DNA from: Bacteroidia bacterium
GTDB lineage: Bacteria > Bacteroidota > Bacteroidia > Chitinophagales > JAUHXS01
NCBI GenBank assembly: GCA_030426955.1
Contig: JAUHXS010000012.1
Span: 16,629-80,628 of the forward strand
Reading direction: 5' to 3'
DNA: 64,000 nucleotides
Program-made: the position numbers and the translations under genes
Shown here: positions 1 to 64,000 of the stretch, in pieces
Layout: each line of letters starts with the position of its first letter
How positions within the stretch are numbered: the stretch's first letter is position 1
Notes under the pieces: model-generated
Databases searched by the model: none
Told to the model about the DNA's origin: nothing
Seen by the model: only the letters and a program-made list of their open reading frames with translations

Positions 1-313
1 AGTAAAGCTATTGCTGCTGGTGATTCTTGTATTTCATCAATAAATAATAAGGTGTTTGCTTTTTGGTTAGATGCAATGTTGTTTGCAATAAATAAGGCAT
101 CTACAATGGTTTTTACATCCGAGAAATCGGTAAAATAACGAATGTCAGCAGCTCGCTCTAAATTAAGCATTATGCTTTGTGAGTAGTTTTTAGCAAATTC
201 GTTTACTAAGGTAGTTTTACCCACTTGCCTAGCACCTCTTACGATTAATGGTTTACGATTGTTTTTCGCTTCCCAAGCGATTAACTCCTTGTATACGTTG
301 CGTTTAAGGTTCA
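1..313 (-). CDS. AAA family ATPase (DUF4143-type), N-terminal part; gene runs off the window
   Basis: Reverse-complement translation from the ATG at 313 gives MNLKRNVYKELIAWEAKNNRKPLIVRGARQVGKTTLVNEFAKNY..., with a Walker A motif GARQVGKTT. This is the usual N-terminus of the common Bacteroidota 'ATP-binding protein' family. Confidence 0.6.
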
Positions 314-834
314 TCTTAGGAGACTTGATACTTTTGTTTGTAATAAAGTATGGGTAAAAGTATTATTTTTTGTAATAAAACAAGGGTTAATTTGCCTTTG
401 TTTTGTAGCAAAATAAGGGTAAATGTAGCTTCTAATTGTTTCGATTATAGGTATACAATTGATATTACCCTAGATAACCCTTCTTTTTTGCATTGCCCAA
501 AAAAGAAATAAACCTGTCAGTCTCAAAACTTAAACTATTGTGGCAGGCGGTAAGCGCTAGCCTGCTTGGCCGAGTCAGTCCAACAGGGCTTGTGAATCTT
601 TACCTAAATTACTGCAAACCTTCGATAGGCCGCTTGTGAAGCTATCTATAAAAATTGAACCCTCACGTCCTAGAATTATAAAGAGATTAGTCTCTAAAGG
701 ATATGTCAATTAATATAGTTGAATCAAAATAGTTTGACATAATGTCAAAATCAAATACATCAACAGCCCCCTACTAGAAGGAGGGGATTTAGGAGTGGTT
801 TTTTACCTATTTTATCACTTGATTTAGCGGTAAT

Positions 835-858
835 AAAAAAGCCCGCATTTGCGGGCTT
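835..858 (-). terminator. Rho-independent terminator downstream of rplT
   Basis: Hairpin gcccgcatttgcgggc flanked by an A-run on the + strand, which is a U-run after the hairpin on the - strand. It lies 26 nt past the rplT stop. Confidence 0.6.
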
Positions 859-883
859 TAATAAAACTTTATTTGATAAAAGG

Positions 884-1228
884 TTACTTTACTGAGTTGA
901 CAACCTCTTTAAACGCTTCAGGATTATTCATCGCTAAATCTGCTAAAACTTTTCTGTTCAGATCAACATTTTTAGCTTTCATCATTCCCATGAACTTGGA
1001 GTATGATAATCCTTCCTCTCTTAATGCGGCATTAATTCTTTGAATCCAAAGACTTCTGAATTGTCTCTTTCTTTGCTTTCTGCCAACATAAGAATACAAT
1101 AAAGCCTTCTCAACAGCATTCTTAGCTACTGTATAAACATTCTTTCTTCTACCGTAGTAGCCTTTTGCTTGCTTTAATACCTTTTTTCTTCTTGCTCTTG
1201 AAGCAACTGAGTTTACTGAACGTGGCAT
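884..1228 (-). CDS. rplT: 50S ribosomal protein L20
   Basis: 114-aa basic protein; the [16 protein letters not shown]... start and overall composition are typical of L20; sits next to rpmI. Confidence 0.93.
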
Positions 1229-1252
1229 GACTTATAATCTTTTCTTTTGGAA

Positions 1253-1447
1253 TTATGCTAATAACATTCTTTTTACATTGGGTGCATCAGCAGGATCCAC
1301 CACGGTGCTATTTCCTAATTTTCTTTTTCTCTTCTTAGACTTTTTAGTTAGGATATGGTTTTTGAACGCATGATTACGCTTTACTTTTCCAGATCCTGTT
1401 ACTTTAAAACGCTTTTTTGCGCTTGAGTTTGTCTTCATCTTAGGCAT
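1253..1447 (-). CDS. rpmI: 50S ribosomal protein L35
   Basis: 64-aa protein [31 protein letters not shown]..., a canonical L35 sequence, directly upstream of rplT. Confidence 0.9.
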
Positions 1448-1562
1448 AGCAATACAATTTTAAGGGACGCGAAGTTAAGAAAACTTCTGTTTAATTCAAT
1501 GAAAATAGAGGAAAAACTTAAAATGTGAAATCAGAGATATGAAAAACTAATTGTTTCTTATT

Positions 1563-2033
1563 TCAGATCTCTTGTTTTAAGTTTCCATAGTCGGGTATTT
1601 CGTTTAAAAATTCATATTTTTTTTCTTGAGCATTAATTTTGCAGCAGAACGTCTCTGCTCCATTTGTTGTAATTAAATAATTGACTTGTAGTTTAATATT
1701 ATACTGTGCTGCTTGATCAAAGGTTTTTTGTGTTATGGGTACTTTAGGAGCTTTGCATTCAATGATTATCCAAGGTTTCATTGTTTTATCATAAACAACA
1801 ATATCAAATCTTTTGGAAAGTCCATTTAGATGGATTCCCTTTTCAACTGAAATCTTACTCTTTGGGTATTTTTTTTCTGAGATTAAGAAGTGTATAAAAT
1901 TTTGTCTTACCAATTCTTCTGGTGTTGCTACCACATATTTTTTTCTAATATCATCAAATATCAGTCGCTTGCCATTTTCTATTTTTACTTTCGGTGCAAA
2001 TACACTCATGTCTAAATCTAGCAATTTCAGCAC
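1563..2033 (-). CDS. Type I restriction enzyme HsdR N-terminal-domain family protein (small stand-alone nuclease-like protein)
   Basis: 156 aa; the ...DIVVYDKTMKPWIIIECKAPKV... core resembles the PD-(D/E)xK-like HsdR_N fold. It sits where infC normally lies upstream of rpmI. Confidence 0.45.
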   Translation of the reverse strand: MLKLLDLDMSVFAPKVKIENGKRLIFDDIRKKYVVATPEELVRQNFIHFLISEKKYPKSKISVEKGIHLNGLSKRFDIVVYDKTMKPWIIIECKAPKVPITQKTFDQAAQYNIKLQVNYLITTNGAETFCCKINAQEKKYEFLNEIPDYGNLKQEI

Positions 2034-2068
2034 TTTTCTTGTAACAAAATATTAATTTTATCCAAGAT

Positions 2069-3073
2069 ATGGCAGATACCTACGACAGTATACTTCAATC
2101 TCTGAAAAGCAAGACTTACAAGCCCGTATACTTTTTACAAGGAGATGAACCCTATTTTATAGATCTAGTTAGTGACTATATTGAAGATAATGTATTAGGT
2201 GAAGCCGAGAGAGGATTTAATCAAACGATCTTTTATGGAAAGGATACTGATCCTCAAAGTGTCATAGATACGGCAAAGCGCTATCCGATGATGTCAGAGC
2301 ATCAGGTAGTCATCGTTAAGGAAGCTCAGAGCATGAGGGGGGTTGAAAAATTAGATGCTTATATTCAAAATCCACTATCGAGCACATTGTTAGTTATCTG
2401 CTATAAGTACAAAAAACTTGATAAGAGAACCGCCTTTGCGAAAACAGTTCAAGGTAAAGGTGTTTTATTGGATAGCAAAAAGCTATATGATAATCAAGTT
2501 CCCCAATGGGTAGAAAGAACTGCTGTGAGTTTGAAGCTTAAGATAAGTCCCCGGGTTGCGGTTTTGATAACAGAGCACCTTGGAAATGATCTATCGAAGA
2601 TTGCCAATGAACTTAAAAAGTTAAAAATCATCCTTCCTGAGGGAGGAGAAATAACACCAGAAATAGTCGAAAAAAATATTGGTATTAGCAAAGATTATAA
2701 TGCATTTGAATTACAAAATGCCATTGCACAAAGAGATGTTTTAAAGTCAAATAGAATAGTAAATTATTTTATGGCTAACCCTAAAGCAGGTCCTTTAGCT
2801 ATGCTGTTAGGCACTTTGTTTTCTTTTTTTAGCAAAGTTTATTTATATCATGGAAATAAACACAAATCGGATAAAGAAATTGCGGGGGTATTGAAAGTAA
2901 ACCCTTTCTTTATTAAAGATTATAGGCAAGCTGGCACGAATTTTGATATAAAACATACAGAGCGTGTTTTTACATTATTGCATGAATATGATTTAAAACT
3001 AAAAGGCATTGATAATGGTGGCACCATTGAAGGGCAGCTCTTAAAAGAAATGGTGTATAGGATTTTACATTAG
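2069..3073 (+). CDS. holA: DNA polymerase III subunit delta
   Basis: 334 aa; the N-terminal YKPVYFLQGDEPYFID motif and length match Bacteroidota HolA. Confidence 0.7.
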   Translation: MADTYDSILQSLKSKTYKPVYFLQGDEPYFIDLVSDYIEDNVLGEAERGFNQTIFYGKDTDPQSVIDTAKRYPMMSEHQVVIVKEAQSMRGVEKLDAYIQNPLSSTLLVICYKYKKLDKRTAFAKTVQGKGVLLDSKKLYDNQVPQWVERTAVSLKLKISPRVAVLITEHLGNDLSKIANELKKLKIILPEGGEITPEIVEKNIGISKDYNAFELQNAIAQRDVLKSNRIVNYFMANPKAGPLAMLLGTLFSFFSKVYLYHGNKHKSDKEIAGVLKVNPFFIKDYRQAGTNFDIKHTERVFTLLHEYDLKLKGIDNGGTIEGQLLKEMVYRILH

Positions 3074-3077
3074 AAGT

Positions 3078-3602
3078 ATGAAATATATTATTGGACTTTT
3101 TTTAATTATTAACCTATTCTCTTGCAAACAGTCTCAGGACGTTGCGAAGAGTAAAGTGAGCAAGAAAAGCGTGCAGCTAAAACTTATCGAAGCAAAGTCT
3201 CAAAAGTGGCATGGTGGTGCTCCTGGCTCAGGAAGTGGCTTTTATTACTATTTCTTGTTTAAGCGTCCAAAACAAGAAGTAAATTTTGATAGCGTTTGGA
3301 TCGATGATAAAGTCTATAGATTGGTAAAACTTGATGGTAAGTTTGATACTTTTACCACTGAAGAAGTTATCACAGTACAAGCGATAGCAAACCCTAAACC
3401 GAATACTCCAGTTATCGAAATTCTTCCATCATTGGAAACCAATGAACCTCCTTTGCCAAAAGAGACGCCCAAGATGAAAGCTCCTATTTCTTATGAGGGG
3501 AAAGCACTTGTAAGATACTATATTAATGGAGCAGAGTTTTATACTATAGTAAAAGACATTCAAACCATGCAACCACTCTTTTACCCATCGATTAGCAAAT
3601 AA
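3078..3602 (+). CDS. Lipoprotein, function unknown
   Basis: Signal peptide with lipobox (LFSC); no recognised domain. Confidence 0.4.
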   Translation: MKYIIGLFLIINLFSCKQSQDVAKSKVSKKSVQLKLIEAKSQKWHGGAPGSGSGFYYYFLFKRPKQEVNFDSVWIDDKVYRLVKLDGKFDTFTTEEVITVQAIANPKPNTPVIEILPSLETNEPPLPKETPKMKAPISYEGKALVRYYINGAEFYTIVKDIQTMQPLFYPSISK

Positions 3603-3608
3603 TGTTTT

Positions 3609-4985
3609 ATGACAGATAATATTATTGCTTTAGCAACAGGTTCTTCAGGAGCAATTGGGGTTATTAGGCTATCTGGCCCTGATGTGATTGCTATTTGCAA
3701 TGAATATTTTAAGGAAAAAAACTTGTTGGAACAAAAAAGCCATACCATTCATTTTGGACACATTTATGATGGGAATAAAATGATTGATGAAGTTTTAATT
3801 AGCATCTTTATTGCCCCAAACTCTTATACCAAAGAAAATAGTATCGAAATTTCATGTCATGGATCTGACTTTATTCAGCAAAAGGTTATCAATCTATTTA
3901 TAGCAAAGGGTTTGAGAATAGCCAATCCTGGAGAATTTACTATGAGGGCCTTTTTAAATGGTCGCATGGATTTATCTCAAGCAGAGGCAGTTGCCGATCT
4001 GATTGCTTCCTCTACTAAGTCACAACATGAGATTGCACTTAATCAGATGCGTGGTGGATTCACTTCTATTCTTAAAACACTTAGGGATCAACTCATTGAA
4101 TTTGCCAGTCTAATTGAGTTGGAGAACGACTTTAGCGAGGAAGATGTAGAGTTTGCAAATCGAAAAAAATTAACAGAATTAGTTAATAAGATCTTAGAGC
4201 AAATTCAAACATTACTAGATTCCTTTCGTTATGGGAATGCCATTAAAGAAGGTGTTCCCGTTGCCATTGTAGGTAAGCCTAATGTAGGAAAATCTACTCT
4301 ACTAAATGTGTTACTAAATGAAGAAAAGGCTATAGTAAGTGATATTCCTGGAACTACTAGGGATGTTATAGAGGATACCATACAAATAGATGGATTGTTA
4401 TTCCGATTTATTGATACTGCTGGAATTAGAGATACACAAGACCATATAGAATCAATAGGTGTTCAAAAGTCTAAAGACCAAATATTAAGCGCCAAGATTG
4501 TTGTTTATATGGACGAGATTGAGGAAGACTTTGAAGCTATAGAAACTAGGTACAAGGAATTAGGAATTAGAGATGAGAAAGATTCCATAATTCTCCTTAA
4601 CAAAATAGACAGCTTTCACGAGTGTCATGCCTATGATGTGGAAGAGGCCTTGAGTACAAAGCTCAACAGAATGCCAGTATTGGCCATATCAGCAAAAGAA
4701 AAACTGCATATTGATAGGCTAAAGAAGACATTGGTAAAATTAATTAAAGACGAGCATCCTTCAGAGAATGCTTTTATAGTCTCTAACCTCAGGCATACAG
4801 AAGCATTAGAAAAAGCTAAGGAATCTTTACAATCTGTTTTAAATGGATTGGAGCAAAATATATCTAGTGATTTAGTTGCTATTGATATTCGCCATGCTTT
4901 ACATCATCTAGGAAGTATTTCTGGAGAGATTACTACAGAGGATCTATTAGGCTCTATATTTGGACGGTTTTGTATTGGAAAGTGA
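3609..4985 (+). CDS. mnmE: tRNA modification GTPase MnmE
   Basis: 458 aa; G-domain motifs GKPNVGKST and DTAG; C-terminal CIGK, which is diagnostic of MnmE/TrmE. Confidence 0.9.
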   Translation: MTDNIIALATGSSGAIGVIRLSGPDVIAICNEYFKEKNLLEQKSHTIHFGHIYDGNKMIDEVLISIFIAPNSYTKENSIEISCHGSDFIQQKVINLFIAKGLRIANPGEFTMRAFLNGRMDLSQAEAVADLIASSTKSQHEIALNQMRGGFTSILKTLRDQLIEFASLIELENDFSEEDVEFANRKKLTELVNKILEQIQTLLDSFRYGNAIKEGVPVAIVGKPNVGKSTLLNVLLNEEKAIVSDIPGTTRDVIEDTIQIDGLLFRFIDTAGIRDTQDHIESIGVQKSKDQILSAKIVVYMDEIEEDFEAIETRYKELGIRDEKDSIILLNKIDSFHECHAYDVEEALSTKLNRMPVLAISAKEKLHIDRLKKTLVKLIKDEHPSENAFIVSNLRHTEALEKAKESLQSVLNGLEQNISSDLVAIDIRHALHHLGSISGEITTEDLLGSIFGRFCIGK

Positions 4986-5124
4986 ACTAAAGCCTCTTTT
5001 CTTGCTAATAAATCATTTGCTCTTAGATTTCAAGTATTTGTATTGAATTAAGGTTCTCCCTTTTAATGATGTCATGTATATTGCCTTATATGAAGGACTA
5101 ACTTCAAAATAAACCTATTATTTA

Positions 5125-7377
5125 ATGAAAAAAATATCTCTAACAAGCTTATTGTTATTTGTAAGCCTTTTCTTTTTTGAGTATGCATATAGTCAGCCCA
5201 GCTATGTTTGGGATTCCGCCTATGGGGGGGGTGATAATGATGTAATGTGGAATATGCATTCAGCATCAAATGGAGATGTTTTAATGGTAGGTCTTACAAA
5301 GAGTAGTGATAATCATGTCATCTCAGGAACAGACCCTGATGGCAGTGGGCATCATGGTAGTAATTTTTATGATGATGTTTGGGTGATTCGTATAAATCCT
5401 ATGGGGCGTATCGTTTGGCAAAACGCTCTTGGAGGAAGTTCTTATGATGAAGCATGGGATGTTACAGAAGCGTCTAATGGCGACATCCTTATTGCTGGAA
5501 AGACTAATTCAATTGATGGTGATGTTGATCCTTCTACAGATCCAGATAGTAGTGGACAACATGGATCACTAGATTTTTGGATTATTCGATTAGACTCAGA
5601 AGGTAATCTAATATGGCAAAATGCACTTGGTGGAAGTGGTGGAGATCGAGCCATATCAATTATAGAATCTAAAAATGGCGACATTATTGCCTGCGGATTG
5701 ACCGAGGGTCCAAATTCTGGCGATATAAAACAAAGTACTGACCCTGATGGAGAAGCATACCATGGTGGTTTGACGGATTGGTGGGTAGTACGCCTTGATT
5801 CAGAAGGTAATCTAATATGGCAAAATACACTTGGTGGAAGTAATGAAGAATGGGCATTTGACTTGATAGAGCAACCAAACGGTAACATTGTAGTTGCTGG
5901 TTTTACAGCATCTAGCGACTTTGATATAAATCCACTCACAGATCCTGATGGGAGTGGACAACATGGATTTTATGATCTATGGGTCGTGGCTCTTTCCCCA
6001 TCAGGAAATATGATATGGCAAAATGCACTTGGTGGCACACATATTGATGAAGCTCGTGTATTAGCATATTCACCTGACAATCATATTGTCATAGGCGGGA
6101 TTACCGTATCTACAGATGGAGATTTAATGTCATCTACAGATCCTGACGGTAATAGCACACATGGAAGTAGTGATTTTTGGCTCGTAAAACTGGATACATT
6201 AGGCAACTTGGTATGGCAAAATGCTTTAGGAACAGAACTCAAAGAGGAAGAAATAAACACCATATCATTCATGCCTAGTGATTGTAATAATGACTTTTTT
6301 ATTTATATCGCTGGGGGCTCTCACGGTTCCTATAGCAATGGAGATAAAACGGAACCCAATCCAGGTGGTGCTACAATGAGTGTTTGGATAGTAAAGCTAA
6401 ATCTTGATGGACAAGTAGTCTGGGATAAGACTTTTGGCTCCGGTGGAAAGGATGATCATTCCAACATTTGTATTAATCCAGAAGGGGAATTATGGGTTGG
6501 CGCTACTACTAATATGTCTGCAAAAACAATTTATGATAAAAAATCGCCATTGTATGGGGCAAATGACTTTTGGTTAATAAAAACTGAATTTGGCTATTCA
6601 CTAGATGCAAGTTTTTCTTTTGATACTGTCTGTCTTGGGTTGCCGACAACGCTTATAAATACGAGTGCCCCTAGTTGGCTAGATTCTTCCTTTCGGTATC
6701 AATGGGAATTCCAAGATAAGGCTAGCAATCAAACAACTTCAATCAAACACCCTCAATACAGTTTCTCAGATACAGGTAGTTACTTGGTAACACTTATAGT
6801 TAATGCTGATTGTGAATTTGACACGATAGTTGATACTATATTAGTTGAGGGTGGGAGAGGCTTTGCTTTAAATCAAGATACTACAATATGTGAAGGAACA
6901 GAATATTTAGCCTCAGTTGAAAAGACTTGGGCGGTAAAATATTACTGGTCTAACGGAGATACCAATAGTACAGTCAGTATTAATGAGCCTGGAGATTACA
7001 TTATAACTATAAAGGATATTGATAGTTGTATGTATTCGGGAAATATCTCTTTAAATGTTTTGTCTTGTGATACCAATAATATAGCAGCAGATACTATAGA
7101 TCAAACTTATTTAGTCTTTATTCCCAATGCAATTAGCCCTGATCAGGACTTTAATAATGAATCATTTGATATCATACAAAAAAATATTTTACAATATGAG
7201 GTAAGTATTTTTAACCAATGGGGCGATAAAGTTTTTGAAATAAATGAGATGAATTCATCTTGGGATGGGGCTCATAATGGGAAAGAGGTTAGCGGCGTGC
7301 ATTTTTACACTTTCAATGGCACTACAATTACTGGTCAACATATAAGTTTAACAGGAACAATTACGGTAATTAGATAA
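5125..7377 (+). CDS. Secreted repeat protein (six to seven ~65-aa beta-propeller-like repeats) with T9SS type B C-terminal sorting domain
   Basis: Signal peptide; repeated unit ...TDPDGSGxHGSxDFWxIRLDSEGNLIWQNALGGS...; C-terminal ...YLVFIPNAISPDQDFNNESF...HFYTFNG... matches the gliding-motility-associated / type B CTD pattern (FxPNxFSPNGDGxND). Confidence 0.6.
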   Translation: MKKISLTSLLLFVSLFFFEYAYSQPSYVWDSAYGGGDNDVMWNMHSASNGDVLMVGLTKSSDNHVISGTDPDGSGHHGSNFYDDVWVIRINPMGRIVWQNALGGSSYDEAWDVTEASNGDILIAGKTNSIDGDVDPSTDPDSSGQHGSLDFWIIRLDSEGNLIWQNALGGSGGDRAISIIESKNGDIIACGLTEGPNSGDIKQSTDPDGEAYHGGLTDWWVVRLDSEGNLIWQNTLGGSNEEWAFDLIEQPNGNIVVAGFTASSDFDINPLTDPDGSGQHGFYDLWVVALSPSGNMIWQNALGGTHIDEARVLAYSPDNHIVIGGITVSTDGDLMSSTDPDGNSTHGSSDFWLVKLDTLGNLVWQNALGTELKEEEINTISFMPSDCNNDFFIYIAGGSHGSYSNGDKTEPNPGGATMSVWIVKLNLDGQVVWDKTFGSGGKDDHSNICINPEGELWVGATTNMSAKTIYDKKSPLYGANDFWLIKTEFGYSLDASFSFDTVCLGLPTTLINTSAPSWLDSSFRYQWEFQDKASNQTTSIKHPQYSFSDTGSYLVTLIVNADCEFDTIVDTILVEGGRGFALNQDTTICEGTEYLASVEKTWAVKYYWSNGDTNSTVSINEPGDYIITIKDIDSCMYSGNISLNVLSCDTNNIAADTIDQTYLVFIPNAISPDQDFNNESFDIIQKNILQYEVSIFNQWGDKVFEINEMNSSWDGAHNGKEVSGVHFYTFNGTTITGQHISLTGTITVIR

Positions 7378-7647
7378 CATCTGTCTAAGCGTGTTTAAGG
7401 TTGAATTGTAATTATCTGGCTGATGCACTAAAGTCTTTTAAAAAGGGAGCTAAATTTATTTGCCATTTTTCATTGGTCAACTGGCAGATAAAAAGCTCTT
7501 TTCTGTTTAGTATTAAGTCAGGTTTTGATCCAGATTTTGGCGGTATTGAAATGACAAGTGTTTTAGGATATTCTGTAGGTCGATGCCTCTTATGATATTT
7601 TTTGATCAAAGTTTTCATCTTATCCTAAGTTTTTGTAAATTAATAGT

Positions 7648-8022
7648 ATGCGAAACTTATTGATTTTCGTGTTTTTATACTTGTCATTAGAAATCTATGC
7701 ATCAAGTGATTCTACTAGCTATTTTCAAGAAGACGACTTGGACAAAATTTCTCTATTTGTTCCAAACTCATTTTCGCCAGACGGTGATGGTATTAATGAT
7801 CATTTAAACTTTAGGTCGAACAGTATTTTTACAGCTGAATTGATGATTTTTAATCACTATGGTAAATTGGTTTATTCAACGAGTGATTATCAAAATGGGT
7901 GGGATGGGAGAAAAAATAATGGTTGGAAATGTGAGACCGACACGTATTTCTATCTTATAAAAGGTCAAGCCACAGACGGAAAGCCTTTTAGTAAATTTGG
8001 AGAGGTTTTTCTTAAGCAATAA
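7648..8022 (+). CDS. Stand-alone T9SS type B C-terminal domain protein (signal peptide plus CTD only)
   Basis: 124 aa: signal peptide, then LFVPNSFSPDGDGINDHLNF...NGWDGRKNNGW...YFYLIKG..., which is essentially a complete type B CTD with no passenger domain. Confidence 0.5.
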   Translation: MRNLLIFVFLYLSLEIYASSDSTSYFQEDDLDKISLFVPNSFSPDGDGINDHLNFRSNSIFTAELMIFNHYGKLVYSTSDYQNGWDGRKNNGWKCETDTYFYLIKGQATDGKPFSKFGEVFLKQ

Positions 8023-8196
8023 ACGCTCCTCAATTTAGATTAATCTTGTTATGTAATTGCTCTACTTTATTCAGAATTGACTGTCCCAGTATATTGTTAG
8101 TCATCTTTGGATTGCTCTCTCCATACTCTTTAATAGTTGATACTAGTTCTAGCATTTCACATAGGAGTGTGTCTTCTATCTTTTTGTTCTGACACA

Positions 8197-11100
8197 TTAA
8201 TTCAATATTTGAAACTTGCTGTTAATGTAATGTCCAGATTCAAGCTCAACTTGAATTAAATAGATCCCTGTAGTATAACCTTTTGTATCCAATTTCAATT
8301 GATTATGGCGAGCAACTTTTTGTTCAAAAATTACTTTTCCGTGAATGTCTTTAACGGTAAGTGATTTAACAACTTCTTTGTCAGATGATACGACTAGAAA
8401 GTCTTTCGCTGGATTGGGGTGTATTGTAACTTCATATAGTAGCATAGGGTTTATATTTAAAGGAAAAATGGTTGTCGTATCTGAGGAAGCACCAACTACT
8501 TTTTGTTGCTCTTCATGGTCAATCATTTCAACATTGCAAAATTCAAAACTCAACTGCTCTTGCTGAGTAACCTTGCCATCCAGATTGTCTGTGATGAAGA
8601 AACTTAATACTCCAATATCTCCATATCCGCTTGCATCCATGCCATTGATTCTACTTAAGCCTATTTCGATTTGACCATCTTCATGAAAATCTTCAAATAT
8701 GCTGATCGCATTGGTATCATTTGCCAACCATGATTCTGACAACTCAAAGCCCATAGAATTTCTCTTGATTAAGCTGTTATTGTAACTCAAGCAAAATGCC
8801 AATCCGTACACATCTGATGCCTCCAATATTTCTGTTCCTAAATTTATATGTGCTTCAACATAGGTTCCAGTTTCTAATAAGCTTTGCTCAAATACAACTT
8901 GTAATTTGGGATCATCTTCAGAAGCATTGAACGTATTATTTCCTTTGCTATGCGTTTTGCCATAGTTTAGTCCTATAGGCAACAAATCCAATGCATTTAT
9001 AATACTATCACCAGTACAGTCTGCATATTTGTAATTTAGCCCATTTCTGAAAGTATCTTCCCAATCATCTGCATATTGTCCTTCCCAATCTGAAGAGGCA
9101 TTTACTCTAGCAGCACCTGTCTTTCCATAAGCAATACCGATAGGCAAGATGTCCCAAACATTAGCCACACCATTATTATTGGCATCTCCAGGCCATACAC
9201 ATGCTTCTAAATCACAATCTACTGGAGAAACTGTTTTGCAAATCGTACTATCTCCACAAGAATCTGATACGGTTAAACACACTATATAATCCCCTCCAGA
9301 ATCATACTCATGAATCGGATTTAAAAGTTGTGAAGAAAACCCGTCACCAAAATCCCATGAATGAGAAATGCCGACATCTCCTGTTGAAATGTTGGAAAAG
9401 CTTACTAAACGAGTATTTATCTGATATGTAAAATTGGCTACTGGCAAATTGCAATTGATAGAAACAAGTGAACAAAAAGTACTATCCCCACAAGAATCAG
9501 ATACGGTCAAGCAGGCGGTATAATCTTCTAATGAGTCATAAGTATGCACTGGATTTTCTAAGGTTGATAGTGTACCATCTCCAAAATCCCATAAATAAGC
9601 AATGCTAGAATCTCCTGTTGAAGTATTGGAAAAGGTAACGATACGATTATTTACCTGATTTGTAAAACTAGCCACCGGAGGATTGCAGTCTATACTAATA
9701 AGTGAACAAAAAGTACTATCCCCACAAGAATCAGATACGGTCAAGCATACGGCATAATCTCCTAATGAGTCATAAGTATGCACTGGATTTTCTAAGGTTG
9801 ATAATGTTCCATCCCCAAGATTCCATAAATAAGCAATGCTAGAATCTCCTGTTGAAGTATTGGAAAAGGTAACAATACGATTATCTACCTGATAATTATA
9901 ATTGGCAATTGGAAGCGTGCAATTCTCTACCGATACAATTTTGCAGATTGTACTATCTCCGCAGATATCCGATACTGTTAAACAGACATCATAACTTCCT
10001 GATGAGTCAAAAACGTGATTGGGATTTTTCAAGGTTGATAAAAAGCCGTCTCCGAAATCCCATAAATAATTACCATTGGAATCTATGGATGTATTGCTAA
10101 AGTTAACAGCAAGATCCTCAATTGTAAAATCAAAGTTGGCAATTGGATTGTTACAAAAATCACCATACAGTGCTTGAACCTCCTCTTCGCTTAAAGCACA
10201 ACCAAATATTTTCACATCGTCTATTTTACCATTGAACGGAGAATCATTATTCCTTCCCCAACCAATTGAAGCATAGTTCTTTCCACTTGCCGAATGACTA
10301 TTATTCAAATTAGTAGTAGAATCTTTCAGCACTCCATTTAGATAATATTTTGCTGATGTGCCTCCTACTGTAATCACAAAATGATTCCAGGTTTTCTCTA
10401 TCACTTCATAATCTCTGATATTTGATGCATCTCCCAAGCGAATTCTCAAATTTTTCTGTCCAGAAATTTCTCTAACGAATATATCTGTTTGAGCATTTTC
10501 AATATTAGCGTGATCTGATTCATAAATCACTCCTGCTGTAGATTGGATAGTATCAGCATTAAACCAAATGCTTATACTTCTTGTAGAAAGATCAAAATCT
10601 GACGGTAAATCAATACCATTATTTATACCATCAAAATTATAGGCACTATTTATATTGCCAAAACGATCGGCTGTTAAAGTAGCTCCATTCACTATGCCAT
10701 GATAGTCATTACCCGATGAGTCATTTGCATTACCCGTAAATGGGTAATCAGCTATTGGACTACTACAGAATTCCCCATACAATGTTTGAATGTCTTCTCC
10801 ACTTAATGCACAGCTAAATATCTTAACGTCATCTATTGCTCCATTAAAATAACGATCTAACATCCTTGAGCATCCTATTTTGGCTAGACCATTGCCATCA
10901 GCTAAGGAGCTACCTGAAGGTGCATTTTTAGTTTCTATTAATTCTCCATCCAAATAAAATCTTGCAGAATCACTCACTGAAATTGTTGCCATATGCCAAG
11001 AGCCTTCTGTAATAGGTATTGTAATAGTTACAACACCTGCTTGACCTCCTCCTCCCATTTCTAGGCTATCATTGCCCCCAGACTCAAAAACATACATACC

Positions 11101-11475
11101 TAAACCATAGTTTATAAGTCCTGGATTATCGGATGAGTAGATAACCCCCAATGTACTTGTTATATTGTCTGGTCTAAACCAGATATTTACTGTCTGTTCT
11201 GGAATGTCAAAACCATTAGCAAGTTCTATGTAGTCATTTACGCCATCAAAATCATAAGCACTATTGTCAACTCCCAATCGATCTGTCGTCAGCACTGCTC
11301 CGTTTACCGTGCCGTGATTACTATTGCCAGATATGTCATTGGCATTGCCCGTAAATGGGTAGTCGGCTATAGGATTAACTGTATCAGCATTTGCACTAAA
11401 AACAAATAAAAATATAATGAGAGCGCCTATTATTACCTTATTTATCTTACTCATAGCCGTAAATCTATACACCAT
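8197..11475 (-). CDS. Large secreted protein with two LamG/ConA-like domains, four PKD-like repeats, a dockerin-like and a cohesin-like segment, and a T9SS type A C-terminal sorting domain
   Basis: Signal peptide; duplicated PIADYPFTGNANDxSGN..HG.VNGA.LT.DR.G (LamG-like); four ~78-aa PKD-like repeats (WDFGDG..S....NP.H.YDS.GDY..CLTVSD.CGDST.C); Por-secretion-tail-like C-terminus ...IHPNPAKDFLVVSS...GIYLIQVE...KFQILN. Confidence 0.65.
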   Translation of the reverse strand: MVYRFTAMSKINKVIIGALIIFLFVFSANADTVNPIADYPFTGNANDISGNSNHGTVNGAVLTTDRLGVDNSAYDFDGVNDYIELANGFDIPEQTVNIWFRPDNITSTLGVIYSSDNPGLINYGLGMYVFESGGNDSLEMGGGGQAGVVTITIPITEGSWHMATISVSDSARFYLDGELIETKNAPSGSSLADGNGLAKIGCSRMLDRYFNGAIDDVKIFSCALSGEDIQTLYGEFCSSPIADYPFTGNANDSSGNDYHGIVNGATLTADRFGNINSAYNFDGINNGIDLPSDFDLSTRSISIWFNADTIQSTAGVIYESDHANIENAQTDIFVREISGQKNLRIRLGDASNIRDYEVIEKTWNHFVITVGGTSAKYYLNGVLKDSTTNLNNSHSASGKNYASIGWGRNNDSPFNGKIDDVKIFGCALSEEEVQALYGDFCNNPIANFDFTIEDLAVNFSNTSIDSNGNYLWDFGDGFLSTLKNPNHVFDSSGSYDVCLTVSDICGDSTICKIVSVENCTLPIANYNYQVDNRIVTFSNTSTGDSSIAYLWNLGDGTLSTLENPVHTYDSLGDYAVCLTVSDSCGDSTFCSLISIDCNPPVASFTNQVNNRIVTFSNTSTGDSSIAYLWDFGDGTLSTLENPVHTYDSLEDYTACLTVSDSCGDSTFCSLVSINCNLPVANFTYQINTRLVSFSNISTGDVGISHSWDFGDGFSSQLLNPIHEYDSGGDYIVCLTVSDSCGDSTICKTVSPVDCDLEACVWPGDANNNGVANVWDILPIGIAYGKTGAARVNASSDWEGQYADDWEDTFRNGLNYKYADCTGDSIINALDLLPIGLNYGKTHSKGNNTFNASEDDPKLQVVFEQSLLETGTYVEAHINLGTEILEASDVYGLAFCLSYNNSLIKRNSMGFELSESWLANDTNAISIFEDFHEDGQIEIGLSRINGMDASGYGDIGVLSFFITDNLDGKVTQQEQLSFEFCNVEMIDHEEQQKVVGASSDTTTIFPLNINPMLLYEVTIHPNPAKDFLVVSSDKEVVKSLTVKDIHGKVIFEQKVARHNQLKLDTKGYTTGIYLIQVELESGHYINSKFQILN
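9190..10130 (-). repeat. Tandem ~234-bp coding repeats (PKD-domain units); the two central copies are near-identical at the DNA level
   Basis: Period 234 bp, measured between agtgaacaaaaagtactatcccc at 9467 and 9701. The central copies differ by only a few substitutions. Confidence 0.7.
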
Positions 11476-11660
11476 TTTAATATTTTACCACACCAAAGAT
11501 ACCACCGATTATAGATCTATTCAAGTACAAAAATATATCAATGTACGAACCTAAAATGCATTATGAAATAACAAGTAGATATAAATCAATTGATTATAGT
11601 AAAAAAATGTTAAAAGTGTACATTTTTAGGATATAATTCTATTTTTACATTATAAATTTT

Positions 11661-13085
11661 TTGACTATGATCAATAATAAATTTATTCAACTGATATTAA
11701 GTTTATCCAGCTTTGAAAAAAAGCAATTATTACTATTTTTCCAATCTCCATTTTACAACAAAAAGAATGAATACATTGCGTGTTTAGAGTTTTTTTTAGA
11801 CATGACTTCCCAAAGTCAATACTCCACCGACCTCACTAAGCAAAAAACTTGGGCGTATGTTTTCCCCAAAAAGCCCTTTAGCGATCTAAAATTCAGAAGA
11901 TTATTATCTGATATGTATAAGCTTGCAGAAGAATTCATGAAGGCGTACCATTTTAAGCAACATATTATAAAAGGTCAAAGTGCCCTGCTGCATGAATATA
12001 ATGAGCGATCACTGAACAAATTGACTCCGCAAGTGATCTCTAATACGAAAAAGGAATACGAGCGGTACGCGCATAGGGACTCCCTCTTCTATCAGGAACA
12101 ATACTATACAGAAGTCGAAATAAACAAGCACTTACAGCAAGAAAGCCAGCGTTCTGGCAACAATAATTTAAAACAAGCCACAAGAGCATTAGATACTTTT
12201 TTCATTCTAAATAAATTGAAACTTTATTGTGAATACATTAATTATCAAAAAGTTATCAGCCTAAAGTATGATATTTTCCTTATAGATGAAATTCTATTAC
12301 ACCTCAAGCAAGTTAGCCACTCGCATATTCCTGCCATCGAAATCTATTATAATATATTATTAACGCTTACTGATCCTGATGATAGAAAGCATTTTGACCT
12401 GTTAAAAAAGCTTCTTGTTGCTCATATCAACTTATTTGAATTGTCTGAACAAAGGATTATGTATGGCTATGCTCAAAACTATTGTATTCGAATGGTAAAC
12501 AAGGGTGACGTAATATTTTTAAAAGAGCTATTTGACATTTTTAAAGAAGTTCTAGATAAAAAAGTCATATTAAATAAAGGTACTATATCGCCTTGGGATT
12601 ATAAAAACATTACCTCGACTGGCTTACGATTGCAAGAATACGATTGGGTATCATCCTTCATTGCCGACTATAAAGCCAAACTTCCTGAACTCTTTAGGCA
12701 AAATGCCTACACTTACAATTGGGCAAGGTATAATTTCTATGTAAAAAACTATGATGAGGTCATGAAACAGCTTCAAAATGTAACTTATGAAGATGTATTT
12801 TATAACCTCGACTCCAAAGCCATGCTATTGAAAACCTATTATGAATTAGGCGAATCTGAGGCATTATCAAGCTTACTCAGTTCATTTAAGATTTTTCTAC
12901 ATCGAAATAAGTTAGTTTCTGAGCACCATAGAACCAACTATGTCAATTTTATGATCATACTGAAAAGACTCTACTTCAAGACGCGAGGTAAAGCTCAGCT
13001 AAACAGAATAAAAGATGAGCTCAAAAACACACATCATATTGCAGATGCTAACTGGTTGATGGAAAAGATTAAGGAGAAGTTTTAG
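11661..13085 (+). CDS. Hypothetical protein (474 aa, orphan-like)
   Basis: Long uninterrupted ORF; the only motifs noticed are helical/TPR-like segments. Gene is AT-rich. Confidence 0.35.
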   Translation: MTMINNKFIQLILSLSSFEKKQLLLFFQSPFYNKKNEYIACLEFFLDMTSQSQYSTDLTKQKTWAYVFPKKPFSDLKFRRLLSDMYKLAEEFMKAYHFKQHIIKGQSALLHEYNERSLNKLTPQVISNTKKEYERYAHRDSLFYQEQYYTEVEINKHLQQESQRSGNNNLKQATRALDTFFILNKLKLYCEYINYQKVISLKYDIFLIDEILLHLKQVSHSHIPAIEIYYNILLTLTDPDDRKHFDLLKKLLVAHINLFELSEQRIMYGYAQNYCIRMVNKGDVIFLKELFDIFKEVLDKKVILNKGTISPWDYKNITSTGLRLQEYDWVSSFIADYKAKLPELFRQNAYTYNWARYNFYVKNYDEVMKQLQNVTYEDVFYNLDSKAMLLKTYYELGESEALSSLLSSFKIFLHRNKLVSEHHRTNYVNFMIILKRLYFKTRGKAQLNRIKDELKNTHHIADANWLMEKIKEKF

Positions 13086-13191
13086 ATTAAAAGATTAGAA
13101 AATTTGGAGATGAGGTATTAGGGACAAGGGGTAAGGAAATAGGGAACATTCTAGGTCTATTTTCTATTCACTAATAACGAGCTACTAATTA

Positions 13192-13764
13192 CTATAAATA
13201 AAACCCAGCTTTTTCAATATAGTCTTTTACCTTATCAGCCACTAGATACTGGATAGAGCTATCCTTTTTAATAGCATCTCGAATGAAACTGGATGAGATG
13301 TTTAATAAAGGCACATCAAAAGACCGAACATTTTTGTGGTTGGCAAACTGTCCATCGTCATACTGAGGTCTGTTATATAAGTATATTTTATGATTTTCTA
13401 TGATTTGCTCGTAGTTTTTCCATTTATGTAGCGTCCTCAAGTTATCAGAACCCATTATCAAAGCAAACTTTTTATTCGGATATTTTTCATTCAAGTAAGC
13501 TAATGTATGTGTCGTATAAGATGGCTTGGGTAAGTCAAACTCAATGTTAGAAACTCTTAACTGATCATTTCCCTCTATTGCAAGTTCTACTAGATGCAAA
13601 CGATCATACTCATTGAGTAAACTATCCTTTTGCTTTAATGGGTTGTGTGGAGAAACGACTAACCAAACCTCGTCTAGATCTGTGAAATCCGCCATATAGT
13701 TGGCAATAATCAAATGACCAACATGAATCGGGTTAAAAGTCCCGAAAAAAAGACCAATATTCAT
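13192..13764 (-). CDS. nadD: Nicotinate-nucleotide adenylyltransferase
   Basis: 190 aa; the N-terminal GLFFGTFNPIHVGHLIIA (HxGH nucleotidyltransferase motif) is typical of NadD. Confidence 0.85.
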   Translation of the reverse strand: MNIGLFFGTFNPIHVGHLIIANYMADFTDLDEVWLVVSPHNPLKQKDSLLNEYDRLHLVELAIEGNDQLRVSNIEFDLPKPSYTTHTLAYLNEKYPNKKFALIMGSDNLRTLHKWKNYEQIIENHKIYLYNRPQYDDGQFANHKNVRSFDVPLLNISSSFIRDAIKKDSSIQYLVADKVKDYIEKAGFYL

Positions 13765-13770
13765 TCTAAC

Positions 13771-14454
13771 TTAGAAGATAATGCCTATCCTTAAAGCCAG
13801 GTAGTTGCCCACTACCTTTCCATCTAGCCCCGTAGCCTTTTGGGTTTTAATAGCATCTGTTATGCCATTGTTAAAGAAAAGTCCACCCACAAAAGAAGTA
13901 TTACCCCCTAAAGCGTATTCAACACCAGCACCAGCTTCCCAGCCCAAGTTTATAAATCGTACATCATCTTTTATCTTTTCTTCGGTTTTTCCTGCTCCTC
14001 CTGCAGCAACAACATCACCTGTAGCCCTAAGATTCACCCTAGCCAATCCACTAATCTGGGCAAAGTAAGTCATGTATCCGATTTGGTTTGTCTTCAGCTT
14101 TAGCCCAACAGGAATTTCTAAATTCTGAATTTTATACTTGATCTCCGATCCGTTTGGAAATGTATCGGTTGGAAAGCTTTCGGGCAAGATCACACCACCA
14201 TTATCATATTTCACAACACCCCCTGTTTGTGAGATAGTAATTGCTGTGGCAAAAGCATAGTTGTCTGCAAAATCATAATCAAAAAGCAAACCATAGTTGA
14301 ACCCTGCCTTTACCGAGGTAGAAGATAGCTCTTTAACATTAATGGGCTTCATCCAAGACAAAGTAGGATCAAAGTGCAATCCAAATCGAAAATCACCAGC
14401 TTGAGCTACGATTGTAATAATTGAGAAAAAAATCAATAATCTTAATGCCTTCAT
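13771..14454 (-). CDS. Small outer-membrane beta-barrel protein
   Basis: Signal peptide, alternating hydrophobic beta-strand pattern, C-terminal ...LRIGIIF with terminal Phe. Confidence 0.5.
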   Translation of the reverse strand: MKALRLLIFFSIITIVAQAGDFRFGLHFDPTLSWMKPINVKELSSTSVKAGFNYGLLFDYDFADNYAFATAITISQTGGVVKYDNGGVILPESFPTDTFPNGSEIKYKIQNLEIPVGLKLKTNQIGYMTYFAQISGLARVNLRATGDVVAAGGAGKTEEKIKDDVRFINLGWEAGAGVEYALGGNTSFVGGLFFNNGITDAIKTQKATGLDGKVVGNYLALRIGIIF

Positions 14455-14536
14455 TATACTGCTTTTAAATTTTGCAATGATAAAAGTAAAAGAATGATCT
14501 TATAACTTATAACTTTATAACCATAAGATAACAAAT

Positions 14537-15589
14537 ATGGCTAAAAAATCAACAACTAGAAAGACCCACTCTTCTTTTTTCATTACAATCGTTCTGCTTA
14601 CTAGCTTTTTTACTGCTTGCAGTGGGTTAGATAATAAAAAGCATATAGATGTTTCTCAGATCAACATCTCATTTGATATTATAAGATTTGAGCAGATCTT
14701 TTTTAACATTGATACTTCTAATTTAAAGTCATCATTAGAGGCTCTAAAGTCTCAATACCCTGATTTCTACGATCTTTATGTCAATGACATTATGGAGTTT
14801 AAGAATAAGCGCGATTCTTCTAGTCAGTATATTCGGGAAATAAAGCGTTTTCTGGGCAATGAGGCTATTCAAGGTTTATATGTCGAAAGCCAAAAACTGT
14901 ATGGCGACTTTTCTGAAATAGAGTCAGAGCTTACCGATGGCTTCAAGCATTTAAAGTACTATTTTCCTGAAAGACAAATACCGAAAGTTATTACCTTTTT
15001 ATCTGAATTTGCCTATGGTAACATTACTTACGAAAACATGATTGCTATTGGGTTAGACTTTTATCTAGGTAAAGATTACAAGTATTATCCTGCTATCGGT
15101 TTTCCACAATTTATTATTAGAAGACTGGAAAAGCAATATATCGCTAGAGATGCGATGCAAAATATAGCTCAAGATATGTTTCCAGAAGACAACCGTCAAA
15201 AAAGACTAATTGACAAGATGATCTATCGAGGAAAAATTGCTTATCTAGTAGATTTTTTACTACCCGATGTGGAGGATTCTATTAAGCTTAACTATTCTTC
15301 AAAACACTTAAAATGGCTAGAGACCAATGAAACAGAGATGTGGACTTTTTTCTTGAAACATGAATTATTATTTGAGACAGAAAATAGAGAAGTCCGAAAG
15401 TTTATTAGCGAAGCTCCAAATACTCCTGGAATGCCGAGTGATGCCCCTGGTAATGTTGGGACATGGGTAGGTTGGCAAATCGTGAAAAAATTTATGGAAA
15501 TACATCCTGAAATGAAGTTACAAGATTTGATGAATGAAAATGATGCTCAAAAAATCTTAACAGAATCAAGATATAAACCGTTAAGGTAA
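14537..15589 (+). CDS. gldB: Putative gliding-motility lipoprotein GldB
   Basis: 350-aa lipoprotein (lipobox FTAC) directly followed by a ~115-aa soluble protein. Size and pairing match the gldB-gldC operon described in Flavobacterium johnsoniae. The call is by recollection of the family, not by alignment. Confidence 0.5.
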   Translation: MAKKSTTRKTHSSFFITIVLLTSFFTACSGLDNKKHIDVSQINISFDIIRFEQIFFNIDTSNLKSSLEALKSQYPDFYDLYVNDIMEFKNKRDSSSQYIREIKRFLGNEAIQGLYVESQKLYGDFSEIESELTDGFKHLKYYFPERQIPKVITFLSEFAYGNITYENMIAIGLDFYLGKDYKYYPAIGFPQFIIRRLEKQYIARDAMQNIAQDMFPEDNRQKRLIDKMIYRGKIAYLVDFLLPDVEDSIKLNYSSKHLKWLETNETEMWTFFLKHELLFETENREVRKFISEAPNTPGMPSDAPGNVGTWVGWQIVKKFMEIHPEMKLQDLMNENDAQKILTESRYKPLR

Positions 15590-15600
15590 TTACGATTGAT

Positions 15601-15637
15601 GAATTTGGAGTTACGAATTATTCGTCATTCCAAATTC
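15601..15637 (+). promoter_or_regulatory. Imperfect 18-bp inverted repeat (hairpin) between gldB and gldC
   Basis: gaatttggagttacgaat / attcgtcattccaaattc, 20 nt before the gldC start. Possible attenuator or processing site. Confidence 0.3.
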
Positions 15638-15656
15638 GCAACTCTAAAATTAAAAT

Positions 15657-16004
15657 ATGTCCGAAGAAAGCGCCGTATTAGATTCTATTAAAGATGATCT
15701 TGTATTTTATAAGGACACGATTAAAAGTGTTTCCGAAGAAGTTCGTAATAACGAAGTATCCAACTATCCTGTTTTTGTAGCACATAAGTCTAATCTTGAA
15801 ATTGGTCGTCCTATCCTTAGCAATGAAGAGTTTTCTGCTAACTGGAATGTCAATATCTCAACATTGGAAGAGTTTGTTGCAAAAAAATTAATTTTTCCTG
15901 GTAGAGTAGATGCGTTTAGAAAAGTTTATAAAAATCCTGATAACTTTATTTGTTTCTTTATTTTAGAAGATGACGGAGCAAATTTTGCTTTTGTGCCTTA
16001 TTGA
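15657..16004 (+). CDS. gldC: Putative gliding-motility-associated protein GldC
   Basis: 115-aa soluble protein immediately downstream of the putative gldB, in the same orientation. Confidence 0.4.
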   Translation: MSEESAVLDSIKDDLVFYKDTIKSVSEEVRNNEVSNYPVFVAHKSNLEIGRPILSNEEFSANWNVNISTLEEFVAKKLIFPGRVDAFRKVYKNPDNFICFFILEDDGANFAFVPY

Positions 16005-16069
16005 ACACCCATCTTTATAAAATGTTGACTAAATAGCAATTATGAAATTAAGATCAAAGGGAAAGTGGC

Positions 16070-17752
16070 TTACTTATTGATGACAACTTTATGGTTTTGT
16101 TGATAATCGCCAAGTTCAGTGCTTAAAAAATATATCCCATTTGGTAAATTAGAACAATTAACTTCAATTGTGCGATTTTCTTGTAAGCTAAGCCCTATGT
16201 CATTGATGTGTTTTATGATTTTACCTTGGAGATCAAGAAGCCTTAAGTCAACATCTTTGTTACCATTTGATTTATACTCTACGTAAATAGAAGCTTGGGT
16301 AGGATTGGGATATACATTTGTGAGGATAGGTGAATTAAGATCAATGTTAGATGATAATGAATATTCATATGCTCCAATATCCCAACTCTCACGTGAATTG
16401 CCCACAATATCGGTCTCACAAGAGATATGTTGAAAGTACTCAGGTGTCCTTGGTGTAAATGTAATACCTGCATTGATGGCAGGAGAGTTGCTCGATAAGG
16501 AGAGGTCTATCGAATCAATGTCAGAAGAAATGTTTTTAAACTGTGGGTCGTCCATTGTTTGACCAGCAATATTTGTGCTACCATTAAAGTATAAATTATT
16601 TGTGGCAGTAAAATTAGTGTTACCACTTCCATCATGAATCAAAACTTCTAATCCAGTATTGCCTACAGCAATATTATTAGCCATAAGTATGTCGTCAGAT
16701 AAACGTGCTTTTATACCTCCATTAATAGAGTTTCCAGGTTGCATATTATTTTCCCAAGCAGTATTGTTAATGATATCCCCTCTAGCAGATTTGTTAAAAG
16801 AAATGCCGTTAAGTCCATTTTGAAAGCAGACATTGTTTAATACTAAAATTCTTCCATAGTCGTAGCTTGTAGACAATTTAGGATCATTACACTGTGTGAT
16901 GGTGATGCCATGACCATCTACAATGGAGGTATGAAAAATTTCCCCATACCCTGACCCGCTATCTCCTTTCCCATTGTAGAAGGGTATTTCATTCCAGCAC
17001 TGAGTGGCTATATTATTCATTACGATGATTTTTGATGCGGTAGAGGTATCAATAGCAACAGCTCGATTAACTACTATTCCCTTAGTTCCTTTACTGGAAT
17101 ACCATGCACATTGACGAACCGTATTATTTTTAAACAAGATATAATCTCCTGCAGATGATTTTATGCCTGATGCCGTGCACTTTTCGACTAGGCAGTTTTC
17201 TACAATAATGTGTGTAGAGCTTTTTCTAACCCATATTCCTTCGCCGTTGTAATAGAATGGTCTGGGCATATCTAATCTGAAGTTTAATGCCTCTTCCTGT
17301 GTCACTAAGTCGGCAGATCCTTGAATGTGTAGTCCTACAATATTGATATAAGAAACACTATCGCCAATAAATCCGCCTTGCCCATCAAATTTCAATACTG
17401 GGTGATGTCCGGAAAAATTGATAAAAGTAATGGCTCCATCAATAGCATTACCAGAGTGAGTTAGCTTGACAATTGGAGGGTTAAAAAGACTATCTGGAGG
17501 CGTACCTGGTACTTTTGCTTCATTGTAATATAAGTTTCTATAGATTCCATCCATTATAAAAACAGTATCTCCAGGTAAGGTTTGGTCATGAGCAAACTGC
17601 AGTGTGAGAAAAGGTTTATTGGAGAGAGTGCCATACTCTTCGGTAAGTATATCTTTCCCATTTTCAGATGAAACATACCAGTTTGTAGCACTTGTAAGTA
17701 AATGGGAAGCCGTAAGAATAATTATTAAGACCTTTCTAAAGCAACAAAACAT
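16070..17752 (-). CDS. Secreted right-handed parallel beta-helix (pectate-lyase-like) protein with T9SS type A C-terminal sorting domain
   Basis: Signal peptide; repeated N/G-rich beta-helix rungs (NNIA.GN, NNTAWEN...); C-terminal ...NVYPNPTQASIYVEY...GIYFLSTELGDYQQNHKVVINK is Por-secretion-tail-like. Confidence 0.6.
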   Translation of the reverse strand: MFCCFRKVLIIILTASHLLTSATNWYVSSENGKDILTEEYGTLSNKPFLTLQFAHDQTLPGDTVFIMDGIYRNLYYNEAKVPGTPPDSLFNPPIVKLTHSGNAIDGAITFINFSGHHPVLKFDGQGGFIGDSVSYINIVGLHIQGSADLVTQEEALNFRLDMPRPFYYNGEGIWVRKSSTHIIVENCLVEKCTASGIKSSAGDYILFKNNTVRQCAWYSSKGTKGIVVNRAVAIDTSTASKIIVMNNIATQCWNEIPFYNGKGDSGSGYGEIFHTSIVDGHGITITQCNDPKLSTSYDYGRILVLNNVCFQNGLNGISFNKSARGDIINNTAWENNMQPGNSINGGIKARLSDDILMANNIAVGNTGLEVLIHDGSGNTNFTATNNLYFNGSTNIAGQTMDDPQFKNISSDIDSIDLSLSSNSPAINAGITFTPRTPEYFQHISCETDIVGNSRESWDIGAYEYSLSSNIDLNSPILTNVYPNPTQASIYVEYKSNGNKDVDLRLLDLQGKIIKHINDIGLSLQENRTIEVNCSNLPNGIYFLSTELGDYQQNHKVVINK

Positions 17753-17925
17753 AATGCCCTAAAGGAACACATTTCTGCTTTATGCTAAATATAATATTTC
17801 TTAAATAGTTTATAATCTGACCGTTTGATTGCCGGATTAATATATTGATTTTGATTTAATTAAAGCATTATTGTGTAATATTTCAAAGTAGAAAGAGATT
17901 TTTCTGTTGTGCTTGATCCTAATTG

Positions 17926-17965
17926 AAAAACGCTCTTCGGTGTTACATCGAAGAGCGTTTTCAAC
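17926..17965 (-). terminator. Bidirectional rho-independent terminator after nrdJ
   Basis: Perfect 13-bp stem aaaacgctcttcg/cgaagagcgtttt with A/T runs on both sides, about 60 nt downstream of the nrdJ stop. Confidence 0.6.
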
Positions 17966-18020
17966 TATTAATTAACTAAAACAATACTCACCTAAACTGT
18001 AGCAAAGGCGAGTTGAAAGC

Positions 18021-21000
18021 TTAACTGCAACCCATGCTATTTCCGCAGTTTAAGCATTTGTAGCATGTGCCTGATCGTACGGTAATATGACCACAAACAT
18101 TACAAGCAGGCGCATCCCCCATCATATTACTCAAGTGTTCTTGAGTCTGATCCTTTTTGACAGCAGTTGCAGCACCGTTGGCCTCAGCCGCTGGAGCAAC
18201 AGGTTTAACTTCTTTAACAACTGGTTGACCATTCCCATTAGAAGAAGACTGTGTCAAAGGCTTTTTTAACGATTGGGGAATAAGATTTTCTTCTTTCTTT
18301 CTCGGTATTTGTACCAAGTCTTGTCTATCTAGATATTCAAATGCTAATACTCTAAAGATGTAATCAATGATAGAAGTAGATGATTTGATATTTGGATGAT
18401 CTACAACACCTGATGGCTCAAACCTAGTGAAAGTGAATTTATCTACATATTCTTCCAAAGGAACACCGTACTGAAGCCCAATTGATATAGCTATGGAGAA
18501 ACAGTTGACAAGTGATCTATAAGACGCACCTTCTTTGTGCATATCAATAAAGATTTCACCTAAAATTCCATCATTATACTCTCCTGTTCTCAGGAAAATG
18601 GTTTGTCCACCTACTTTTGCTTTCTGAGTAAAACCACGTCTTTTTGAAGGTAGTTTCTTTCTTTGGACAACATTAGAAAGCTGTCTTTTAAACGTTGTAT
18701 CAGTAGATTCTTGAATGATCTTAGCCGCAGCTTCGATTACCTGATCAGGAGTTAATTCATTTAAATGAACTCTATCATCACCTTCGATAGATGCTTTCTT
18801 ATCAGATTTGTTGGAAAGTGGCTGAGACATTTTACAACCATCTCTATAAAGTGCATTTGCTTTTAAACCCAGCTCCCAAGATAATTGATAGCAATCTTGA
18901 ATTTCCTCAACAGTTGCTTCATTCGGAAGGTTAATTGTCTTAGATATAGCACCAGAAATAAATGGTTGAACTGCAGCCATCATTCTGATATGCCCATGAG
19001 GATGAATATATCTTTTTCCTATCTCACCACATTTATTAGCACAATCAAATACTGGATAGTGTTCCTCTTTTAAATGAGGTGCGCCTTCAATGGTCATTGT
19101 TCCGCATACGTAATCATTTGCTTCTTTGATATCAGCATCAGAAAATCCAAGTGCCGACATAACGTCGAACGCTAAGTTGTTATACTGCTCAGGAGCAAAG
19201 CCTAATCGTTTCATACAAGCCTCACCAAGCGTAAATACGTTGAATGCGAAGCCAATCTCAAATGCGGAAGCAACTGCTTCATCAAGCTTCTTAAGGTCTT
19301 TATCATTAAAGCCTTTTGATCTTAATACGTCATAGCTAATGGTTGGGCATCCTTTGAAAGAACCGGTTCCCTTAGCATAATTAACGATATCTGCGATTTC
19401 CTCTTTTGAATAACCTAAGTTTCTCAATGCGACAGGAATAGCGTGGTTAATGATCTTGAAGTATCCACCTCCTGAAAGTTTTTTAAACTTCACTAATGCA
19501 AAATCAGGCTCAACACCAGTAGTGTCGCAATCCATAACTAAACCGATAGTTCCAGTAGGAGCAATAACTGTTGTTTGCGCATTTCTGTAACCATGCTCTT
19601 CTCCTAGCTTAACAGCATCATCCCAAGCATTACAAGCTGCTTTCAATAAGTAATCAGGACAGAACTTCGGATTGATCCCTTGAGGTTTGATCTCAATACC
19701 TTCATAAGCATCTTCAGGTGCATTGTATGCAGCATATCTGTGATTACGCATTACACGCATCATATGCTTCTTATTGTCATTAAACCTTCTAAATGGTCCT
19801 AAATGGCTCGCAATCTCAGCAGAAGTTTTATAAGCAATACCTGTCATAATAGAAGACATGGCACCACCCATTGCTTGCGCTTCATCACTATCATAAGGGA
19901 TGCCTGAGATCATTAAGACCGCACCAAGATTAGCAAATCCAAGACCTAAAGTTCTATAATCATAAGAAAGCTCAGCAACTTCTTTTGATGGGAATTGAGC
20001 CATCAAAACAGAAATCTCTAAAACGATGGTCCACAATCTTGCAGCGTGCTCATAAGCTTCGATGTCAAAAGTAAGATCGTCTTCGTTGAAGAACTTTCTC
20101 AAGTTCATAGAAGCTAAGTTACAAGCAGTATTATCTAAGAACATATACTCTGAACAAGGGTTAGAAGCATTGATTCTTCCACCTTCAGGGCAAGTATGCC
20201 ACTCATTAATAGTAGTATCGTACTGTACACCCGGATCAGCACTTTTCCATGCTGCATCAGCGATGATATCCCAAAGTTCACTAGAAGGAATACTTTTTAT
20301 TGTTCTTCCGTCTGTTCTTGCAGTCATATTCCAATCAGTACCTTCTTCTAATGCTTTGAAGAAAGTATTAGGAATACGAACAGAGTTGTTGGAGTTTTGA
20401 CCGGCAATAGTCTTGTAAGCTTCTCCTTCGTAATCAGATGGGTAGCCTGCATCAATTAAAGCTGCAACTTTCTTCTCCTCTTCAGCTTTCCAAGTAATAA
20501 ACTCAACTGCCTCAGGATGATCTAAATCCAAGCAAACCATTTTAGCAGCTCTTCTGGTTGTTCCACCAGATTTAATAGCACCTGCAGCCCTATCACCAAT
20601 TTTTAAGAATGACATTAAGCCTGAAGAATTACCTCCACCTGATAATGTTTCGCCATCTCCTCTGATATTGGAAAAGTTAGTGCCGACACCAGAACCATAT
20701 TTGAAAATTCTAGCTTCTCTGACCCAAAGATCCATGATGCCACCCTCATTAACTAAGTCGTCATCAACAGAAAGGATGAAGCAAGCATGTGGCTGAGGTC
20801 TTTCGTAGGCAGAAGTAGACTTTGCTAATTTTCCAGTTTTGGGATCAACATAATAGTGACCTTGGGGTTTTCCTGTAATTCCATAAGAAGAATGAAGACC
20901 TGTGTTAAACCATTGTGGTGAGTTAGGAGCAGCATATTGTCCTGTTAGCATAAACGCTAACTCATCATAAAATACATTGGCATCCTTCTTTGTTGCAAAA

Positions 21001-21332
21001 TATCCATATTCATCTCCCCATTTCCTCCAACAGTTCGCTAGACGATGTGCAACTTGTTTGATCGAATTTTCTGAACCCAAAGAACCATCTTCTTGTGGAA
21101 CTCCTGCTTTTCTAAAATATTTTTGTGCTAAAATATCGGTAGCTACCTGTGACCAACTGGTAGGCACTTCTACATTGTTCATTTCAAAAACTGCATCTCC
21201 TTCAGGGTTTCTGATAACAGAAGATCTGATTTCATATTCATACTGATCAAAAGGGCTAACGCCATCCTTTGTGAAAAAGCGATTGATCTTTAAACCCGAC
21301 GACTTTTTAGGGCTGCTTTTTTTTGTGGCCAT
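18021..21332 (-). CDS. nrdJ: Adenosylcobalamin-dependent (class II) ribonucleotide reductase
   Basis: 1103 aa; active-site segment ...[23 protein letters not shown]... (NPC[GS]E RNR motif); C-terminal CxxC...CxxC zinc ribbon (CNVCGH...CYKCLNCG) as in NrdJ. Confidence 0.85.
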
Positions 21333-21592
21333 TTTTAATTTTAAATTTTAAGATGTAGTTAAATTTGCTTAAGAGAATTACTTAGTGTCTAAGTGTCCAA
21401 AGCGTGCGCTAAACTAAGCCCAAAAAGAAGACTGGGCAAATATAGTTTTGCACAATTTGTGGAAAAAGAAATGTGATTTCTTTTTAATATAAGTTATCAC
21501 TAGCTTTGAAATTAAAGGCAAGAAATGCTGTGACTTTGAGCAGTAGTATGTTAAAATTGTCAATTTGTAAATTATTGATTAACAAATAATAT

Positions 21593-22348
21593 ATGAATAA
21601 AAAAGTGTACAGTGAGATTGTTGATAAAAAAAGAAAGCGTAATAAAAGTTTTGCAGTATTAGTTGACCCGGACAAAACAGATGCAAAAAAAATTGGACAC
21701 TTAGTTGAGCTTGCTTCTGAGGCAGCAGTTGATTTTATCTTTGTTGGAGGCAGCCTGTTGCTTAACGATAGTTTACAAACTTGTATTGAGCAAATTAAAG
21801 CCCAAACAAATATTCCTCTTATCATTTTTCCAGGAAACAATATGCAAGTAAGTTCCGACGCAGACGCTATCTTACTTTTATCACTTATATCTGGAAGGAA
21901 TCCTGAATGGCTTATTGGTCAGCATGTTTTAGCAGCTCCGAATTTAAAGCAAAGTGGTTTGGAGGTTATTCCAACTGGATATATTTTGGTAGATGGAGGT
22001 AAGAGTACCTCGGCTAGTTATATGAGTAATACTACACCTATTCCTCATGACAAAAAAGATATTGCTATGTGCACTGCGATGGCTGGGGAGATGTTGGGGC
22101 AAGGACTGATATATTTAGATACAGGGAGTGGAGCCAAGCGAACAGTATCGCCTTCTATGGTTACTGCTGTAAGTCAACATATAGAAGTTCCATTAATTGT
22201 TGGAGGAGGTATTACTTCTGGCAATAAGGCAGAGTTGCTGGTTAAAGCAGGAGCGGATATGATTGTTGTCGGCAATGCCATAGAAAAAGCACCATCACTC
22301 ATTAGCGAAATAAGTCTAGCGGTTCATAGCGTGGAAATCCCAGCTTGA
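21593..22348 (+). CDS. Geranylgeranylglyceryl-phosphate synthase family protein (PcrB homologue)
   Basis: 251-aa TIM-barrel-like protein; the ...AVLVDPDK... start and C-terminal GGGI..G phosphate-binding motif are typical of Bacteroidota PcrB/GGGPS homologues. Confidence 0.65.
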   Translation: MNKKVYSEIVDKKRKRNKSFAVLVDPDKTDAKKIGHLVELASEAAVDFIFVGGSLLLNDSLQTCIEQIKAQTNIPLIIFPGNNMQVSSDADAILLLSLISGRNPEWLIGQHVLAAPNLKQSGLEVIPTGYILVDGGKSTSASYMSNTTPIPHDKKDIAMCTAMAGEMLGQGLIYLDTGSGAKRTVSPSMVTAVSQHIEVPLIVGGGITSGNKAELLVKAGADMIVVGNAIEKAPSLISEISLAVHSVEIPA

Positions 22349-23268
22349 TGAAAAAAGGGATAGTTCGAAAATCTACAGGTAGTTGGTATGAGGTGAAAAC
22401 TCAGGACGGGAAAATTTTAAGTTGCAGAATCAAAGGCAAGTTAAGATTGAATGATAGTGACCTGACTAATCCTGTTGCAGTTGGCGATGTAGTATTATTA
22501 GACGGAGAGGGTGATAGTGTTGTTATATCTGACATCATAGATCGCAAAAATTATTTTGTTCGGGAGTCTCCGAAAAAGCAATCAGATCGACATGTATTGG
22601 CAGCAAATATTGATCAAGTAGTATTAGTGGTAACCATATCTCTGCCAAGAACATCTCTTGGATTTATAGACCGACTCTTAGTGATTAATGAGCTTCAAGG
22701 TATAAAGACAGTTATACTATTTAATAAAACAGATATTCAAGTTCCTAAACACCTCAAAAAACAACATGAAGCAGTTGAAATATATAAAGGGTTAGGGTAT
22801 GACTGTTTGGAAACCTCGTTTTTGAATGATGGCGTTGAAAAAATCATACCATATCTAGAAAATAAGACTAGTTTAATTACAGGGCATTCTGGTTCGGGGA
22901 AATCAACTTTGGTCAACCAATTAATTCCAGAAATAGACCTCGATACTAGGGAAATATCAAAAAAGTTTCAAAAAGGGCAACATACGACTACTTACACTTG
23001 TATGTATGACCTTCCGTCTTCAGGGCAAGTAATTGATTCACCAGGAATTAAAGAGTTAGCGATGCTAAATATCGATACAGCTCATATTGGACATGGTTTT
23101 GTGGAAATAAGAGCATTAGAGAATGATTGTAAGTATAATAACTGCTTGCATATCAATGAGCCAAATTGTGCAGTAAAAGAAGCTTTAGAAAAAGGAAGTA
23201 TTCACCAGTCTAGATATAATAGCTATATTAATATAATAGAAGAATTGCAGAAAAAAAGACACTATTGA
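22345..23268 (+). CDS. rsgA: Ribosome small-subunit-dependent GTPase A
   Basis: 307 aa; the KGIVRKSTGSWYEV start, GHSGSGKSTL P-loop and C-terminal CxH...C...C zinc finger (CLHINEPNCAV) match RsgA/YjeQ. Confidence 0.85.
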   Translation: MMKKGIVRKSTGSWYEVKTQDGKILSCRIKGKLRLNDSDLTNPVAVGDVVLLDGEGDSVVISDIIDRKNYFVRESPKKQSDRHVLAANIDQVVLVVTISLPRTSLGFIDRLLVINELQGIKTVILFNKTDIQVPKHLKKQHEAVEIYKGLGYDCLETSFLNDGVEKIIPYLENKTSLITGHSGSGKSTLVNQLIPEIDLDTREISKKFQKGQHTTTYTCMYDLPSSGQVIDSPGIKELAMLNIDTAHIGHGFVEIRALENDCKYNNCLHINEPNCAVKEALEKGSIHQSRYNSYINIIEELQKKRHY

Positions 23269-23394
23269 ACAAAATAGTGGACGGTTTTTATTATACCTTC
23301 TGAAATCCAGAATTGTTTTTAACTGATTGATTTTAATAGGCTTATTTTTCGTTTTGAGTGCGTATAAGCAATTGGCATCAAAATTGGATTAACG

Positions 23395-23922
23395 ATGGCA
23401 AAGCATTTAGTTATGAAAAAGTTAATCATCAATCTAGGAATCATTTTAATCACAGGTTTATCTAGCTGTGTATATGTTGTGGACACTCCAGGGCCTCCAG
23501 GAAGAAATGGAAGAGCTTTTTTCGGAGTAGATTATGAAAGGTTTGCGCCATATAGTTATTGGGATAACAATCCAAGTATTCCATTTGAGCCGATATTAGG
23601 ACATTATTATCAAACAGGTACAGGCATATTTGATTTTGAATACTTTGTTAATGCGACAGATTATTACTACGGAACCTACGAGGTATGGATTAATCCAGGA
23701 GGACCAGGTGGTAGCTATGGCGAGCCAGGCTTTGATGGATTAGATACTTACCTAATGTTGGTTTTAGATCCTTACTGGGGAGTTAGTGAGTGGAGAGATA
23801 GTTATAAAACTGGTGAGCCAATTGTAATTGAACGAAACGATGGAGAAAAACAATATAGAATTACAATGCATCCCGCTACTACAGATGATCGAGCAGCTCA
23901 TGAGCCTAAACTAACCCAATAG
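23395..23922 (+). CDS. Lipoprotein, function unknown
   Basis: Signal peptide with lipobox (LSSC); Gly/Pro/Tyr-rich; no recognised domain. Confidence 0.4.
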   Translation: MAKHLVMKKLIINLGIILITGLSSCVYVVDTPGPPGRNGRAFFGVDYERFAPYSYWDNNPSIPFEPILGHYYQTGTGIFDFEYFVNATDYYYGTYEVWINPGGPGGSYGEPGFDGLDTYLMLVLDPYWGVSEWRDSYKTGEPIVIERNDGEKQYRITMHPATTDDRAAHEPKLTQ

Positions 23923-23987
23923 AAATATGCTTGGACTTTATTTGAAGTGGTAAACATATTATATAACTTTACCAATAAGTTAAACTT

Positions 23988-24917
23988 TTGCTTTTGAAAA
24001 ATTGTATTCTCATATTTAGTGTGCTAATTTTCTTTAAAGTTAATGCCCAGACTATATCTGGGACAGTTTATACACCTGAGAATAAAGCACCTTTAAAAGT
24101 TGGGGTTGCTTATCTAGTAAAGCACGAAAGCGATCTGCCAGTATTAAAATCAACAAAGAAAGTAGACATTGAAAAAACAGGAGCTTTTAGCTTTTCAGGA
24201 CTTGAAAAGGGTACGTATTTCATTATTACTATTCCCGATCCTGACCTTTATCCGAAGCTATTATCAAATATTTATCCCCAAGATATTACAGATGTAAACA
24301 AGCTTTTAACCTTTGATGGTAGTAACAAAACCGTTGATGTTTATTTAGAAAGCCAAGAAGAAAAACAGTCTAAGAGTAAAACGGCAGAACCTAAAAAGAA
24401 GAAAAAGCTTAAACTAGGAGAGAAGTTAAATAAAATCAAGGATATAAAAGACAACGGTGCCACTGGTGTAGTTGGATCTTTGATAGATAAGTCTACTTCT
24501 AGCAGCTTAATTGATAAGTCAACAAGTAGTAGCCTAATAGATAAATCTGTTAGTAGCGGACTCATAGATAAATCTACTAGTTCTAGCTTGATAGATAAGT
24601 CAACGAGTTCTAGCTTGGATGCTAATAAAAGCGAGAAAAACACAAGTACAGAAAAGCCTGCTTCTAACATAAATGCCTCAATAACAGATATCGGAACTAT
24701 TGTGAAGTATTCTCTTAGTCAGGATAGTAAGGTTTCTTTGGAGTTGTATAATATGTCGGGAAATAAAATCGCTACTATTATCGAAGGTCGTCGTAAAGCG
24801 GGGAACTACGAACACTACCTTGTCGCAAACAAGGACAAGCTTAATTCGGCAGTATATCTATTAAAGATTATCATAAATGGGAATACTGATCAAGAGGTCT
24901 ATTGGAATGTTAGATAG
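23988..24917 (+). CDS. Secreted protein with CarboxypepD_reg-like N-terminal domain, five decapeptide repeats and a T9SS type A C-terminal sorting domain
   Basis: Signal peptide; ISGTVYTPENKAPL...; (SLIDKSTSSS)x5; C-terminal ...VKYSLSQDSKVSLELYNMSGNKIATI...YLLKIIINGN... is Por-secretion-tail-like. Confidence 0.55.
   Translation: MLLKNCILIFSVLIFFKVNAQTISGTVYTPENKAPLKVGVAYLVKHESDLPVLKSTKKVDIEKTGAFSFSGLEKGTYFIITIPDPDLYPKLLSNIYPQDITDVNKLLTFDGSNKTVDVYLESQEEKQSKSKTAEPKKKKKLKLGEKLNKIKDIKDNGATGVVGSLIDKSTSSSLIDKSTSSSLIDKSVSSGLIDKSTSSSLIDKSTSSSLDANKSEKNTSTEKPASNINASITDIGTIVKYSLSQDSKVSLELYNMSGNKIATIIEGRRKAGNYEHYLVANKDKLNSAVYLLKIIINGNTDQEVYWNVR
24476..24625 (+). repeat. Five tandem 30-bp coding repeats (SLIDKSTSSS)
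   Basis: Directly visible tandem units ttgatagataagtc(t/a)ac(t/a)agtagcagc... with minor variation. Confidence 0.7.
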
Positions 24918-25749
24918 GTAGCGTTACTTGCTCCAACTTTAAAGAAGTGCCATAGAACATACTGGTTGTTTTTTCGAAAGATTCAGTATAGTCTGATACA
25001 AAAAAATGATGTTTTGTACCCGTTTGCTCATTTAGCAACTCATCATATTGAAGCAATCTCTTAACTCGTTCTGCAACCAATGCTGGTGAATCTACAATTA
25101 ATATTTTATTGTTATAGTAGGCTTCAATTTCTTGCTTTATGAGTGGGTAATGAGTACATGCTAAAATCAGAGCGTTAATATCATTTAGTTTGATATCTGA
25201 TAAATAAGATTGAAGAACCGCCTGACTAATGTTGCTATTCGCAAAGCCTTCCTCAATCATTGGGGCTAAAAGAGGCGTTGCCAAAGACATCGTTTCTACT
25301 TCTGGGTTTCTGATGGCAAGTGCCTTTTTATATACATCAGAGTTAATGGTTGTTTGTGTACCTATGATACCAATCTTTTTGATACTATCCTGATGAACAA
25401 TATGATCTAGAACTGGCCCAATTACATTTACAATTTCAACCTTTCCTTTGCAATGTGCTTTCAGCGTATTGAATGCAACGGCAGATGCTGTATTACAGGC
25501 CATAACAATCATCTTGCACCCTTTGCCTATAAGAAAATCTCCGATTCGAATAGCGTATCTGCAAATAGCCTCAGTAGACTTTTCGCCATAAGGCATATGG
25601 ACAGTATCTCCGAAGTAAACTAAAGATTCGTTTGGAAGTGCATCTGAAATGGCTTTGGCGACTGTTAACCCACCAATACCTGAGTCAAAAATACCAATGG
25701 GCGAGTTAGATAGTTCTGAGTTTATAGTTTTTAATTTAGAGTTACTCAC
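24910..25749 (-). CDS. murI: Glutamate racemase
   Basis: 279 aa; IGIFDSGIGGLTVAKA and the conserved Cys-containing motifs of MurI. Confidence 0.9.
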   Translation of the reverse strand: MSNSKLKTINSELSNSPIGIFDSGIGGLTVAKAISDALPNESLVYFGDTVHMPYGEKSTEAICRYAIRIGDFLIGKGCKMIVMACNTASAVAFNTLKAHCKGKVEIVNVIGPVLDHIVHQDSIKKIGIIGTQTTINSDVYKKALAIRNPEVETMSLATPLLAPMIEEGFANSNISQAVLQSYLSDIKLNDINALILACTHYPLIKQEIEAYYNNKILIVDSPALVAERVKRLLQYDELLNEQTGTKHHFFVSDYTESFEKTTSMFYGTSLKLEQVTLPI

Positions 25750-25770
25750 TATAAATTATAAACTACAAAC

Positions 25771-26268
25771 TTATAACCCAAGCTTTGCTTTTACGAAGCT
25801 CATGATATCATCAGAAGGTTGTGCATAGATGACTGCACCCAAACTCATATCAAAAACATAAGCATAACCTTTTTCTTTAGCAACTGCTTTTATAGCATCT
25901 TCAGCCTTTTTTAAAGTAGGGCTGTAAAGCTCATCTTTCTTATTGGCCAGCTTATCTTGAGCACTTATTTGAAATTGTTGAATTCTTTTTTCAAGATCAA
26001 CAATTTCTTTTTGTCTTATTTCTTTTATAGCATCTGCCATTAAAGCTTCTTTTTGCTGGTACTCTTGAATTTTATTTTGGTACTCCGTCATCATTGCTGT
26101 ATTCTGTTCCTCTAACTGCTTTTGATATGCTTCAAGTTTTGTGTCCGCTGATTTGATTTCAGGCATTATACTTAATAATTCAGCAGAGTTAATATGTCCA
26201 AACTTTTGAGCATTAGCAAAACCAACCATAAGTATTGCAACAATTGTTAACCCTAATAACTTTTTCAT
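25771..26268 (-). CDS. OmpH/Skp family periplasmic chaperone
   Basis: 165 aa, signal peptide, K/E/Q-rich coiled coil; position between bamA and murI is conserved in Bacteroidota. Confidence 0.72.
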   Translation of the reverse strand: MKKLLGLTIVAILMVGFANAQKFGHINSAELLSIMPEIKSADTKLEAYQKQLEEQNTAMMTEYQNKIQEYQQKEALMADAIKEIRQKEIVDLEKRIQQFQISAQDKLANKKDELYSPTLKKAEDAIKAVAKEKGYAYVFDMSLGAVIYAQPSDDIMSFVKAKLGL

Positions 26269-26330
26269 GTTTTTACTTTTTCGTTTAAATTCTTCAGTTT
26301 GCCAAAGATATGTTTTTTCTATGGCATATT

Positions 26331-26858
26331 TTACTTTGATGCTTCCTTGATTCGTTCAAGAATTTCATCACTCTTATCATACTTAGGATCAGTAAATAAC
26401 ATGGTTACTGTTCCGCTTTTGTCAAACACAAAGTTGTACGATCTTTCGGTTGCCATTGTTTGAATAGCATCATATACTTTGTCTTGAATTGGTTTGATTA
26501 ATTCTTGTCGTTTGATGAACAATTCTCCTTCGTATCCAAACTTTTGTTTTTGAAAATCTTTAACTGCCTTTTCAGCATTAATGATCTCATCTTCTCTTTT
26601 GCGTTTCATGTCTTCTGATAACAATACTTGCTCTGCTTGAAAATCGCGATACATACGTTCAATTTTCTCATACTTTTGATCGATTTGTGTCTGCCATTCT
26701 TTTGCAAACGCATCTACGGATTTTTGAGCACCGTCATATTCTGGTAACTTCTCTAAAATATATTCTGTATCAACATAGCAAAATCTTTGTGCTTGCGTAG
26801 TAAAAAAACTTCCGACTGTTATTACAGATGCAATTATTATTTTATTTATATGTTTCAT
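26331..26858 (-). CDS. OmpH/Skp family periplasmic chaperone (second copy)
   Basis: 175 aa, signal peptide, coiled coil; tandem with the previous gene as in the conserved bamA-ompH-ompH arrangement. Confidence 0.7.
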   Translation of the reverse strand: MKHINKIIIASVITVGSFFTTQAQRFCYVDTEYILEKLPEYDGAQKSVDAFAKEWQTQIDQKYEKIERMYRDFQAEQVLLSEDMKRKREDEIINAEKAVKDFQKQKFGYEGELFIKRQELIKPIQDKVYDAIQTMATERSYNFVFDKSGTVTMLFTDPKYDKSDEILERIKEASK

Positions 26859-26924
26859 AGCTTTTGTATTTGATTCTTGTTAAATGTAAAGCAAATATCG
26901 TGCCAAACTCTGGTCCAACATTAT

Positions 26925-29555
26925 TTACTCAGGCTCAAAACCGAGCACAATGCTGAATTTGCCAAATCTACCTAATAAGTCGCCAAAGTTCTCAGGTTTA
27001 GGTAGGTTTCTGTCAATACCGACACCATAGTCAAATCCAAGTAGTCCAAACATTGGTAGAAAGACTCTAAGCCCAACCCCAACAGATCTTTTCAATTTGA
27101 AAGGGTTATAAGAGCTGAAGTTATCATATGTATTTCCAGCTTGAACAAATGCAGTGGTGAAAATGGTTGAAGAAGGGTTGAGTGATAGAGGGTAGCGCAA
27201 TTCAAAAGTGAATTTATTAAATATGGGTTGGCCATCTATTTGGCCTGTTACAGGGTTGGTTGGTGTAACATGATTTGGCTCATATCCTCGAAGAGCAATA
27301 ATGTCCCTTCCAAAAATGTTAAAGTTTGATATACCATCTCCACCTAACTCAAAGCGTTCAAATGGAGAGAGACCCACATTGGAATTGTAGAAGCCGAGGA
27401 AGCCAAATTTTGCTTCTGTTCTCAGTACTAGCTTGTTATCTTTAGATAGTGGTGTAAACCATTCTGCATTAAACCTCCATTTGTGATATTCTACCCATTT
27501 ATATTTTTGTGCATCAGTAGCGCCTTCATCTTCTCCTTTTGTGTAAAGTCCCCAATTGGAATAAGAGGGGGTTAGTTGCATAGACAGAGATATTCTTGAA
27601 CCTGTTCTTGGATAAAGAGGTTGATCAATCGAAGTTCTAGCAAGTGTTTCTTGAATGCTAATATTGTTAGCTATGCCATCACTAAAAATAAATCTGGTCC
27701 AATTTTGTAACTCATAAACCTGGAAATTGATAGCAGACTGTAGGGTGAAATAGTCGTCTGGAAATTTTAAACGTTTACCGAGGCTTAATGTTAACCCGTT
27801 TGCGGCAAATTTTTGATAGTCTATAGCATCCTTATCTCCAAAGGCATTAACCGATCTATAAACACTTGTTGTGAATGAATTTGGCTTTTTGCCACCTAGC
27901 CAAGGTTCTGTAAATGAAGCATTAAGTGACTGGAAGTTTCTACCATTTGCCTGATATCTGATAGAAAATGTTTGTCCATCTCCTGATGGAAGTGGATTCC
28001 AAGTTCCCTTTTTGAAAATATTATAGGTAGAGAAATTATTAAAAGAAAGCCCGAGTGTTCCTACCACTCCATTGCCTCCCCAACCTAGAGACATCTCTGC
28101 CTGGCTGGATGGTTTCTCGGCTACTTTATATTCTATATCAACCGTTCCATTTTCAGGATGCGGAGTAGGAGTAACGCCTAATTGCTCTGGATCGAAAAAG
28201 CCTAAATTGGCTATTTCTCGTTGTGAACGAATGATGTCTGATCGGCTGAATTTGCTTCCAGGAAGTGTTCTGAGTTCTCTTCGAATGACGCGTTCGTTGG
28301 TTTGTGTATTTCCTACGATAGTAACATTGTTGATGATGGCTTGAGGACCTTCGTAAACTTGTATTTCAAGGTCTATTGAATCGTTTTCAACTGCTATTTC
28401 TACAGGAGTAATGTTAAAAAATAGATAACCATCATCCATATAAAGAGAGCTAACATCTCCTCCTGTTTGACTCATGAACAGCCTTTCATCTAGCAAAGTT
28501 TGGTCGTAAATGGTACCTTTCTTGATTCCCAGAATCTTGCTTAGCAATTCACTACTATATTTTGTATTCCCTTTCCACTTGATATCTCTAAAATAAAACT
28601 GATTGCCCTCGTCAATATTAATCACAATGTTTAAATCGTGATTCTCATTGGTATAAATGGAATCACTTATGATATAGGCATCTCGATAACCTTTGCTATT
28701 ATAAAAAGCTATCAGCGCTTCCTTATCTTCTTTGTAATCCTCTTTGATATATCTGGAAGCAGAGAACAGTCTTAATCTAAAGTTATCTCTTGCATAATTA
28801 AACAAGTTCAATGGAGTGATTCTTGTAATATGCTTTGGATTATATGTTTTTAAGTCAACTGTTTTATTTCGAATATCTTTAAATAGATTGATCTCTGTTT
28901 TTTCTTTCGTGTTTTTCATCAATCTTTGTAGCCTGTAATGATCGAAGTTGTCGTTTCCAGTAAAGCTGACGTCATTTACTCTTGCTTTATGCCCTTTATC
29001 GATATTGAAGTCTAATACAACATTATTGGTCATCGCTGAATCTGGCTTTTCTGTTACAATTACACTTGCATTAATGTAGCCTTTCTCGATATAGTATTGT
29101 TTGATTTTGTTTGTCGATCGTATCTTGAGGTTTTCCGTAACGACCCGACCCCTTAGTAGCTTGATATCATCTCTAATATCCTCTATTTCAGATTTTTTTG
29201 CTCCATCGAAAGTGAATTTCGATAGTCTTGGTCTTTCTGTTGCCACTATTTCTAAAAATATCTGGTCGCCTAAAAATCTTGTAGCATAAATGTCTACTGT
29301 TGCAAACAATTCTTGCTTCCACAGTTTTTTGATGGCAGTAGAAATATCATCTCCTGGCACAGTAATAATTCTCCCAACAGCTAAGCCAGAGATCTTAATT
29401 AAGATATCTTCGTTTAAGTATTTAATCCCCTTGACAGTTACTCCCGCGATCTCATACTTTCTAGAGGCATTGTATTCAATATTATCAAAGCGTTGAGCTA
29501 AACTGACATTGGCTAACGATAAAAAAGCAATAAATAAGAGAAGAATGTACCGCAT
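26925..29555 (-). CDS. bamA: Outer membrane protein assembly factor BamA
   Basis: 876 aa; signal peptide, POTRA-like N-terminal repeats, Omp85 C-terminal barrel ending ...VLGFEPE; conserved uppS-bamA synteny. Confidence 0.85.
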   Translation of the reverse strand: MRYILLLFIAFLSLANVSLAQRFDNIEYNASRKYEIAGVTVKGIKYLNEDILIKISGLAVGRIITVPGDDISTAIKKLWKQELFATVDIYATRFLGDQIFLEIVATERPRLSKFTFDGAKKSEIEDIRDDIKLLRGRVVTENLKIRSTNKIKQYYIEKGYINASVIVTEKPDSAMTNNVVLDFNIDKGHKARVNDVSFTGNDNFDHYRLQRLMKNTKEKTEINLFKDIRNKTVDLKTYNPKHITRITPLNLFNYARDNFRLRLFSASRYIKEDYKEDKEALIAFYNSKGYRDAYIISDSIYTNENHDLNIVINIDEGNQFYFRDIKWKGNTKYSSELLSKILGIKKGTIYDQTLLDERLFMSQTGGDVSSLYMDDGYLFFNITPVEIAVENDSIDLEIQVYEGPQAIINNVTIVGNTQTNERVIRRELRTLPGSKFSRSDIIRSQREIANLGFFDPEQLGVTPTPHPENGTVDIEYKVAEKPSSQAEMSLGWGGNGVVGTLGLSFNNFSTYNIFKKGTWNPLPSGDGQTFSIRYQANGRNFQSLNASFTEPWLGGKKPNSFTTSVYRSVNAFGDKDAIDYQKFAANGLTLSLGKRLKFPDDYFTLQSAINFQVYELQNWTRFIFSDGIANNISIQETLARTSIDQPLYPRTGSRISLSMQLTPSYSNWGLYTKGEDEGATDAQKYKWVEYHKWRFNAEWFTPLSKDNKLVLRTEAKFGFLGFYNSNVGLSPFERFELGGDGISNFNIFGRDIIALRGYEPNHVTPTNPVTGQIDGQPIFNKFTFELRYPLSLNPSSTIFTTAFVQAGNTYDNFSSYNPFKLKRSVGVGLRVFLPMFGLLGFDYGVGIDRNLPKPENFGDLLGRFGKFSIVLGFEPE

Positions 29556-29558
29556 AAA

Positions 29559-30299
29559 CTAACTCAGTTGTTCGCTTACTTTACCAAATCTGCGCTCTCT
29601 ATTTTGATAACTGACAAGCGCATCGTACAAGTTTTCTCTTGTGAAATCAGGCCACAGAATTTCGGTGAAATAGAGCTCGGCATAAGCAATTTGCCACAAA
29701 AGATAATTGCTAATACGACATTCGCCGCTTGTTCTGATCAATAGCTCAGGGTCAGGCATCCCTTTAGTGGCTAAGTGGTCTGAAATAGTTTCCTCGCTAA
29801 TATTATTTGGATTCATATTTCCGTTTGCTACTTCTTGTGCAATTTGTTTGGTTGCTTGTGTGATTTCCCATCGGGAACTGTAACTTAATGCTAACGTTAG
29901 TGTGGTGCGTTTATTGTGTTTAGTGGCTTCAATAGCCTCCATTAGTTCATCGTGACATTTCTCGGGCAGGCTTTCTAAGTCGCCTATTGCATTGAGTTTG
30001 ACATCGTTTTTAAGTAGTGTTTCAGTTTCTTGCTTGATGGTATAGACTAAAAGCTCCATCAATGCGCCAACTTCTTCTGTTGGCCTTGCCCAGTTTTCAG
30101 TTGAGAAGGCATAAAGCGTTAAGTATTTTACTCCAAGTTCAGCACAAGCTTCTGTTACTTCTCTTACGGCTGTTACACCATTTTGGTGACCAAAAGTCCT
30201 TTCTTTGCTGTGTTTTTTTGCCCATCTGCCATTACCATCCATGATAATGGCAATGTGACTGGGTAATTTTTCTGTTTGTATGGAATCTTTTAGACTCAT
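29559..30299 (-). CDS. uppS: Isoprenyl transferase (undecaprenyl-diphosphate synthase)
   Basis: The longest ORF (to 30434) carries a 45-aa non-conserved extension. Starting at Met-46 (MSLKDS...HIAIIMDGNGRWAKK) gives a canonical 246-aa UppS with the DGNGRWA motif. Confidence 0.85.
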   Translation of the reverse strand: MSLKDSIQTEKLPSHIAIIMDGNGRWAKKHSKERTFGHQNGVTAVREVTEACAELGVKYLTLYAFSTENWARPTEEVGALMELLVYTIKQETETLLKNDVKLNAIGDLESLPEKCHDELMEAIEATKHNKRTTLTLALSYSSRWEITQATKQIAQEVANGNMNPNNISEETISDHLATKGMPDPELLIRTSGECRISNYLLWQIAYAELYFTEILWPDFTRENLYDALVSYQNRERRFGKVSEQLS

Positions 30300-30574
30300 G
30301 TCAGAGCGCAAAGTTACTATATTTATGCGGATTATACCGAATGCAGATATTATATAGTTCAAAAAATGTATTTTGTAATTTATACTTAAACTATTAAGTT
30401 GTTGAGTTGGCATCATACTCTGTAACAATTTCATTTAGTCATTATTGACTTTTCCTTGTCTTTTGTAAGCAGGGGACTAAATAATAATTGACATTGGTAT
30501 GACCTACCGTTTGAATTGTGCAAATCGTAACTTAACGCTTAGCGAGAAAACTTGGAGTGTTAAAATGAAGTGGA

Positions 30575-32101
30575 ATGAAACAAGATATTGAAAATATTGA
30601 ATTGAGTCTCTTAACCTTTAATGATTATAATGAGTTAAGAGATACAATGATTGAGTCCTATCCCGGAATGCCAAATGCTTATTGGAAAGAGCAACACATC
30701 AAGGCATTACTAGAAAAATTTCCTGATGGGCAAGTTGTTATTAAAGTAAATGATCAGCTAGCGGGCTGTGCATTAGCAATAATAGTAGATTATCAGAAAT
30801 TTGAAGAGCATCATACGTATAAAGAAATCACGGGTGATTATACCTTTGATACGCACATTGAAAATGGAGATGTGCTTTACGGCATTGATATATTTATAAA
30901 ACCAGAATATAGGGGACTGCGTTTGGGAAGAAGATTGTATGATTATCGTAAAGAACTTTGTGAGCAGCTTAACTTGAGGGGTATTGCATTTGGTGGAAGA
31001 ATACCCAACTATCATAAATATGCATCTGAAACTACGCCTCAAAAGTATATTGAAAAAGTAAAAAGAAAGGAGATTCATGATCCTGTACTCACTTTCCAGA
31101 TATCAAATGACTTTCACCCATCGAAAGTTTTGAAAGGATATTTAGAGGGGGATACTGACTCAAATGAATACGCTGTTTTATTGGAATGGGACAATATATA
31201 CTTTGAAAAGCCTAAGCAAAGCACAGCAATTGCAAAAACTGTTGTTCGACTAGGACTAGTGCAATGGCAGATGCGCTTGTATAAAGATTTTGAAGAGTTG
31301 ATGCAGCAGGTGGAGTATTTTGTCGATGCGGTTTCAGCCTATCGGGCTGATTTTGCATTGTTTCCTGAGTTTTTTAATGCGCCTCTGATGGCGGAGCATA
31401 ATCATCTTTCAGAGTCTGATGCGATTAGGGAGTTGGCAAAGTACACAGGTAAAATTGTCAAAAAATTCTCTGAATTGGCTATAGCTTATAATATCAATAT
31501 TATTACTGGAAGTATGCCAGAGATGAAAGATGGATTGTTATATAATGTTGGCTATTTATGTCGGCGAGATGGAACAATGGAAAGATACGAGAAGTTGCAT
31601 GTTACTCCTGACGAAGCCAAGGTATGGGGAATGCAGGGTGGAAGTGAGTTGAAAACTTTTGATACCGATTGTGGTAAGATAGGGGTGTTAATCTGCTATG
31701 ACTCGGAGTTTCCAGAGCTTAGCAGACTTTTAGCAGATGATGGCATGGACATATTGTTTGTTCCATTCCTTACGGATACGCAAAATGGTTATTCAAGAGT
31801 AAGGCATTGTGCACAGGCCAGAGCTATTGAAAATGAATGTTATGTTGCCATTGCAGGAAGTGTTGGGAATCTACCTAAAGTTGCCAATATGGATATTCAA
31901 TTTGCTCAATCGATGGTTTTTACGCCATGTGATTTTTCGTTTCCAACAAACGGAATTAAAGCAGAGGCTACACCAAATACAGAAATGATTTTAATAGCTA
32001 ATGTTGATATATCATTATTAAGAGAGCTCAATCAATTTGGTAGTGTAAAGAATCTAAAAGACAGAAGGAAAGACTTATTTGAATTAAAAAAGATAACGTA
32101 A
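30575..32101 (+). CDS. Bifunctional GNAT N-acetyltransferase / carbon-nitrogen hydrolase (nitrilase superfamily) protein
   Basis: 508 aa; N-terminal GNAT core (…IFIKPEYRGLRLGRRLY…); C-terminal nitrilase-fold with catalytic ...GVLICYDSEFPE... Cys. Confidence 0.7.
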   Translation: MKQDIENIELSLLTFNDYNELRDTMIESYPGMPNAYWKEQHIKALLEKFPDGQVVIKVNDQLAGCALAIIVDYQKFEEHHTYKEITGDYTFDTHIENGDVLYGIDIFIKPEYRGLRLGRRLYDYRKELCEQLNLRGIAFGGRIPNYHKYASETTPQKYIEKVKRKEIHDPVLTFQISNDFHPSKVLKGYLEGDTDSNEYAVLLEWDNIYFEKPKQSTAIAKTVVRLGLVQWQMRLYKDFEELMQQVEYFVDAVSAYRADFALFPEFFNAPLMAEHNHLSESDAIRELAKYTGKIVKKFSELAIAYNINIITGSMPEMKDGLLYNVGYLCRRDGTMERYEKLHVTPDEAKVWGMQGGSELKTFDTDCGKIGVLICYDSEFPELSRLLADDGMDILFVPFLTDTQNGYSRVRHCAQARAIENECYVAIAGSVGNLPKVANMDIQFAQSMVFTPCDFSFPTNGIKAEATPNTEMILIANVDISLLRELNQFGSVKNLKDRRKDLFELKKIT

Positions 32102-32509
32102 ATGCATTCAACAAATTATTACAATACCCTTATCGAGATTGCAGAAGATTGTCCAATTCATGAGGGAGAAATGCCACCTTTAAAAGGAGAGAAGAAGTCA
32201 GTGGCTAACTATCAGTTTGATATGGTGTACGACAATCCCTACAAATACACTTCTGATGATGTGCTTTTTGGTGTTTTTGCCCAGAGAAAGGAAGTTTCAA
32301 AATCGGAATATGATGATGAAAGAGTGGTCTACTTTTCGAAGGGGCAACCTTGCTTTAGGGCTTCTCCTCTAACCAAAAGATATGGCTGGGGGGTGCATAG
32401 CGATGAAAATGGTAAGATTGCCATTTATGGTGCGGAAAGTAAAAAATATCAAGAGCTAGTTGCAGATGATACTGTTAAAAAAGTGAAGGCGATGAAGTCT
32501 AAGAGGTGA
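32102..32509 (+). CDS. Hypothetical protein (135 aa)
   Basis: ATG overlaps the stop of the upstream gene (TAAATG), which suggests co-translation; no recognised domain. Confidence 0.4.
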   Translation: MHSTNYYNTLIEIAEDCPIHEGEMPPLKGEKKSVANYQFDMVYDNPYKYTSDDVLFGVFAQRKEVSKSEYDDERVVYFSKGQPCFRASPLTKRYGWGVHSDENGKIAIYGAESKKYQELVADDTVKKVKAMKSKR

Positions 32510-32512
32510 TTA

Positions 32513-33448
32513 TTATAAATCTGCTAAATAATCCTTTACGCTAGTTTCCATGTTATGAGAATTGTTCTGTCTTATGAACCCTTCTCCCGTAATATGTTCA
32601 AACAATTCAATATATCGTTCAGAAACACTTTGAACAAATTCGTCAGGCATTTCTGGCATAGTTTGTCCTTCCAATCCCTGAAATCCATTACTAATCAACC
32701 ATTGTCTTACAAACTCTTTGGATAACTGCTTTTGCGGTTCTCCTTTTTCTTGTCGCTCCTGATAGCCATCTCGATAAAAATATCTCGATGAATCTGGGGT
32801 GTGGATTTCGTCAATAAGATGAATTTTCCCATTATGCTTTCCGAACTCATATTTTGTGTCGACTAAAATTAAACCTTGCTTATTTGCCATTTCCGTGCCT
32901 TTTTGAAATAGCGCTCTTGTATGCTTTTCAAGTTCAAGATATTCAGTCTCAGAGACAATACCTTGGGCGATAATTTCTTCTCTAGAAATGTCTTCATCGT
33001 GACCTTCGTTATTTTTCGTTGCAGGTGTAATGATAGGCTCAGGAAACTTGTCATTTTCTATCATGCCATCGGGCATGGTAACGCCACATAATATGCGTTT
33101 ACCGTCGCGATATTCTCTCCACGCATGACCAGAAAGATAACCTCTGATCACCATTTCAACAGGATAAGGGTCGCACTTTAATCCTACTGATACAGAGGGA
33201 TGAGGCGTATCTATTAACCAATTGGGAACAATATCAGCAGTAGCTTTTAAGAACTTTGCAGCGATCTGATTCAAAACTTGACCTTTATATGGAATTGGCT
33301 TAGGAAGGATAAAATCAAATGCAGAAATCCGATCTGAAGTAACCACAACCAAATATTTGTCTTCAATATTGTAAACGTCTCGTACCTTCCCCTTATAAAA
33401 ACTTTTTTGTCCTGGAAATGAGAACTGAGTTTCTAACGTAGTATTCAT
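32513..33448 (-). CDS. purC: Phosphoribosylaminoimidazole-succinocarboxamide synthase
   Basis: 311 aa; the YKGKVRDVY...SDRISAFD... SAICAR-synthetase signature. Confidence 0.9.
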
Positions 33449-34434
33449 TGGTCACTATTTTTATCGTAAGCATTGATAATGTCTTTTACCAATCGGTGTC
33501 TAATCACATCTTTTGCGTCTAGCTTGACAATGCTGATTCCCTCGACGTTCTTTAAGATGTCAAGAGCAAACCCTAGACCTGAAACTTGTTTGTCGGGTAA
33601 GTCTATTTGTGTCAGGTCTCCTGTAATAATACATTTAGCTATAGGACCAATTCTGGTTAAAAACATTTTGAGCTGAGCAGAAGTTGCATTTTGGGCTTCA
33701 TCTAAAATGATAAAGGCATTATTTAACGTACGTCCACGCATAAAGGCTAGTGGAGCTATTTCAATGATCCTGTTTTCTAAATAATAGTTGAGCTTTTCAG
33801 CAGGAATCATGTCATCTAGTGCGTCGTATAATGGACGTAGATAAGGGTCAATTTTTTCTTTCAAGTCACCTGGCAAAAAGCCTAGGTTTTCTCCTGCCTC
33901 AACAGCAGGTCTTGTTAAAATGATCCGCTTGATAACTTTTTCTTTTAGGGCTTTTACGGCCATAGCCACAGCAGTATAAGTTTTTCCCGTTCCAGCTGGG
34001 CCTATGGCAAATAGAATATCGTTTTTTTCCGATTCTGCTACAATTCGCTTTTGGTTAGGGGTTTTGGCTCTGATTCTTTGTTTGTCCGCACCATATAAAA
34101 TGACATCGTCTTTTGATTCTGGAATGCCATCTTCAAATCTGGAAGAATCGGAGAGTAAGTTTTCTACACTTTGAATGGATATTTTACCATTTTTAAAAAT
34201 GAATTCTTTAATTAAATCAATTTTTTCAACCAATTGATCAATCTCACTCTTATTTCCTGACACCTTAATGTTATCGCCTCTAGAAGTGATTTTTAAGTCG
34301 GAAAACTTTTTCTTTACTAAGTCGAATTTCTTGTTTGCTGCTCCAAAAAATTCAATCGGGTCAACGCCACTTATGTTGATAGTTATCTCTGACAAATAAT
34401 AGATTTTGATATAAAAATAAATAAAGAAGTTCAA
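33445..34434 (-). CDS. phoH: PhoH family ATPase
   Basis: 329 aa; Walker [16 protein letters not shown]; length and the rest of the sequence match PhoH-like proteins. Confidence 0.85.
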
Positions 34435-34521
34435 ACATTTAGAATTAAGGAATGCTAATTACAGAAGTAAACGATTTGTGAGTTTCAAAAGGGAATAGAT
34501 TGCTATATTTGTTGAAGGGTT

Positions 34522-35298
34522 ATGAGCAGTATCATTACAATTACTTCTGATTTAGGAAACAAAGATCCTAATTTGGGTTTGCTAAAAGGGCGTATATTAA
34601 GCTTAGCTCCTAATGCTCAGGTTGTGGATATTAGTAATGAGATACAACCATTTAATATTGCAGAAGCTGCTTATATTGTAAAGAACGCATTTACCAGCTT
34701 TCCAGAAAATTCAGTGCACATTATAAGTGTTGGTACTTATGATCGATCTCATCAAAAATTTTTAGCGATATATTATCAGAAACAATATTTTTTGGTACAT
34801 GATAATGGTTTGTTTTCATTAGTTATGACTGAGGCACCTGATCAAATCGTCGAGATTACAATTAGCGATACCGCTTCACCAACTTTTCCAACCATTGATG
34901 TCTTAATTCCTGCAGCCTGCTCATTAGCTAAGGGAGAATCTTTAAGTGCTATAGGGGGAACTGTTAATAGTGTATTGCAGGGAGCCGTTTTACAGCCAGC
35001 TATTCAACAAGATAATATTAGAGGCAGCATTATTTATATTGATAATTATGGTAATGCAGTTTCAAATATTACAAAGAAATTATTTGATGAAGTTAAAAAC
35101 GATAGAGGCTTTGTGGTCTACTTTAAACGAAATGAAAGCTTGAGTGAGATTTCTCAAAATTATAATGATGTAGCAGAAGGGGAAAAGCTTTGTTTTTTTA
35201 ATCATAATGGTAACCTTGAAATTGCAATTAATTTTGGCAGTGCAGGAGATTTGTTTGGGCTAAATGTTGGAGATACCATTCAAATTGATTTTGTATAA
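34522..35298 (+). CDS. SAM hydroxide adenosyltransferase family protein (DUF62 / fluorinase-chlorinase fold)
   Basis: 258 aa; the N-terminal ITITSDLGNKDPNLGLLKGRIL motif is characteristic of the DUF62 family. Confidence 0.65.
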   Translation: MSSIITITSDLGNKDPNLGLLKGRILSLAPNAQVVDISNEIQPFNIAEAAYIVKNAFTSFPENSVHIISVGTYDRSHQKFLAIYYQKQYFLVHDNGLFSLVMTEAPDQIVEITISDTASPTFPTIDVLIPAACSLAKGESLSAIGGTVNSVLQGAVLQPAIQQDNIRGSIIYIDNYGNAVSNITKKLFDEVKNDRGFVVYFKRNESLSEISQNYNDVAEGEKLCFFNHNGNLEIAINFGSAGDLFGLNVGDTIQIDFV

Positions 35299-35583
35299 AT
35301 GATACGGATTGTAAAAATGGTTTTTAGACCTGATGAAGTAGATAGTTTTCTTGCAATTTTTGAAAGTGTAAAAGATAAAATAGCAGGTTTTGAGGGTTGT
35401 GATGGGGTAGAGTTATTGCGGGATAAACACAATTCAAATGTCATGTTTACTTATAGTTATTGGGATAGTGAGAAGAACCTAGATAAATATAGGTATTCAG
35501 AGCTTTTTGCAGATACCTGGCAAAAAACTAAAAAACTTTTTCTTCAAAAAGCAGAGGCTTGGTCATTAGAAAAACATTCTTAA
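35299..35583 (+). CDS. ABM (antibiotic-biosynthesis-monooxygenase-like) domain protein
   Basis: 94-aa ferredoxin-like fold candidate; start is immediately adjacent to the upstream stop. Confidence 0.4.
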   Translation: MIRIVKMVFRPDEVDSFLAIFESVKDKIAGFEGCDGVELLRDKHNSNVMFTYSYWDSEKNLDKYRYSELFADTWQKTKKLFLQKAEAWSLEKHS

Positions 35584-36134
35584 CCTTATTAATTACGACG
35601 ACTTTAACATTTTATGCCTGTGAGATGAGTTCACAGCTAGAAGATGCATCATTTAGTCTACTTGGTGCTAAAGAATTTTCAGGACAGCTTTTTAAAAAGA
35701 ATAAAGGAACGGTATTTTGTTTTTTTTCACCAGATTGTCCACTTAGTGAGAATTACACTTTGCCTATCAATGAGCTTTCAATAAAATATCAGAGTGAAAG
35801 CATTTTATTTTATAATGTTTTTAGTGGCACTCTGTATTCAGAATCGAAAATTGATTCCTTTGTCAAAACGTATCAACTCAAGCCCGAATCTATTTTGGAT
35901 GATAATTACCAATTGAAAAAATATCTTGACGCAACTATCACTCCCGAGGTTTTTTTATTAGATTCTAACTTGAATGTAGTTTATAGGGGAAAAATTGACG
36001 ATTGGATCATCAGTTTAGGCAAGAAGAAAAGTGCGCCTACCCAGTTTTATCTAGAAGATGCTATTAACAGTTATCTAGAAGGCAGAGCTCCCAAAATACC
36101 ATCAATAAAAGCAATTGGATGTTTTATAGAATAG
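35559..36134 (+). CDS. Thioredoxin-fold (redoxin/TlpA-like) protein with CxxS motif
   Basis: 191 aa; ...VFCFFSPDCPLSE... Trx-like active-site region; overlaps neighbours on both sides. Confidence 0.4.
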   Translation: MVIRKTFLTLLITTTLTFYACEMSSQLEDASFSLLGAKEFSGQLFKKNKGTVFCFFSPDCPLSENYTLPINELSIKYQSESILFYNVFSGTLYSESKIDSFVKTYQLKPESILDDNYQLKKYLDATITPEVFLLDSNLNVVYRGKIDDWIISLGKKKSAPTQFYLEDAINSYLEGRAPKIPSIKAIGCFIE

Positions 36135-37468
36135 CAATTTGCTTCATACCATTAATGTTTTTTTACGCTTGTGAGCAAGAACAAACCGTTACGTTTAATG
36201 AAGATATTGCTCCTATCATTCATAAAAATTGTACTCCATGTCATCGACCTGGAGAGGCTGGTCCGTTTTCATTAATTACTTATCAAGATGTTTTGCGAAA
36301 AGCGAAAACTATTAAACAGGTTACGCAAGATAAGTATATGCCTCCTTGGCCTGCTGATAAAAGTTATTCAACCTTTTTAAATGAACGTGGGCTGACAGAT
36401 GACGAGATCGATATGATTGCAAAATGGGTGGATCAAGAGTGTCCAATAGGCGATACTACCATCAAAGTAAAGCCCCCTGAGTTTCCTGATGGGTCACAAC
36501 TAGGAGAACCAGACTTGGTCTTGAAAATGATGGAACCTTATAAAATAGAGGGTAACAATACAGATCATTTTGTTGTTGTGAAAATACCCTTTGAACTAGC
36601 TGAAGAAAAGTTTGTCAAAACAATAGAATTTGTACCTGATAACCGAAAACTGGTTCACCATGCTAATGTACATCTAATTAATTATGAAGAAGATATGAAA
36701 GACGATCTATATGGTGGTGAAATGTTAATTAAAGACAATGCCTTTGACAACTTATCGACCATTGAGCAATTGGATCTTTGGAATAATGACAAAACATATC
36801 CTAAACTCATTCCATCTATTGCAAATTATCTTCCAGGTGTTGTAACCAATGAGTATCCAGAGGGAATTGGTGGATTTAGAATGAGGAAAAAGGGTATCAT
36901 TTTGCTTAAAAATATACATTACGGCCCTACGCCTACGGAGCAATACGATCAATCTTATTTCAATATTTTTTTTACAGATGAGCTTCCGAAAAGGAAAGTA
37001 AGAGAGTTTCAAATGGGGACATCTGGGGTTTCTAAGATAGAGCCAGAGTTTATTCTACCACCTAATACAATTAAAAAATTTAAAACAAAATTTACACTTC
37101 CTGAGCCGATTTCAATAATTACTGTAAATCCGCATATGCACCTTTTGGGAAAAGATTTTCTTGCTTATGCAATTAGGCCTAATGGGGACACCGTAAAACT
37201 CATTCGGATTAATGAGTGGGATTTTAGATGGCAATATTTCTATACTTTTCCGAAAATGCTAAAACTAGAGCAAGGAACCAACATCTATGCTTTTGGTACT
37301 TTTGATAACACATTGCAAAATCCTTTTAATCCCTACAATCCGCCTAGAGAATTGAGAGAGCCAAAAGGATATATGAAAACAACAGACGAAATGTTTCAGT
37401 TGATTATAACCTATCTTCTGTATCAAGATGGCGATGAAAATATTTCTCTAGACCCTAATGATAAATAA
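36119..37468 (+). CDS. Fusion protein: N-terminal c-type cytochrome domain (CTPCH) plus C-terminal copper type II ascorbate-dependent monooxygenase-like domain
   Basis: Heme-binding CxxCH (IIHKNCTPCHRPGEAGP); downstream His/Met ligand order HH (LVHHANVH) ... H ... HxH (NPHMHLLGK) ... M fits the PHM/DBH CuH/CuM pattern. Confidence 0.45.
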   Translation: MFYRIAICFIPLMFFYACEQEQTVTFNEDIAPIIHKNCTPCHRPGEAGPFSLITYQDVLRKAKTIKQVTQDKYMPPWPADKSYSTFLNERGLTDDEIDMIAKWVDQECPIGDTTIKVKPPEFPDGSQLGEPDLVLKMMEPYKIEGNNTDHFVVVKIPFELAEEKFVKTIEFVPDNRKLVHHANVHLINYEEDMKDDLYGGEMLIKDNAFDNLSTIEQLDLWNNDKTYPKLIPSIANYLPGVVTNEYPEGIGGFRMRKKGIILLKNIHYGPTPTEQYDQSYFNIFFTDELPKRKVREFQMGTSGVSKIEPEFILPPNTIKKFKTKFTLPEPISIITVNPHMHLLGKDFLAYAIRPNGDTVKLIRINEWDFRWQYFYTFPKMLKLEQGTNIYAFGTFDNTLQNPFNPYNPPRELREPKGYMKTTDEMFQLIITYLLYQDGDENISLDPNDK

Positions 37469-37471
37469 CAA

Positions 37472-37708
37472 ATGGGAAAAAATCTGCAAGAAAAAATAAA
37501 TCCTAAAATTATTGAAGGGGTAAAACAAAGGCTAAAAAAGGCTCGACGGAATAAAAAGTTGACACAAGCAGAAGTGTTAAAAGAGACAGGAATTCATGTT
37601 GGGCGTTTGGAAAGTGAAGGTTATTCTAAAAACATGAGCGTTATTACTTTAATAATTTTATGTGATTTATATGAAATTAGGATTTCAGGTTTATTTAAAG
37701 GGCTGTAG
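37472..37708 (+). CDS. XRE-family helix-turn-helix transcriptional regulator
   Basis: 78 aa; ...KKLTQAEVLKETGIHVGRLESEG... is a typical HTH_3 motif. Confidence 0.5.
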   Translation: MGKNLQEKINPKIIEGVKQRLKKARRNKKLTQAEVLKETGIHVGRLESEGYSKNMSVITLIILCDLYEIRISGLFKGL

Positions 37709-37757
37709 AGATTACAAGATTGAAAGATTAGAAAATGAAGCAGTTAATATTAAATTC

Positions 37758-37884
37758 AAAACCTTCTAAAACCCTTCTCGTCACTGCGAGGAATCGAAGC
37801 AGTCTTATTGTTATATGGTATGGATTGCTTCAGTACTTCGCAATGACGAATTTTCTTGTTTTATCTTTGTTTTAGAAGGTTTTG
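37758..37884. repeat. ~127-bp nested inverted-repeat (palindromic) intergenic element
   Basis: Outer arms aaaaccttctaaaac / gttttagaaggtttt; inner arms tcgtcactgcgaggaatcgaagcagtc / gattgcttcagtacttcgcaatgacgaa (imperfect). Confidence 0.5.
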
Positions 37885-37924
37885 ATATCTCCTCTTTTAA
37901 ATTAATTCAATTTAAAGTACCAAT

Positions 37925-38551
37925 ATGATTAAATATTTAGACAAGATAGATACCATCATATTTGACTTAGGAGGAGTGATTTTTGATTTAGATTATGATC
38001 TGACAGCCAAAGCTTTTAATAATTACGGTAAAATAGATTTCAATACAGTATATACTAAACTTGATCAAAATAGACTGTTCGATGCTTTTGAAAAAGGAGA
38101 AATAAGTAGTGAAAATTTTAGGACTGATCTCAAAAAGCAACTAGAAATAAATATTTCAGACAAGGAATTTGATAAAGCTTGGAACGCTATGTTATTAGGG
38201 TGGCCAAAGGATAGACTAGATTTAATTGCCTCAATTAAAGACAAATATCAATTGTTTTTATTGAGTAATACAAATGATATTCATTTAAATAAGGTGATGG
38301 CTATGCTAAAAGAAGAACATGGTTTGAATAACTTAAATCATCTTTTTTCACAGTGTTATTTTTCGAATGAAGTAGGAATGAGAAAACCAGATGCAGAAAT
38401 ATTTGAGTTCGTAATAAATGGCAATCAATTAAATCCTAAAAAAACCTTATTCATTGATGATAGCCCTCAACATATTGAAGGGGCTAGGCAGGTTGGACTA
38501 AATGTATATCATTTAGATGTTTCTAAAGAAAGTATCTTGGCAATACTTTGA
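37925..38551 (+). CDS. HAD-superfamily hydrolase (subfamily IA)
   Basis: 208 aa; motif I IIFDLGGVIFDL and C-terminal ...LFIDDS... motif. Confidence 0.75.
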   Translation: MIKYLDKIDTIIFDLGGVIFDLDYDLTAKAFNNYGKIDFNTVYTKLDQNRLFDAFEKGEISSENFRTDLKKQLEINISDKEFDKAWNAMLLGWPKDRLDLIASIKDKYQLFLLSNTNDIHLNKVMAMLKEEHGLNNLNHLFSQCYFSNEVGMRKPDAEIFEFVINGNQLNPKKTLFIDDSPQHIEGARQVGLNVYHLDVSKESILAIL

Positions 38552-40714
38552 TTAATTTAAAGTGATAACCTTTCCTTGAGTTTCATTTTTTGACTTAAAT
38601 TCAACGAAATAGAATCCTTTTGCTAGGTTCTCCAAATTTAGATCAAATTGATATTTTTTGCTTGCTTCATAAGTTTTTTGATATATCTCATTACCATGAA
38701 TGTTAAACAATTTAACAGTAATAGGATTTTTATCACTCATTTCTAAATTGATATAAACCCTATCACTCGTGGGGTTTGGTGCAATATTGATAGCCTTAAA
38801 TACGCTAAAAGGGTTATTCGGAACAGTATCTCCAGGGAGAAACGGATCTTCCTTCTTTCCAGGACCACCATTGATTATCTTAATCAGCTTGGTTACACTA
38901 TCTGTACAAGTGGCATTTGATGCGGTAAGCGTTACATTATAATAAGAGGTATCCACGCCAAGTACATTTTCAAAAGCATGACTAACCTGTTTTTCAGTAC
39001 TAAAAGTAGTATCTCCAAAATCCCAGAAATAGGTCATTGGATTTACAAACGACAGATTAAGAAATACAATTGTATCATTTGAAGTTGCCATACTCGCAGA
39101 TAAAAATTTTGCTGTTACAGACTCCGTTGAAGGGGCAATAGTAAATTGTCCAGTTACTGTTGAATCTAAGTTATCTGTTACAGTTATAGAGTAAGTACCA
39201 GTGGCAACATTTGTCAAATCTTTTGTGGTATCACCATTAGACCATAAATAAGTAAAAGGTGCTTCTCCACCATTTACAGTAATATTGATAGCCCCCAAAG
39301 CATCATCTTTACAACCTGCATTGGTAATTTGGGCTGTGACTTTTAGAACGGTTGTATCACAAGCAGTTACTGTAATAATTATAGAGTCAGTATAAGAGCA
39401 GTTTGATCCATTTGTTGCCTTAACAGATATTGTATCAATCGTTGCAATCGTTGACATATATTGAATTGTCTGAGTTGATTCGGTAGTAGACCATTCATAG
39501 ATTGTGCCACCTGTTGCGTCTCCTGTGTTTTCTCCATCTAATAGTAAACTCTTATTTAAACAAATAGAAGTATCATTACCTAAGTCAACAAAAGGGCTAA
39601 ACTTTTTGTCTAAAATGATGGTGTCTCTGGCCAAACATCCTAAACTATCAAATACGAATACACTAACTGTATCACTACTATTGATTTCTATAGATTGCGT
39701 GGTTTCTCCTGTAGACCATAGATATTTATGTTGTTCTCCAGCATCTAATGTTATACCATCACTTGAACAAAAACTTGTATCATTTCCTAAATTGACTGTC
39801 GGACCATTAGGACAAATGGGGTTAGCTAAAGTTACTCGACCAAAACTTTCTATACCAGACTGTTCGAAAAATTTTTCAGCTATATTCATAGAGTCAAAGC
39901 CAATTGTTGTCCATGTATTGCCCATGTTATCAGAGGCCAAAATAGAAAGACTATCTTCTGAAATACCATTCAATTCAACAGTATCAAAATATTCAACCCT
40001 AACTGTTGCATCTAATCCGACATTAAATGCTGGCGTAATGTCATAATAGCGTAATATGCTTTTTTTGCCTGCAGTTTGCTCGTTATGACCTCTTTTTATA
40101 ACGGTAGTGCCTAAGTTCGCTACAGAAGTAATGTGCAAACCAATGCCTGATATTTCTTCTGATGGACTGCTTAATAATGGACTAGCCAGCAAAAAACCAT
40201 TCCCAAATACTCGTGAAGAATCTGTTTCTCCAACCAATACTCCATTAGATTGCAAATCAATAGTGTGATTATTTAAATCAATATTTGTGCCTGATAGAAA
40301 AAGACTATCCTTTGCACTAATACTCGTTCGAAGCGAAATCGTGCTTGCATTTGAATTAACGTAAACCTTATTAAAGTTAATTTTTCCAGACCCACCCAAT
40401 GTATCTCCATGAAATATTACCGATCCTTCATCACCATCTGAAAAAAGCCCAGTATCTGAGTTATTGATGATATTACCATGAACTTGTATGGTTGCTCCTG
40501 GACATCCTGCAATATTGCCATCATTTACATCTGTTTGATTCACTAAATCACCAAACACATTGATGGTATCTACTGTCATTGTGATAGAAACACCGCCGTT
40601 GTAAAAAGCAGATTGACTGATAGAGTCAAGAGGCAAAAGGCTAAAGCCAAAAGCAACTAATAAAAAAGAATATTTTAATCTTTTAATTTTCAAATTATTT
40701 AACCTTCTAATCAA
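38552..40714 (-). CDS. Secreted PKD/Ig-like repeat protein with T9SS type A C-terminal sorting domain (last gene of the co-directional block)
   Basis: Signal peptide; internal PKD-like units (...YFWDFGDTTFS...); C-terminal ...INIAPNPTSDRVYINLE...KGFYFVEFKSKNETQGKVITLN is Por-secretion-tail-like. Confidence 0.55.
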   Translation of the reverse strand: MIRRLNNLKIKRLKYSFLLVAFGFSLLPLDSISQSAFYNGGVSITMTVDTINVFGDLVNQTDVNDGNIAGCPGATIQVHGNIINNSDTGLFSDGDEGSVIFHGDTLGGSGKINFNKVYVNSNASTISLRTSISAKDSLFLSGTNIDLNNHTIDLQSNGVLVGETDSSRVFGNGFLLASPLLSSPSEEISGIGLHITSVANLGTTVIKRGHNEQTAGKKSILRYYDITPAFNVGLDATVRVEYFDTVELNGISEDSLSILASDNMGNTWTTIGFDSMNIAEKFFEQSGIESFGRVTLANPICPNGPTVNLGNDTSFCSSDGITLDAGEQHKYLWSTGETTQSIEINSSDTVSVFVFDSLGCLARDTIILDKKFSPFVDLGNDTSICLNKSLLLDGENTGDATGGTIYEWSTTESTQTIQYMSTIATIDTISVKATNGSNCSYTDSIIITVTACDTTVLKVTAQITNAGCKDDALGAINITVNGGEAPFTYLWSNGDTTKDLTNVATGTYSITVTDNLDSTVTGQFTIAPSTESVTAKFLSASMATSNDTIVFLNLSFVNPMTYFWDFGDTTFSTEKQVSHAFENVLGVDTSYYNVTLTASNATCTDSVTKLIKIINGGPGKKEDPFLPGDTVPNNPFSVFKAINIAPNPTSDRVYINLEMSDKNPITVKLFNIHGNEIYQKTYEASKKYQFDLNLENLAKGFYFVEFKSKNETQGKVITLN

Positions 40715-41369
40715 TCAAAACATAGTGCCCTTTTCGTCCGACGCTTTCAAACAATAGCATCTGCTTGGTAGTGTTATTTCTCAATCTTAAAGTTCTAAAG
40801 GATTCGTCGTCGTCTGCAATACTATTATCAAAGCTACAACAAAACCCAGTTGAATTTGGCAATAGGTGACCTACATATCCCTCTCTAATTCTACCTCCAT
40901 CAAAAAATGAAATGGTATCTGTTAATGATTTATTGTGGACATTTAAAAAATAACCTGGTCCTCCTTGAACATTTATTGCTAGCCAATTGTTATTGATAAG
41001 TGTGTCGGCACAACCATCTGTTCCAAGACTTACATTTTCATACGGCGACATTCTGACCCATTCTGTTGCCATCGAATCATAAAACATCATATCCTTCACA
41101 GTAGAATCATATACTAATAGTGCATTTGCAGGATTGTTAATAGCTAATCGATTTGCAGAACTCATAACAGGAGGTAATAAGCCCTTATTAGGTGCTTGAA
41201 TATCTAAAATCGCTGAAGGGTCTGGACTTTCGGTATTGATGCCTAGCTGTGCATGTGATTGAAAAATTGAAAAATTAGAAAATTGTAAGATTAAAATGAT
41301 TAAGCTTGTAAAGCAAAATCTACAATCTTTCAATCTTTCAATCTTAAAATCTATAAACCTACTTATCAT
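40707..41369 (-). CDS. Secreted protein, paralog 3 of a tandem triplet with conserved N-terminal GINT...NKGLLPP motif
   Basis: Signal peptide, then AQLGINTESPDPSAILDIQAPNKGLLPPVMSSANRLAINNPANALLVYDST; overlaps both flanking genes. Confidence 0.5.
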   Translation of the reverse strand: MISRFIDFKIERLKDCRFCFTSLIILILQFSNFSIFQSHAQLGINTESPDPSAILDIQAPNKGLLPPVMSSANRLAINNPANALLVYDSTVKDMMFYDSMATEWVRMSPYENVSLGTDGCADTLINNNWLAINVQGGPGYFLNVHNKSLTDTISFFDGGRIREGYVGHLLPNSTGFCCSFDNSIADDDESFRTLRLRNNTTKQMLLFESVGRKGHYVLID

Positions 41370-42093
41370 AAGTCGCTATTCCTGTTAACAAAAACTTAGG
41401 TCCTTCCAAAGTGTCTTTAAATAATATTCCTTTAAAACTATAAACTCTGCCGTCATTACCCATTACTAATAAATTGAATCCCATCTGCGCATCAAAGTGT
41501 AGATTATAATAACCAATCGTTCTAGCATTACCAGGCATTAAAACTCCTCCTGCGTTAAAAGGCGGGCAACTTGGCTCACAAGGCTCAAGAGCTCCAAGTA
41601 TTTCGGTAAAAAAAGTAATCAATGCACCGCTACTCGATGGATTTTCTATTGTAATTGTAGTCAAGGTATCTGAGTAAACTTTCAACCATGGTAAATCAAC
41701 CAAAACGTTTCCACTATCTGTAAGCGACATTTCAAATTTGTCTGTTTTTCGGTTAAGTCTTTCCCATTGACTAAATGTTGTGTTATATGTAAAAAATGTT
41801 TGTAAATCTGTATCAAATACAATCAAGCTATTGGTGGGACTTGCAATTGCATTGCGTTGCAAACTTGTCATTCGAGGTAATAATAAGCCTTGATTAGTAG
41901 ATTGAAGTTGTAGGGCTGCAGAAGTATGTGGTGTGTCTACATTGATACCAACTTGTGCAGTAGCAGTTAGTGAACAGACACTAGTGGTTAGAATCAGTAT
42001 AACAGCAGTTATAAATTCTCTTGCATATAGCTTGGGTGCTACATTCTTAGTAAACAAATTCAAAGAATTATATGTAAAGCTATTTACATACAT
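41359..42093 (-). CDS. Secreted protein, paralog 2 of the tandem triplet
   Basis: AQVGINVDTPHTSAALQLQSTNQGLLLPRMTSLQRNAIASPTNSLIVFDTD; 11-nt and 10-nt overlaps with neighbours. Confidence 0.5.
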   Translation of the reverse strand: MYVNSFTYNSLNLFTKNVAPKLYAREFITAVILILTTSVCSLTATAQVGINVDTPHTSAALQLQSTNQGLLLPRMTSLQRNAIASPTNSLIVFDTDLQTFFTYNTTFSQWERLNRKTDKFEMSLTDSGNVLVDLPWLKVYSDTLTTITIENPSSSGALITFFTEILGALEPCEPSCPPFNAGGVLMPGNARTIGYYNLHFDAQMGFNLLVMGNDGRVYSFKGILFKDTLEGPKFLLTGIATYDK

Positions 42094-42767
42094 GTAAACC
42101 CTTTTTTCTCACTAAAAGTATAGGTTCCTCTAAAAATGGCCGTTGTTGGATCATAAATAGCATCTAACTTAATAAATGGTTTTCCCCCGTCTCCATCTAA
42201 TGTAATAGCAATTTGCAAATGACTGATTTCAGTTACCGAAGAGTAATCCAATATAAATGGTGTGCCTATTGTGTTGGCGGTATCTACATTATCTATTTTT
42301 AGATTATACCTCATTGTTCCCGAGGGTATTATTTCCAAAGTATCTTCATTCTTAATGTGAATATCTACAAAATCGTTTAATGTAATTTGATAAGTAGAAG
42401 GGTCTGTATCGTCTACCTCAAAGTATTTAGTTTGATTAAGCACTTTCCATTTTGAATCAACATTACTATCACCTAAAAGGTTTTGATAAAAATTGTGCCT
42501 TTGATTGGTTGAGTCAAACAGCCAAACCCCTTGTAATGTATTGTCTTCCATTTGAGCCATAGAATCATTTCGAACCCTAGGAACTAATAAGCCTTTATTT
42601 ATCGAACGAATGTCTAATATTGCTGAAGAATCTGGGTTGTTGTTGTTGATACCGATTTGAGAGAATGATTGGAAAATTGTAAGATTAGAATATTGTAAGA
42701 TTAGTGCAATTATTAAAACCTTAAACCAATAACTCATAAATGTTTTTAAAATCTTCAAATTTTTCAA
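42084..42767 (-). CDS. Secreted protein, paralog 1 of the tandem triplet
   Basis: SQIGINNNNPDSSAILDIRSINKGLLVPRVRNDSMAQ...; 3-nt gap to the upstream gene. Confidence 0.5.
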   Translation of the reverse strand: MKNLKILKTFMSYWFKVLIIALILQYSNLTIFQSFSQIGINNNNPDSSAILDIRSINKGLLVPRVRNDSMAQMEDNTLQGVWLFDSTNQRHNFYQNLLGDSNVDSKWKVLNQTKYFEVDDTDPSTYQITLNDFVDIHIKNEDTLEIIPSGTMRYNLKIDNVDTANTIGTPFILDYSSVTEISHLQIAITLDGDGGKPFIKLDAIYDPTTAIFRGTYTFSEKKGFTCM

Positions 42768-42770
42768 TCT

Positions 42771-44795
42771 TTAATTTATAATCAGTTTTACTTTTTCCGA
42801 TTTCGCCACTTCTCCAGTTTTACTAATTGTTCTCACTTGATAATAATACGAATTTTTTGACCGAATGGTGCTGTCTGCATAACTATTTGAGCTAGTTAAT
42901 GTTGAAACTGGAAACATTTTCCCACCTTCTTTCATTCTGTAAACAACATAACCCGTTATCACTTCTTCAGTTCCAATCCAAGATATTTTCGCTATTTTTT
43001 GTGCCGTATCATACGCTACCATTACATTGGAAACAGCATTTGCTAAAATGATATTGGGTATTTGGACTTCATAGATGTTTGAATATGGAGATTTATTACC
43101 AATCAAATCCATAGACTGCACTTTGTATTCATATTCTACACCTTTCTGAATTGATTTGTCATTATATTTTGTAACAATCTTTTCTAGTGTTGCTAGTTTA
43201 GTCCAACTATTAGCACCTTTTATACTTCTAAATACATCAAATTGTTTTAAATCAGCATCAAAAACTGGAAGCCATTCTATTAGGACAGAATTAGAATGAA
43301 CGATTGATTCCTTTATAAATGGTGTAGCTGGAGGCGTGACATCAGGTAAGACATCTCCAGCAGATGATGAAAACTTACTTCTATTGCCCACTTTATCCAT
43401 CGCGATGATTTCATAAGTAAACTTATTTCTAGCATTCTTTGGAAGTATGTCTATATAGTTATTCTCTTTTATAACTTCAGGTGAAATCAATTGTCGGTGT
43501 ATTGCTCCATCTTCAAATGCGTTTCGATAAATCCAGTATCCATCAATATCGGGTTCGGAGTTTGCATTCCATGATAAAACCATTCTTCCTGTATCTGCTT
43601 TAACTTTTAATCCAGTTGGAATGGCTGGAGGTGTTTTGTCCTCAACTGACACACTTATCGTATCTGAAAATGAAGCGTTTCCTGATTTGTCTGAAGCCTT
43701 GAGATAATAATAATAGTTTTTACCTTCTTCTACTGCTTTATCTTTTAAAGTCTTTTGATTATTAAGGTCTGATTGATTCAGTTTATTAAAAATGCTACCT
43801 CTCTTTTCAGATTTATAAACATCCAATGTTCCTGAATATTTTGTAAGGTAATCCCAGTTCAGTTCTACAATTCTATTTGTTACTCTGTGTTCTTTCCAGT
43901 AAGGAGCATCTGGAGCAGTTTCATCTTTCGTGGAAATTTTAAATGGCTTTGAAGGCGTAACTTCTTTATTAAAGAAGTTTAAGCCAACTAGAGAATAGTA
44001 GTAGGTTTTTCCCTCTTGAATTGTATCTGCATAATAATAATCTGGGCTGACATATTTCCCATCTTTATTCATCACTTCATTAACAAGTATTGGCAAGTCA
44101 TTTATTTGCTCACCTTTTGAATCTGGTAATACTGATCTATAAATATTCACTGCATAAAATCGTTTATCTTCAGGCAACCATTTAATTTGAATTTCTTTTT
44201 TCCTTTGTTTAATGTCAATTCCAGAAACTGGTTTTTCAACTAAAGGAGTACCAGCTGTTATTAGTGGAGACACTCCAACTTCAATTTCCTTATCATCTTT
44301 GATATAGGTGATTTTATACTGTACAGACGTTCCTTTTTCAATTTCATCATTGACAATGTATGACCCAGTAAATTTTGCAAATTCATTATTAGTAATCATT
44401 TTCATTATAACGGCTAATTTCGGAATCCCCTGTAACGTTCCGTAAGCCGAGTCGGCAACAATAGTCGCGACTTCAAATTTCATGCTTGTATCACCAATAA
44501 CGCTTGGGAAGTTCGTATATCTAGGATATGGCGTATCGTAAACTTTTTTGAAACTTTTCCCCTTATCAAATGATTCATAAATAAATACTCCATCAGGATA
44601 AGTAAGTTGCTCAGAAAACCACTTTAGTTCGATATGTTCGGTTTCAGTAGAAGTACGGACGTACACCTGCGCTTGAGAGGTATTAGGGACTAGGCAATAG
44701 GAAATAGTAATTAGCCAATAGCCAATAGCCAATAGCCATTGAAATGAACTATCGATATTTAGTTTGAAATCCACTTTTGCCTTTTGGTTCTTCAC
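42771..44795 (-). CDS. Secreted/anchored protein with multiple fibronectin-III-like repeats
   Basis: 674 aa; N-terminal hydrophobic segment; repeated ~95-aa units with W/Y-containing Fn3-like strand patterns (...IQIKWLPEDKRFYAVNIYRS..., ...IEWLPVFDADLKQFDVFRS...). Confidence 0.45.
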   Translation of the reverse strand: MKNQKAKVDFKLNIDSSFQWLLAIGYWLITISYCLVPNTSQAQVYVRTSTETEHIELKWFSEQLTYPDGVFIYESFDKGKSFKKVYDTPYPRYTNFPSVIGDTSMKFEVATIVADSAYGTLQGIPKLAVIMKMITNNEFAKFTGSYIVNDEIEKGTSVQYKITYIKDDKEIEVGVSPLITAGTPLVEKPVSGIDIKQRKKEIQIKWLPEDKRFYAVNIYRSVLPDSKGEQINDLPILVNEVMNKDGKYVSPDYYYADTIQEGKTYYYSLVGLNFFNKEVTPSKPFKISTKDETAPDAPYWKEHRVTNRIVELNWDYLTKYSGTLDVYKSEKRGSIFNKLNQSDLNNQKTLKDKAVEEGKNYYYYLKASDKSGNASFSDTISVSVEDKTPPAIPTGLKVKADTGRMVLSWNANSEPDIDGYWIYRNAFEDGAIHRQLISPEVIKENNYIDILPKNARNKFTYEIIAMDKVGNRSKFSSSAGDVLPDVTPPATPFIKESIVHSNSVLIEWLPVFDADLKQFDVFRSIKGANSWTKLATLEKIVTKYNDKSIQKGVEYEYKVQSMDLIGNKSPYSNIYEVQIPNIILANAVSNVMVAYDTAQKIAKISWIGTEEVITGYVVYRMKEGGKMFPVSTLTSSNSYADSTIRSKNSYYYQVRTISKTGEVAKSEKVKLIIN

Positions 44796-44807
44796 TTTTG
44801 ACTCTAA

Positions 44808-47800
44808 TTAATATAATTTCTGATCTACTTCCAATCCAAAACTCACGCCCTGCCCCACAACAGTAACATATCCATTTAATGTGCCAAACATTTCTGGGGA
44901 AGAGTCAAGTTTCCTTAGTCCTAAGTTACCGGTCAGTCTAGCTGAAGCTAAACTCCATGTACCAGAGGCACCTGTAATTTTAGGATAGTTACAATCTGTA
45001 CCCCAGCTACAGCAACCCGCACATTTCCAAGATCTTCGCGTACAAGTGAACCAACAAACAGGTGGCAACGGAATATCCGGATATTTGTATTTACAACTAA
45101 TTCCGGCTGATGCATCTGCCCAAAAATATAATGTTGGAATATTGAACCCAGGGCTAAATACCGCCTTCCCAGCTCCACCGCCCGCTAAATAAGCATAAGC
45201 ATAAGGTTTGACTTTTACAATGCCGATGTCAATCCATGGAGCATAGAAATAAGCACCCAAATCGATACCTAGACCAAGTTCAAAGTAGTTCTGGGTAACA
45301 TCGAGCCAACCTGTTGGAGAAAAACCAAAACAACCAGGTTTTACCAATATCCGTCTTTCGAAGCTTCCTAAAGTCAATCTAAAACCATAAGGGTCAGAAG
45401 TGAAAACTCCGATAGCATCGACACATAGATTTGGTGTGCCACTTTCCAGTTGAAGCGAAGTGAAAAATCGTCGATCGGGTCTATTGTAGTAAAACTTGCC
45501 TTTCCCTCGTAAGGTACTGATATAGCCAAAGGCAGGCAAATAGTAATTCTTAATTCCCCACTTAATATCCATGGCCACTTCATTAATACCACCTTGTAAA
45601 CCGTTGACCTCAATTGCGCCTTCGATTAGGTGATCAAACCCCATGGTATAGCCATCTACCATTGTCAGACGCAGGTAGGCGCCTCCTTCAACACCTCCAT
45701 CTGGAATATAAGCGGCATTTGTAATGTCTGGTCCTACATTTTCGGTATTTTGATCAATGGAGTATCGTTCATTCATTATCGCGTTTCCGAAATCATGGCG
45801 CATGTGGTGATAAACCCTTATTTCACCTCCTAAAATTCGCATGGGACCAAATGGAATACCTAAACGAGTCAGCTCATTTTTGACCACTTTGCCTTGTAAG
45901 AATTCTTTTACCTTTTTAACAGGTTTGGCCCCCTTCTCTTTATTCATTTTATTGGCATACTTATTCTTTATTTTCTGGGTAGGACCGATATCCCCTGTGG
46001 CAGTTCCGGTTGGTGTTTCAACGTCTAGCCCAGCTTGTGCGAACCAATAAGAATAACCATCTTTTTTACCCAAAATAAATTTCGCATTCGCATAAAAGTC
46101 TACGGGTAGCATCATTCCCAGGAGTCCATACGCTTTAAAACAAGTTCCCCATTCAGGGTCGTTTACGTAAAATTGACCTTCGGCAGCGGCTTGCGCTAGA
46201 ATAACGTCAAAGTTGACACCCATTCTGGAAAAGCCTCTTTCACTAGTGAACTTAGGGTCATTGCCACTTAAACTCACCACACTAATTCGTGTAGGTCCAT
46301 TTTTGATTTCCTTGGCTCCTGAAGGACCAACTTCCAAATAATATCCAGAAAGATTCTCTGCCATATTAATGATCGCATTAAATCCAATTCGATACACATT
46401 ATTTATTCTACTAGCTGTAATTCGATCAATCGTTAAGTCAAATAAGTCCAAAAGCTTTCCATCAATTGGTTCTTCTAAATCGGCTTGTTGGTCTCTTTGA
46501 TCATAAAAACCAACCTCACCATCACTCCAAATATCAAATCCAGGCATGTTTCTCACCTTCAGACCGTATTCGTCAAAGTCTAAATCGATGGTCGTGCGAA
46601 GCTTATCCGTTGATTTAAATTCGCCTTTCTTAATTGTTAACGTTGAATTTCTATAGGTTTTATCTTCGTCATACACAATCATACCACTGCCATCGTCTAA
46701 ATCAATCAATGAAGCAGGCTGAAATCCATAATTTGTTAGAGGTACTTGATAGCGAATAGGTTTATTATTCATTACACGGAGAGGTATATATCCATTGGCA
46801 ACTCCCTCGGAAACAATATTATCTTCAAAAGTGACTGATAAATCGGTAAACCAAGTAAGGAATTCGTGCAAGCGCATTCTTCGATTATTAAGCTCTCTTT
46901 CTTTTAAATTTTTGTAAGTAACATTTCCTTGAAAACCCGAAGCGGTCAGGTACAGGGTGGACTCCATCTTTGTTTTTTCATCCTCTGAGGGAAATTGAGG
47001 ATTAATCGCGTGACCTTGATGAGAAAACACGAAACGACCTTTTGAATCCAATTTTTCTCCAAGATTTAGGGCGTATGTTGTTAGTTTAACCCCTTTTATA
47101 TTATCTTTTAAAGGGCTATCATCAGCAAAGTAAGCTTCGCAAATTTGTGGGGTAATGGAAATATCTGTTTGATCCGCAGGTCTAAAAGTATTACTTAAAC
47201 CAGTGAGTACACTTTGATCAGTTTTGATATAGGTGACTTTGTCTGCATTTCTAAAGCGCAATTCCATTCTTCGACCGTCCGCTGTTTTTATCTTTTCTGG
47301 CAGGAATATGGAACCTCCAAAGTTGAGTTTTACCTTGCTGTCCTTTATGTCATAATAGCAATAGTTGCCATCCAATTTTACCGTATAATCCAGCGGATCA
47401 ACCAATTCATAGGTTTTGTTTATATGGCTGTACCATTCTACCTTACCTGTTATTTTTTTGTTATTAAAGTCAAACCAAACGGTTTTTGAACTGGCAATCG
47501 CACTAGAATCTTTTATTGCGATTGGGAATGACCACCAGACCCGACCATGCAATTCTAGTCCTCGTGCATTATATAGTCTAAAGAAACCTGGAATAAATTC
47601 TGTGTACCCCTGATCTTCATTATCCAACTCTATGTATTTTTCCTTTAGTGTCCCTCGCACAGTACCAGAGTTCATTTGATCATGATTTTCTAAAGCAACA
47701 CTTCTACATTCACCTACATATAACTCATCACCCTCTTTAAATACTTTTACGCTCGCGGTACCTCCATCAAAAACATATTTACCATCCTCAAACTTTATAT

Positions 47801-50174
47801 AAGTTGTTGTTCGATCAAGTTTTGCTTCATGTCCATTACAATAGATACTTTCTAAATCCAGATACGCTTCATCTTCTTGTTTATTTGAAATGGGAACTTT
47901 AAAGGTATACTTGTTCTCCTCTTTTATTGTTTCTCCTTTTATCTGTGTAATAGCGTAGCCTAAAATATAACTATCTTTAATTTCATCTTTCACTATTTCT
48001 AACTTCAACTTGGTAAGCGTACCATGACATTCGGTGTAGTTGACATCATATTTCCCAATACCCTGATAGTTTGTTTCTGCTGAGCAATTTAATCCCTCCC
48101 CATCTATCCAACCTGTTGCATTTGAGTTAAACTCTGGTTGAATCAGTTTATTATAACTCAACTTTCCGCCAAATTCAACATCCTTTTGATGGTTGATCTT
48201 AAATGACTCGAAGTAAACACCTTTCCAATCATTTTGGGTGACAAATTGCCCAGGAGATTTTTTTGAGCTAAAGTCTATAATAGCATTTTTAGGGGCAATG
48301 GTAATAGATTTATAATATCCCACTGAATAAGGAGTGTTAAGAATGTTTTCTGTTATATATTCAAACTGATCTGCTTTTGTAAAGTTTGTTATATAATCTT
48401 TTGTGATTGCTTGACCACTCATTTCAACCGAAACTTCATTATCGCTAATGACATAAGCAGCATTTTCTAAAACTTTTAGCTTGATGTTTTCGGCAATATC
48501 TAAGTCGATGTTTTCTCCTAATAATACTTGCCCATTCAATTTATAGCTATTAAAATCGACCCACTGATCTTTTGTTTGCAATACAAATGAAGTGTCTCCA
48601 TTAGCTTGATCTAATGAAAACTCATTCTTGATATAGCCTTGGAGTTCTAACCCCGATTTATTTAATCTGGCTTGTTTTACACTAAATTTTAAATCAGATG
48701 GGTTTCCATTCTCTATTAAATTGATGGTTTTATTTCTAAACGGATAAAGAATTTCACCACCTTCTAAAACCATTTTTCCAGCAACGTTTTTAATGTTCAA
48801 GGCATTAAAATCTACTAAGTATTCAGCGGTATCTTCAAATATTTTAAGCTTTCCTTGTCCTGTATAGTTTTTTAAATCTGGATTTGTGATGTCTGAAATT
48901 GCTATAATATGATCTCCCGCATAAATACTGGCTGTTCCAGCAGTAAAAGTTCTTACCGCGCTTTTAGCAATAGGTGTTTCGTATACAATGGCACTCACTT
49001 CCCAAGCATATTGCTTACCTTCTTCTAAAGGTTTTTCCAAAGCAAACTCATATCCAAAAGCATGCGGAATTTCTTCAAAGGTTTCCTCATAGAAAGGCGT
49101 ATTGTATGCAATAGCATCTGTACCTGATTGATTAACTTGTTGCTCTACTATTTTTACACTGTAATTAATTGGCTCACCCATTGGAGCATTGTCAGGACCT
49201 TGCCACTTGAATATTGGTGTGCCGATTGCAACAAACGATTTATCTTTAGGCTTGGCCAATGGAATGTTGCCTCCTTTTAAGTCTACTCCGTAGTTAAACC
49301 AGCAAACTTCATTTAATCCATCATTCTCAAATATTGAAACGCCGTTTGCATCACTGGCTTTTATTCTGTAAGCATAGGTTTCGCCTATTTCTAACTGAAT
49401 TTGCTCTGGTCCATAGTAAAAAGATGTACCTAATGAAAGCTCATCATCTAATAAAGGTGTATTGGCACTATTGATAGCATCATTAGGGTTAATTTGTTCT
49501 GGAACTTGCACTAATGTGATTTCATAATTAGTCTGAATAGCTAAGCTAGCATAAGGTTGCCATTGAAATAAAATGTTTTGAGAACTGCGTGCAGGAACAG
49601 TTGAACCACAAGCAGGATAAATTGAAATTGGAGGATTGTTTTTGACAAACAGTGCAGATCCACAGGCTGGAGCTGCTAACGCAAGCCCTGTATTATAATC
49701 TAGAGCCTCTATGCAAATCGTATAAAACCCTTCTGGCAATGAACCTGATTGCAATAAATCTTGCTTGTTGATGCCACTTGCATTTAGGTTATTGTAGTTT
49801 AAGTAAGGGGTTAGAATGTTTCCACCTATTTCATTTGAACCTGGAAATAAGTTGATTGGATTGGGACGATAGTTTTCAGGCGTTTCAAGAAAAACTTGGT
49901 TGTTACTAATGGTGATTTTTAATCGAACATCGGTAGAAGGTTCATTAAAATCGTTAAAAACTAGGTTTACTTTAAACCTTTCAAATCCAGATACAACGTT
50001 ATTGCTTAAATATACCGAATAGGGTGGTGTGATCGAAAAGTTGGTGGTGACAGGGTAAATGGTCTGTGCCAGACAGTTTAAAGTTATTAGTTTGAAGTTT
50101 AAAGTTATTAGTATCAGTAACAACCTTAAATTTCTAACTTCAAACCTCAAACCAATATGTTTTTTAATTTTCAA
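44808..50174 (-). CDS. Giant secreted protein (1788 aa) with Cys-rich C-terminal tail; no recognisable named domains
   Basis: Signal peptide; 5.4-kb uninterrupted ORF; C-terminal ...PPVCWFTCTRRSWKCAGCCSWGTDCNYP... carries 9 Cys in about 30 aa. Confidence 0.5.
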   Translation of the reverse strand: MKIKKHIGLRFEVRNLRLLLILITLNFKLITLNCLAQTIYPVTTNFSITPPYSVYLSNNVVSGFERFKVNLVFNDFNEPSTDVRLKITISNNQVFLETPENYRPNPINLFPGSNEIGGNILTPYLNYNNLNASGINKQDLLQSGSLPEGFYTICIEALDYNTGLALAAPACGSALFVKNNPPISIYPACGSTVPARSSQNILFQWQPYASLAIQTNYEITLVQVPEQINPNDAINSANTPLLDDELSLGTSFYYGPEQIQLEIGETYAYRIKASDANGVSIFENDGLNEVCWFNYGVDLKGGNIPLAKPKDKSFVAIGTPIFKWQGPDNAPMGEPINYSVKIVEQQVNQSGTDAIAYNTPFYEETFEEIPHAFGYEFALEKPLEEGKQYAWEVSAIVYETPIAKSAVRTFTAGTASIYAGDHIIAISDITNPDLKNYTGQGKLKIFEDTAEYLVDFNALNIKNVAGKMVLEGGEILYPFRNKTINLIENGNPSDLKFSVKQARLNKSGLELQGYIKNEFSLDQANGDTSFVLQTKDQWVDFNSYKLNGQVLLGENIDLDIAENIKLKVLENAAYVISDNEVSVEMSGQAITKDYITNFTKADQFEYITENILNTPYSVGYYKSITIAPKNAIIDFSSKKSPGQFVTQNDWKGVYFESFKINHQKDVEFGGKLSYNKLIQPEFNSNATGWIDGEGLNCSAETNYQGIGKYDVNYTECHGTLTKLKLEIVKDEIKDSYILGYAITQIKGETIKEENKYTFKVPISNKQEDEAYLDLESIYCNGHEAKLDRTTTYIKFEDGKYVFDGGTASVKVFKEGDELYVGECRSVALENHDQMNSGTVRGTLKEKYIELDNEDQGYTEFIPGFFRLYNARGLELHGRVWWSFPIAIKDSSAIASSKTVWFDFNNKKITGKVEWYSHINKTYELVDPLDYTVKLDGNYCYYDIKDSKVKLNFGGSIFLPEKIKTADGRRMELRFRNADKVTYIKTDQSVLTGLSNTFRPADQTDISITPQICEAYFADDSPLKDNIKGVKLTTYALNLGEKLDSKGRFVFSHQGHAINPQFPSEDEKTKMESTLYLTASGFQGNVTYKNLKERELNNRRMRLHEFLTWFTDLSVTFEDNIVSEGVANGYIPLRVMNNKPIRYQVPLTNYGFQPASLIDLDDGSGMIVYDEDKTYRNSTLTIKKGEFKSTDKLRTTIDLDFDEYGLKVRNMPGFDIWSDGEVGFYDQRDQQADLEEPIDGKLLDLFDLTIDRITASRINNVYRIGFNAIINMAENLSGYYLEVGPSGAKEIKNGPTRISVVSLSGNDPKFTSERGFSRMGVNFDVILAQAAAEGQFYVNDPEWGTCFKAYGLLGMMLPVDFYANAKFILGKKDGYSYWFAQAGLDVETPTGTATGDIGPTQKIKNKYANKMNKEKGAKPVKKVKEFLQGKVVKNELTRLGIPFGPMRILGGEIRVYHHMRHDFGNAIMNERYSIDQNTENVGPDITNAAYIPDGGVEGGAYLRLTMVDGYTMGFDHLIEGAIEVNGLQGGINEVAMDIKWGIKNYYLPAFGYISTLRGKGKFYYNRPDRRFFTSLQLESGTPNLCVDAIGVFTSDPYGFRLTLGSFERRILVKPGCFGFSPTGWLDVTQNYFELGLGIDLGAYFYAPWIDIGIVKVKPYAYAYLAGGGAGKAVFSPGFNIPTLYFWADASAGISCKYKYPDIPLPPVCWFTCTRRSWKCAGCCSWGTDCNYPKITGASGTWSLASARLTGNLGLRKLDSSPEMFGTLNGYVTVVGQGVSFGLEVDQKLY

Positions 50175-50183
50175 ACCTTCTAA

Positions 50184-51845
50184 TCAAAAAGAATAACGAT
50201 AGTTAACTGTGCCTCTCACTTCACTAAAATTTTGTGTATCACTTTTTCTATTTACATAAGTAGTATTGAAGCTAATATTATGTTTTTTGTAAAACTTATA
50301 GCCAACAGATAGTCTTGCAGTGTAGGTATACCCATCAGCATTTCCGCTTGTAGTTCTTAATAAATAAGAGTTAAACAAACCTACTTTAATTTTCTTTTCA
50401 AACAAGTCCTTTCCAATTCCTACTGTTGGACCAATGTTGGTTAAATCCAAGACATCTGATTGCATCTTATTATAGTTTCCTGCCAAAGTCCACGTCAAAC
50501 CGATTGGGTGTATATTGTATCGGTAACTCAGAATGGTGTTTTGAAAAGTTGTGATTTGTTCGCTAATTCGATACTCATCTCTCGCATTGGCAACTTGGAA
50601 ACCTGTATTTAGAGAAAGGCTTTGTTTATGTTCTTTCGAACCAAAGGAGTAGTTTGCATTAAAGTTAGCATTTGTAGATACTTGGTAAAAATTCAATGAA
50701 TCTGTTACATCATCTCTAATTGCTTGTATGGAGGAAGAAAAGTTAGAAAATGCTAATCCTAAGTTAAGTTGTTGAGTCACTAAGTAATTAATGTTTGCCG
50801 AGCCTATTAGTCGAGTCGTTTTACTAGCCTCAGTGTTTTTTAAGTTATTGTGCTGAAAACCAATAGCACCGTTTATATTCATTTTCTTTTTTAACATCTG
50901 CCACCCTGCGCTCAATGTGATATCCTCCAAATCATTGTTGAAGAAATAAGCCCCCATTGTTTTATAATCTCCTTCTACTCTTTTATACATCAATTTCAAT
51001 TGATATCCTTCTCCTTGATATCCTAATCCTGACTGAATAGCATTATTATAGGAGGTAGTTGTTCTAGCAGTATACAAACCGCTCGTGGCTGAATAAATAC
51101 CATTCGGGTTTTCCGTTATCTCAGAATTGATATCATCTGAATAAGCACTCTTTGCAAATTCTAACTCAAAGCTCAATTTTTTAGTCAGCATTTTCTTTCC
51201 ATTGAAGCCCAAAACTAGATTTTCCGCTGGAGTAATACCTAAACTTGAGTCCTCATTTACTATAGAATTCACGTCGTCTTTCGCTTTAAATAGGATAAGA
51301 TCGATGAAGTTGTTATCATCTCCATATCCAAGTTTTAGTCCATAGCCTAGCCTTTTATAAGAGGCCGACTCTCCTAAAAGGTTGTTTGCTTCAACAGCTC
51401 TTCTGAATCTACCGTAAACAAAAGCAAATCGATATTTCTCAGGTGTTAGTTCAACTCCCGCACCTAAAAAGGTATGCCCTGCAAGGGTATGTGGGGAAAA
51501 AGTAACATTTCGATATCCAGCATGAACCTTAATCCATTTATAATATGGACTTGCTCCAAACTGATTAAAAGGTTGGCGAAAATCTGTGTTTTGATTAGTG
51601 AAGTAAGCGCTAAAAGGCACTTGAATGCCATAAAAGCTCATATTTAGATTGGCATTAGCAGACCAGTTATAAGGATCACGTCGATCTTCTATTCCAGAAG
51701 CGGTATATCCAGATAGAGAACCACCAATTGATCCATTGATTTTAAAGGGCTCGGCTTTAGCGACACTTTCTAAGTCTTGTGCCTTTAGATGTCCCGTCGA
51801 AACGACTATTAAAATGAGTAATACTAACCTTGATTGGTGCACCAA
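50184..51845 (-). CDS. Outer-membrane beta-barrel protein (553 aa)
   Basis: Signal peptide; amphipathic beta-strand periodicity throughout; C-terminal ...GTVNYRYSF with terminal Phe, typical of an OMP signature. Confidence 0.5.
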   Translation of the reverse strand: MVHQSRLVLLILIVVSTGHLKAQDLESVAKAEPFKINGSIGGSLSGYTASGIEDRRDPYNWSANANLNMSFYGIQVPFSAYFTNQNTDFRQPFNQFGASPYYKWIKVHAGYRNVTFSPHTLAGHTFLGAGVELTPEKYRFAFVYGRFRRAVEANNLLGESASYKRLGYGLKLGYGDDNNFIDLILFKAKDDVNSIVNEDSSLGITPAENLVLGFNGKKMLTKKLSFELEFAKSAYSDDINSEITENPNGIYSATSGLYTARTTTSYNNAIQSGLGYQGEGYQLKLMYKRVEGDYKTMGAYFFNNDLEDITLSAGWQMLKKKMNINGAIGFQHNNLKNTEASKTTRLIGSANINYLVTQQLNLGLAFSNFSSSIQAIRDDVTDSLNFYQVSTNANFNANYSFGSKEHKQSLSLNTGFQVANARDEYRISEQITTFQNTILSYRYNIHPIGLTWTLAGNYNKMQSDVLDLTNIGPTVGIGKDLFEKKIKVGLFNSYLLRTTSGNADGYTYTARLSVGYKFYKKHNISFNTTYVNRKSDTQNFSEVRGTVNYRYSF

Positions 51846-51869
51846 ATGGATGGTTTACATAAGAAAAAG

Positions 51870-51877
51870 CAAATATA
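51870..51877 (-). promoter_or_regulatory. Candidate Bacteroidota -7 promoter element (TAtaTTTG) upstream of the beta-barrel gene
   Basis: The minus-strand sequence TATATTTG matches the Bacteroidetes sigma-A -7 consensus TAnnTTTG, about 25 nt upstream of the ATG at 51845. The -33 TTTG lies at a non-ideal spacing. Confidence 0.25.
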
Positions 51878-51970
51878 CATTCAATCTTAGGTCAAACCTA
51901 AATTTTTGGGATAAATGACACTTGAAGTATTAAATAGCTAAGCCAAAGGTACTTTTGAAATAACAATTGT

Positions 51971-52384
51971 TTACAGCTTAAACTGCAATTCCACCTTACT
52001 GCCATTATCAGAGAAAGAGATCAGGTCAGAAAGCTGAGTCATTAAGAAGACACCACGACCGTTAGGTTTGTCTAGATTTTCTTCTTTAGTTGGATCAGGT
52101 AAATTGTTGTAATCAAAACCTGGGCCTTCATCTTCCACAAAAAAAGTTAAAGCTTTGTCTTCCTTTTGGTGGCTAATTTTAACTTGTTTGCTTTCATCAG
52201 CCTGATTGCCGTGCATAATAGCATTATTAACCGCTTCTGTCATTACAACCAGCATATTGCTATATATCTCGTCAGAAATATCATACTCATCTTTGAGCTC
52301 ATCAATCAATGGTTCTATCCTAGTTATATTTTTAGGATTAGATTTTAAAACGAGTTCAGCATCTTTTAGCAAACTGCCCATCAC
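51971..52384 (-). CDS. HATPase_c-type anti-sigma regulatory factor-like Ser kinase (RsbW/SpoIIAB-like)
   Basis: 137 aa; ...EAVNNAIMHGN... N-box and ...DEGPGF... G1-box of the GHKL ATPase fold. Confidence 0.55.
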   Translation of the reverse strand: MMGSLLKDAELVLKSNPKNITRIEPLIDELKDEYDISDEIYSNMLVVMTEAVNNAIMHGNQADESKQVKISHQKEDKALTFFVEDEGPGFDYNNLPDPTKEENLDKPNGRGVFLMTQLSDLISFSDNGSKVELQFKL

Positions 52385-52396
52385 ACTAATTTAACA

Positions 52397-55300
52397 TTAA
52401 AAAGTAATTTCCTTAAAATAGTCTTCTACTAAATTTTTGTAAAAAGGTTTCAAATTTGGTGGTAAAGTTTTATATAAATCTATTTCAGCTTGTCTTTTTT
52501 TGAGGTATTCCTCAATTTCAGGAGGTGTTTTCTTTTCAATTTCTTGAGCTGTATTCGATTTTCTTTCCTGATCCAGTTCTCTTTCTCGTTCTGCATCTTC
52601 AGCTTCCAATAATCTTGTCATAATATCTTCTTGACGACGCATAATTTCTTTAGATAATCTTTTGTTTACCAAATCCTCTTCTGTTTTTTCCATCTCATCG
52701 ATGAGTTTGCCTAAATCGCCGTAAGCGTCTTTACCCTCTTTTCCACTTTTGCTGTTCAGCTCTTCTAGTGCTTGTCGTATTTGAGCTTGTTGCTGTGCCA
52801 TTTTAGCGAACTCTCTGCTCATGCCTGATTTGCCCCCAGGTTTGCCCTCCTTCATCATTTTTTGTAAATCTCCGATTTGTTGGTTGAGTTGTTTCTGCAA
52901 ATCGCCCATCTTCGACATCTTGCCACTTTTCCCGCTTTTGCTTCCGCCAGGGTTCTGACAATTTTGGCTTCCCTGCATATTGCTTGCCATTTGTTCTTGC
53001 ATAGATTGCATGACCTCGCTCATCATTAATGCAAGATTATTTAATGAGGTCATTGCGTATTGTTGCCTTATGCTCGCATTTCTAGTATTTCTCGCCTCTA
53101 AGTAATCGATGCTTTCCTCAACTTCCTTAGAAAGCTTATTGACCTCTTTGGTTACAAAAGATTCAATCTGAAAAACTTTCTTTGCAAGTGAAAGTAGACT
53201 GTCTTTAACCATATTAGATTCATCTTTAAGTTTATATTGATCTTGAATAAGTGTAACGTACTCAGGACTTTTTTGGCTGGTGGTATTTAGTCTTGCTATC
53301 AAGTCTTCCTGATCGAATGAAAGCTGGATTAAGTTTTCTAAAATCTGTCTCACTGCCTCAAGGTTTAGAGCAGTCTCTTGAGATTGCATCTGCTGTTGCA
53401 TGCCTTCTAATTGCTGTGCTAAATCCCCCATTTTTTCGGAAGATTGTTTTTGTTGTTCAGATGCTTTCTTAGACTTGTTATCTTGTAAGCTTTCCTTTGA
53501 TTCTTGCATACTTTTTTTGATGTCTTCTACTTTGGGTTTTGTATCATCAATAGACTGATCTGTTTTATTGCCTGTTTTCTCCTCCAACGATTCTTGCTTT
53601 TTGTTTAGATCGTCAAGTTTTTTTTCTAAATCATCGAATTGTTGAGTAATCTCTTCTTGCTTTTCTTGTAATTGTTCAGGAGACTCTTGCTTATCTTCGG
53701 TTTCTTTACTCAACTCTTCTTGCTTTTGAGAAAGTTCTTTGAGATCATCAATGGTCTCCTGCAAGTCTTGCTCAAACTCCAACTTTTCAAATAATGCCAA
53801 CATCTGGTCTAAATTCTGCTCCATCTCCTCATTGTTCGTTTCAAATTCTTCTAGTTTTTCAATAGCATTTTCATTATTTAACTTTTCTAAAAGATCAGAG
53901 AGCTTATCCATCAGCTCTTTGACTTCATCAGACATAGTTTCCTCTAATAACTTCTGTAGCTTATCGTATTTCTGTAAAACCTTTTCGTCAAACTGTTTAA
54001 ACTTTTGTTGCTGTGATAAATTCTCCTTAAAGTTTTCCTGAATGGATTCTACCATATTTTGCAGATCCTTTTGTTTTTCTATGACACTTTTTATCTGATT
54101 CTTATCTTGCCAATCTAGATTCTTTTTCTGAAGAAGATTTTCTTGAATTTGTTTTATTTCCTCCCTCATTTTCTTCGCTTCATCAATTGTTTCACTTAAA
54201 TCATCTTTTAGCTCATCATCTTTTTGGTCTGCTAGTCTTTGCATTTCATTTTTGTCGGGAAGTGATAAAGTCAGTAACCCTGAGCGAGTGTACTTGCTAC
54301 CATTAATAGCATCATTATCCCACACTTCAAAGTAATATGAAACTTCATCTCCAGGCTGAATATTAAGGTCTTTAAAGTTTTTATAATGTGTAAATATTTG
54401 ATAAGTGCTTCCTTTTTGAATGTCAATTTTTTCAGATATAAAGCTTGTCTCTGTTTGATCTTGTTTATCAATTTTATATTTAAAAAACAGATTCTTCAGA
54501 CCATAATCGTCAGAGATATCTCCTAAAAAGTATAAGTAAGTTAAGTCAGTCGAATCAACCTTAGGATCAACTTTTATAGATGGATATAAATCAGGTATTG
54601 TATTAATTGTATACTGAATGGAGTCGCCTACAGGCACCTCTGTTCCTTCTGTATAGATGGTGTAAAGTTGGTTAGAAAGAATTTTTCTGTTGATCTCAAA
54701 TCTTTCTTCTTGTTTGTTGTTGGCAATGAGACGTTTGTTGTCGTCAAACTTGAGACTTATGCTACGGACACTCTTTCCTTCAAAATTCCAAGACACCTTT
54801 GTACCAACGGGGATGTAGAGGTCACCAGTATTCTTTAATACGTCATTCTTTTTATTGATATAACTAGGATAGTTTAGCTGTACTTCAAAGCTAGAAATCA
54901 GAGGCTTTTTTAACATGTTGATTTGATATCGTTTGGAATAGTGCCCCAATGCTTCAACTTGAAAACTCAAGTCACTTTGAACATTCTTGAGTTTGTGACT
55001 AAATGAACTGAGATCTGATTTTGACATTTTCACTTTCTTTCCATCAATGATTAGAGAAGCATTATTCGGAATGGCTGTTCCTTCGAGTTTTATCAGAATA
55101 TCAAGATCATCAAATTGCACCACATCAAGTGATGAGTTTAGCAATTTAAATTGAAATGGAGCTGCTTTTTCAAACGCTGTATTATTTTGAATAATTCTAT
55201 TAGTACCATCCTTGATAATGTCAGGAGAAATGAAGAGAATTAATAAAATAGTCAAAAGAGGCGGAATGGCATATTTGAGATACTTTTTATTATCACCAAG

Positions 55301-55756
55301 GTCAATGGCACTGCTGAAATTGATATGTCCTATTTCTTGTGTTTTTTGCTCAATACCAGCGATCAAAAGATCATTGGATTGACCGATAGCCTGGTCGTTT
55401 TTTAATTGAAGAATATTAAGCAATTTGTCTTTTATCTCTGAAAAGTGTTCGCCGATTACTTTTGCTGCTTGGGCGTAAGATAAGTGTTGTCCAATCTGAT
55501 AATATTTAAATGTCGGTATGGCAATTAAATTATAACAAAACCATAGGGCTGTCCCGATAAAGCCATAGAACAAAATTTTCCGGGTAAGTGTATTGAAATA
55601 AAAATAATACTCCAACAAATCAATTGCCAAAAATAAACCCAGTATCAACCCAATGGATATAAGGCTGCCTTTAATAAGTTTATTCAAATAGTACTTTCGT
55701 ATAAACTTATCAAGCTTTTGAAGTAATTGGCTATGATTGTTTTGGGTAGTATTCAC
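52397..55756 (-). CDS. Large membrane protein (1119 aa): two N-terminal TM helices, a central beta-rich region and a ~550-aa E/K/Q-rich coiled-coil C-terminal half
   Basis: Hydrophobic segments at about aa 30-50 and 60-80; the C-terminal half is low-complexity coiled coil (…QEELSKETEDKQESPEQLQEKQEEITQQFDDLEKKLDDL…). Resembles Bacteroidota DUF4175-type proteins by recollection. Confidence 0.45.
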   Translation of the reverse strand: MNTTQNNHSQLLQKLDKFIRKYYLNKLIKGSLISIGLILGLFLAIDLLEYYFYFNTLTRKILFYGFIGTALWFCYNLIAIPTFKYYQIGQHLSYAQAAKVIGEHFSEIKDKLLNILQLKNDQAIGQSNDLLIAGIEQKTQEIGHINFSSAIDLGDNKKYLKYAIPPLLTILLILFISPDIIKDGTNRIIQNNTAFEKAAPFQFKLLNSSLDVVQFDDLDILIKLEGTAIPNNASLIIDGKKVKMSKSDLSSFSHKLKNVQSDLSFQVEALGHYSKRYQINMLKKPLISSFEVQLNYPSYINKKNDVLKNTGDLYIPVGTKVSWNFEGKSVRSISLKFDDNKRLIANNKQEERFEINRKILSNQLYTIYTEGTEVPVGDSIQYTINTIPDLYPSIKVDPKVDSTDLTYLYFLGDISDDYGLKNLFFKYKIDKQDQTETSFISEKIDIQKGSTYQIFTHYKNFKDLNIQPGDEVSYYFEVWDNDAINGSKYTRSGLLTLSLPDKNEMQRLADQKDDELKDDLSETIDEAKKMREEIKQIQENLLQKKNLDWQDKNQIKSVIEKQKDLQNMVESIQENFKENLSQQQKFKQFDEKVLQKYDKLQKLLEETMSDEVKELMDKLSDLLEKLNNENAIEKLEEFETNNEEMEQNLDQMLALFEKLEFEQDLQETIDDLKELSQKQEELSKETEDKQESPEQLQEKQEEITQQFDDLEKKLDDLNKKQESLEEKTGNKTDQSIDDTKPKVEDIKKSMQESKESLQDNKSKKASEQQKQSSEKMGDLAQQLEGMQQQMQSQETALNLEAVRQILENLIQLSFDQEDLIARLNTTSQKSPEYVTLIQDQYKLKDESNMVKDSLLSLAKKVFQIESFVTKEVNKLSKEVEESIDYLEARNTRNASIRQQYAMTSLNNLALMMSEVMQSMQEQMASNMQGSQNCQNPGGSKSGKSGKMSKMGDLQKQLNQQIGDLQKMMKEGKPGGKSGMSREFAKMAQQQAQIRQALEELNSKSGKEGKDAYGDLGKLIDEMEKTEEDLVNKRLSKEIMRRQEDIMTRLLEAEDAERERELDQERKSNTAQEIEKKTPPEIEEYLKKRQAEIDLYKTLPPNLKPFYKNLVEDYFKEITF

Positions 55757-55819
55757 TTTTGTAATATCTGTCTACTAATATAACACTCAAAAAGCCTTAT
55801 TTAGTGCCCTATACAGATA

Positions 55820-55850
55820 AAAAAAGCGTTTCATTTGAAACGCTTTTCCA
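55820..55850 (-). terminator. Rho-independent terminator after the substrate-binding-protein gene; it insulates the downstream block
   Basis: Hairpin gcgtttcatttgaaacgc with flanking A/T runs, 19 nt downstream of the 55869 stop and upstream of the 55756 start. Confidence 0.6.
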
Positions 55851-55868
55851 TCTTTTTTTTTGCCATTC

Positions 55869-57659
55869 TTATGAGGCTGGTTCTGTGTTTTCGTCTTTTT
55901 GAACAAAGAAAACGTTTCTTAAAGAACGGTACTCAATCGGATTTTGGTAAAAACTTTTAACATAAGGCTGAACTAACCTGTATGACTTTTCATAATATAA
56001 AGGGATAATTGGTGCATCATCCATTATTTTTTGATCAGCCTTTATATACTTTCGATTTCTGTCATCTTTATCTAAAGTAGCGATGGCGTCAAGAAAGAGT
56101 TCGTCGTACTCCTTGCTCCTGTATCTAAACGTATTTAAGTACGCTCTCTGACTTAGGTCCTCAGGAGCATAAACACTATAGAATAGGTTTAAAAAACTTT
56201 CTGGGTCTGGATAATCAGCAGACCAACCTAGTCTCCAAAACAAAGATCTGCCATTATCTACATTTTCTAAATGTTGAGGAAATGGTAACGCCTCAATTTT
56301 GACATTGATATTTAAATTATCCTGTAACATTTTTTGAATAGCCTCTGCCATTTGAACATGTCTTCCACCACCGCTATTTATTTGTAGTGTTATTTCTGGG
56401 AAGCCTTCACCATTTTTATAGCCTGCTTCAGCTAACAACTGCTTTGCTTTGTCCGCATCATATTTGTAGCCTTTAACCGCTTTAGCATCGTATCCTACGA
56501 TAGCAGGAGGCACAGTTCCATAATGTGCAGCTATGGCCATTCCTTTTAAAGTGAAATTGACGATCTTTTGTTTGTCTATCGCATAATTGAAAGCTTGACG
56601 AACTTTCTTGTTGTCAAAAGGAGCTTTCAAGTTCATCATCCCATAATAATTTAATAATAAGGATGGTGTAGATTGAAGCTCAAAATCACTATAACTAGGT
56701 GTAAGCTCTCCTGTTTTGCTCACTATTTCGTCATACATCTCCAAAGGCAATCTATACACCATATCTAAGTTTCCTTTCTTAAACTCAAGTAGCTCCGCCT
56801 TTTGCTCTTTAATGAAAGTAATTTTGATGGCATCTAAATAAGGTAATTGATTACCATGTTGATCTTTTCCCCAGTAGTTTTCGTTTTTAACTAGGATAAG
56901 AGCCTCATCTTCCCGTAGTTCTTTTACTCTAAAAGGACCTGATCCAACAGGTTTTACCCTAAACTCTTTACCATAAGCTTCAATAGCTTCCTTCGGAAAA
57001 ACAGAGGTATATGGCATTGACAAGTAATACATAAATCCTGGAAATGGTTTTTCCAATCTAATTTCTAGTGTATAATCATCTAAAACTTGTACCCCTTCTA
57101 CACCTTCACTTAAAGTTTGCCCTTTAGCAGATGCTTCATGGTAGGCGGTAGCACCAACAACTTTGTTTTCAAATAAAAAGAATCCTCTATTATCTGCGTT
57201 TGCTTCACACAATTTTGTAAAGCAGTATTTAAAATCTTGTGCCTTGATCTCTCTTCCTTTACCGTTTGGAAAGCAGGCATCGTCATGATAACGTACACCT
57301 TTTCTGATTTTAAAGGTATAAACGGTTGCTGTACTATCAACAATCCAGTCTTCTGCAATAGCTGAGGCAACTGTTAAATCTCTTGGCGACATACGAACAA
57401 GACCTTCATGTATTTGTTGTCCAATCCTTGCCCCAACAGCTTCGTCCATACTTAAAGGATGTAGACTCCTGAAATATGCTACTTCATTATACCTGAAAGT
57501 CCCCCCATAAAATACGCCACCATCAACAGCTTCTAGTTTATTTAATGGATTTCGTTTGCTATTGCCACAAGAGAAAAGCAATACAATTAATGATAATGAA
57601 AATATACGCGCTAAAAAAATCCTATTCATTTTTAATCTATTGAGTATGAAACACAACAA
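55869..57659 (-). CDS. ABC-transporter family-5 (peptide/nickel-type) substrate-binding-like protein
   Basis: 596 aa, signal peptide; length and ...DGGVFYGGTFRYNE... / ...FWRLGWSADYPDP... motifs fit the SBP_bac_5 family. No permease genes adjacent. Confidence 0.65.
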   Translation of the reverse strand: MLCFILNRLKMNRIFLARIFSLSLIVLLFSCGNSKRNPLNKLEAVDGGVFYGGTFRYNEVAYFRSLHPLSMDEAVGARIGQQIHEGLVRMSPRDLTVASAIAEDWIVDSTATVYTFKIRKGVRYHDDACFPNGKGREIKAQDFKYCFTKLCEANADNRGFFLFENKVVGATAYHEASAKGQTLSEGVEGVQVLDDYTLEIRLEKPFPGFMYYLSMPYTSVFPKEAIEAYGKEFRVKPVGSGPFRVKELREDEALILVKNENYWGKDQHGNQLPYLDAIKITFIKEQKAELLEFKKGNLDMVYRLPLEMYDEIVSKTGELTPSYSDFELQSTPSLLLNYYGMMNLKAPFDNKKVRQAFNYAIDKQKIVNFTLKGMAIAAHYGTVPPAIVGYDAKAVKGYKYDADKAKQLLAEAGYKNGEGFPEITLQINSGGGRHVQMAEAIQKMLQDNLNINVKIEALPFPQHLENVDNGRSLFWRLGWSADYPDPESFLNLFYSVYAPEDLSQRAYLNTFRYRSKEYDELFLDAIATLDKDDRNRKYIKADQKIMDDAPIIPLYYEKSYRLVQPYVKSFYQNPIEYRSLRNVFFVQKDENTEPAS

Positions 57660-57838
57660 TCACGCTTCAAAAATACTAAATTTTAATCAAAACTGATGAA
57701 TCACTTTGATTTTCTCCTTTATGTCAATAAACTAAATTATACATTTGTATAGAATTTTGGAGCAGTGGCATGGTGTGCTTCATATTCTAAATAAAGAAAA
57801 CGTATCTTTGGTATGTAAAGCACCTTTCTAAGCGAACT

Positions 57839-58390
57839 ATGAAATTGATAAATATAATTGGGTTTTGTTCCGCCATATTTCTGCTGTCTTTTGTATTTCT
57901 AAGCGCTTGTAAAAAAGATAAGGAAGAAGAAAAGTTAGAAAAAGGACCTTGTACGCTAGAAGATAAGGATTGGAGCAGTTCTAAGATAAATGACAAAGAA
58001 ACTTGCCTTGAGCATTGTGGTGTAGAGTATTATGAGCAAAATACAGATAGTGCTTATTTACAATTGACGAGTTATACAGGTACTGTTTTCGGAGACGGAG
58101 CTTCTATTGAGGCTAGTTTTTTAGTAGGTATTTCAGGGTTAGCCTTAAATACAGCCTATCCCCTTATTGAAGGCAAATATTTTCAAATAGAAGACATATA
58201 CCAAGGCGAAATTATATTAACCCATTACGATGTTCCTGTTGCCTCTGGAACTCAAAATATCTGTATTATTGGCAATTTTAGCCTTAAAAGCAGAAACCCC
58301 AATAACCCTTCGGCAGAAACAAACATCACCAATGGACAGTTTAGATATATGCTTGCTGGAGGAGATGCTTATACCAATTGTTTACCATAA
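57839..58390 (+). CDS. Lipoprotein, function unknown (first of three adjacent lipoproteins)
   Basis: Signal peptide plus lipobox LSACKKDKEEEK. Confidence 0.4.
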   Translation: MKLINIIGFCSAIFLLSFVFLSACKKDKEEEKLEKGPCTLEDKDWSSSKINDKETCLEHCGVEYYEQNTDSAYLQLTSYTGTVFGDGASIEASFLVGISGLALNTAYPLIEGKYFQIEDIYQGEIILTHYDVPVASGTQNICIIGNFSLKSRNPNNPSAETNITNGQFRYMLAGGDAYTNCLP

Positions 58391-59616
58391 TTATGAAACA
58401 AATAATTGCTTTTTTTTTAGTACTAAGCCTATTATCAAGTTGCATCAAAAAAAAGGACGATTGTGATATTACCAGTCAGCCAATCACTGATAATAGCATC
58501 GTAACCAATTCAGCTAACTTTACCTATTGTGAATATGCAGTTTTTAGGCAAAAAAAGGACCTGGAACTATATTATACTATAGGAGATTGTAATAATGCAT
58601 CTATTAATACAGAATGGACATACACAGGTCAAAACAATAGGGTTGGACAGTCAAATAGCTCTAGTTCATTTATTGATTATGAGTTTATGACGAGTGGTAC
58701 CATATGCGCCCAGCTAATGACGGAATCTCAAAGCTCTGAAAAAGCCTGTAGAGAAATCATCGTATTACGCAATAATGTTTGGGGAGAAACGACTAATGAT
58801 TTCTCGGGAAATGCTACTGTACAATCCATCACTTTGACGATTAATGGAGATGTTTACAGTGGTTTTGGAAACTTTAATGAATGGTACAAATTTGATACGA
58901 CCTCTTGGACATGGATTGAAAAATCAGCCATACCCAATTTAGTAGATTTTGGTGCATTTGGTGGTTTTGTGATAAATGATTTTGCTTATATCATTGGAAA
59001 CAACTCTAGTGTTTATAAATATACAGTATCAACAGATGCTTGGGAAAATATCGGAACTTTTCCCGAAAATGTCTCTACAATGTTAGACCTTCAAGATCCT
59101 TCGGAATACCCCAATCCTGTGGTTGGAGAAAGTGTAAATGGCAAAGGTTACTTTGGTGTTGGAAGAAATGGACGTTTCTATGAGTATGACCCTGGGGCTA
59201 ATACTTGGACGCAAAAAGCTACTTATCCCGAAACTACTGTAATCAACAAACATATTTTCCCATACCAAAATCGTATCTATGTCGGAAGGTATTATTATGA
59301 TGTGGCAACAGATAGTTGGGTAACATTCAATATCGATTTTAGCAGAGATAACTTTGCTCCTGGATTTGTTCAGTTTGGAAACCTGATGTATAGCAGTCAA
59401 AATGGAGAGACCGTTACCTTTGATGGAAGCATTGTTACTGTTTATGATCCCAATGGTCCTAATAAGTGCAGTGAAGTTGTATCCCCAATAAAAGTAATGG
59501 CTCAGGGTGCGGTGACAGGTAACTTTGCAATTTTCCCTAAGCTAGCTATCCCCTCACAAGGAAATACTTCCGCTCATATTGCTTCAAATATTGTCTCATA
59601 TTATGTACTTCAATAA
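58378..59616 (+). CDS. Lipoprotein with Kelch-like beta-propeller repeats
   Basis: Lipobox LSSCIKKKDDCD; repeated ...Y.YD....W...... blade-like units (VYKYTVSTDAWENIGTFP, FYEYDPGANTWTQKATYP, YYYDVATDSWVTFN). Confidence 0.4.
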   Translation: MFTIIMKQIIAFFLVLSLLSSCIKKKDDCDITSQPITDNSIVTNSANFTYCEYAVFRQKKDLELYYTIGDCNNASINTEWTYTGQNNRVGQSNSSSSFIDYEFMTSGTICAQLMTESQSSEKACREIIVLRNNVWGETTNDFSGNATVQSITLTINGDVYSGFGNFNEWYKFDTTSWTWIEKSAIPNLVDFGAFGGFVINDFAYIIGNNSSVYKYTVSTDAWENIGTFPENVSTMLDLQDPSEYPNPVVGESVNGKGYFGVGRNGRFYEYDPGANTWTQKATYPETTVINKHIFPYQNRIYVGRYYYDVATDSWVTFNIDFSRDNFAPGFVQFGNLMYSSQNGETVTFDGSIVTVYDPNGPNKCSEVVSPIKVMAQGAVTGNFAIFPKLAIPSQGNTSAHIASNIVSYYVLQ

Positions 59617-60313
59617 ATGCTATTTTGTCATATTCTTATCCATTGCCTTTTTGTTTGCGTGCAAAAAAGAGAAAGAGGAAGAAGAAACGTGCGATAAATT
59701 GTGGACCGTTGTAAAGAACAATAGTGCTGCAACCGTTAAAATTGAAAATGGAAAGATGATCATTGATGTTCCCAATCCTACTGGTGAGGATGATGTTGTA
59801 ATTAGCCAACAACGAAGTGAATATCACCCAGGAAAAGGGTTTAGCACTAAGATTATGTTTGAAAACTTTACAAATACCTCCGCTTCAGGAAATGCTTTTG
59901 ATGCGCAGATAAAGGCTAGTTTTGCATACACGTATGACTCAGATAATCCAGTGGCTACAATGAAGGTTGGTAAATATGGGTCAAAGGGAGAAACAGATCA
60001 AACCTCCAGGGTGGCTTATACACAAAACGATAACTATCCAACATCAGGTGAATTGGGTATGGGGTTTAACGATACTACAGGCAATTTTTTTGCTGAATTT
60101 GATATTAGCCCGGGTGGAATGAATAATGGCAATATTGCTATATCTAATGTACAGCCAGATCCAGTTATTTTTAAGTTTTCAGTTGGTATTAATAATACAT
60201 TTGACGGAAAGGGGACATCACAAAGTGTTCATGTAGAATTAGATTATATTAATTTTAATTTCCCTCCAGTTGAATTACAAAACGATGATTTTGAATGTAA
60301 TTCATTAAAGTAG
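59579..60313 (+). CDS. Lipoprotein, function unknown (third of trio)
   Basis: Lipobox LFACKKEKEEEE. Confidence 0.4.
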   Translation: MLQILSHIMYFNKCYFVIFLSIAFLFACKKEKEEEETCDKLWTVVKNNSAATVKIENGKMIIDVPNPTGEDDVVISQQRSEYHPGKGFSTKIMFENFTNTSASGNAFDAQIKASFAYTYDSDNPVATMKVGKYGSKGETDQTSRVAYTQNDNYPTSGELGMGFNDTTGNFFAEFDISPGGMNNGNIAISNVQPDPVIFKFSVGINNTFDGKGTSQSVHVELDYINFNFPPVELQNDDFECNSLK

Positions 60314-60349
60314 GTTGACTTTTAATCCTGAAATAAATCCAGCTTTAAA

Positions 60350-61771
60350 ATGAGATATGTATATACACCCTTGATCATCTTTGCTTTGATGTCTTTTTCC
60401 CCAAAGGAGAATATAAGCGAAGATGAGGCACAAATAAAGTCGATTTTTGATCAAGAGTTGGTAGAAGGAAAGTCTCATAGTCATTTGAAAAGCCTGTGCT
60501 ATGATGTAGGAAATCGTTTAAGTGGATCTGCTGAGGCAGCAAAAGCAGTAGTTTGGGCAAAAGAAAAATTGGAATCCCTGAACTTGGATCGTGTGTATTT
60601 ACAAGAGGTAATGGTGCCATACTGGGTAAGAGGGGGGAAAGAAAAAGCAATGATTACTTTGTCTGATGGCACAAAGAAAGCTATTCCATTACTTGCTTTA
60701 GGAGGATCAGTCGGTACGGGTAAGAAAGGCATAGAAGCCGAAGTGATTGAAGTAAAACAGTTTGAAGATTTAGAAAAGTTAGGCGAAGACAAGATAAACG
60801 GTAAGATCGTGTTTTTTAATCGACCGATGAATCCCACAGAAATCAGTACGTTCAAGGCCTATGGAGGATGTGTGAATCAAAGGTATGCTGGAGCGATGAA
60901 AGCTGCTCCCTATGGCGCTGTTGCTATGATCGTAAGATCAATGAATATGAAACTAGATACATTCCCTCATACGGGCTCTATGGGGTATGAAGATGACGTG
61001 AAAAAAATTCCTGGAGCAGCAATAAGTACTATTCATGCTGAACAACTTAGCAAGAGCTTAAAGAAAGACCCCAAGCTGAAGTTTTATTTAAAGATGAATT
61101 GTGAAACACTACCTGATGTCAAATCTCATAATGTAATTGGAGAAATAAAGGGAACAAAATATCCAGACGAAATTATCGTCTTTGGAGGCCACTTAGATAG
61201 TTGGGATGTCGGACATGGAGCGCATGATGATGGAGCTGGAGTGGTTCAGGCGATGGAAGTATTATATCTGTTTAAAGTTCTAAATATAAAACCAGAAAGA
61301 ACAATACGCTGTGTATTATTTATGAATGAAGAAAATGGAGGTAAGGGCGCTGATGAGTATGCCAAACAGGCAAAAATGAATGGGGAGAAACATATAGCAG
61401 CAATAGAGTCGGATAGAGGTGGTTTTACGCCAAGGGGGTTTACTATTGGTGGAAATGAAAACATAGCATCTCAATCTTATGCAGCAGTTGATAAGTGGAG
61501 GCATCTGTTAGAACCATATTATCTGCACATGATTGAAGAAGGTGGCAGAGGCGGTGCTGATGTCGCTAAGCTGCATGATCAGGGAACAACATTAATAGGC
61601 TATATTCCAGATTCGCAGAGATATTTTGATTACCATCATACAGCAGCAGATGTATTTGAGTCGGTCAACAAAAGAGAGCTAGAATTGGGCTCTGCATCAA
61701 TTACCGCTTTAGTATATTTGATTTCTAAATATGGATTAGAGGAGAAAGTGGATCGAGAGAAGTTAAGGTGA
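60350..61771 (+). CDS. M28-family zinc metallopeptidase (aminopeptidase-like, with PA-like insert)
   Basis: 473 aa; signal peptide; Zn-ligand motifs ...HLDSWDVGHGAHDDGAGV... and ...NEENGG... Confidence 0.78.
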   Translation: MRYVYTPLIIFALMSFSPKENISEDEAQIKSIFDQELVEGKSHSHLKSLCYDVGNRLSGSAEAAKAVVWAKEKLESLNLDRVYLQEVMVPYWVRGGKEKAMITLSDGTKKAIPLLALGGSVGTGKKGIEAEVIEVKQFEDLEKLGEDKINGKIVFFNRPMNPTEISTFKAYGGCVNQRYAGAMKAAPYGAVAMIVRSMNMKLDTFPHTGSMGYEDDVKKIPGAAISTIHAEQLSKSLKKDPKLKFYLKMNCETLPDVKSHNVIGEIKGTKYPDEIIVFGGHLDSWDVGHGAHDDGAGVVQAMEVLYLFKVLNIKPERTIRCVLFMNEENGGKGADEYAKQAKMNGEKHIAAIESDRGGFTPRGFTIGGNENIASQSYAAVDKWRHLLEPYYLHMIEEGGRGGADVAKLHDQGTTLIGYIPDSQRYFDYHHTAADVFESVNKRELELGSASITALVYLISKYGLEEKVDREKLR

Positions 61772-61833
61772 GGGGAAATGTCATTTTTGCTTAGTGGATT
61801 ATTGAGCAAGAACACTGAGCAATATCAAAAAAA

Positions 61834-61856
61834 CAATCTTCCAAAACTGGAAGATT
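61834..61856 (-). terminator. Perfect 9-bp hairpin with U-run on the minus-strand side
   Basis: aatcttcca-aaac-tggaagatt preceded on + by aaaaaaa. It is oriented as a terminator for leftward transcription although the flanking genes are + strand. Confidence 0.4.
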
Positions 61857-61930
61857 AAGTGAACTGCCTAGTAATGTTAGAAGGTTGTATTTTTAACTTT
61901 GTCTAAGTTAAATTTAAAAATGTACTTATT

Positions 61931-62335
61931 ATGCTAGCTTTTATAGATGAATCAGGGGATTCAGGTTTTAAGTTTGGTCAAGGTTCAAGTAAATTTTTTA
62001 TTGTATCGATGGTTGTTTTTGAGGATACAGAGGATGCCGAAGCTTGTGATCAAAGAATACAACTTTTAAGGAGGGAACTAGGAGTTAATGCGAAATATGA
62101 ATTTCATTTTAGACCTAATTCAGAGAAAGTTAGAAAGGCATTTTTACAAGCTGTAGCACCATATAATTTTTTTTATTACTCATTTGCATTAAATAAAGCT
62201 TCAAAAAGCTTATACGGAGAAGGCTTTAAGAATAAAGAGTCTTTCTATAAATATACTTGTGGATTGGTGTTTGAAAATGCTAAAGATAAATTGGATAACA
62301 TACCATCACCTAAAAAAACGTCAACTGGAAACTAG
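61931..62335 (+). pseudogene. DUF3800-family protein, apparently truncated (134 aa against the usual ~250 aa)
   Basis: Canonical DUF3800 start MLAFIDESGDSG. The ORF stops early, and protein-like coding continues downstream in another frame (…KRSKWAQQDRFELERIYINFIEAFARSG*), which suggests a frameshift or decay. Confidence 0.45.
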
Positions 62336-62596
62336 TATAAACTAAAAACGCCCGCAAATACGGACGTCTGAAAAGATCAAAGTGGGCCCAGCAGGATCGG
62401 TTTGAACTTGAACGTATTTATATAAATTTTATCGAGGCATTTGCCAGATCAGGCTGAATCAATTGATATTGCTCTATTTCTTGTTTGGACTTTATTGTGA
62501 GATATTAACTAGATCAAGTAAAAGCGTCAACTGATTCTCTAGCTATTTTTATTGCGTTCATCTAAATGTGGCATAACCTCCCGATCGATGAGATAT

Positions 62597-63394
62597 TTAT
62601 TTTTTACGATCATAAAGACCCTGTTTATTACGTTCCATAATTATCTTTGCCTCTTCTTTTATTCTTTTAAAGTTTCTTTGAACTTTTTCAGCATTTTGTT
62701 CTTCTACGGTCTGATTTAATTTAACAATGCTTGTAAGCCTATACGGATACCAACAAGAAATAATTGAAAATGTATCAAGGTATATATTATGAAAAAGTAG
62801 TTGCGTAGCTAGAGATTGACTTATTTCTGAGCTTACTATAAGTCTTTTATTGATAAGTATGTCCGCAGCGTACTTTGCTGATATATTTTTCGAGACTTCT
62901 TGAACGACAGAGTCAATTATGTTTTTTTTAAATTGGGGACTAATTGTTTGATAAACAACATTGGCTTGATTTGGGATAAAGTTATACTTATACACGGCAA
63001 ATAAAATTATCTCTTGAAGATTAGATGCTTCAACTTTAATATACGTTGAAGCCATGTGAGGTCTTCTAGGTTCTAAAACTACTTTATCTCCTCTAAAGTC
63101 TACTCTTTCATGGAATAAATACCCTCGAGTTGTATCAAAATTTGGAAAAAGCTCCTGTTTTTTTACCTCAAGGATATCCCAAGAGTTAAAAAAAAATAAT
63201 ATCGATATAGTAAATAAGAATATAAAGATTTTAAAATAATATTGTTTCAAACTATCTTTTATGACATTTAAAATAGTTTTCTTAATTTCTAATCTTTTCT
63301 TTTTAAAACCTTTTCTAGGCTTTTCCTGCATAAAAGGATAAACCATGGTAAGATATATAATCCCTACCATTATGATAATAACTATTATAAACAT
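62597..63394 (-). CDS. Hypothetical membrane protein
   Basis: 265 aa; two N-terminal hydrophobic helices; no recognised domain. Confidence 0.35.
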   Translation of the reverse strand: MFIIVIIIMVGIIYLTMVYPFMQEKPRKGFKKKRLEIKKTILNVIKDSLKQYYFKIFIFLFTISILFFFNSWDILEVKKQELFPNFDTTRGYLFHERVDFRGDKVVLEPRRPHMASTYIKVEASNLQEIILFAVYKYNFIPNQANVVYQTISPQFKKNIIDSVVQEVSKNISAKYAADILINKRLIVSSEISQSLATQLLFHNIYLDTFSIISCWYPYRLTSIVKLNQTVEEQNAEKVQRNFKRIKEEAKIIMERNKQGLYDRKK

Positions 63395-63430
63395 GTTTGA
63401 GGGATTTGTTTCTGTTCTTAATAGAAAAAA

Positions 63431-63458
63431 ACGACAACCGTTTTAGTTGCCGTTTTTT
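63431..63458 (-). terminator. Terminator-like hairpin plus U-run downstream of the CsbD-like gene
   Basis: acgacaaccgttttagttgccgt followed by tttttt, with an A-run on the other side. Confidence 0.4.
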
Positions 63459-63521
63459 AAGGTCTTTACCGTTCTCAATAGTATTGAGTTAAATAAAATA
63501 TTCCTATTGCTGTAATACAGT

Positions 63522-63746
63522 TTAGTTATTCAAAGGCTGAACTTTGGAAATAATATTAATCACTTCTTCCCTTTTTTTATTTAATTTAGTTTCTACCCTT
63601 TTAAGAAGCTCACTTTCTTTGCCTGTCTCAAATTTCAGATCAGCATCTGTCAACTGAACATACTTTTCTTTTAATTGTTTTGCCTGTTTGTCCCAATCTC
63701 CTGAAATTTTAAAATTTTCATTGGATTTGTTATCAGTGTTTTTCAT
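63522..63746 (-). CDS. CsbD-like general stress protein
   Basis: Starting at the internal Met (MKNTDNK...), the ~74-aa product has the CsbD pattern (...GDWDKQAKQLKEKYVQLTDADLKFETGKESELLKRV...). The longer ORF to 63785 adds a non-conserved hydrophobic leader. Confidence 0.45.
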   Translation of the reverse strand: MKNTDNKSNENFKISGDWDKQAKQLKEKYVQLTDADLKFETGKESELLKRVETKLNKKREEVINIISKVQPLNN

Positions 63747-64000
63747 TTTTTTTGTTTGAATGATTAGTAAATAATTATATAACAAAGGTGATGGTTATTA
63801 TTCCTAAAATGTTATATACTATTTAGTATATATTGTACATATCACATGTTTTTTATATTGGTATTTAATAACATAACGTGAGTTCGGGATAAGAAAAAGA
63901 GGAAGAAGTTATAAAAAGAGAGCGTTTTTGACTATATTAAAGTGTTGAATCTCAATATTTTAAAATCAAAAACGACTCTCGATGTTAAGAGACAAAATTA

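Follow-up and report, generated by a model that had tools for sequence, protein, structure and literature searches.

Genes 3 to 9 of a nine-gene block in the window (the whole 64,000-nt stretch of DNA that was analysed), from an outer-membrane beta-barrel gene at 50184–51845 through a T9SS cargo gene at 38552–40714, form a syntenic envelope module that is conserved across distant Bacteroidota. TANFOR proteins have been described as polymorphic toxins of Bacteroidetes whose export route is unknown (Jana, Salomon & Bosis 2020, PMC7073777; TIGR02542). We give an even chance to the reading that the seven genes are a variant of a widespread Bacteroidota TANFOR envelope module with the barrel as its export or anchoring component. 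We infer this role of the barrel towards TANFOR proteins from gene adjacency and from features of the proteins. The first-pass annotation had regarded all nine genes as one envelope unit; this holds for genes 3 to 9, but not for genes 1 and 2, which have no counterpart in 84 related loci.

All nine ORFs of the block are recovered on the minus strand with unchanged coordinates. Computed from maximal ORF starts, the gaps are 3–12 nt, as had been described: 12 nt between the DUF4175 and HATPase genes (between 52397 and 52384), 9 nt between barrel and giant (between 50184 and 50174), 12 nt between giant and Fn3 gene (between 44808 and 44795) and 3 nt between the Fn3 gene and paralog A (between 42771 and 42767), while the last three junctions overlap by 10, 11 and 8 nt. 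The sole real intergenic gap is the 125 nt at 51846–51970 (minus strand), between the HATPase gene and the barrel gene (between 51971 and 51845). Both flanks of the block are as annotated. A hairpin followed by a T run at 55822–55847 (minus strand) resembles an intrinsic terminator and ends the upstream SBP_bac_5 gene, and at the other end a convergent HAD gene (37925–38551, plus strand) ends exactly at the stop codon of the last block gene.

The first gene (52397–55756) encodes a 1119-aa DUF4175 protein (Pfam, 3.4e-14). Two hydrophobic segments at its N-terminus, predicted to be transmembrane, precede a long charged coiled-coil-like stretch, in agreement with its previous description. The second (51971–52384) encodes a 137-aa HATPase_c_2 protein (Pfam, 1.2e-22) with a resemblance to SpoIIAB/RsbW; its SpoIIAB/RsbW-like matches are weak and far below the NCBIfam equivalog cut-offs, and a STAS partner for it is absent from the block. 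One explanation of the block is a nine-gene apparatus, in which these two proteins would sense for or regulate a surface machine. It draws on the co-directional, tight packing and on the terminator, which precedes the first gene only, no terminator-like site being found in the 125-nt gap. However, neither DUF4175 homologs (at E<1e-5) nor HATPase_c_2 homologs are found in the 84 related loci, up to 10 kb either side of the barrel, and the module in other genomes is bounded either by the barrel itself or by an upstream PTL_trimer or PorP/SprF gene. The gap also contains a Bacteroidota-type −33/−7-like motif, TTTG-N15-TATATTTG at 51870–51896 (minus strand), found by motif search. Because such motifs occur in the window at chance level (6 observed versus 6.1 expected), this is weak evidence only; a separate seven-gene transcript starting in the gap is possible. 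Altogether the nine-gene apparatus is improbable, and the envelope-spanning regulator plus kinase drops out of the apparatus. Since the two genes are without counterpart in the 84 loci and lie upstream, beyond the 125-nt gap, we count seven genes in the unit, not nine, and, judging from gene content, classify the pair as neighbours outside the module, although they may be co-transcribed with it and regulate it.

The 80 genome loci used for comparison were not sampled at random: they are the ones with the highest similarity to the window barrel. Genes 3 to 9 are found together elsewhere far above chance, and genes 1 and 2 are not. Dozens of distantly related genomes carry these gene families in matching order, at 25–47% identity. 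In 56 of 79 loci (52 of 75 without the loci fetched through the giant itself), the next gene downstream of the barrel is a TANFOR-N gene; five further loci have such a gene at another place. The order barrel, giant, Fn3, SprB-repeat T9SS cargo is repeated in L001, L002/L003 and L006 (26–47% identity), all of which encode a PTL_trimer protein upstream of the barrel. The barrels of L004 and L005 are directly preceded by a type B cargo gene and then a PorP/SprF gene. L086 and L087 have the order barrel, ~1500-aa core protein, Fn3, TANFOR protein and more ORFs, and the TANFOR protein of L087 bears a PT-HINT domain. The locus of protein P0065 resembles these two, its sequence ending upstream before the reach of a barrel. 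The co-occurrence in relatives of barrel, giant, Fn3 protein and GINT-motif paralogs, which had been suggested as a check, is observed, PTL_trimer proteins being confined to loci with a window-type giant. Genes for T9SS cargo and for Fn3/PKD proteins abound in Bacteroidota, and the window alone encodes four T9SS-tail proteins, which would favour a chance juxtaposition of unrelated secreted-protein genes. This explanation is refuted by the synteny counts, families repeating in order across dozens of distant genomes, and we hardly credit it.

The giant has 1788 aa and a Sec-type N-terminus, as had been noted, with a cleavable-type signal peptide and no inner-membrane anchor. It has no match in Pfam. 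Behind the signal peptide, about residues 18–296 (49287–50123, minus strand) appear by sequence comparison to be a divergent TANFOR domain. In BLASTP this region matches the N-terminus of P0043 (5e-50, 39% identity) and P0065 (2e-27), which ends in a Scabin-like ADP-ribosyltransferase. TIGR02542 aligns to the giant end to end, with a sub-threshold score far below the curated cut-off (E 0.024, 14.6 bits versus 67); it gives 2e-10 for P0046, 8e-8 for P0057 and 4e-4 for P0065. The body of the giant, about residues 404–1788 (44808–48965, minus strand), is all-beta and is here called the core. It is homologous to stand-alone non-TANFOR proteins of ~1500 aa that are encoded after the barrel in other loci (hhalign 99.4%, E 4.5e-21). 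The window giant unites TANFOR and core in one protein. In other loci the core has a gene of its own, and the TANFOR domain belongs to toxin-tipped proteins whose genes follow that of the Fn3 protein. A Cys-rich stretch near the C-terminus (44991–45095, minus strand; 7 Cys in 35 residues) had been described as the tail of the protein. The cluster is present, but it is not a family feature: its occupancy across 27 full-length homologs is 0.50, so we regard it as a lineage-specific insertion. None of 71 giant/TANFOR homologs has a precomputed match to a T9SS C-terminal domain, and in the block such a domain is absent from all the proteins except the product of the last gene. Thus, classical T9SS cargo export would not serve the giant and its homologs, and another route would be needed.

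The annotated outer-membrane barrel (50184–51845, 552–553 aa) is a candidate for this route, and perhaps for the one still missing for TANFOR toxins. It has a Sec signal, and its AlphaFold2 model (pLDDT 83.9) is an all-beta barrel of about 24–26 strands, without plug or POTRA domain, that ends in YSF. It belongs to a conserved, unnamed family and is better conserved than its partner proteins. The barrel has no match in Pfam, and no PorP_SprF or PorV signature was found in it. The family comprises ~1,760 clusters and is known from at least 551 species out of 185,579 species representatives, a patchy distribution; some homologs are fused to LysM domains. In 18 of the 79 barrel-bearing loci, no TANFOR gene is found within 10 kb of the barrel. 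Many of these barrels have a PorP/SprF-OmpA gene just upstream, as do many others, and a PorP_SprF domain, mostly fused to OmpA, is present in 17 of 27 examined ORFs of ~500 aa upstream of barrels. On these two grounds, the barrel may act with T9SS components instead of or besides TANFOR.

Giant and barrel could instead be an envelope-biogenesis machine that, in the manner of TamB/TamA or LptD, transports lipids or outer-membrane proteins and does not display an exoprotein. The C-terminal ~300 aa of the giant are modelled, with moderate confidence, as a barrel-like beta meander resembling those of membrane proteins; the Foldseek matches are led by LptD and include ApoB beta-belt chains. The strand number of the barrel is LptD-like, and the LysM fusions and OmpA-fused PorP neighbours would also fit. 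However, the fold matches are generic, with TM-scores of 0.1–0.2, and no AsmA, DUF490 or LptD sequence signatures were found. The patchy distribution of the barrel family (about 550 or more species), the polymorphic toxin tips with small ORFs behind them in relatives, and the cleavable-type signal peptide of the unanchored giant make biogenesis most improbable.

The Fn3-repeat protein (42771–44795, minus strand; 674 aa, secreted) is recovered as annotated, with Pfam fn3 and titin-like Fn3 matches in the PDB. It is the third member of the barrel/TANFOR/Fn3 set: homologs of about 640–760 aa are found in 36 of 84 loci, almost always directly downstream of a TANFOR or core gene. Three paralogs follow, A (42084–42767), B (41359–42093) and C (40707–41369), all on the minus strand. 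Their mutual similarity (E 1e-17 to 7e-9) and their common N-terminal motif, Q-[IVL]-GIN...P..SA.L....G.L.P in the alignment, right behind the signal peptide, agree with the earlier description. Paralog A, in which the motif is followed by a short divergent C-terminal domain, has no Pfam or PHROG match in the libraries searched; paralog B (P0192) has a precomputed match to PF26696 (PTL_trimer); paralog C is assigned by alignment and paralogy. Homologs of B join the motif to Fibrinogen_C, Fib_succ_major, Peptidase_S74 and other head domains, and its syntenic counterparts in L001 and L002 carry C-terminal phage tail-collar/Gp10_C domains. PTL_trimer-type proteins are specific to the subtype with a window-type giant, being found in 10 of 16 such loci versus 0 of 68 others (Fisher p = 3e-9).

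The last gene (38552–40714, minus strand) encodes a T9SS cargo of 720 aa. A conserved N-terminal region of ~280 aa is followed by Ig-like repeats, including one SprB repeat (5e-9) and one PKD domain (PKD_4, 1e-7), and by a C-terminal Por_Secre_tail (5e-13 in Pfam; TIGR04183 6.5e-11). The type A tail is as annotated, but 'PKD-rich' was overstated. In L001, L002/L003 and L006, far longer cargos occupy this position and share the N-terminal region (1e-34 to 4e-38). This cargo invites a further explanation, in which barrel and giant export nothing and, in a function likened to that of SprC/SprD/SprF around SprB, serve to anchor or arrange an SprB-like adhesin, secreted by the T9SS, at the outer membrane, with TANFOR proteins riding on the adhesin. 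We find this T9SS/gliding-adhesin accessory unlikely, with evidence on both sides. The modules of the window, L001–L003 and L006 include a gene for an SprB-repeat cargo, PorP/SprF genes recur upstream of barrels, including those of L004 and L005, and GldB and several further T9SS cargos are encoded in the genome from which the window comes. Furthermore, the surroundings of TANFOR genes are enriched in SprB, Fn3, PKD and T9SS-tail (Por_Secre_tail) domains, and a T9SS is present in >95% of TANFOR genomes (PMC7073777). However, the barrel carries neither of the PorP_SprF and PorV signatures, the window has no PorP/SprF gene and its type A-tail cargo needs none, and many barrel/TANFOR/Fn3 loci are without a T9SS cargo within 10 kb. 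A known SprB/RemA-type operon, named in the first-pass annotation as a possible identity, was compared in the form of Flavobacterium johnsoniae-type sprCDBF; SprC and SprD are dissimilar to barrel, TANFOR domain and core (profile HMMs no match or E = 3; BLASTP E > 0.09).

In the TANFOR module that we favour, the barrel would be a dedicated outer-membrane conduit and/or anchor that takes proteins to the cell surface, with TANFOR as the docking tag they have in common. Core and Fn3 protein would form a stalk or scaffold, PTL_trimer proteins would be swappable fibre-like binding heads, and the T9SS-exported SprB-like protein would be a co-operating adhesin. The likely role would be contact-dependent surface interaction, by adhesion or antagonism. 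No recognisable toxin or immunity gene is found in the window locus, which would be a structural version without toxin; antagonism is therefore extrapolated from relatives. As to novelty, genes 3 to 9 have no match to Gld/Spr, T9SS core, Sus, pilus or contractile-injection families in Pfam, NCBIfam, PHROGs and PDB, in line with the first reading. The proposal of an undescribed system stands in part. There is apparently no earlier report of the barrel partner, of the core that makes up the giant's body or of the PTL_trimer proteins: PMC7073777 does not list the barrel family in its domain-enrichment tables, nor mention core family or PTL_trimer proteins in text or tables, and the literature searched yielded neither a description of a barrel partner of TANFOR proteins nor later mechanistic TANFOR work. 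But the giant has a divergent TANFOR N-domain, and its neighbourhood is as in PMC7073777.

A comparison with TANFOR toxin loci shows that the window shares with them a Sec-signal giant with an N-terminal TANFOR-type domain, a neighbourhood of SprB repeat, Fn3, PKD and T9SS type A tail, and a host with T9SS. It differs in that the giant would be missed by the filter of that study (E<1e-7) and lacks a C-terminal toxin, and the locus lacks an immunity gene. The window giant is not polymorphic, since its full length is conserved among ~36 homologs. Like the window, sprCDBF clusters an SprB-repeat T9SS adhesin gene with genes for mid-sized and ~1500–1800-aa proteins, and PorP/SprF genes are near some loci related to the window. 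SprC (489 aa), however, is an Ig-like cargo with a type B tail, and SprD (1537 aa) has an N-terminal PorP_SprF barrel domain with a long extension; neither resembles the window barrel or giant. The barrels of the usher FimD/PapC, LptD-LptE and MtrB-MtrA have no sequence relationship to the window barrel, which has no plug, N-domain, C-domains or chaperone as ushers do, and no LptE-like lipoprotein or cytochrome partner. T6SS effectors (evolved VgrG/PAAR; MIX/FIX) likewise have a delivery-type domain either fused to a structural protein or on separate nearby toxins, with entirely different machinery, no T6SS or contractile-injection genes being present at the window locus; the window giant, with TANFOR and core, parallels the fused-to-structural case. 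In TpsB-TpsA/CdiB-CdiA, too, an outer-membrane barrel gene is followed by a giant exoprotein gene, a conserved ~300-aa N-terminal domain sits on otherwise variable giants, and, as in relatives of the window, polymorphic toxins at the ends are followed by small ORFs. Unlike TpsB, the window barrel is not an Omp85 protein and has about 24–26 strands versus 16; TANFOR is not a TPS domain, and the window adds conserved Fn3 and core proteins. The likeness to two-partner secretion/CDI is shared logic built from unrelated parts rather than descent.

The nine minus-strand ORFs of the block (38552-55756) were recovered by ORF calling at the coordinates and spacing given in the first-pass annotation. 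Along the block the first five junctions are gaps of 12, 125, 9, 12 and 3 nt, and at the last three the genes overlap by 8-11 nt. As first described, the upstream side is closed by a terminator, a hairpin at 55822-55847 with a T run on the minus strand that ends the upstream SBP_bac_5 gene, and at the downstream end a convergent HAD gene abuts the stop codon of the last gene. The genes flanking the block are housekeeping genes. Most of the family descriptions also held: a DUF4175 protein (1119 aa, 52397-55756), a HATPase_c_2 protein (137 aa, 51971-52384), an Fn3 protein (674 aa, 42771-44795) and a cargo combining a single SprB repeat and a single PKD domain with a type A tail (720 aa, 38552-40714). 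The 553-aa barrel (50184-51845), the 1788-aa giant (44808-50174) and the three paralogs A, B and C (42084-42767, 41359-42093 and 40707-41369) have no match in Pfam, NCBIfam or PHROGs, even at relaxed thresholds (E ≤ 10). Just beyond the SBP_bac_5 gene lie three overlapping co-directional plus-strand ORFs of 183, 412 and 244 aa (57839-58390, 58378-59616 and 59579-60313), with no Pfam match at 1e-5. Elsewhere in the window, a 449-aa ORF (36119-37468, plus strand) weakly matches the copper type II ascorbate-dependent monooxygenase C-terminal domain (1.4e-6), a domain unusual for bacteria, and 18021-21332 on the minus strand encodes a 1103-aa ribonucleotide reductase of class II (B12-dependent) that ends in a TSCPD domain.

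The first-pass annotation had treated all nine genes as a single apparatus. The seven genes from barrel to cargo are conserved in other genomes, but relatives of the DUF4175 or HATPase proteins are absent from 84 of 84 related loci, searched up to 10 kb on each side of the barrel. These two genes sit beyond the only real intergenic gap of the block (125 nt, 51846-51970). A TTTG-N15-TATATTTG site is found in this gap, about 25 nt ahead of the barrel start codon. Over the whole window this Bacteroidota-type promoter motif is no commoner than chance, and for the region a sigma-70-type promoter scan and a count of terminators are likewise at chance level, so the argument for seven genes rests on synteny. 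A metagenome scan with the single DUF4175 protein found no relatives of it, and for the DUF4175-HATPase pair the absence from module loci is thus all that stands. Judged by gene order, the conserved envelope module is real and comprises seven genes, not nine. The HATPase protein matches HATPase_c_2 at 1.2e-22. It is not assigned as a SpoIIAB/RsbW partner-switching kinase, because it scores only 43.9 bits against TIGR01925 (cut-off 135) and 37.6 bits against RsbW (cut-off 145), and the block contains no STAS or sigma gene.

Gene-neighbourhood conservation, a check proposed in the first-pass annotation, was found: the order barrel, giant, Fn3 protein, cargo recurs in loci L001, L002/L003 and L006 from other genomes, with 26-47% identity to the window proteins. 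L006 is the best genome match. In L001 and L002/L003 a gene for a PTL_trimer protein, the family of the three paralogs, lies upstream of the barrel. The more distant L004 and L005 keep barrel and giant, and carry a type B T9SS cargo and a PorP/SprF gene directly upstream. The barrel family itself is large and uniform in length, with at least 1571 matches at 37-48% identity. Among 1.84 billion representatives, 3,284 clusters match at E ≤ 1e-3 and 1,763 at E ≤ 1e-30. Relatives occur in at least 551 GTDB species. Most of these belong to Cytophagales, Saprospiraceae, Chitinophagales, Sphingobacteriales and Bacteroidales, and few to Flavobacteriales. Giant homologs are scarce, with about 36 full-length proteins found at 25-31% identity, all from Bacteroidota metagenome-assembled genomes.

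The N-terminus of the giant (about residues 18-296) is the part common to many other large Bacteroidota proteins. By BLASTP it matches the homologous proteins P0043 (5e-50, 39% identity) and P0065 (2e-27), the latter of which ends in a Scabin-like ADP-ribosyltransferase; the giant also matches P0046 (1e-41), and another relative carries PT-HINT. The TANFOR model TIGR02542 aligns to residues 46-171 of the window giant over model positions 8-138 of 145, reaching 14.6 bits (E 0.024), far short of the cut-off of 67. The same model matches the relatives P0046, P0057 and P0065 at 2e-10, 8e-8 and 4e-4. We read the N-terminus as a divergent TANFOR domain. A Sec signal, read by eye from the sequence, precedes it as a hydrophobic stretch ending in NCLAQ, followed by TIYP. 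The remainder of the protein is represented elsewhere by a stand-alone family of about 1500 aa, here called the core, whose alignment with the giant begins near residue 404 and runs through to the end of the giant (hhalign 99.4%, E 4.5e-21, 852 columns). The core family is homologous to the body of the giant, and we therefore read the window giant as a fusion of TANFOR and core. An especially widespread core segment, with a GRxYHHM motif, covers about residues 1276-1540.

No toxin domain is found on the giant in Pfam or NCBIfam, and no immunity-like gene is found in the window. The C-terminus is conserved across 27 full-length homologs, and the next gene encodes the Fn3 protein. The Cys cluster that the first-pass annotation had described as a Cys-rich tail does exist, but it is an insertion missing from half of the homologs. 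The last 640 residues are predicted to be all-beta with long hairpins (pLDDT 73.7 overall, 85-93 in the final ~300 aa). The best matches of this model are transmembrane barrels and LptD at low TM-scores, which would point to the fold class only. Sequence searches of the PDB, run with single proteins and with profiles, returned nothing or low-complexity helical matches only. In alignment A2, many full-length giant homologs contain a helical, coiled-coil-like insert at profile positions ~920-1270, which matches apolipoprotein and designed helical repeats in the PDB (E ~1e-3); the window giant is beta-rich at this place.

We counted adjacency with profile HMMs made from matches found in this analysis, taking the ORFs of each locus from stop to stop; the 80 genome loci are those that match the barrel best, not a random sample. 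Among the 79 loci with room downstream, a TANFOR-N gene immediately follows the barrel in 56, and when the loci fetched via the giant are excluded the ratio is 52 of 75. Five further loci have a TANFOR-N gene elsewhere. The barrel-adjacent genes that could be classified are 55 TANFOR-positive, at least 30 of them with a detectable core body, and 8 TANFOR-negative. In 36 of 84 loci there is an Fn3 homolog of about 640-760 aa, and its gene almost always follows directly on the TANFOR or core gene. Within this sample, the gene order shows a highly conserved, domain-less putative barrel to be the commonest immediate neighbour of TANFOR proteins. Three loci were inspected via their TANFOR proteins, and two of these are toxin-tipped. 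L086 and L087 have the order barrel, ~1500-aa non-TANFOR protein, ~700-aa Fn3 protein, TANFOR protein and further ORFs. The TANFOR protein of L087 carries PT-HINT, and L086 has an additional 153-aa ORF after the barrel. The P0065 locus encodes proteins of 1519 aa and 712 aa, an SprB-repeat protein, a 247-aa protein, the Scabin-tipped TANFOR protein and two 140-aa ORFs; its available upstream end stops short of any barrel position. Barrel, core and Fn3 protein form a recurrent set, in which TANFOR is either fused to the core or separate.

The three paralogs are mutually significant and have one invariant motif in common, immediately behind the signal-peptide cleavage site; by alignment this motif is also found in proteins of L001 and L002. 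Paralog B (P0192) has a precomputed match to PF26696 (PTL_trimer), as do 32 listed homologs; for paralogs A and C the assignment rests on alignment to the motif of B. Homologs of paralog B pair this motif with Fibrinogen_C, Fib_succ_major, Peptidase_S74 and other head domains, and the syntenic proteins of L001 and L002 end in phage tail-collar/Gp10_C domains. The C-terminal domains of the window paralogs are short, divergent and without family match. Of the 16 loci with a window-type giant, 10 have PTL_trimer proteins; of the 68 others, none does (p = 3e-9). From their domain make-up and distribution they look like exchangeable binding heads specific to this giant subtype. Contractile-injection, T6SS, Sus and pilus assignments were rejected, as they have no supporting family match. 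Tail-collar domains are confined to the syntenic PTL_trimer proteins of other loci and are missing from the window paralogs. While the window has three paralogs, a Salibacteraceae MAG has five in tandem (319-343 aa, L079:974-6173, minus strand), upstream of and divergent from a barrel/TANFOR-core/Fn3 set.

The barrel is predicted to consist of about 24-26 strands, beginning right after the signal peptide. Its model superposes on the ushers FimD and PapC (346-349 aligned residues), on MtrB (379) and on LptD; the superposition on FimD and PapC is a generic one. Profile searches against the PDB found nothing for the barrel. It has no match to PF11751, whereas true PorP/SprF neighbours score down to 8e-70, and its strand number is far above that of a FadL-like 14-strand barrel, which argues against PorP/SprF or PorV identity. 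Long barrel homologs include no barrel-TANFOR fusions; their extensions are LysM, cadherin-like or coiled-coil. P0256 has three LysM repeats at its N-terminus, P0241 has cadherin-like segments and two LysM repeats at its C-terminus, and other homologs have C-terminal coiled-coil extensions of 250-330 aa. The ~500-aa ORFs upstream of barrels match PorP/SprF in 17 of 27 scanned, mostly fused to OmpA. LysM-fused barrels together with OmpA-fused PorP neighbours suggest a connection between the apparatus and the cell wall.

The T9SS is a possible alternative partner of the barrel. The cargo of the module is a bona fide type A T9SS cargo, with a signal peptide and with PF18962 (5.1e-13, residues 646-717) and TIGR04183 (6.5e-11) matches; its N-terminal ~280 aa are also conserved in L001-L003 and L006, whose SprB-repeat cargos are much longer. 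The window genome further encodes GldB and three other T9SS-tail proteins. The GldB gliding-motility lipoprotein (14537-15589, plus strand; PF25594, 5.8e-110) indicates a gliding/T9SS apparatus in the host. The other cargo genes are located at 5125-7377 (plus), 8197-11475 (minus) and 16070-17752 (minus), and their products show, one each, a CHU_C type B tail with PKD, four PKD and two Laminin_G_3 domains with a type A tail, and a beta-helix with a type A tail. Despite the type B cargo, the window as a whole yielded no PorP/SprF gene. The barrel could serve T9SS components, as an accessory, rather than TANFOR proteins. We retain this alternative, for which the frequent PorP/SprF genes upstream of barrels speak, and also the 18 of 79 barrel loci that lack TANFOR. 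Examples of the latter are L010, L011, L012, L016, L022, L026, L076, L081 and L082, in downstream sequence of up to 10 kb (only ~1.2 kb in L022 and L026). All of these except L026, which has a 505-aa ORF, are included in the 27 scanned upstream ORFs, and 17 of 27 is a count for that set as a whole. The TANFOR-less loci may represent a second genomic context of the barrel family. On the side of the TANFOR proteins, a T9SS-tail match is precomputed in none of 71 giant/TANFOR homologs, so they are not ordinary T9SS cargo.

An SprB-repeat cargo and an upstream PorP/SprF-OmpA gene also raised the possibility that barrel and giant are analogues of SprC and SprD. The first-pass annotation had named SprB-type operons as a known system to compare, and we recovered an sprC-sprD-sprB segment of the F. 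johnsoniae type from metagenome contigs via the published primer 1294 (L089:3126-9208, contig Ga0157369_10003340). Gene limits were confirmed by two other primers; primer 1295 had no match in genome contigs. The recovered SprC (489 aa) combines Ig-like domains with a type B (CHU_C) tail that scores weakly, and SprD (1537 aa) has a full PorP_SprF domain at its N-terminus (5e-43), followed by ~1,240 residues without family match. The sprCDBF genes therefore read as two cargo/PorP-type pairs, SprC-SprD and SprB-SprF. The barrel and TANFOR HMMs do not match SprC or SprD, the core HMM gives E = 3 and BLASTP E > 0.09, and neither protein matches any protein of the window. The Pfam architectures also differ, and since SprC and SprD are unlike barrel, TANFOR and core, the module is not an sprCDBF paralog.

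A 2020 study put TANFOR proteins forward as a new polymorphic-toxin class of Bacteroidetes; about 87% of them have Sec signals, more than 95% of the host genomes have a T9SS, and the surroundings of their genes show a strong enrichment of SprB repeat, Fn3, PKD and Por_Secre_tail domains (PMC7073777). Their export route was given as unknown, with only a speculative T9SS link offered (PMC7073777). The window block shows this neighbourhood signature in its Fn3 protein and its cargo with SprB, PKD and Por_Secre_tail. By its gene content, the locus is a toxin-less fused variant of the TANFOR neighbourhood. The dedicated surface-structure or export machine of the first-pass annotation thus survives as a conserved envelope module, but not in its nine-gene extent, and it belongs to a published neighbourhood. 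The RPS-BLAST filter of that study (E<1e-7; PMC7073777) would have missed the subtype of the window giant. No barrel family appears in its domain-enrichment tables (PMC7073777), as is expected for a protein without annotated domain. No later mechanistic work on TANFOR was found in the literature searched, in which the barrel/core/Fn3 set and the PTL_trimer association also appear to be unreported.

A large plug-less outer-membrane barrel, Sec-exported TANFOR/core giants, an Fn3 protein and often a T9SS adhesin-type cargo form a conserved and tightly linked set. The barrel could be an outer-membrane conduit or anchor for TANFOR-tagged proteins, with TANFOR as a common docking tag. Core and Fn3 proteins would provide a scaffold, and PTL_trimer proteins and SprB-like cargo the binding functions. 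We tentatively propose, as a possibility that we hold to be rather improbable at present, that barrel, core and Fn3 protein form a T9SS-independent Bacteroidota export/display pathway using the TANFOR tag to deliver giants and polymorphic toxins, the window locus being its toxin-less fused form with exchangeable PTL_trimer fibre heads. The set is a concrete candidate for the missing export machinery of TANFOR proteins. Confirmation would establish a new way by which Bacteroidota bring very large proteins to their surface, relevant to competition between bacteria in gut, oral, soil and marine communities, and the fused toxin-less variant with its fibre-like accessories would show repurposing, for example for adhesion. 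If the barrel is only a T9SS accessory, it would still be a new conserved T9SS-associated outer-membrane family.

A comparison with known systems shows both likeness and difference. The window giant shares with the TANFOR toxin class the N-terminal Sec signal and the SprB/Fn3/PKD/Por_Secre_tail neighbourhood, but it has neither the polymorphic C-terminal toxin nor the downstream immunity gene of that class. In chaperone-usher systems the likeness to the barrel is only the generic superposition, and the block contains no usher or chaperone Pfam match. In two-partner secretion (TPS), the TpsB/CdiB barrel is of the Omp85 type, with 16 strands and POTRA domains. In contrast, the barrel model has ~24-26 strands and the protein has no POTRA, Bac_surface_Ag or ShlB match; the giant lacks the haemagglutination activity (TPS) domain, in keeping with its lack of any Pfam or NCBIfam match. 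Without homology to either, the logic of the set would resemble that of TPS/CDI and of T6SS, with effectors that are fused in some cases and separate in others.

Follow-up and report, generated by a model that had tools for sequence, protein, structure and literature searches.

A giant envelope protein with a divergent TANFOR domain and its putative outer-membrane barrel partner in a Bacteroidota gene cluster

A single open reading frame of 1788 amino acids plus a stop codon (hereafter the giant) raises the question of what kind of protein it encodes, how that protein leaves the cell and what it has to do with the gene for an outer-membrane barrel beside it. The frame occupies positions 44808..50174 of the window, by which is meant the whole 64-kb stretch of Bacteroidia DNA that was analysed. 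It lies on the minus strand, as do all features whose positions are given here. The source genome has a low GC content of 35%, and metagenome-assembled Flavobacteriales genomes are its closest relatives. An earlier note on this DNA had described a single 5.4-kb frame with a signal peptide; the 1788 codons are indeed uninterrupted, and the strand is to be corrected to minus. Translation would begin at a TTG, with an alternative start at codon 9 (nt 50150), and it is at codon 9 that the version deposited at NCBI begins (1780 aa, otherwise an identical protein). From the sequence, residues 1-36 (50067..50174) are predicted to form a signal peptide that SPase I would cleave after LNCLA and before Q; the structural model has a helix at residues 5-34, and the family consensus at the cleavage point reads ...AQ..PV. 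Colinearity with the giant, from the signal peptide through the last strand, holds for more than 30 independent homologues 1600-1750 aa long, and isolate genomes, for example that of Portibacter lacus, likewise encode such a protein in a single gene. Because these colinear homologues exist, the idea that sequencing frameshifts fused several genes into one, named in the earlier note as a refuter and favoured by the unusual length and nothing else, is rejected as having a negligible probability, against which the identical NCBI protein and the single gene of the isolate genomes also speak.

A divergent TANFOR domain at the N-terminus

The giant has no match in Pfam or NCBIfam at E<=0.01, and Pfam finds no RHS/YD or Fil_haemagg repeats on it. 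Searched by sequence against the PDB, the giant and the barrel, like the profiles of TANFOR and of the C-terminal domain, returned noise or generic Fn3 only. With the Pfam threshold relaxed to E<=10, the barrel, the two termini of the giant and the small cluster proteins still had no meaningful match. The earlier note had seen no type IX secretion (T9SS) C-terminal sorting domain (CTD) on the giant, and the scans agree: neither the type A (TIGR04183 / PF18962) nor the type B (CHU_C / TIGR04131) domain is present, and the same scans found a T9SS CTD on four other proteins of the window.

Family membership emerges from residues ~37-304 (49263..50066), directly after the Sec signal peptide. A profile match relates this region to TANFOR (TIGR02542), the module found at the N-terminus of polymorphic toxins in Bacteroidota (Jana, Salomon & Bosis 2020, PMC7073777). 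Against an HMM built from 57 barrel-adjacent N-domains, the N-domain of the giant scores E=3.5e-100, and 43 of those 57 sister domains match TIGR02542 at E<=0.01 (best E=1.3e-31). The giant itself aligns with TIGR02542 colinearly across model positions 8-138 of 145, with 14.6 bits and E=0.023, a score that is far under the curated cut-off of 67 bits and counts against the best reading. Pairwise identities are 21-51%, and the N-domain of the giant is 30-43% identical to the N-termini of toxin-bearing proteins. In 35 relatives this domain is all that is shared with the giant, and four of the five such proteins that were scanned end in PT-HINT, Scabin/pertussis-S1 ART, M15 peptidase or DUF5675. 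Through the intermediate sister sequences, the N-domain of the giant is shown to be homologous to bona fide TANFOR. Profile comparison establishes the N-terminus, in a protein that the earlier note had left without a family, as a divergent TANFOR domain, Fn3-like, with conserved cysteines 154, 171, 189 and 291 and two likely disulfides. All named relatives come from Bacteroidota, except one from a metagenome-assembled genome labelled Halioglobus. The best explanation of the giant is a Sec-exported, nearly all-beta protein of the cell envelope that belongs to the Bacteroidota TANFOR superfamily.

Between this domain and the C-terminus lie further beta-rich units. An extra Fn3-like unit at residues ~324-399 (48978..49205) is followed by module M1 (residues ~400-773; 47856..48977), which is conserved across the giant family and modelled with a pLDDT of 80-90. 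Module M2 (residues ~774-1138; 46761..47855) is a clade-specific, diverged duplicate of M1, modelled at pLDDT <50 and covered by only 4 homologues. The internal duplication of this ~370-aa module was found by self-BLAST, in which residues ~505-685 and ~869-1063 align with 23% identity (E=6e-7). At the profile level, then, the absence of recognisable repeats claimed in the earlier note gives way to Fn3-like units and a duplicated module.

The barrel gene and its cluster

Nine nucleotides upstream of the giant sits the gene for a 553-aa outer-membrane beta-barrel protein (50184..51845) of an orphan family. The protein has a signal peptide, and Y-x-Y-x-F is conserved at its C-terminus. Its homologues number more than 1571 (38-48% identity, 545-600 aa), and relatives occur in at least 528 species genomes of the Cytophagales, Chitinophagales, Sphingobacteriales, Saprospirales, Bacteroidales and Flavobacteriales. 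Members of the family show sporadic matches to OMP_b-brl_3, DUF5777 and OMP_b-brl, and the barrel has no match in the PDB. The absence of a POTRA region from the barrel was correctly noticed from the sequence: even at E<=1, Pfam finds no POTRA, ShlB or Bac_surface_Ag on it and none on 26 members of its family, and it does detect POTRA on the BamA gene of the same window.

The pairing of the two genes, which the earlier note had likened to transporter-plus-passenger pairs, has strong support from synteny. Among barrel loci with room for a downstream gene, 56 of 76 have a TANFOR-bearing gene directly after the barrel, with a median gap of 3 nt; the distance falls within -120 to +30 nt in 48 of the 56, and an identical overlap of -17 nt recurs in 10 loci. 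About a quarter of barrel loci have no adjacent TANFOR gene by BLAST, which counts against the best reading. Elsewhere the barrel adjoins or shares a cluster with two toxin-bearing TANFOR genes and shares its contig with a third. On the best reading, the barrel would be a dedicated outer-membrane partner of a toxin-less TANFOR scaffold, with a putative role in export or anchoring; synteny alone does not distinguish a pore, an anchor or an assembly factor.

The arrangement invites comparison with two-partner secretion and contact-dependent inhibition (TpsB-TpsA, CdiB-CdiA). In both cases a conserved barrel precedes a divergent giant exoprotein, and the cargo, including polymorphic toxins, has a common N-terminal domain and variable C-termini. 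The parts, however, are different. The barrel has no POTRA/Omp85 architecture, the giant has a TANFOR/Fn3-like N-domain in place of a TPS (haemagg_act) domain, the phylum is another one, and the function suggested here comes from synteny. Of the likeness to two-partner secretion proposed in the earlier note, the adjacency of the genes (9 nt) stands, whereas neither a POTRA/Omp85 barrel nor a TPS domain is found.

Both genes belong to a tightly packed cluster of seven (38552..51845) that comprises, in order, the barrel, the giant, a multi-Fn3 protein, three small paralogues and an SprB/PKD-containing T9SS cargo protein. The intergenic distances are, in the same order, 9, 12, 3, -10, -11 and -8 nt, and each of the seven products has a predicted signal peptide whose cleavage is predicted at A/S-Q. 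The order of the genes recurs in other Bacteroidota. A scan for sigma-70 promoters and terminators, which is ill-suited to Bacteroidota promoters, gave a number of sites not above that in shuffled sequence. The multi-Fn3 protein (674 aa; 42771..44795; Pfam fn3 match) is the conserved third gene of the module, and homologues of 640-730 aa come after the giant in 26 of 51 loci with at least 9 kb of downstream sequence. The three small secreted proteins (227, 244 and 220 aa; 40707..42767) have a ~70-aa N-terminal module in common; in alignments, their relatives at other loci carry phage tail Collar + Gp10_C heads, and precomputed annotation assigns Pfam PTL_trimer to such relatives. Tail-fibre-like proteins are thus among the neighbours of this subclass of barrel-linked TANFOR genes. 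The last gene encodes a 720-aa protein with an SprB repeat, a PKD domain and a type A T9SS CTD (38552..40714; Pfam and NCBIfam matches), and SprB-like T9SS cargo is frequent near the barrel/TANFOR loci of other genomes. Published TANFOR neighbourhoods are marked by SprB, Fn3, PKD and Por_Secre_tail (PMC7073777). The neighbourhood of the giant, with its Fn3 protein and its SprB/PKD/CTD protein, fits that signature, as do the homologous loci.

The C-terminal beta domain and what the giant may do

The C-terminal ~480 residues of the giant (~1310-1788; 44811..46247) make up a conserved beta domain of long amphipathic strands, in which hydrophobic residues alternate as is typical of sheets that face lipid. 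The domain is conserved across 146 clusters, always in a barrel-adjacent gene. Within it, a Lys-rich variable linker (residues ~1389-1434; 45873..46010), helical and of low pLDDT in the model, is a hot spot for insertions, and homologues carry 250-1000 extra residues there. The structural neighbours of the domain are outer-membrane barrels, among them ScrY, CymA, FimD/PapC, TonB-dependent receptors and LptD, at a poor fit (TM ~0.2); the best Foldseek matches are LptD and ApoB100. Like autotransporters, LptD and chaperone-usher ushers, the giant has an N-terminal beta-rich region followed by a domain that is structurally near outer-membrane barrels. It differs from them in having no sequence match to autotransporters or any outer-membrane protein family, in the low TM value, in a non-canonical C-terminus, in being accompanied by a separate barrel, and in that some homologues extend for hundreds of residues more. 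Two of these features count against the best reading: family members mostly end in L, F or M, not in the canonical aromatic beta-signal, and a second subclass carries 250-900 further residues beyond the domain. With an hhalign probability of 0.4% between them, the C-domain and the partner barrel family are not detectably related.

Taken as a whole, the locus is read, with moderate confidence, as encoding a toxin-less TANFOR scaffold of the envelope partnered with a dedicated outer-membrane barrel. The barrel would recognise the TANFOR N-domain and act either as a pore for export or as an anchor. The giant may be a non-toxic scaffold copy held in or on the outer membrane through its C-terminal beta domain, with its Fn3-like region projecting from the membrane, and the shared N-domain could let TANFOR toxins take the same route. 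A wider proposal is put forward tentatively and is thought possible rather than probable: that the barrel, the toxin-less giant and the multi-Fn3 protein form the core of an undescribed, Bacteroidota-specific pathway for export or display at the outer membrane, in which the TANFOR N-domain acts as a targeting signal and which also deploys TANFOR toxins. Such a pathway would work much as two-partner secretion does, with unrelated parts.

If true, the pathway would answer a question left open in 2020, when TANFOR proteins were proposed as a new class of Bacteroidetes polymorphic toxins and their export by the T9SS was only hypothesised (PMC7073777). No follow-up on the route of TANFOR proteins across the outer membrane was found in the searchable literature; a table of vesicle (EV/OMV) proteins includes a 3078-aa TANFOR protein of T. 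forsythia (PMC10682907). The barrel family, which has no Pfam or NCBIfam family, is a concrete candidate for the missing component of TANFOR export or anchoring, and the domain-based enrichment analysis of PMC7073777 could not have picked it up. A conserved 'scaffold' subclass with no detectable toxin domain is also set apart from the toxin-bearing TANFOR proteins. Since several hosts are cultured (Portibacter lacus, Chitinophaga, Pedobacter, Spirosoma and Fulvivirga), the idea is directly testable.

Among the alternatives, the least unlikely makes the giant a TANFOR polymorphic toxin in its own right, whose amphipathic C-domain is a pore-forming or membrane-inserting payload for target cells. 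TANFOR proteins are described as polymorphic toxins, many of them with C-termini listed as 'Unknown' (PMC7073777), and the amphipathic beta meander of the C-domain looks like membrane barrels and the beta-belt of ApoB. The giant and these toxins are also alike in their signal peptide, N-terminal TANFOR domain, Fn3-like units, restriction to Bacteroidota and gene neighbourhood, and the homology of the N-domains is direct at the sequence level. The likeness ends there. Pfam and NCBIfam detect no toxin domain on the giant, and the extensions at the C-terminus of 8 further giants next to a barrel gene likewise have no match. In place of a toxin domain and an immunity gene, the giant has the ~480-aa beta domain and is coupled to a barrel gene that goes unmentioned in PMC7073777; its TIGR02542 score, too, sets it apart. 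With its conservation across 146 clusters, always beside the barrel, the C-domain is not polymorphic. The next gene encodes the conserved Fn3 protein of 640-730 aa rather than an immunity-sized product. In other genomes the same cluster also holds TANFOR proteins with toxin domains, at other places than that of the giant, together with small immunity-like genes. The 64-kb window has no toxin-bearing TANFOR gene, a point against the best reading that leaves toxin delivery by this organism a putative role. A toxic giant is considered improbable. As for the clear match to a known toxin family that had been named as a refuter, the giant does belong to the TANFOR superfamily, and it has no detectable toxin domain.

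It is quite improbable that the giant is an ordinary T9SS-secreted adhesin or gliding protein of the SprB/SprC/SprD type with a PorP/SprF-like anchor barrel. In favour of this reading, genes with SprB repeats and CTDs lie in the cluster, and at some homologous loci PorP_SprF and CHU_C genes stand directly 5' of the barrel gene. In SprB-SprF, as here, a large Bacteroidota surface protein goes with a dedicated outer-membrane barrel. The giant, however, lacks a CTD of either type, its partner domain is N-terminal instead of C-terminal, and none of its homologues bears an Spr name. The barrel, moreover, is not detectably related to PorP/SprF: hhalign of its family against PorP/SprF-like neighbours from two loci (L004, L005) gave a probability of 0.45%.

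Turning to a different function, the giant could be a periplasm-spanning beta-groove protein like AsmA, TamB or LptD that moves lipid or other hydrophobic cargo to the barrel. The ranking of LptD and ApoB100 in Foldseek suggests as much, as do the long amphipathic strands and an adjacent barrel partner as in TamA-TamB. The giant differs from the AsmA/TamB-like proteins in having no AsmA, TamB or DUF490 match in Pfam and in its cleavable A-Q signal-peptide site, and this alternative is rated very unlikely.

A cysteine-rich insertion

The feature that first drew attention to the giant was a tail said to hold 9 cysteines in about 30 residues at the extreme C-terminus, for which a metal site, a disulfide-knot anchor or a sorting/processing signal had been suggested. 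The actual cluster is 7 cysteines within residues 1694-1728 (35 residues), 6 of them within 22 aa, and it is internal, with 60 residues after the last cysteine that form three conserved beta strands. Most of it falls in a lineage-specific, Cys-rich insertion of ~38 aa at residues 1699-1736 (44967..45080; PDIPLPPVCWFTCTRRSWKCAGCCSWGTDCNYPKITGA), which none of the 31 aligned homologues has and which nearly all of ~60 further sequences inspected lack. Searching a 5.8-billion-protein index with the Cys-rich peptide brought up no protein, not even the giant, so that this empty result carries no weight. All 146 matches in the representative library stop just before it, at residue ~1698, and the segment is modelled as a low-confidence loop (pLDDT <50). 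As an insertion lacking in the aligned homologues, it does not provide a sorting or anchoring signal for the family. That the segment nonetheless defines the class, as metal site, knot or signal, is highly unlikely; the clustering is non-random (6 cysteines in 22 aa were reached in 3 of 20000 shuffles), and at the same hairpin a distant homologue (L040) bears a Cys-rich loop of smaller size (ICFPCCVKKNPNGCD), yet the absence from the homologues, the end point of the library matches, the low pLDDT and the conserved strands downstream all weigh against it. The cluster is of minor interest, confined to its lineage, where it may form a knob, probably disulfide-bonded, that caps a long beta hairpin.

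Reading frame and family of the giant protein

As the earlier note proposed, the 1788-aa exported giant is encoded by one uninterrupted ORF with a signal peptide (1788 codons, 44808-50174), but on the minus strand, the plus-strand reading of this interval containing stop codons throughout. The first start codon is TTG, and the identical NCBI deposit begins at codon 9 for a length of 1780 aa. Predicted Sec export signals are present in that the N-terminus, MKIKKHIGLRFEVRNLRLLLILITLNFKLITLNCLA followed by QT, is a standard signal peptide and forms a helix at residues 5-34 of the structure model. The absence of a C-terminal sorting domain (CTD) of type IX secretion system (T9SS) cargo was also confirmed.

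Searched as a whole against Pfam, NCBIfam and PDB sequences, the giant gives no match. Its relatives in a large protein database fall into two classes. In one, about 35 proteins, 1.6-1.75 kaa long apart from a few of up to 2.9 kaa, are colinear with it over the whole length at 20-31% identity, which refutes the suggestion that the ORF is an artefact fusing several genes. Another 35 or so share only residues ~33-296, at 28-43% identity. When five of these were scanned with Pfam, fn3 came next in four and a recognisable terminal domain was found in four, namely PT-HINT, a Scabin/pertussis-S1 ADP-ribosyltransferase, an M15 peptidase and DUF5675. Their domain content follows the plan of a polymorphic toxin family whose members have one N-terminal trafficking domain in common.

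[quoted passage not shown] TIGR02542 matches two of the N-domain-only relatives weakly and the N-terminus of the giant in colinear fashion (E=0.023), with a score falling well short of the curated cut-off. The assignment of the giant follows instead from intermediate sequences, 57 N-domains of genes that adjoin the partner barrel in species genomes. TIGR02542 matches 43 of the 57 at E<=0.01 (best E 1.3e-31), and an HMM built from all of them matches the giant at E=3.5e-100. By this transitive homology the N-domain is assigned to TANFOR and the giant to the TANFOR superfamily, its direct score staying under the curated threshold. A match to a known toxin family, considered in the earlier note, therefore extends to the superfamily only: no toxin domain was detected on the giant, which lies outside the TANFOR polymorphic toxins as functionally defined. 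These statements of identity, taken together, are held with high confidence.

The C-terminal beta domain and the cysteine loop

Structure prediction in segments, as suggested earlier, was carried out as two AlphaFold models from a family alignment of 33-36 sequences anchored by the full-length sequence. The models show a predicted all-beta fold with a conserved amphipathic C-domain. Model quality is poor for residues ~774-1138. This region, covered by only four close homologues, duplicates the module before it in diverged form (23% identity over 202 aa, E=6e-7). Conservation across the family extends over the last ~480 residues (1310-1788), which are well modelled (pLDDT of 85-93 over the final 300 aa) as ~21 consecutive strands of 5-20 residues with short turns between them. 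Because the strands strictly alternate hydrophobic with small or polar positions and are rich in aromatics at their ends, we call this domain a putative lipid-facing amphipathic beta meander resembling a barrel. In one strand, YFELGLGIDLGAYFY, the two faces read F-L-L-I-L-A-F and Y-E-G-G-D-G-Y-Y. Three points call for caution over reading it as a simple C-terminal outer-membrane barrel: members of the family mostly end in L, F or M, a second subclass extends 250-900 residues beyond the domain, and there is no detectable relation to the partner barrel. A Lys-rich linker inside the domain (aa 1389-1434, 45873-46010, minus strand) is an insertion hot spot, with 250-1000 extra residues at this site in homologues from seven loci (L021, L030, L064, L067, L020, L015 and L049).

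The cysteine cluster that drew attention to the giant proves to be an ordinary feature. Where nine cysteines had been counted at the extreme C-terminus, there are seven of the total of 21 in aa 1694-1728 (six within 22 residues), and 60 residues follow the last. The clustering is genuine and non-random, an equal density arising in only 3 of 20000 sequence shuffles. Alignment of the last 260 residues with 31 homologues places PDIPLPPVCWFTCTRRSWKCAGCCSWGTDCNYPKITGA (aa 1699-1736) as an insertion between two conserved strands, at a point where all 31 have a turn of about 8-12 residues instead. In an exhaustive phmmer search of 1.84 billion representative proteins with the C-terminal 650 aa, the matches to 146 relatives end at ~aa 1698, just short of the insertion. 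Among ~60 further sequences, a Cys-rich loop at this hairpin recurs only in the distant homologue at locus L040, where it is smaller (ICFPCCVKKNPNGCD). The cluster is a lineage-specific loop insertion and not a family feature, so a general role in sorting or anchoring, along the lines suggested earlier, is excluded; nor, lacking conservation, does it recommend itself as the functional key of the giant. The pLDDT of the insertion is below 50, against ~90 for the flanking strands, and it is most simply read as a knob, held together by disulfides, that caps a long beta hairpin. The L040 loop (in a C-domain homologue at 14439-15824, 19% identity) appears to have arisen independently at the same hairpin tip, and the homologous protein P0027 has four cysteines near the equivalent position.

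The partner barrel and the surrounding genes

Directly upstream of the giant lies a 553-aa outer-membrane beta-barrel gene (50184-51845, minus strand) whose product carries, besides a signal peptide, an almost invariant Y-x-Y-x-F at the C-terminus. Pfam finds no POTRA or Omp85 signature on it, as the earlier note had surmised, and readily returns four POTRA hits on the 876-aa BamA-like protein of the same window (26925-29555, minus strand), an internal positive control. The barrel family is large and well conserved (more than 1571 matches at 38-48% identity, 545-600 aa), with OMP models matching few members (OMP_b-brl_3 at 1.5e-8, DUF5777, OMP_b-brl). At least 528 GTDB species genomes contain relatives, spread over the Cytophagales, Chitinophagales, Sphingobacteriales, Saprospirales, Bacteroidales and Flavobacteriales.

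The co-occurrence of giant and barrel raised in the earlier note is borne out widely. ORFs were called in 80 retrieved barrel loci, and in 56 of the 76 with room downstream a gene with the giant's N-domain lies directly 3' of the barrel; with a jackhmmer profile, the domain is found in 57 of 68 downstream ORFs. The gap has a median of 3 nt (48 of 56 within -120 to +30 nt), and complete partner genes have a median size of 1693 aa. In ten loci from different genera (L011-L086), the gap from the barrel stop to the earliest possible TANFOR start is an identical -17 nt, an overlap which, the start calls being mechanical, hints at conserved translational coupling. Where at least 9 kb was available downstream (51 loci), a TANFOR gene is present in 39 and a homologue of the cluster's Fn3 protein as well in 26. 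For the giant's gene, then, close linkage to the genes of a dedicated barrel and an Fn3 protein is widespread. T9SS cargo genes occur alongside the giant's gene as well, joined in other genomes by TANFOR toxin genes. The C-terminal extensions of eight barrel-adjacent giants of the second subclass contain no Pfam domain, so the barrel-adjacent copy looks like a conserved component free of a toxin domain. The three toxin-bearing TANFOR genes whose contigs allowed comparison each share theirs with a barrel gene. The order in Catalinimonas is barrel, 1470-aa giant, Fn3, SprB-CTD, TANFOR toxin P0043 and small ORFs; at L088 it is SprB, barrel, a 136-aa gene and TANFOR P0037; TANFOR P0040 follows Fn3, SprB and CTD genes on a contig that also has barrel P0180.

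At two loci of one subclade (L004:6841-8289 and L005:6652-8310), an unusually long PorP_SprF-family gene (482-552 aa) lies directly upstream of the barrel and after CHU_C/PKD cargo genes; its product has a long charged C-terminal extension, probably a coiled-coil. One locus, L036, pairs a barrel with a 3045-aa TANFOR gene in a MAG that bears the name of a gammaproteobacterium, Halioglobus sp. Misbinning is the probable cause; if real, the placement would indicate horizontal transfer outside Bacteroidota.

The giant is gene 2 of seven in a tightly packed minus-strand cluster (38552-51845) with intergenic gaps of -11 to +12 nt. Each of the seven products carries a signal peptide that ends in A/S-Q, as is reportedly typical of signal peptidase I substrates in Bacteroidota (the 'Q-rule' of Bochtler et al. 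2018). Three tandem paralogous small secreted proteins of 227, 244 and 220 aa (40707-42767, minus strand) have in common a ~70-aa module after the signal peptide (AQ-[VIL]-GIN-x2-P-x2-SA-x-LD...KGLL-x-PR...), followed by C-termini unrelated to one another. Relatives in other loci carry this module fused to heads of the phage tail Collar and Gp10_C types and have a precomputed Pfam PTL_trimer match, which suggests that the paralogues may be exchangeable tail-fibre-like tips borne by a shared adaptor. Immediately beyond the upstream end of the cluster, 125 nt from the barrel gene, lie a 137-aa anti-sigma-factor kinase-like HATPase_c_2 protein and a 1119-aa DUF4175 protein (51971-55756, minus strand), preceded by an SBP_bac_5 solute-binding protein (55869-57659). 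The window also encodes a class II (B12-dependent) ribonucleotide reductase of 1103 aa with a C-terminal TSCPD domain (18021-21332, minus strand). Three further T9SS cargo proteins are predicted, with PKD and type B CHU_C (5125-7377, plus strand), PKD x4, Laminin_G_3 and type A CTD (8197-11475, minus strand), and a beta-helix and type A CTD (16070-17752, minus strand); on these predictions both CTD types are in use in the source genome.

Proposed mechanism and alternatives

SprB, Fn3, PKD and Por_Secre_tail domains are enriched in TANFOR gene neighbourhoods (PMC7073777), and the giant's cluster fits this signature, with a 674-aa multi-Fn3 protein and a 720-aa SprB/PKD/type A CTD protein downstream. 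The barrel is unmentioned in that paper, whose enrichment analysis is domain-based; the barrel has no domain model. We tentatively propose that the barrel is the outer-membrane partner that would receive the TANFOR N-domain, as export pore or anchor. The giant would then be the scaffold copy, its C-domain retaining it at the outer membrane and the Fn3, tail-fibre-like and SprB-like proteins decorating it, and TANFOR toxins, having the N-domain in common, could use the same route. As a whole, this mechanism is possible but somewhat doubtful.

The giant could instead be ordinary T9SS cargo or a Spr protein, but it has no CTD, and the barrel is not detectably related to the PorP/SprF-like neighbours at L004 and L005. 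As a lipid bridge of the TamB/LptD type, the giant would be expected to carry the corresponding sequence signature, which was not found; its signal peptide is cleavable and its N-terminal region Fn3-like. A self-contained pore-forming toxin is argued against by the conserved C-domain and by the lack of an immunity gene. The resemblance to two-partner secretion noted earlier stands for gene order and shared N-domain logic, but the defining POTRA-Omp85 and TPS domain are both missing.

While the TANFOR family is already known, its toxin-domain-free barrel-linked subclass, the C-terminal beta domain and the barrel partner are undescribed in the searchable literature. T9SS export of TANFOR proteins was hypothesised, not shown, in PMC7073777, and a whole-word literature search for TANFOR found nine papers with no study of their export route among them. 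The value of the conserved barrel-TANFOR-Fn3 module is that it makes this route directly testable. A 3078-aa T. forsythia TANFOR protein appears in the EV/OMV protein table of a proteomics study (PMC10682907), which gives weak experimental support to an envelope or vesicle location.

What the first reader, a model, noticed from the sequence alone, without database searches (positions are those of the whole stretch)
51971..55756. HATPase anti-sigma-like kinase paired with a 1119-aa two-TM coiled-coil protein at the head of the block
A 137-aa GHKL-fold protein (RsbW/SpoIIAB-like) follows a very large membrane protein by 12 nt. The membrane protein's C-terminal half is ~550 aa of E/K/Q-rich predicted coiled coil. 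No STAS anti-anti-sigma partner or sigma factor is adjacent, so this is not a classical partner-switching module. The long coiled coil could be a molecular ruler, a scaffold or a mechanical element. The pair may regulate, or form part of, the downstream apparatus. A candidate -7 promoter element in the 125-nt gap before the barrel gene suggests the downstream genes can also be expressed independently.
Basis: partly seen in the sequence, partly recalled or inferred. Interest (0 to 1): 0.55.

Follow-up and report, generated by a model that had tools for sequence, protein, structure and literature searches.

The report
Conserved envelope-protein and kinase gene pair
The two genes are real and form an old, widely conserved pair in one group of Bacteroidota: a large uncharacterised envelope protein (DUF4175) followed by a small SpoIIAB/RsbW-type kinase, normally followed by the RNase gene ybeY. 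They have no conserved link to the genes downstream in this window, and their function is unknown.

Summary
Both genes exist as described on the minus strand. One is a 1119-aa DUF4175 protein (55756..52397). The other is a 136/137-aa HATPase_c_2 protein (52384..51971), 12-15 nt downstream.

Two details need correcting. The large protein has three conserved hydrophobic helices, not two. That topology places three Ig-like domains and the roughly 600-aa helical region in the periplasm. Only about 105 residues face the cytoplasm, where the kinase sits.

The pair is an ancestral, autonomous module of Chitinophagales/Saprospiraceae:
- The kinase follows DUF4175 in 55 of 78 informative species genomes.
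- DUF4175 precedes the kinase in at least 71 of 77 metagenome loci.
- ybeY usually comes next (45 of 55 and 59 of 76).

None of about 170 related loci carries the downstream barrel or the 1788-aa gene. Synteny with the closest relatives stops exactly at the kinase stop codon. The 125-nt gap holds three promoter-like TAnnTTTG motifs. So the reading of the pair as head of the downstream block is not supported.

No STAS domain or sigma factor is a conserved neighbour. The mechanism is inferred only: an orphan partner-switch-type kinase, possibly coupled to the envelope protein's cytoplasmic face. It could equally be merely co-transcribed with ybeY. Interest is modest.

The parts
52397..55756 (-). 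Gene for the 1119-aa DUF4175-family inner-membrane protein
   Evidence: ORF. Pfam PF13779 at 52.3 bits. More than 1400 full-length homologues of ~1100-1170 aa at 38-57% identity.
55607..55666 (-). Transmembrane helix 1 (residues ~31-50)
   Evidence: Hydropathy maximum conserved in 84 homologues (median 2.18). Lies within AF2 helix 7-52.
55511..55573 (-). Transmembrane helix 2 (residues ~62-82)
   Evidence: Hydropathy conserved (median 1.89). Lies within AF2 helix 56-90.
55283..55510 (-). Predicted cytoplasmic loop (residues 83-158), three short helices, among the best-conserved parts of the protein
   Evidence: Column conservation 0.69 against 0.53-0.57 for the TM1-TM2 hairpin, the Ig-like domains and the first part of the helical region. 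AF2 helices 94-102, 106-124 and 128-141 at pLDDT ~60-70. Positive-inside charge counts. S93 is S in 70 of 86 sequences, so not invariant.
55214..55279 (-).
   Evidence: Hydropathy maximum in all 86 homologues (minimum 1.48, median 2.31). AF2 helix 153-176. K/R-rich on its N-terminal side.
54257..55159 (-). Three tandem Ig/FN3-like beta-sandwich domains (residues ~200-500), predicted periplasmic
   Evidence: AF2 strands at pLDDT 85-92. Foldseek PDB matches to three-domain Ig/Fn3 arrays, E ~1e-7. The Pfam DUF4175 hit covers residues 291-509.
52403..54253 (-). All-helical region (residues 502-1118) in 17 helices. Residues 511-800 are E/K/Q/D-rich. Residues 801-927 and 1011-1119 are better conserved. 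Predicted periplasmic.
   Evidence: AF2 secondary structure at pLDDT mostly 70-89. Composition. Heptad-like periodicity. Conservation.
51971..52384 (-). Gene for the 136/137-aa SpoIIAB/RsbW-fold ATP-binding protein (HATPase_c_2). Probable start is the ATG at 52381.
   Evidence: Pfam E 1.2e-22. PDB sequence hits to RsbW and SpoIIAB. AF2 model plus Foldseek, TM 0.80 to SpoIIAB 1l0o. Orthogroup of 132-150 aa at 50-68% identity.
52205..52240 (-). N-box of the kinase (TEAVNNAIMHGN, residues 49-60)
   Evidence: E50, A51, N54, H58, G59 and N60 are invariant, and T49, V52, N53 and I56 are at least 90% conserved, in 31 orthologues. The motif is also conserved across 56 sequences drawn from the loci.
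52115..52132 (-). G1 box (DEGPGF, residues 85-90)
   Evidence: D85, G87, G89 and F90 are invariant.
52040..52060 (-). G2 box (GRGVFLM, residues 109-115)
   Evidence: Invariant in the orthologues.
51846..51970 (-). 125-nt intergenic gap that ends the conserved module. It carries three TAnnTTTG (Bacteroidota -7-like) motifs on the coding strand at 51877..51870, 51900..51893 and 51951..51944.
   Evidence: Sequence. Pattern search gives 3 matches here against 67 in 128,000 strand-positions of the whole window. Synteny with relatives breaks here. No terminator-like site was reported in the gap.
55822..55847 (-). Terminator-like hairpin with a T-run between the upstream SBP_bac_5 gene and the DUF4175 gene. 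It marks the upstream boundary of the unit.
   Evidence: 11-bp stem AAAAGCGTTTC/GAAACGCTTTT followed by T-runs on both strands.

Best explanation
SHOWN.
(1) The large protein is a bona fide full-length DUF4175-family protein with three N-terminal membrane helices. By the positive-inside rule, and because Ig-like arrays are typically extracytoplasmic, its N-terminal 30 residues and a conserved ~75-residue three-helix loop face the cytoplasm. Three Ig-like domains plus ~600 residues of helical bundle or coiled coil lie in the periplasm.
(2) The small protein is a cytoplasmic SpoIIAB/RsbW-fold protein with intact N, G1 and G2 ATP-binding boxes. It belongs to its own orthogroup, only 25% identical to a kinase from a classical SpoIIE-STAS-kinase module.
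(3) DUF4175 -> kinase (-> ybeY -> mnmG) is an ancestral gene order in Chitinophagales/Saprospiraceae, retained down to 38% protein identity. The two-gene pair survives without ybeY in several lineages, including this window.
(4) The pair is unrelated to the barrel and giant-protein block downstream, which has its own promoter-like motifs and its own distribution.

INFERRED (about 0.3 likely). The kinase is a partner-switch-type serine kinase or binding protein. Its activity or location is coupled to the envelope through the conserved cytoplasmic face of DUF4175, and DUF4175 senses or scaffolds something in the periplasm. The output goes to a partner encoded elsewhere (an orphan STAS-like protein or another target), not to an adjacent sigma factor.
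For: Identity and fold.
Topology.
Family breadth.

Linkage, sampling by DUF4175: the kinase lies directly downstream on the same strand in 55 of 78 informative GTDB species loci.
Linkage, sampling by kinase: DUF4175 lies directly upstream in at least 71 of 77 metagenome loci and in 3 of 3 look-ups, one with an 8-nt overlap.
On a neighbour-joining tree the adjacency is spread over the whole tree, with at least 9 independent losses, so it is ancestral.
The pair persists where ybeY is absent and the next gene is convergent or unrelated.

Independence from the downstream block.
Distinct orthogroup.
No STAS or sigma among recurrent neighbours.
Against: - The functional coupling rests on gene order alone.
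- The DUF4175-to-kinase junction is loose (median gap ~80 nt, up to 600). The kinase-to-ybeY junction is tight (median 3 nt; 13 of 45 with 4- or 1-nt overlaps). This ties the kinase at least as closely to ybeY.
- Every pairwise combination occurs: DUF4175->ybeY without the kinase in 4 loci; M23 peptidase->kinase->ybeY->gidA without DUF4175 in loci L150, L151 and L169 (gene content confirmed by Pfam for L150 and L169); and DUF4175 alone in 19 loci.
- DUF4175 proteins with and without an adjacent kinase are equally conserved in the cytoplasmic loop.
- The only well-conserved cytoplasmic Ser (S93) is not invariant. It is Ala in two kinase-linked loci.
- A mirror-tree test gave no signal specific to the cytoplasmic segment.
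- The cytoplasmic loop is not a STAS fold.
- Topology is predicted, not measured.
Confidence: 0.55

Rival explanations
1. Inherited operon order without direct partnership. The kinase belongs functionally with ybeY (and mnmG) in a housekeeping transcription unit, or acts on a STAS or other partner encoded elsewhere. DUF4175 is merely the conserved upstream gene, and in this genome a rearrangement removed ybeY.
For: - The kinase-ybeY junction is much tighter than the DUF4175-kinase junction (median 3 nt vs 80 nt; 13 of 45 with 4- or 1-nt overlaps).
- The kinase-ybeY-gidA trio occurs behind a different upstream gene (coiled-coil M23 peptidase) in loci L150, L151 and L169.
- There is no conservation difference in the DUF4175 cytoplasmic parts with or without the adjacent kinase.
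- The mirror-tree test was not specific.
- Classical STAS/SpoIIE modules exist in related Bacteroidota, so trans-encoded partners are plausible.
Against: - The kinase is found next to DUF4175 more often (at least 92%) than next to ybeY (78%) when sampling by kinase.
- The pair survives as a stand-alone two-gene unit with convergent or unrelated downstream genes in several lineages and in this window.
- An 8-nt DUF4175/kinase overlap occurs in L086, and gaps of 5 nt or less occur in 12 of 55 loci.
- No biochemical link between RsbW-type kinases and YbeY is known to me.
Confidence: 0.35
2. One reading: the pair heads, regulates or is part of the downstream apparatus (553-aa barrel, 1788-aa protein, fn3 protein, three small paralogues and a T9SS-sorted protein).
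For: - Same strand and physical adjacency in this window.
- No terminator-like site was reported in the 125-nt gap, so some read-through is possible.
Against: - 0 of about 165 related loci place any of the downstream genes next to the pair.
- Even the closest relative (57% and 68% identity) has ybeY there.
- The barrel family has 1571 homologues, named mainly from Cytophagaceae and Cyclobacteriaceae, in contexts lacking DUF4175 and the kinase.
- Three promoter-like TAnnTTTG motifs sit in the gap.
Confidence: 0.05
3. The small protein is a classical anti-sigma factor that sequesters a sigma factor encoded elsewhere, with a STAS antagonist also elsewhere. The DUF4175 linkage would then be irrelevant.
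For: - The best structural and sequence matches are SpoIIAB, RsbW and UsfX.
- The ATP-binding boxes are intact.
Against: - It scores far below the SpoIIAB and RsbW equivalog cut-offs (43.9 vs 135 bits; 37.6 vs 145 bits).
- No sigma or STAS gene is a conserved neighbour in about 165 loci.
- From general knowledge, not tested here: Bacteroidota are not known to have the group-3 sigma factors (sigma-B/sigma-F type) that these anti-sigmas bind.
Confidence: 0.1

Closest known systems
SpoIIAB / RsbW anti-sigma serine kinases (Pfam HATPase_c_2; PDB 1l0o, 1til, 6m36)
   Same: Single-domain GHKL fold of ~135-145 aa. N, G1 and G2 ATP-binding boxes are conserved. The best fold matches have TM 0.7-0.9.
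   Different: Only ~17-25% identical and well below the equivalog cut-offs. No adjacent STAS antagonist, PP2C phosphatase or sigma factor. The conserved neighbours are a DUF4175 membrane protein and ybeY.
DUF4175 (PF13779) / TIGR02302 family of Alphaproteobacteria
   Same: Pfam hit above the gathering score. N-terminal membrane helices, then a beta-rich region and a long low-complexity helical region, collinear with the model (positions 187-402, and weakly 661-758, of 825).
   Different: The Bacteroidota proteins are longer (~1110 aa), and many are not recognised by the precomputed Pfam annotation. No function is known for either group. The only leads found are that a TIGR02302 gene is a CenR (envelope and division regulon) target in Rhodobacter sphaeroides (PMC9275681), and that AdvA of A. 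baumannii has a DUF4175 hit upstream of the only region that tolerates transposon insertions (residues 203-238), together with two predicted TM helices (PMC7481262).
Partner-switching modules with membrane or non-STAS partners (e.g. Chlamydia RsbU-RsbV-RsbW; Pseudomonas SiaA-SiaB-SiaC); recalled from general knowledge
   Same: An RsbW-like kinase used outside the sigma-B/sigma-F paradigm, with input from the envelope or a non-sigma output. This is what the module may work like.
   Different: Those systems have an identified phospho-acceptor protein and a PP2C phosphatase. Neither is encoded at this locus, and no phospho-acceptor is identifiable in DUF4175. The resemblance is a lead, not a test.
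Classical SpoIIE-STAS-HATPase_c_2 module in related Bacteroidota (locus L089)
   Same: Same kinase fold family, in the same phylum.
   Different: That kinase is only 25% identical to the window kinase and sits with its STAS and PP2C partners. The window's orthogroup never does.

Membership tests
HATPase_c_2 (SpoIIAB/RsbW-type GHKL proteins) | Pfam PF13581 match above the gathering score | tested here: met
   80.7 bits against a cut-off of 27.4, covering model positions 3-126 of 127.
HATPase_c_2 (SpoIIAB/RsbW-type GHKL proteins) | Bergerat ATP-binding fold with N, G1 and G2 boxes | tested here: met
   AF2 model pLDDT 89.5. Foldseek TM 0.80 to SpoIIAB and TMt 0.85-0.91 to RsbW. TEAVNNAIxHGN, DEGxGF and GRGVFLM are conserved or invariant across orthologues.
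Classical partner-switching anti-sigma module (SpoIIAB/RsbW sensu stricto) | Equivalog-level similarity to SpoIIAB or RsbW | tested here: not met
   TIGR01925 43.9 bits vs 135; NF003144 37.6 bits vs 145; TIGR01924 25.1 bits vs 155.
Classical partner-switching anti-sigma module (SpoIIAB/RsbW sensu stricto) | Adjacent STAS anti-anti-sigma gene | tested here: not met
   No STAS hit in 38 ORFs of the window scanned. No STAS-like family among the recurrent neighbours in 85 loci. A trans-encoded STAS cannot be excluded.
Classical partner-switching anti-sigma module (SpoIIAB/RsbW sensu stricto) | Cognate sigma factor and PP2C phosphatase in the locus | tested here: not met
   None found in the scanned ORFs of the window or among the conserved neighbours.
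Classical partner-switching anti-sigma module (SpoIIAB/RsbW sensu stricto) | Serine kinase activity on a partner, or sigma binding | not testable with these tools
   Requires biochemistry.
DUF4175 (PF13779) | Pfam match above the gathering score | tested here: met
   52.3 bits against 27.3, residues 291-509 matching model positions 187-402. A weak second stretch, about residues 826-931, matches model positions 661-758.
DUF4175 (PF13779) | N-terminal transmembrane helices followed by a large soluble region | tested here: met
   Three conserved hydrophobic helices.
Conserved DUF4175-kinase-ybeY cluster of Chitinophagales/Saprospiraceae (defined here) | Kinase orthologue directly downstream of DUF4175 on the same strand | tested here: met
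   12-15 nt gap in the window. The same arrangement occurs in 55 of 78 and at least 71 of 77 related loci.
Conserved DUF4175-kinase-ybeY cluster of Chitinophagales/Saprospiraceae (defined here) | ybeY directly downstream of the kinase | tested here: not met
   No YbeY homologue anywhere in the 64-kb window (tblastn). It is present in 45 of 55 (47 counting two YbeY fusion ORFs) and 59 of 76 related loci.
Anti-phage defence systems (PADLOC) | Match to any PADLOC model | tested here: not met
   No hits for the pair or for the two downstream proteins.

The most novel reading that the evidence does not exclude
DUF4175 is a previously unrecognised transmembrane receptor or scaffold. Its periplasmic Ig-like and helical ectodomain would report envelope state, and its small conserved cytoplasmic three-helix face would directly dock and control an orphan SpoIIAB/RsbW-type kinase. 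That would be a STAS-independent, membrane-anchored partner-switch, and it would give the first function to the DUF4175 family.
Probability: 0.2. Interest if true: 0.6.

Novelty: new member of a known kind. Interest (0 to 1): 0.3.

Why it matters
DUF4175 is a large family (more than 1400 hits at 90% clustering and about 1500 clusters at 50%) with no assigned function. Small RsbW-like kinases lacking STAS or sigma partners are common but poorly understood in Bacteroidota.

A robust genetic linkage between the two, and with ybeY, gives a concrete and testable starting point. The tests would be deletion phenotypes, interaction assays and phosphoproteomics in a culturable Lewinella, Chitinophaga or Saprospira strain.

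For the scan itself, the main value is negative. The pair should not be used to interpret the downstream barrel and giant-protein block, which is a separate module.

Tried and rejected
- Exact-sequence look-ups of the window's own kinase and DUF4175 protein found no record, so the source organism was not identified.
- A PDB profile search with the DUF4175 alignment gave only generic coiled-coil hits.
- Foldseek of the full-length model gave only generic Ig/Fn3 arrays.
- The AFDB50 library was unavailable.
- Lenient Pfam scans of four sub-regions added nothing beyond DUF4175.
- AdvA of A. baumannii was considered as a characterised DUF4175 relative. The papers place that Pfam hit upstream of residues 203-238, alongside two TM helices, and a 2026 preprint describes AdvA as having a novel nucleotidyl-cyclase-like fold. 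I therefore treated it as a weak lead, not a homologue of the ectodomain.
- S93 as a phospho-acceptor is not supported, because it is not invariant.
- Comparing DUF4175 conservation with and without an adjacent kinase showed no difference.
- Mirror-tree partial correlations showed no signal specific to the cytoplasmic segment.
- A fused-chain AlphaFold test of kinase plus cytoplasmic loop was considered but not run.
- PADLOC, Rfam and tRNA scans were all negative.
- Literature searches for partner-switching in Bacteroidetes and for SenB were uninformative.

Full report
**Observation**

The minus strand carries a 1119-aa ORF (55756..52397, GTG start). It is followed by a 137-aa ORF (52384..51971). 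That ORF has a GTG start, with an ATG one codon later that gives the 136-aa database form. The gap is 12 nt from the GTG or 15 nt from the ATG.

A terminator-like hairpin with flanking T-runs (55847..55822) separates the large gene from the upstream SBP_bac_5 gene. A 125-nt gap separates the small gene from the 553-aa barrel ORF.

**The small protein**

It matches Pfam HATPase_c_2 (E 1.2e-22). It also matches the SpoIIAB and RsbW NCBIfam models, but far below their equivalog cut-offs.

An AlphaFold model built on 31 orthologues (pLDDT 89.5, pTM 0.83) superposes best on three proteins:
- SpoIIAB: TM 0.80, 24% identity.
- RsbW: target-normalised TM 0.85-0.91.
- UsfX.

The three ATP-binding boxes are invariant or nearly so in the orthogroup:
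- N box: TEAVNNAIxHGN.
- G1 box: DEGxGF.
- G2 box: GRGVFLM.

It is therefore very probably an ATP-binding SpoIIAB/RsbW-fold kinase or switch protein. It is not an equivalog of either named protein.

**The large protein**

It matches Pfam DUF4175 above threshold (residues 291-509; a weaker collinear stretch lies near residues 826-931). It has more than 1400 full-length homologues of ~1100-1170 aa. The source records name these mostly as Chitinophagales, Saprospiraceae and Lewinellaceae.

The 'two-TM' description is wrong. A third hydrophobic helix (residues ~160-181) is conserved in all 86 sequences examined, and AlphaFold predicts it as a helix.

Three lines of evidence set the topology:
- The N-terminal 30 residues are K/R-rich (mean 5.3 K+R).
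- TM3 has K/R on its N-terminal side.
- Residues ~200-500 fold as three Ig/FN3-like beta-sandwiches that match extracellular Ig/Fn3 arrays (Foldseek E ~1e-7).

The most economical topology is N-in. The ~75-residue loop (83-158) is then cytoplasmic and residues 183-1119 are periplasmic.

The C-terminal ~600 residues are all-helical with a heptad-like pattern, but they break into 17 helices. Only residues 511-800 are strongly E/K/Q/D-rich (56%). The rest is well conserved. This looks more like a helical bundle or segmented coiled coil than a single 'ruler'.

The predicted cytoplasmic parts and TM3 are the best-conserved segments (0.68-0.69 against 0.53-0.57 for the TM1-TM2 hairpin, the Ig-like domains and the first helical stretch). 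The N-terminal 190-residue module occurs only at the N-terminus of this family among 1.8 billion representative proteins (1532 hits).

**Comparative context: sampling by DUF4175**

I fetched 80 species-representative genome loci with a DUF4175 alignment and added five loci from look-ups.
- The kinase orthologue lies directly downstream on the same strand in 55 of 78 informative loci.
- Clustering all ORFs of these loci revealed a third recurrent gene, ybeY. It follows the kinase in 45 of the 55 pair loci, or 47 counting two YbeY fusion ORFs.
- No STAS-like, PP2C or sigma family recurs.
- On a neighbour-joining tree of the DUF4175 proteins, the pair is spread over the whole tree with at least 9 independent losses. 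It is therefore ancestral.

**Comparative context: sampling by the kinase**

I fetched 80 metagenome loci with a kinase alignment.
- DUF4175 lies directly upstream in at least 71 of 77 informative loci.
- ybeY lies directly downstream in 59 of 76.
- Three further look-ups of kinase orthologues all showed a ~1100-aa gene directly upstream, overlapping the kinase gene by 8 nt in one case.

**Relation to the downstream block**

None of the ~165 loci contains a homologue of the 553-aa barrel, the 1788-aa protein or the other downstream genes next to the pair.

In the closest relatives (L006: 57% and 68% identity; also L008, L012 and L047) the order is SBP_bac_5 - DUF4175 - kinase. Their similarity to the window stops exactly at the kinase 3' end. 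ybeY follows there, and the window has no ybeY at all.

The barrel family has 1571 homologues, with named members mainly from Cytophagaceae and Cyclobacteriaceae. In one locus the barrel stands alone. In another it is followed by a 1470-aa protein homologous to the N-terminus of the 1788-aa protein (29% identity, E 3e-44) and preceded by polyphosphate kinase. The barrel plus giant protein is therefore its own module.

The 125-nt gap holds three TAnnTTTG motifs on the coding strand, against 67 in the whole window on both strands. No terminator-like site was reported in the gap. Many of the other matches in the window lie just upstream of gene starts. The juxtaposition in this window is best explained as a lineage-specific rearrangement.

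**How tight is the DUF4175-kinase link?**

The evidence here is mixed.

In favour of coupling:
- The very high adjacency in both sampling directions across deep divergence.
- Survival of the pair as a stand-alone unit, with convergent or unrelated genes downstream, in several lineages and in this window.

Against coupling:
- The DUF4175-kinase junction is loose (median ~80 nt, up to 600). The kinase-ybeY junction is tight (median 3 nt; 13 of 45 with 4- or 1-nt overlaps).
- Four loci have DUF4175->ybeY without the kinase.
- Three loci have dUTPase - TPR - (DUF4292) - coiled-coil M23 peptidase -> kinase -> ybeY -> gidA without DUF4175.
- DUF4175 proteins with and without the adjacent kinase are equally conserved in the cytoplasmic loop.
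- The best-conserved cytoplasmic serine (S93) is not invariant.
- A mirror-tree analysis gave no signal specific to the cytoplasmic segment.
- The cytoplasmic loop is a small three-helix element, not a STAS fold.

**Mechanism**

Shown:
- The gene identities and folds.
- The conserved cluster and its independence from the downstream block.

Predicted:
- The three-TM, N-in topology.

Inferred, about 0.3 likely:
- The kinase works as an orphan partner-switch-type kinase.
- Its activity or localisation is coupled to the envelope through the cytoplasmic face of DUF4175.
- Its target is encoded elsewhere.

The main rival (0.35) is that the kinase is only co-transcribed with ybeY/mnmG and has no direct relationship with DUF4175.

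**Comparison with known systems**

The kinase is a member of HATPase_c_2. It fails the tests for a classical SpoIIAB/RsbW module: equivalog score, adjacent STAS, and adjacent sigma or PP2C. A genuine SpoIIE-STAS-kinase module from a related bacterium has a kinase only 25% identical to this one.

The large protein is a member of DUF4175, for which no function is published. The only leads in the searchable literature are these:
- A TIGR02302 gene lies in the CenR envelope and division regulon of Rhodobacter sphaeroides (PMC9275681).
- A DUF4175 Pfam hit lies upstream of residues 203-238 of the Acinetobacter division protein AdvA, which also has two predicted TM helices (PMC7481262).

**Verdict**

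The genes are real but already-catalogued family members. The conserved DUF4175-kinase-ybeY cluster appears not to have been described, and it is a useful but modest lead. The link to the downstream apparatus is not supported.

Noticed in passing
window 38552-51845 (minus strand): The downstream block holds a 553-aa barrel and a 1788-aa protein (no Pfam or NCBIfam hit for either), a 674-aa fn3-repeat protein, three small ORFs (227, 244 and 220 aa) and a 720-aa T9SS-sorted SprB/PKD protein. The barrel plus giant-protein pair recurs elsewhere (L090) without DUF4175 or the kinase. The barrel family has 1571 homologues, none carrying a functional name beyond one generic 'outer membrane beta-barrel protein' label.
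   Followed up: partly
window 40707-42767 (minus strand): By eye, the three consecutive small proteins look like paralogues. After a hydrophobic N-terminus they share a motif like Q(V/L/I)GIN(T/N)xxPxxSAxL(D/Q)(I/L)xSxNKGLLxPR. None has a Pfam or NCBIfam hit.
   Followed up: no
window 51846-51970, and whole window: ybeY, which follows the kinase in most relatives, is absent from the entire 64-kb window. Synteny with the closest relatives breaks exactly at the kinase stop codon, which indicates a rearrangement or insertion at this point.
   Followed up: yes
L150 1350-8707; L169 86-8764 (also L151): In a minority of metagenome loci the same kinase orthogroup sits in the order dUTPase - TPR protein - (DUF4292) - coiled-coil Peptidase_M23 - kinase - YbeY - GidA, without DUF4175. 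The upstream neighbour is again an envelope and probably periplasmic coiled-coil protein.
   Followed up: partly
L001, L016, L020, L025, L050, L061, L073, L076 and others: The kinase and ybeY genes overlap by 4 nt or 1 nt in 13 of 45 loci, which suggests translational coupling of these two genes.
   Followed up: partly
L070 14288-15043; L078 13820-14584: The ORF after the kinase is ~250 aa. In L070 it combines a YbeY domain with a 6-O-methylguanine-DNA methyltransferase DNA-binding domain. This could be a real fusion or an ORF-calling artefact. The L078 ORF clusters with it but was not itself scanned.
   Followed up: no
L089 10284-13132: A classical SpoIIE (685 aa) - STAS (111 aa) - HATPase_c_2 (143 aa) partner-switching module lies 3 kb from a barrel homologue in a related bacterium. 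Its kinase is only 25% identical to the window kinase.
   Followed up: partly
window 52001-54000; 53739-54041 (+): AT skew is strongly negative on the plus strand (-0.28), and a 100-aa antisense shadow ORF is present. Both are consequences of the A-rich GAA/AAA/CAA codons of the helical region on the minus strand. They are not separate features.
   Followed up: yes
whole window: TAnnTTTG is rarer overall than in dinucleotide shuffles (67 against 90 +/- 9). Many matches sit just upstream of gene starts, e.g. 57675..57668 before the SBP gene, 34504-34511 before the gene starting at 34522, and 57803-57810 before the gene starting at 57839. This is consistent with its role as the Bacteroidota -7 promoter element.
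   Followed up: partly
window 7648-8022 (+): A 124-aa ORF consists almost only of a CHU_C type IX secretion sorting domain (E 2e-19). It may be a remnant or the mis-called 3' end of a larger gene.
   Followed up: no
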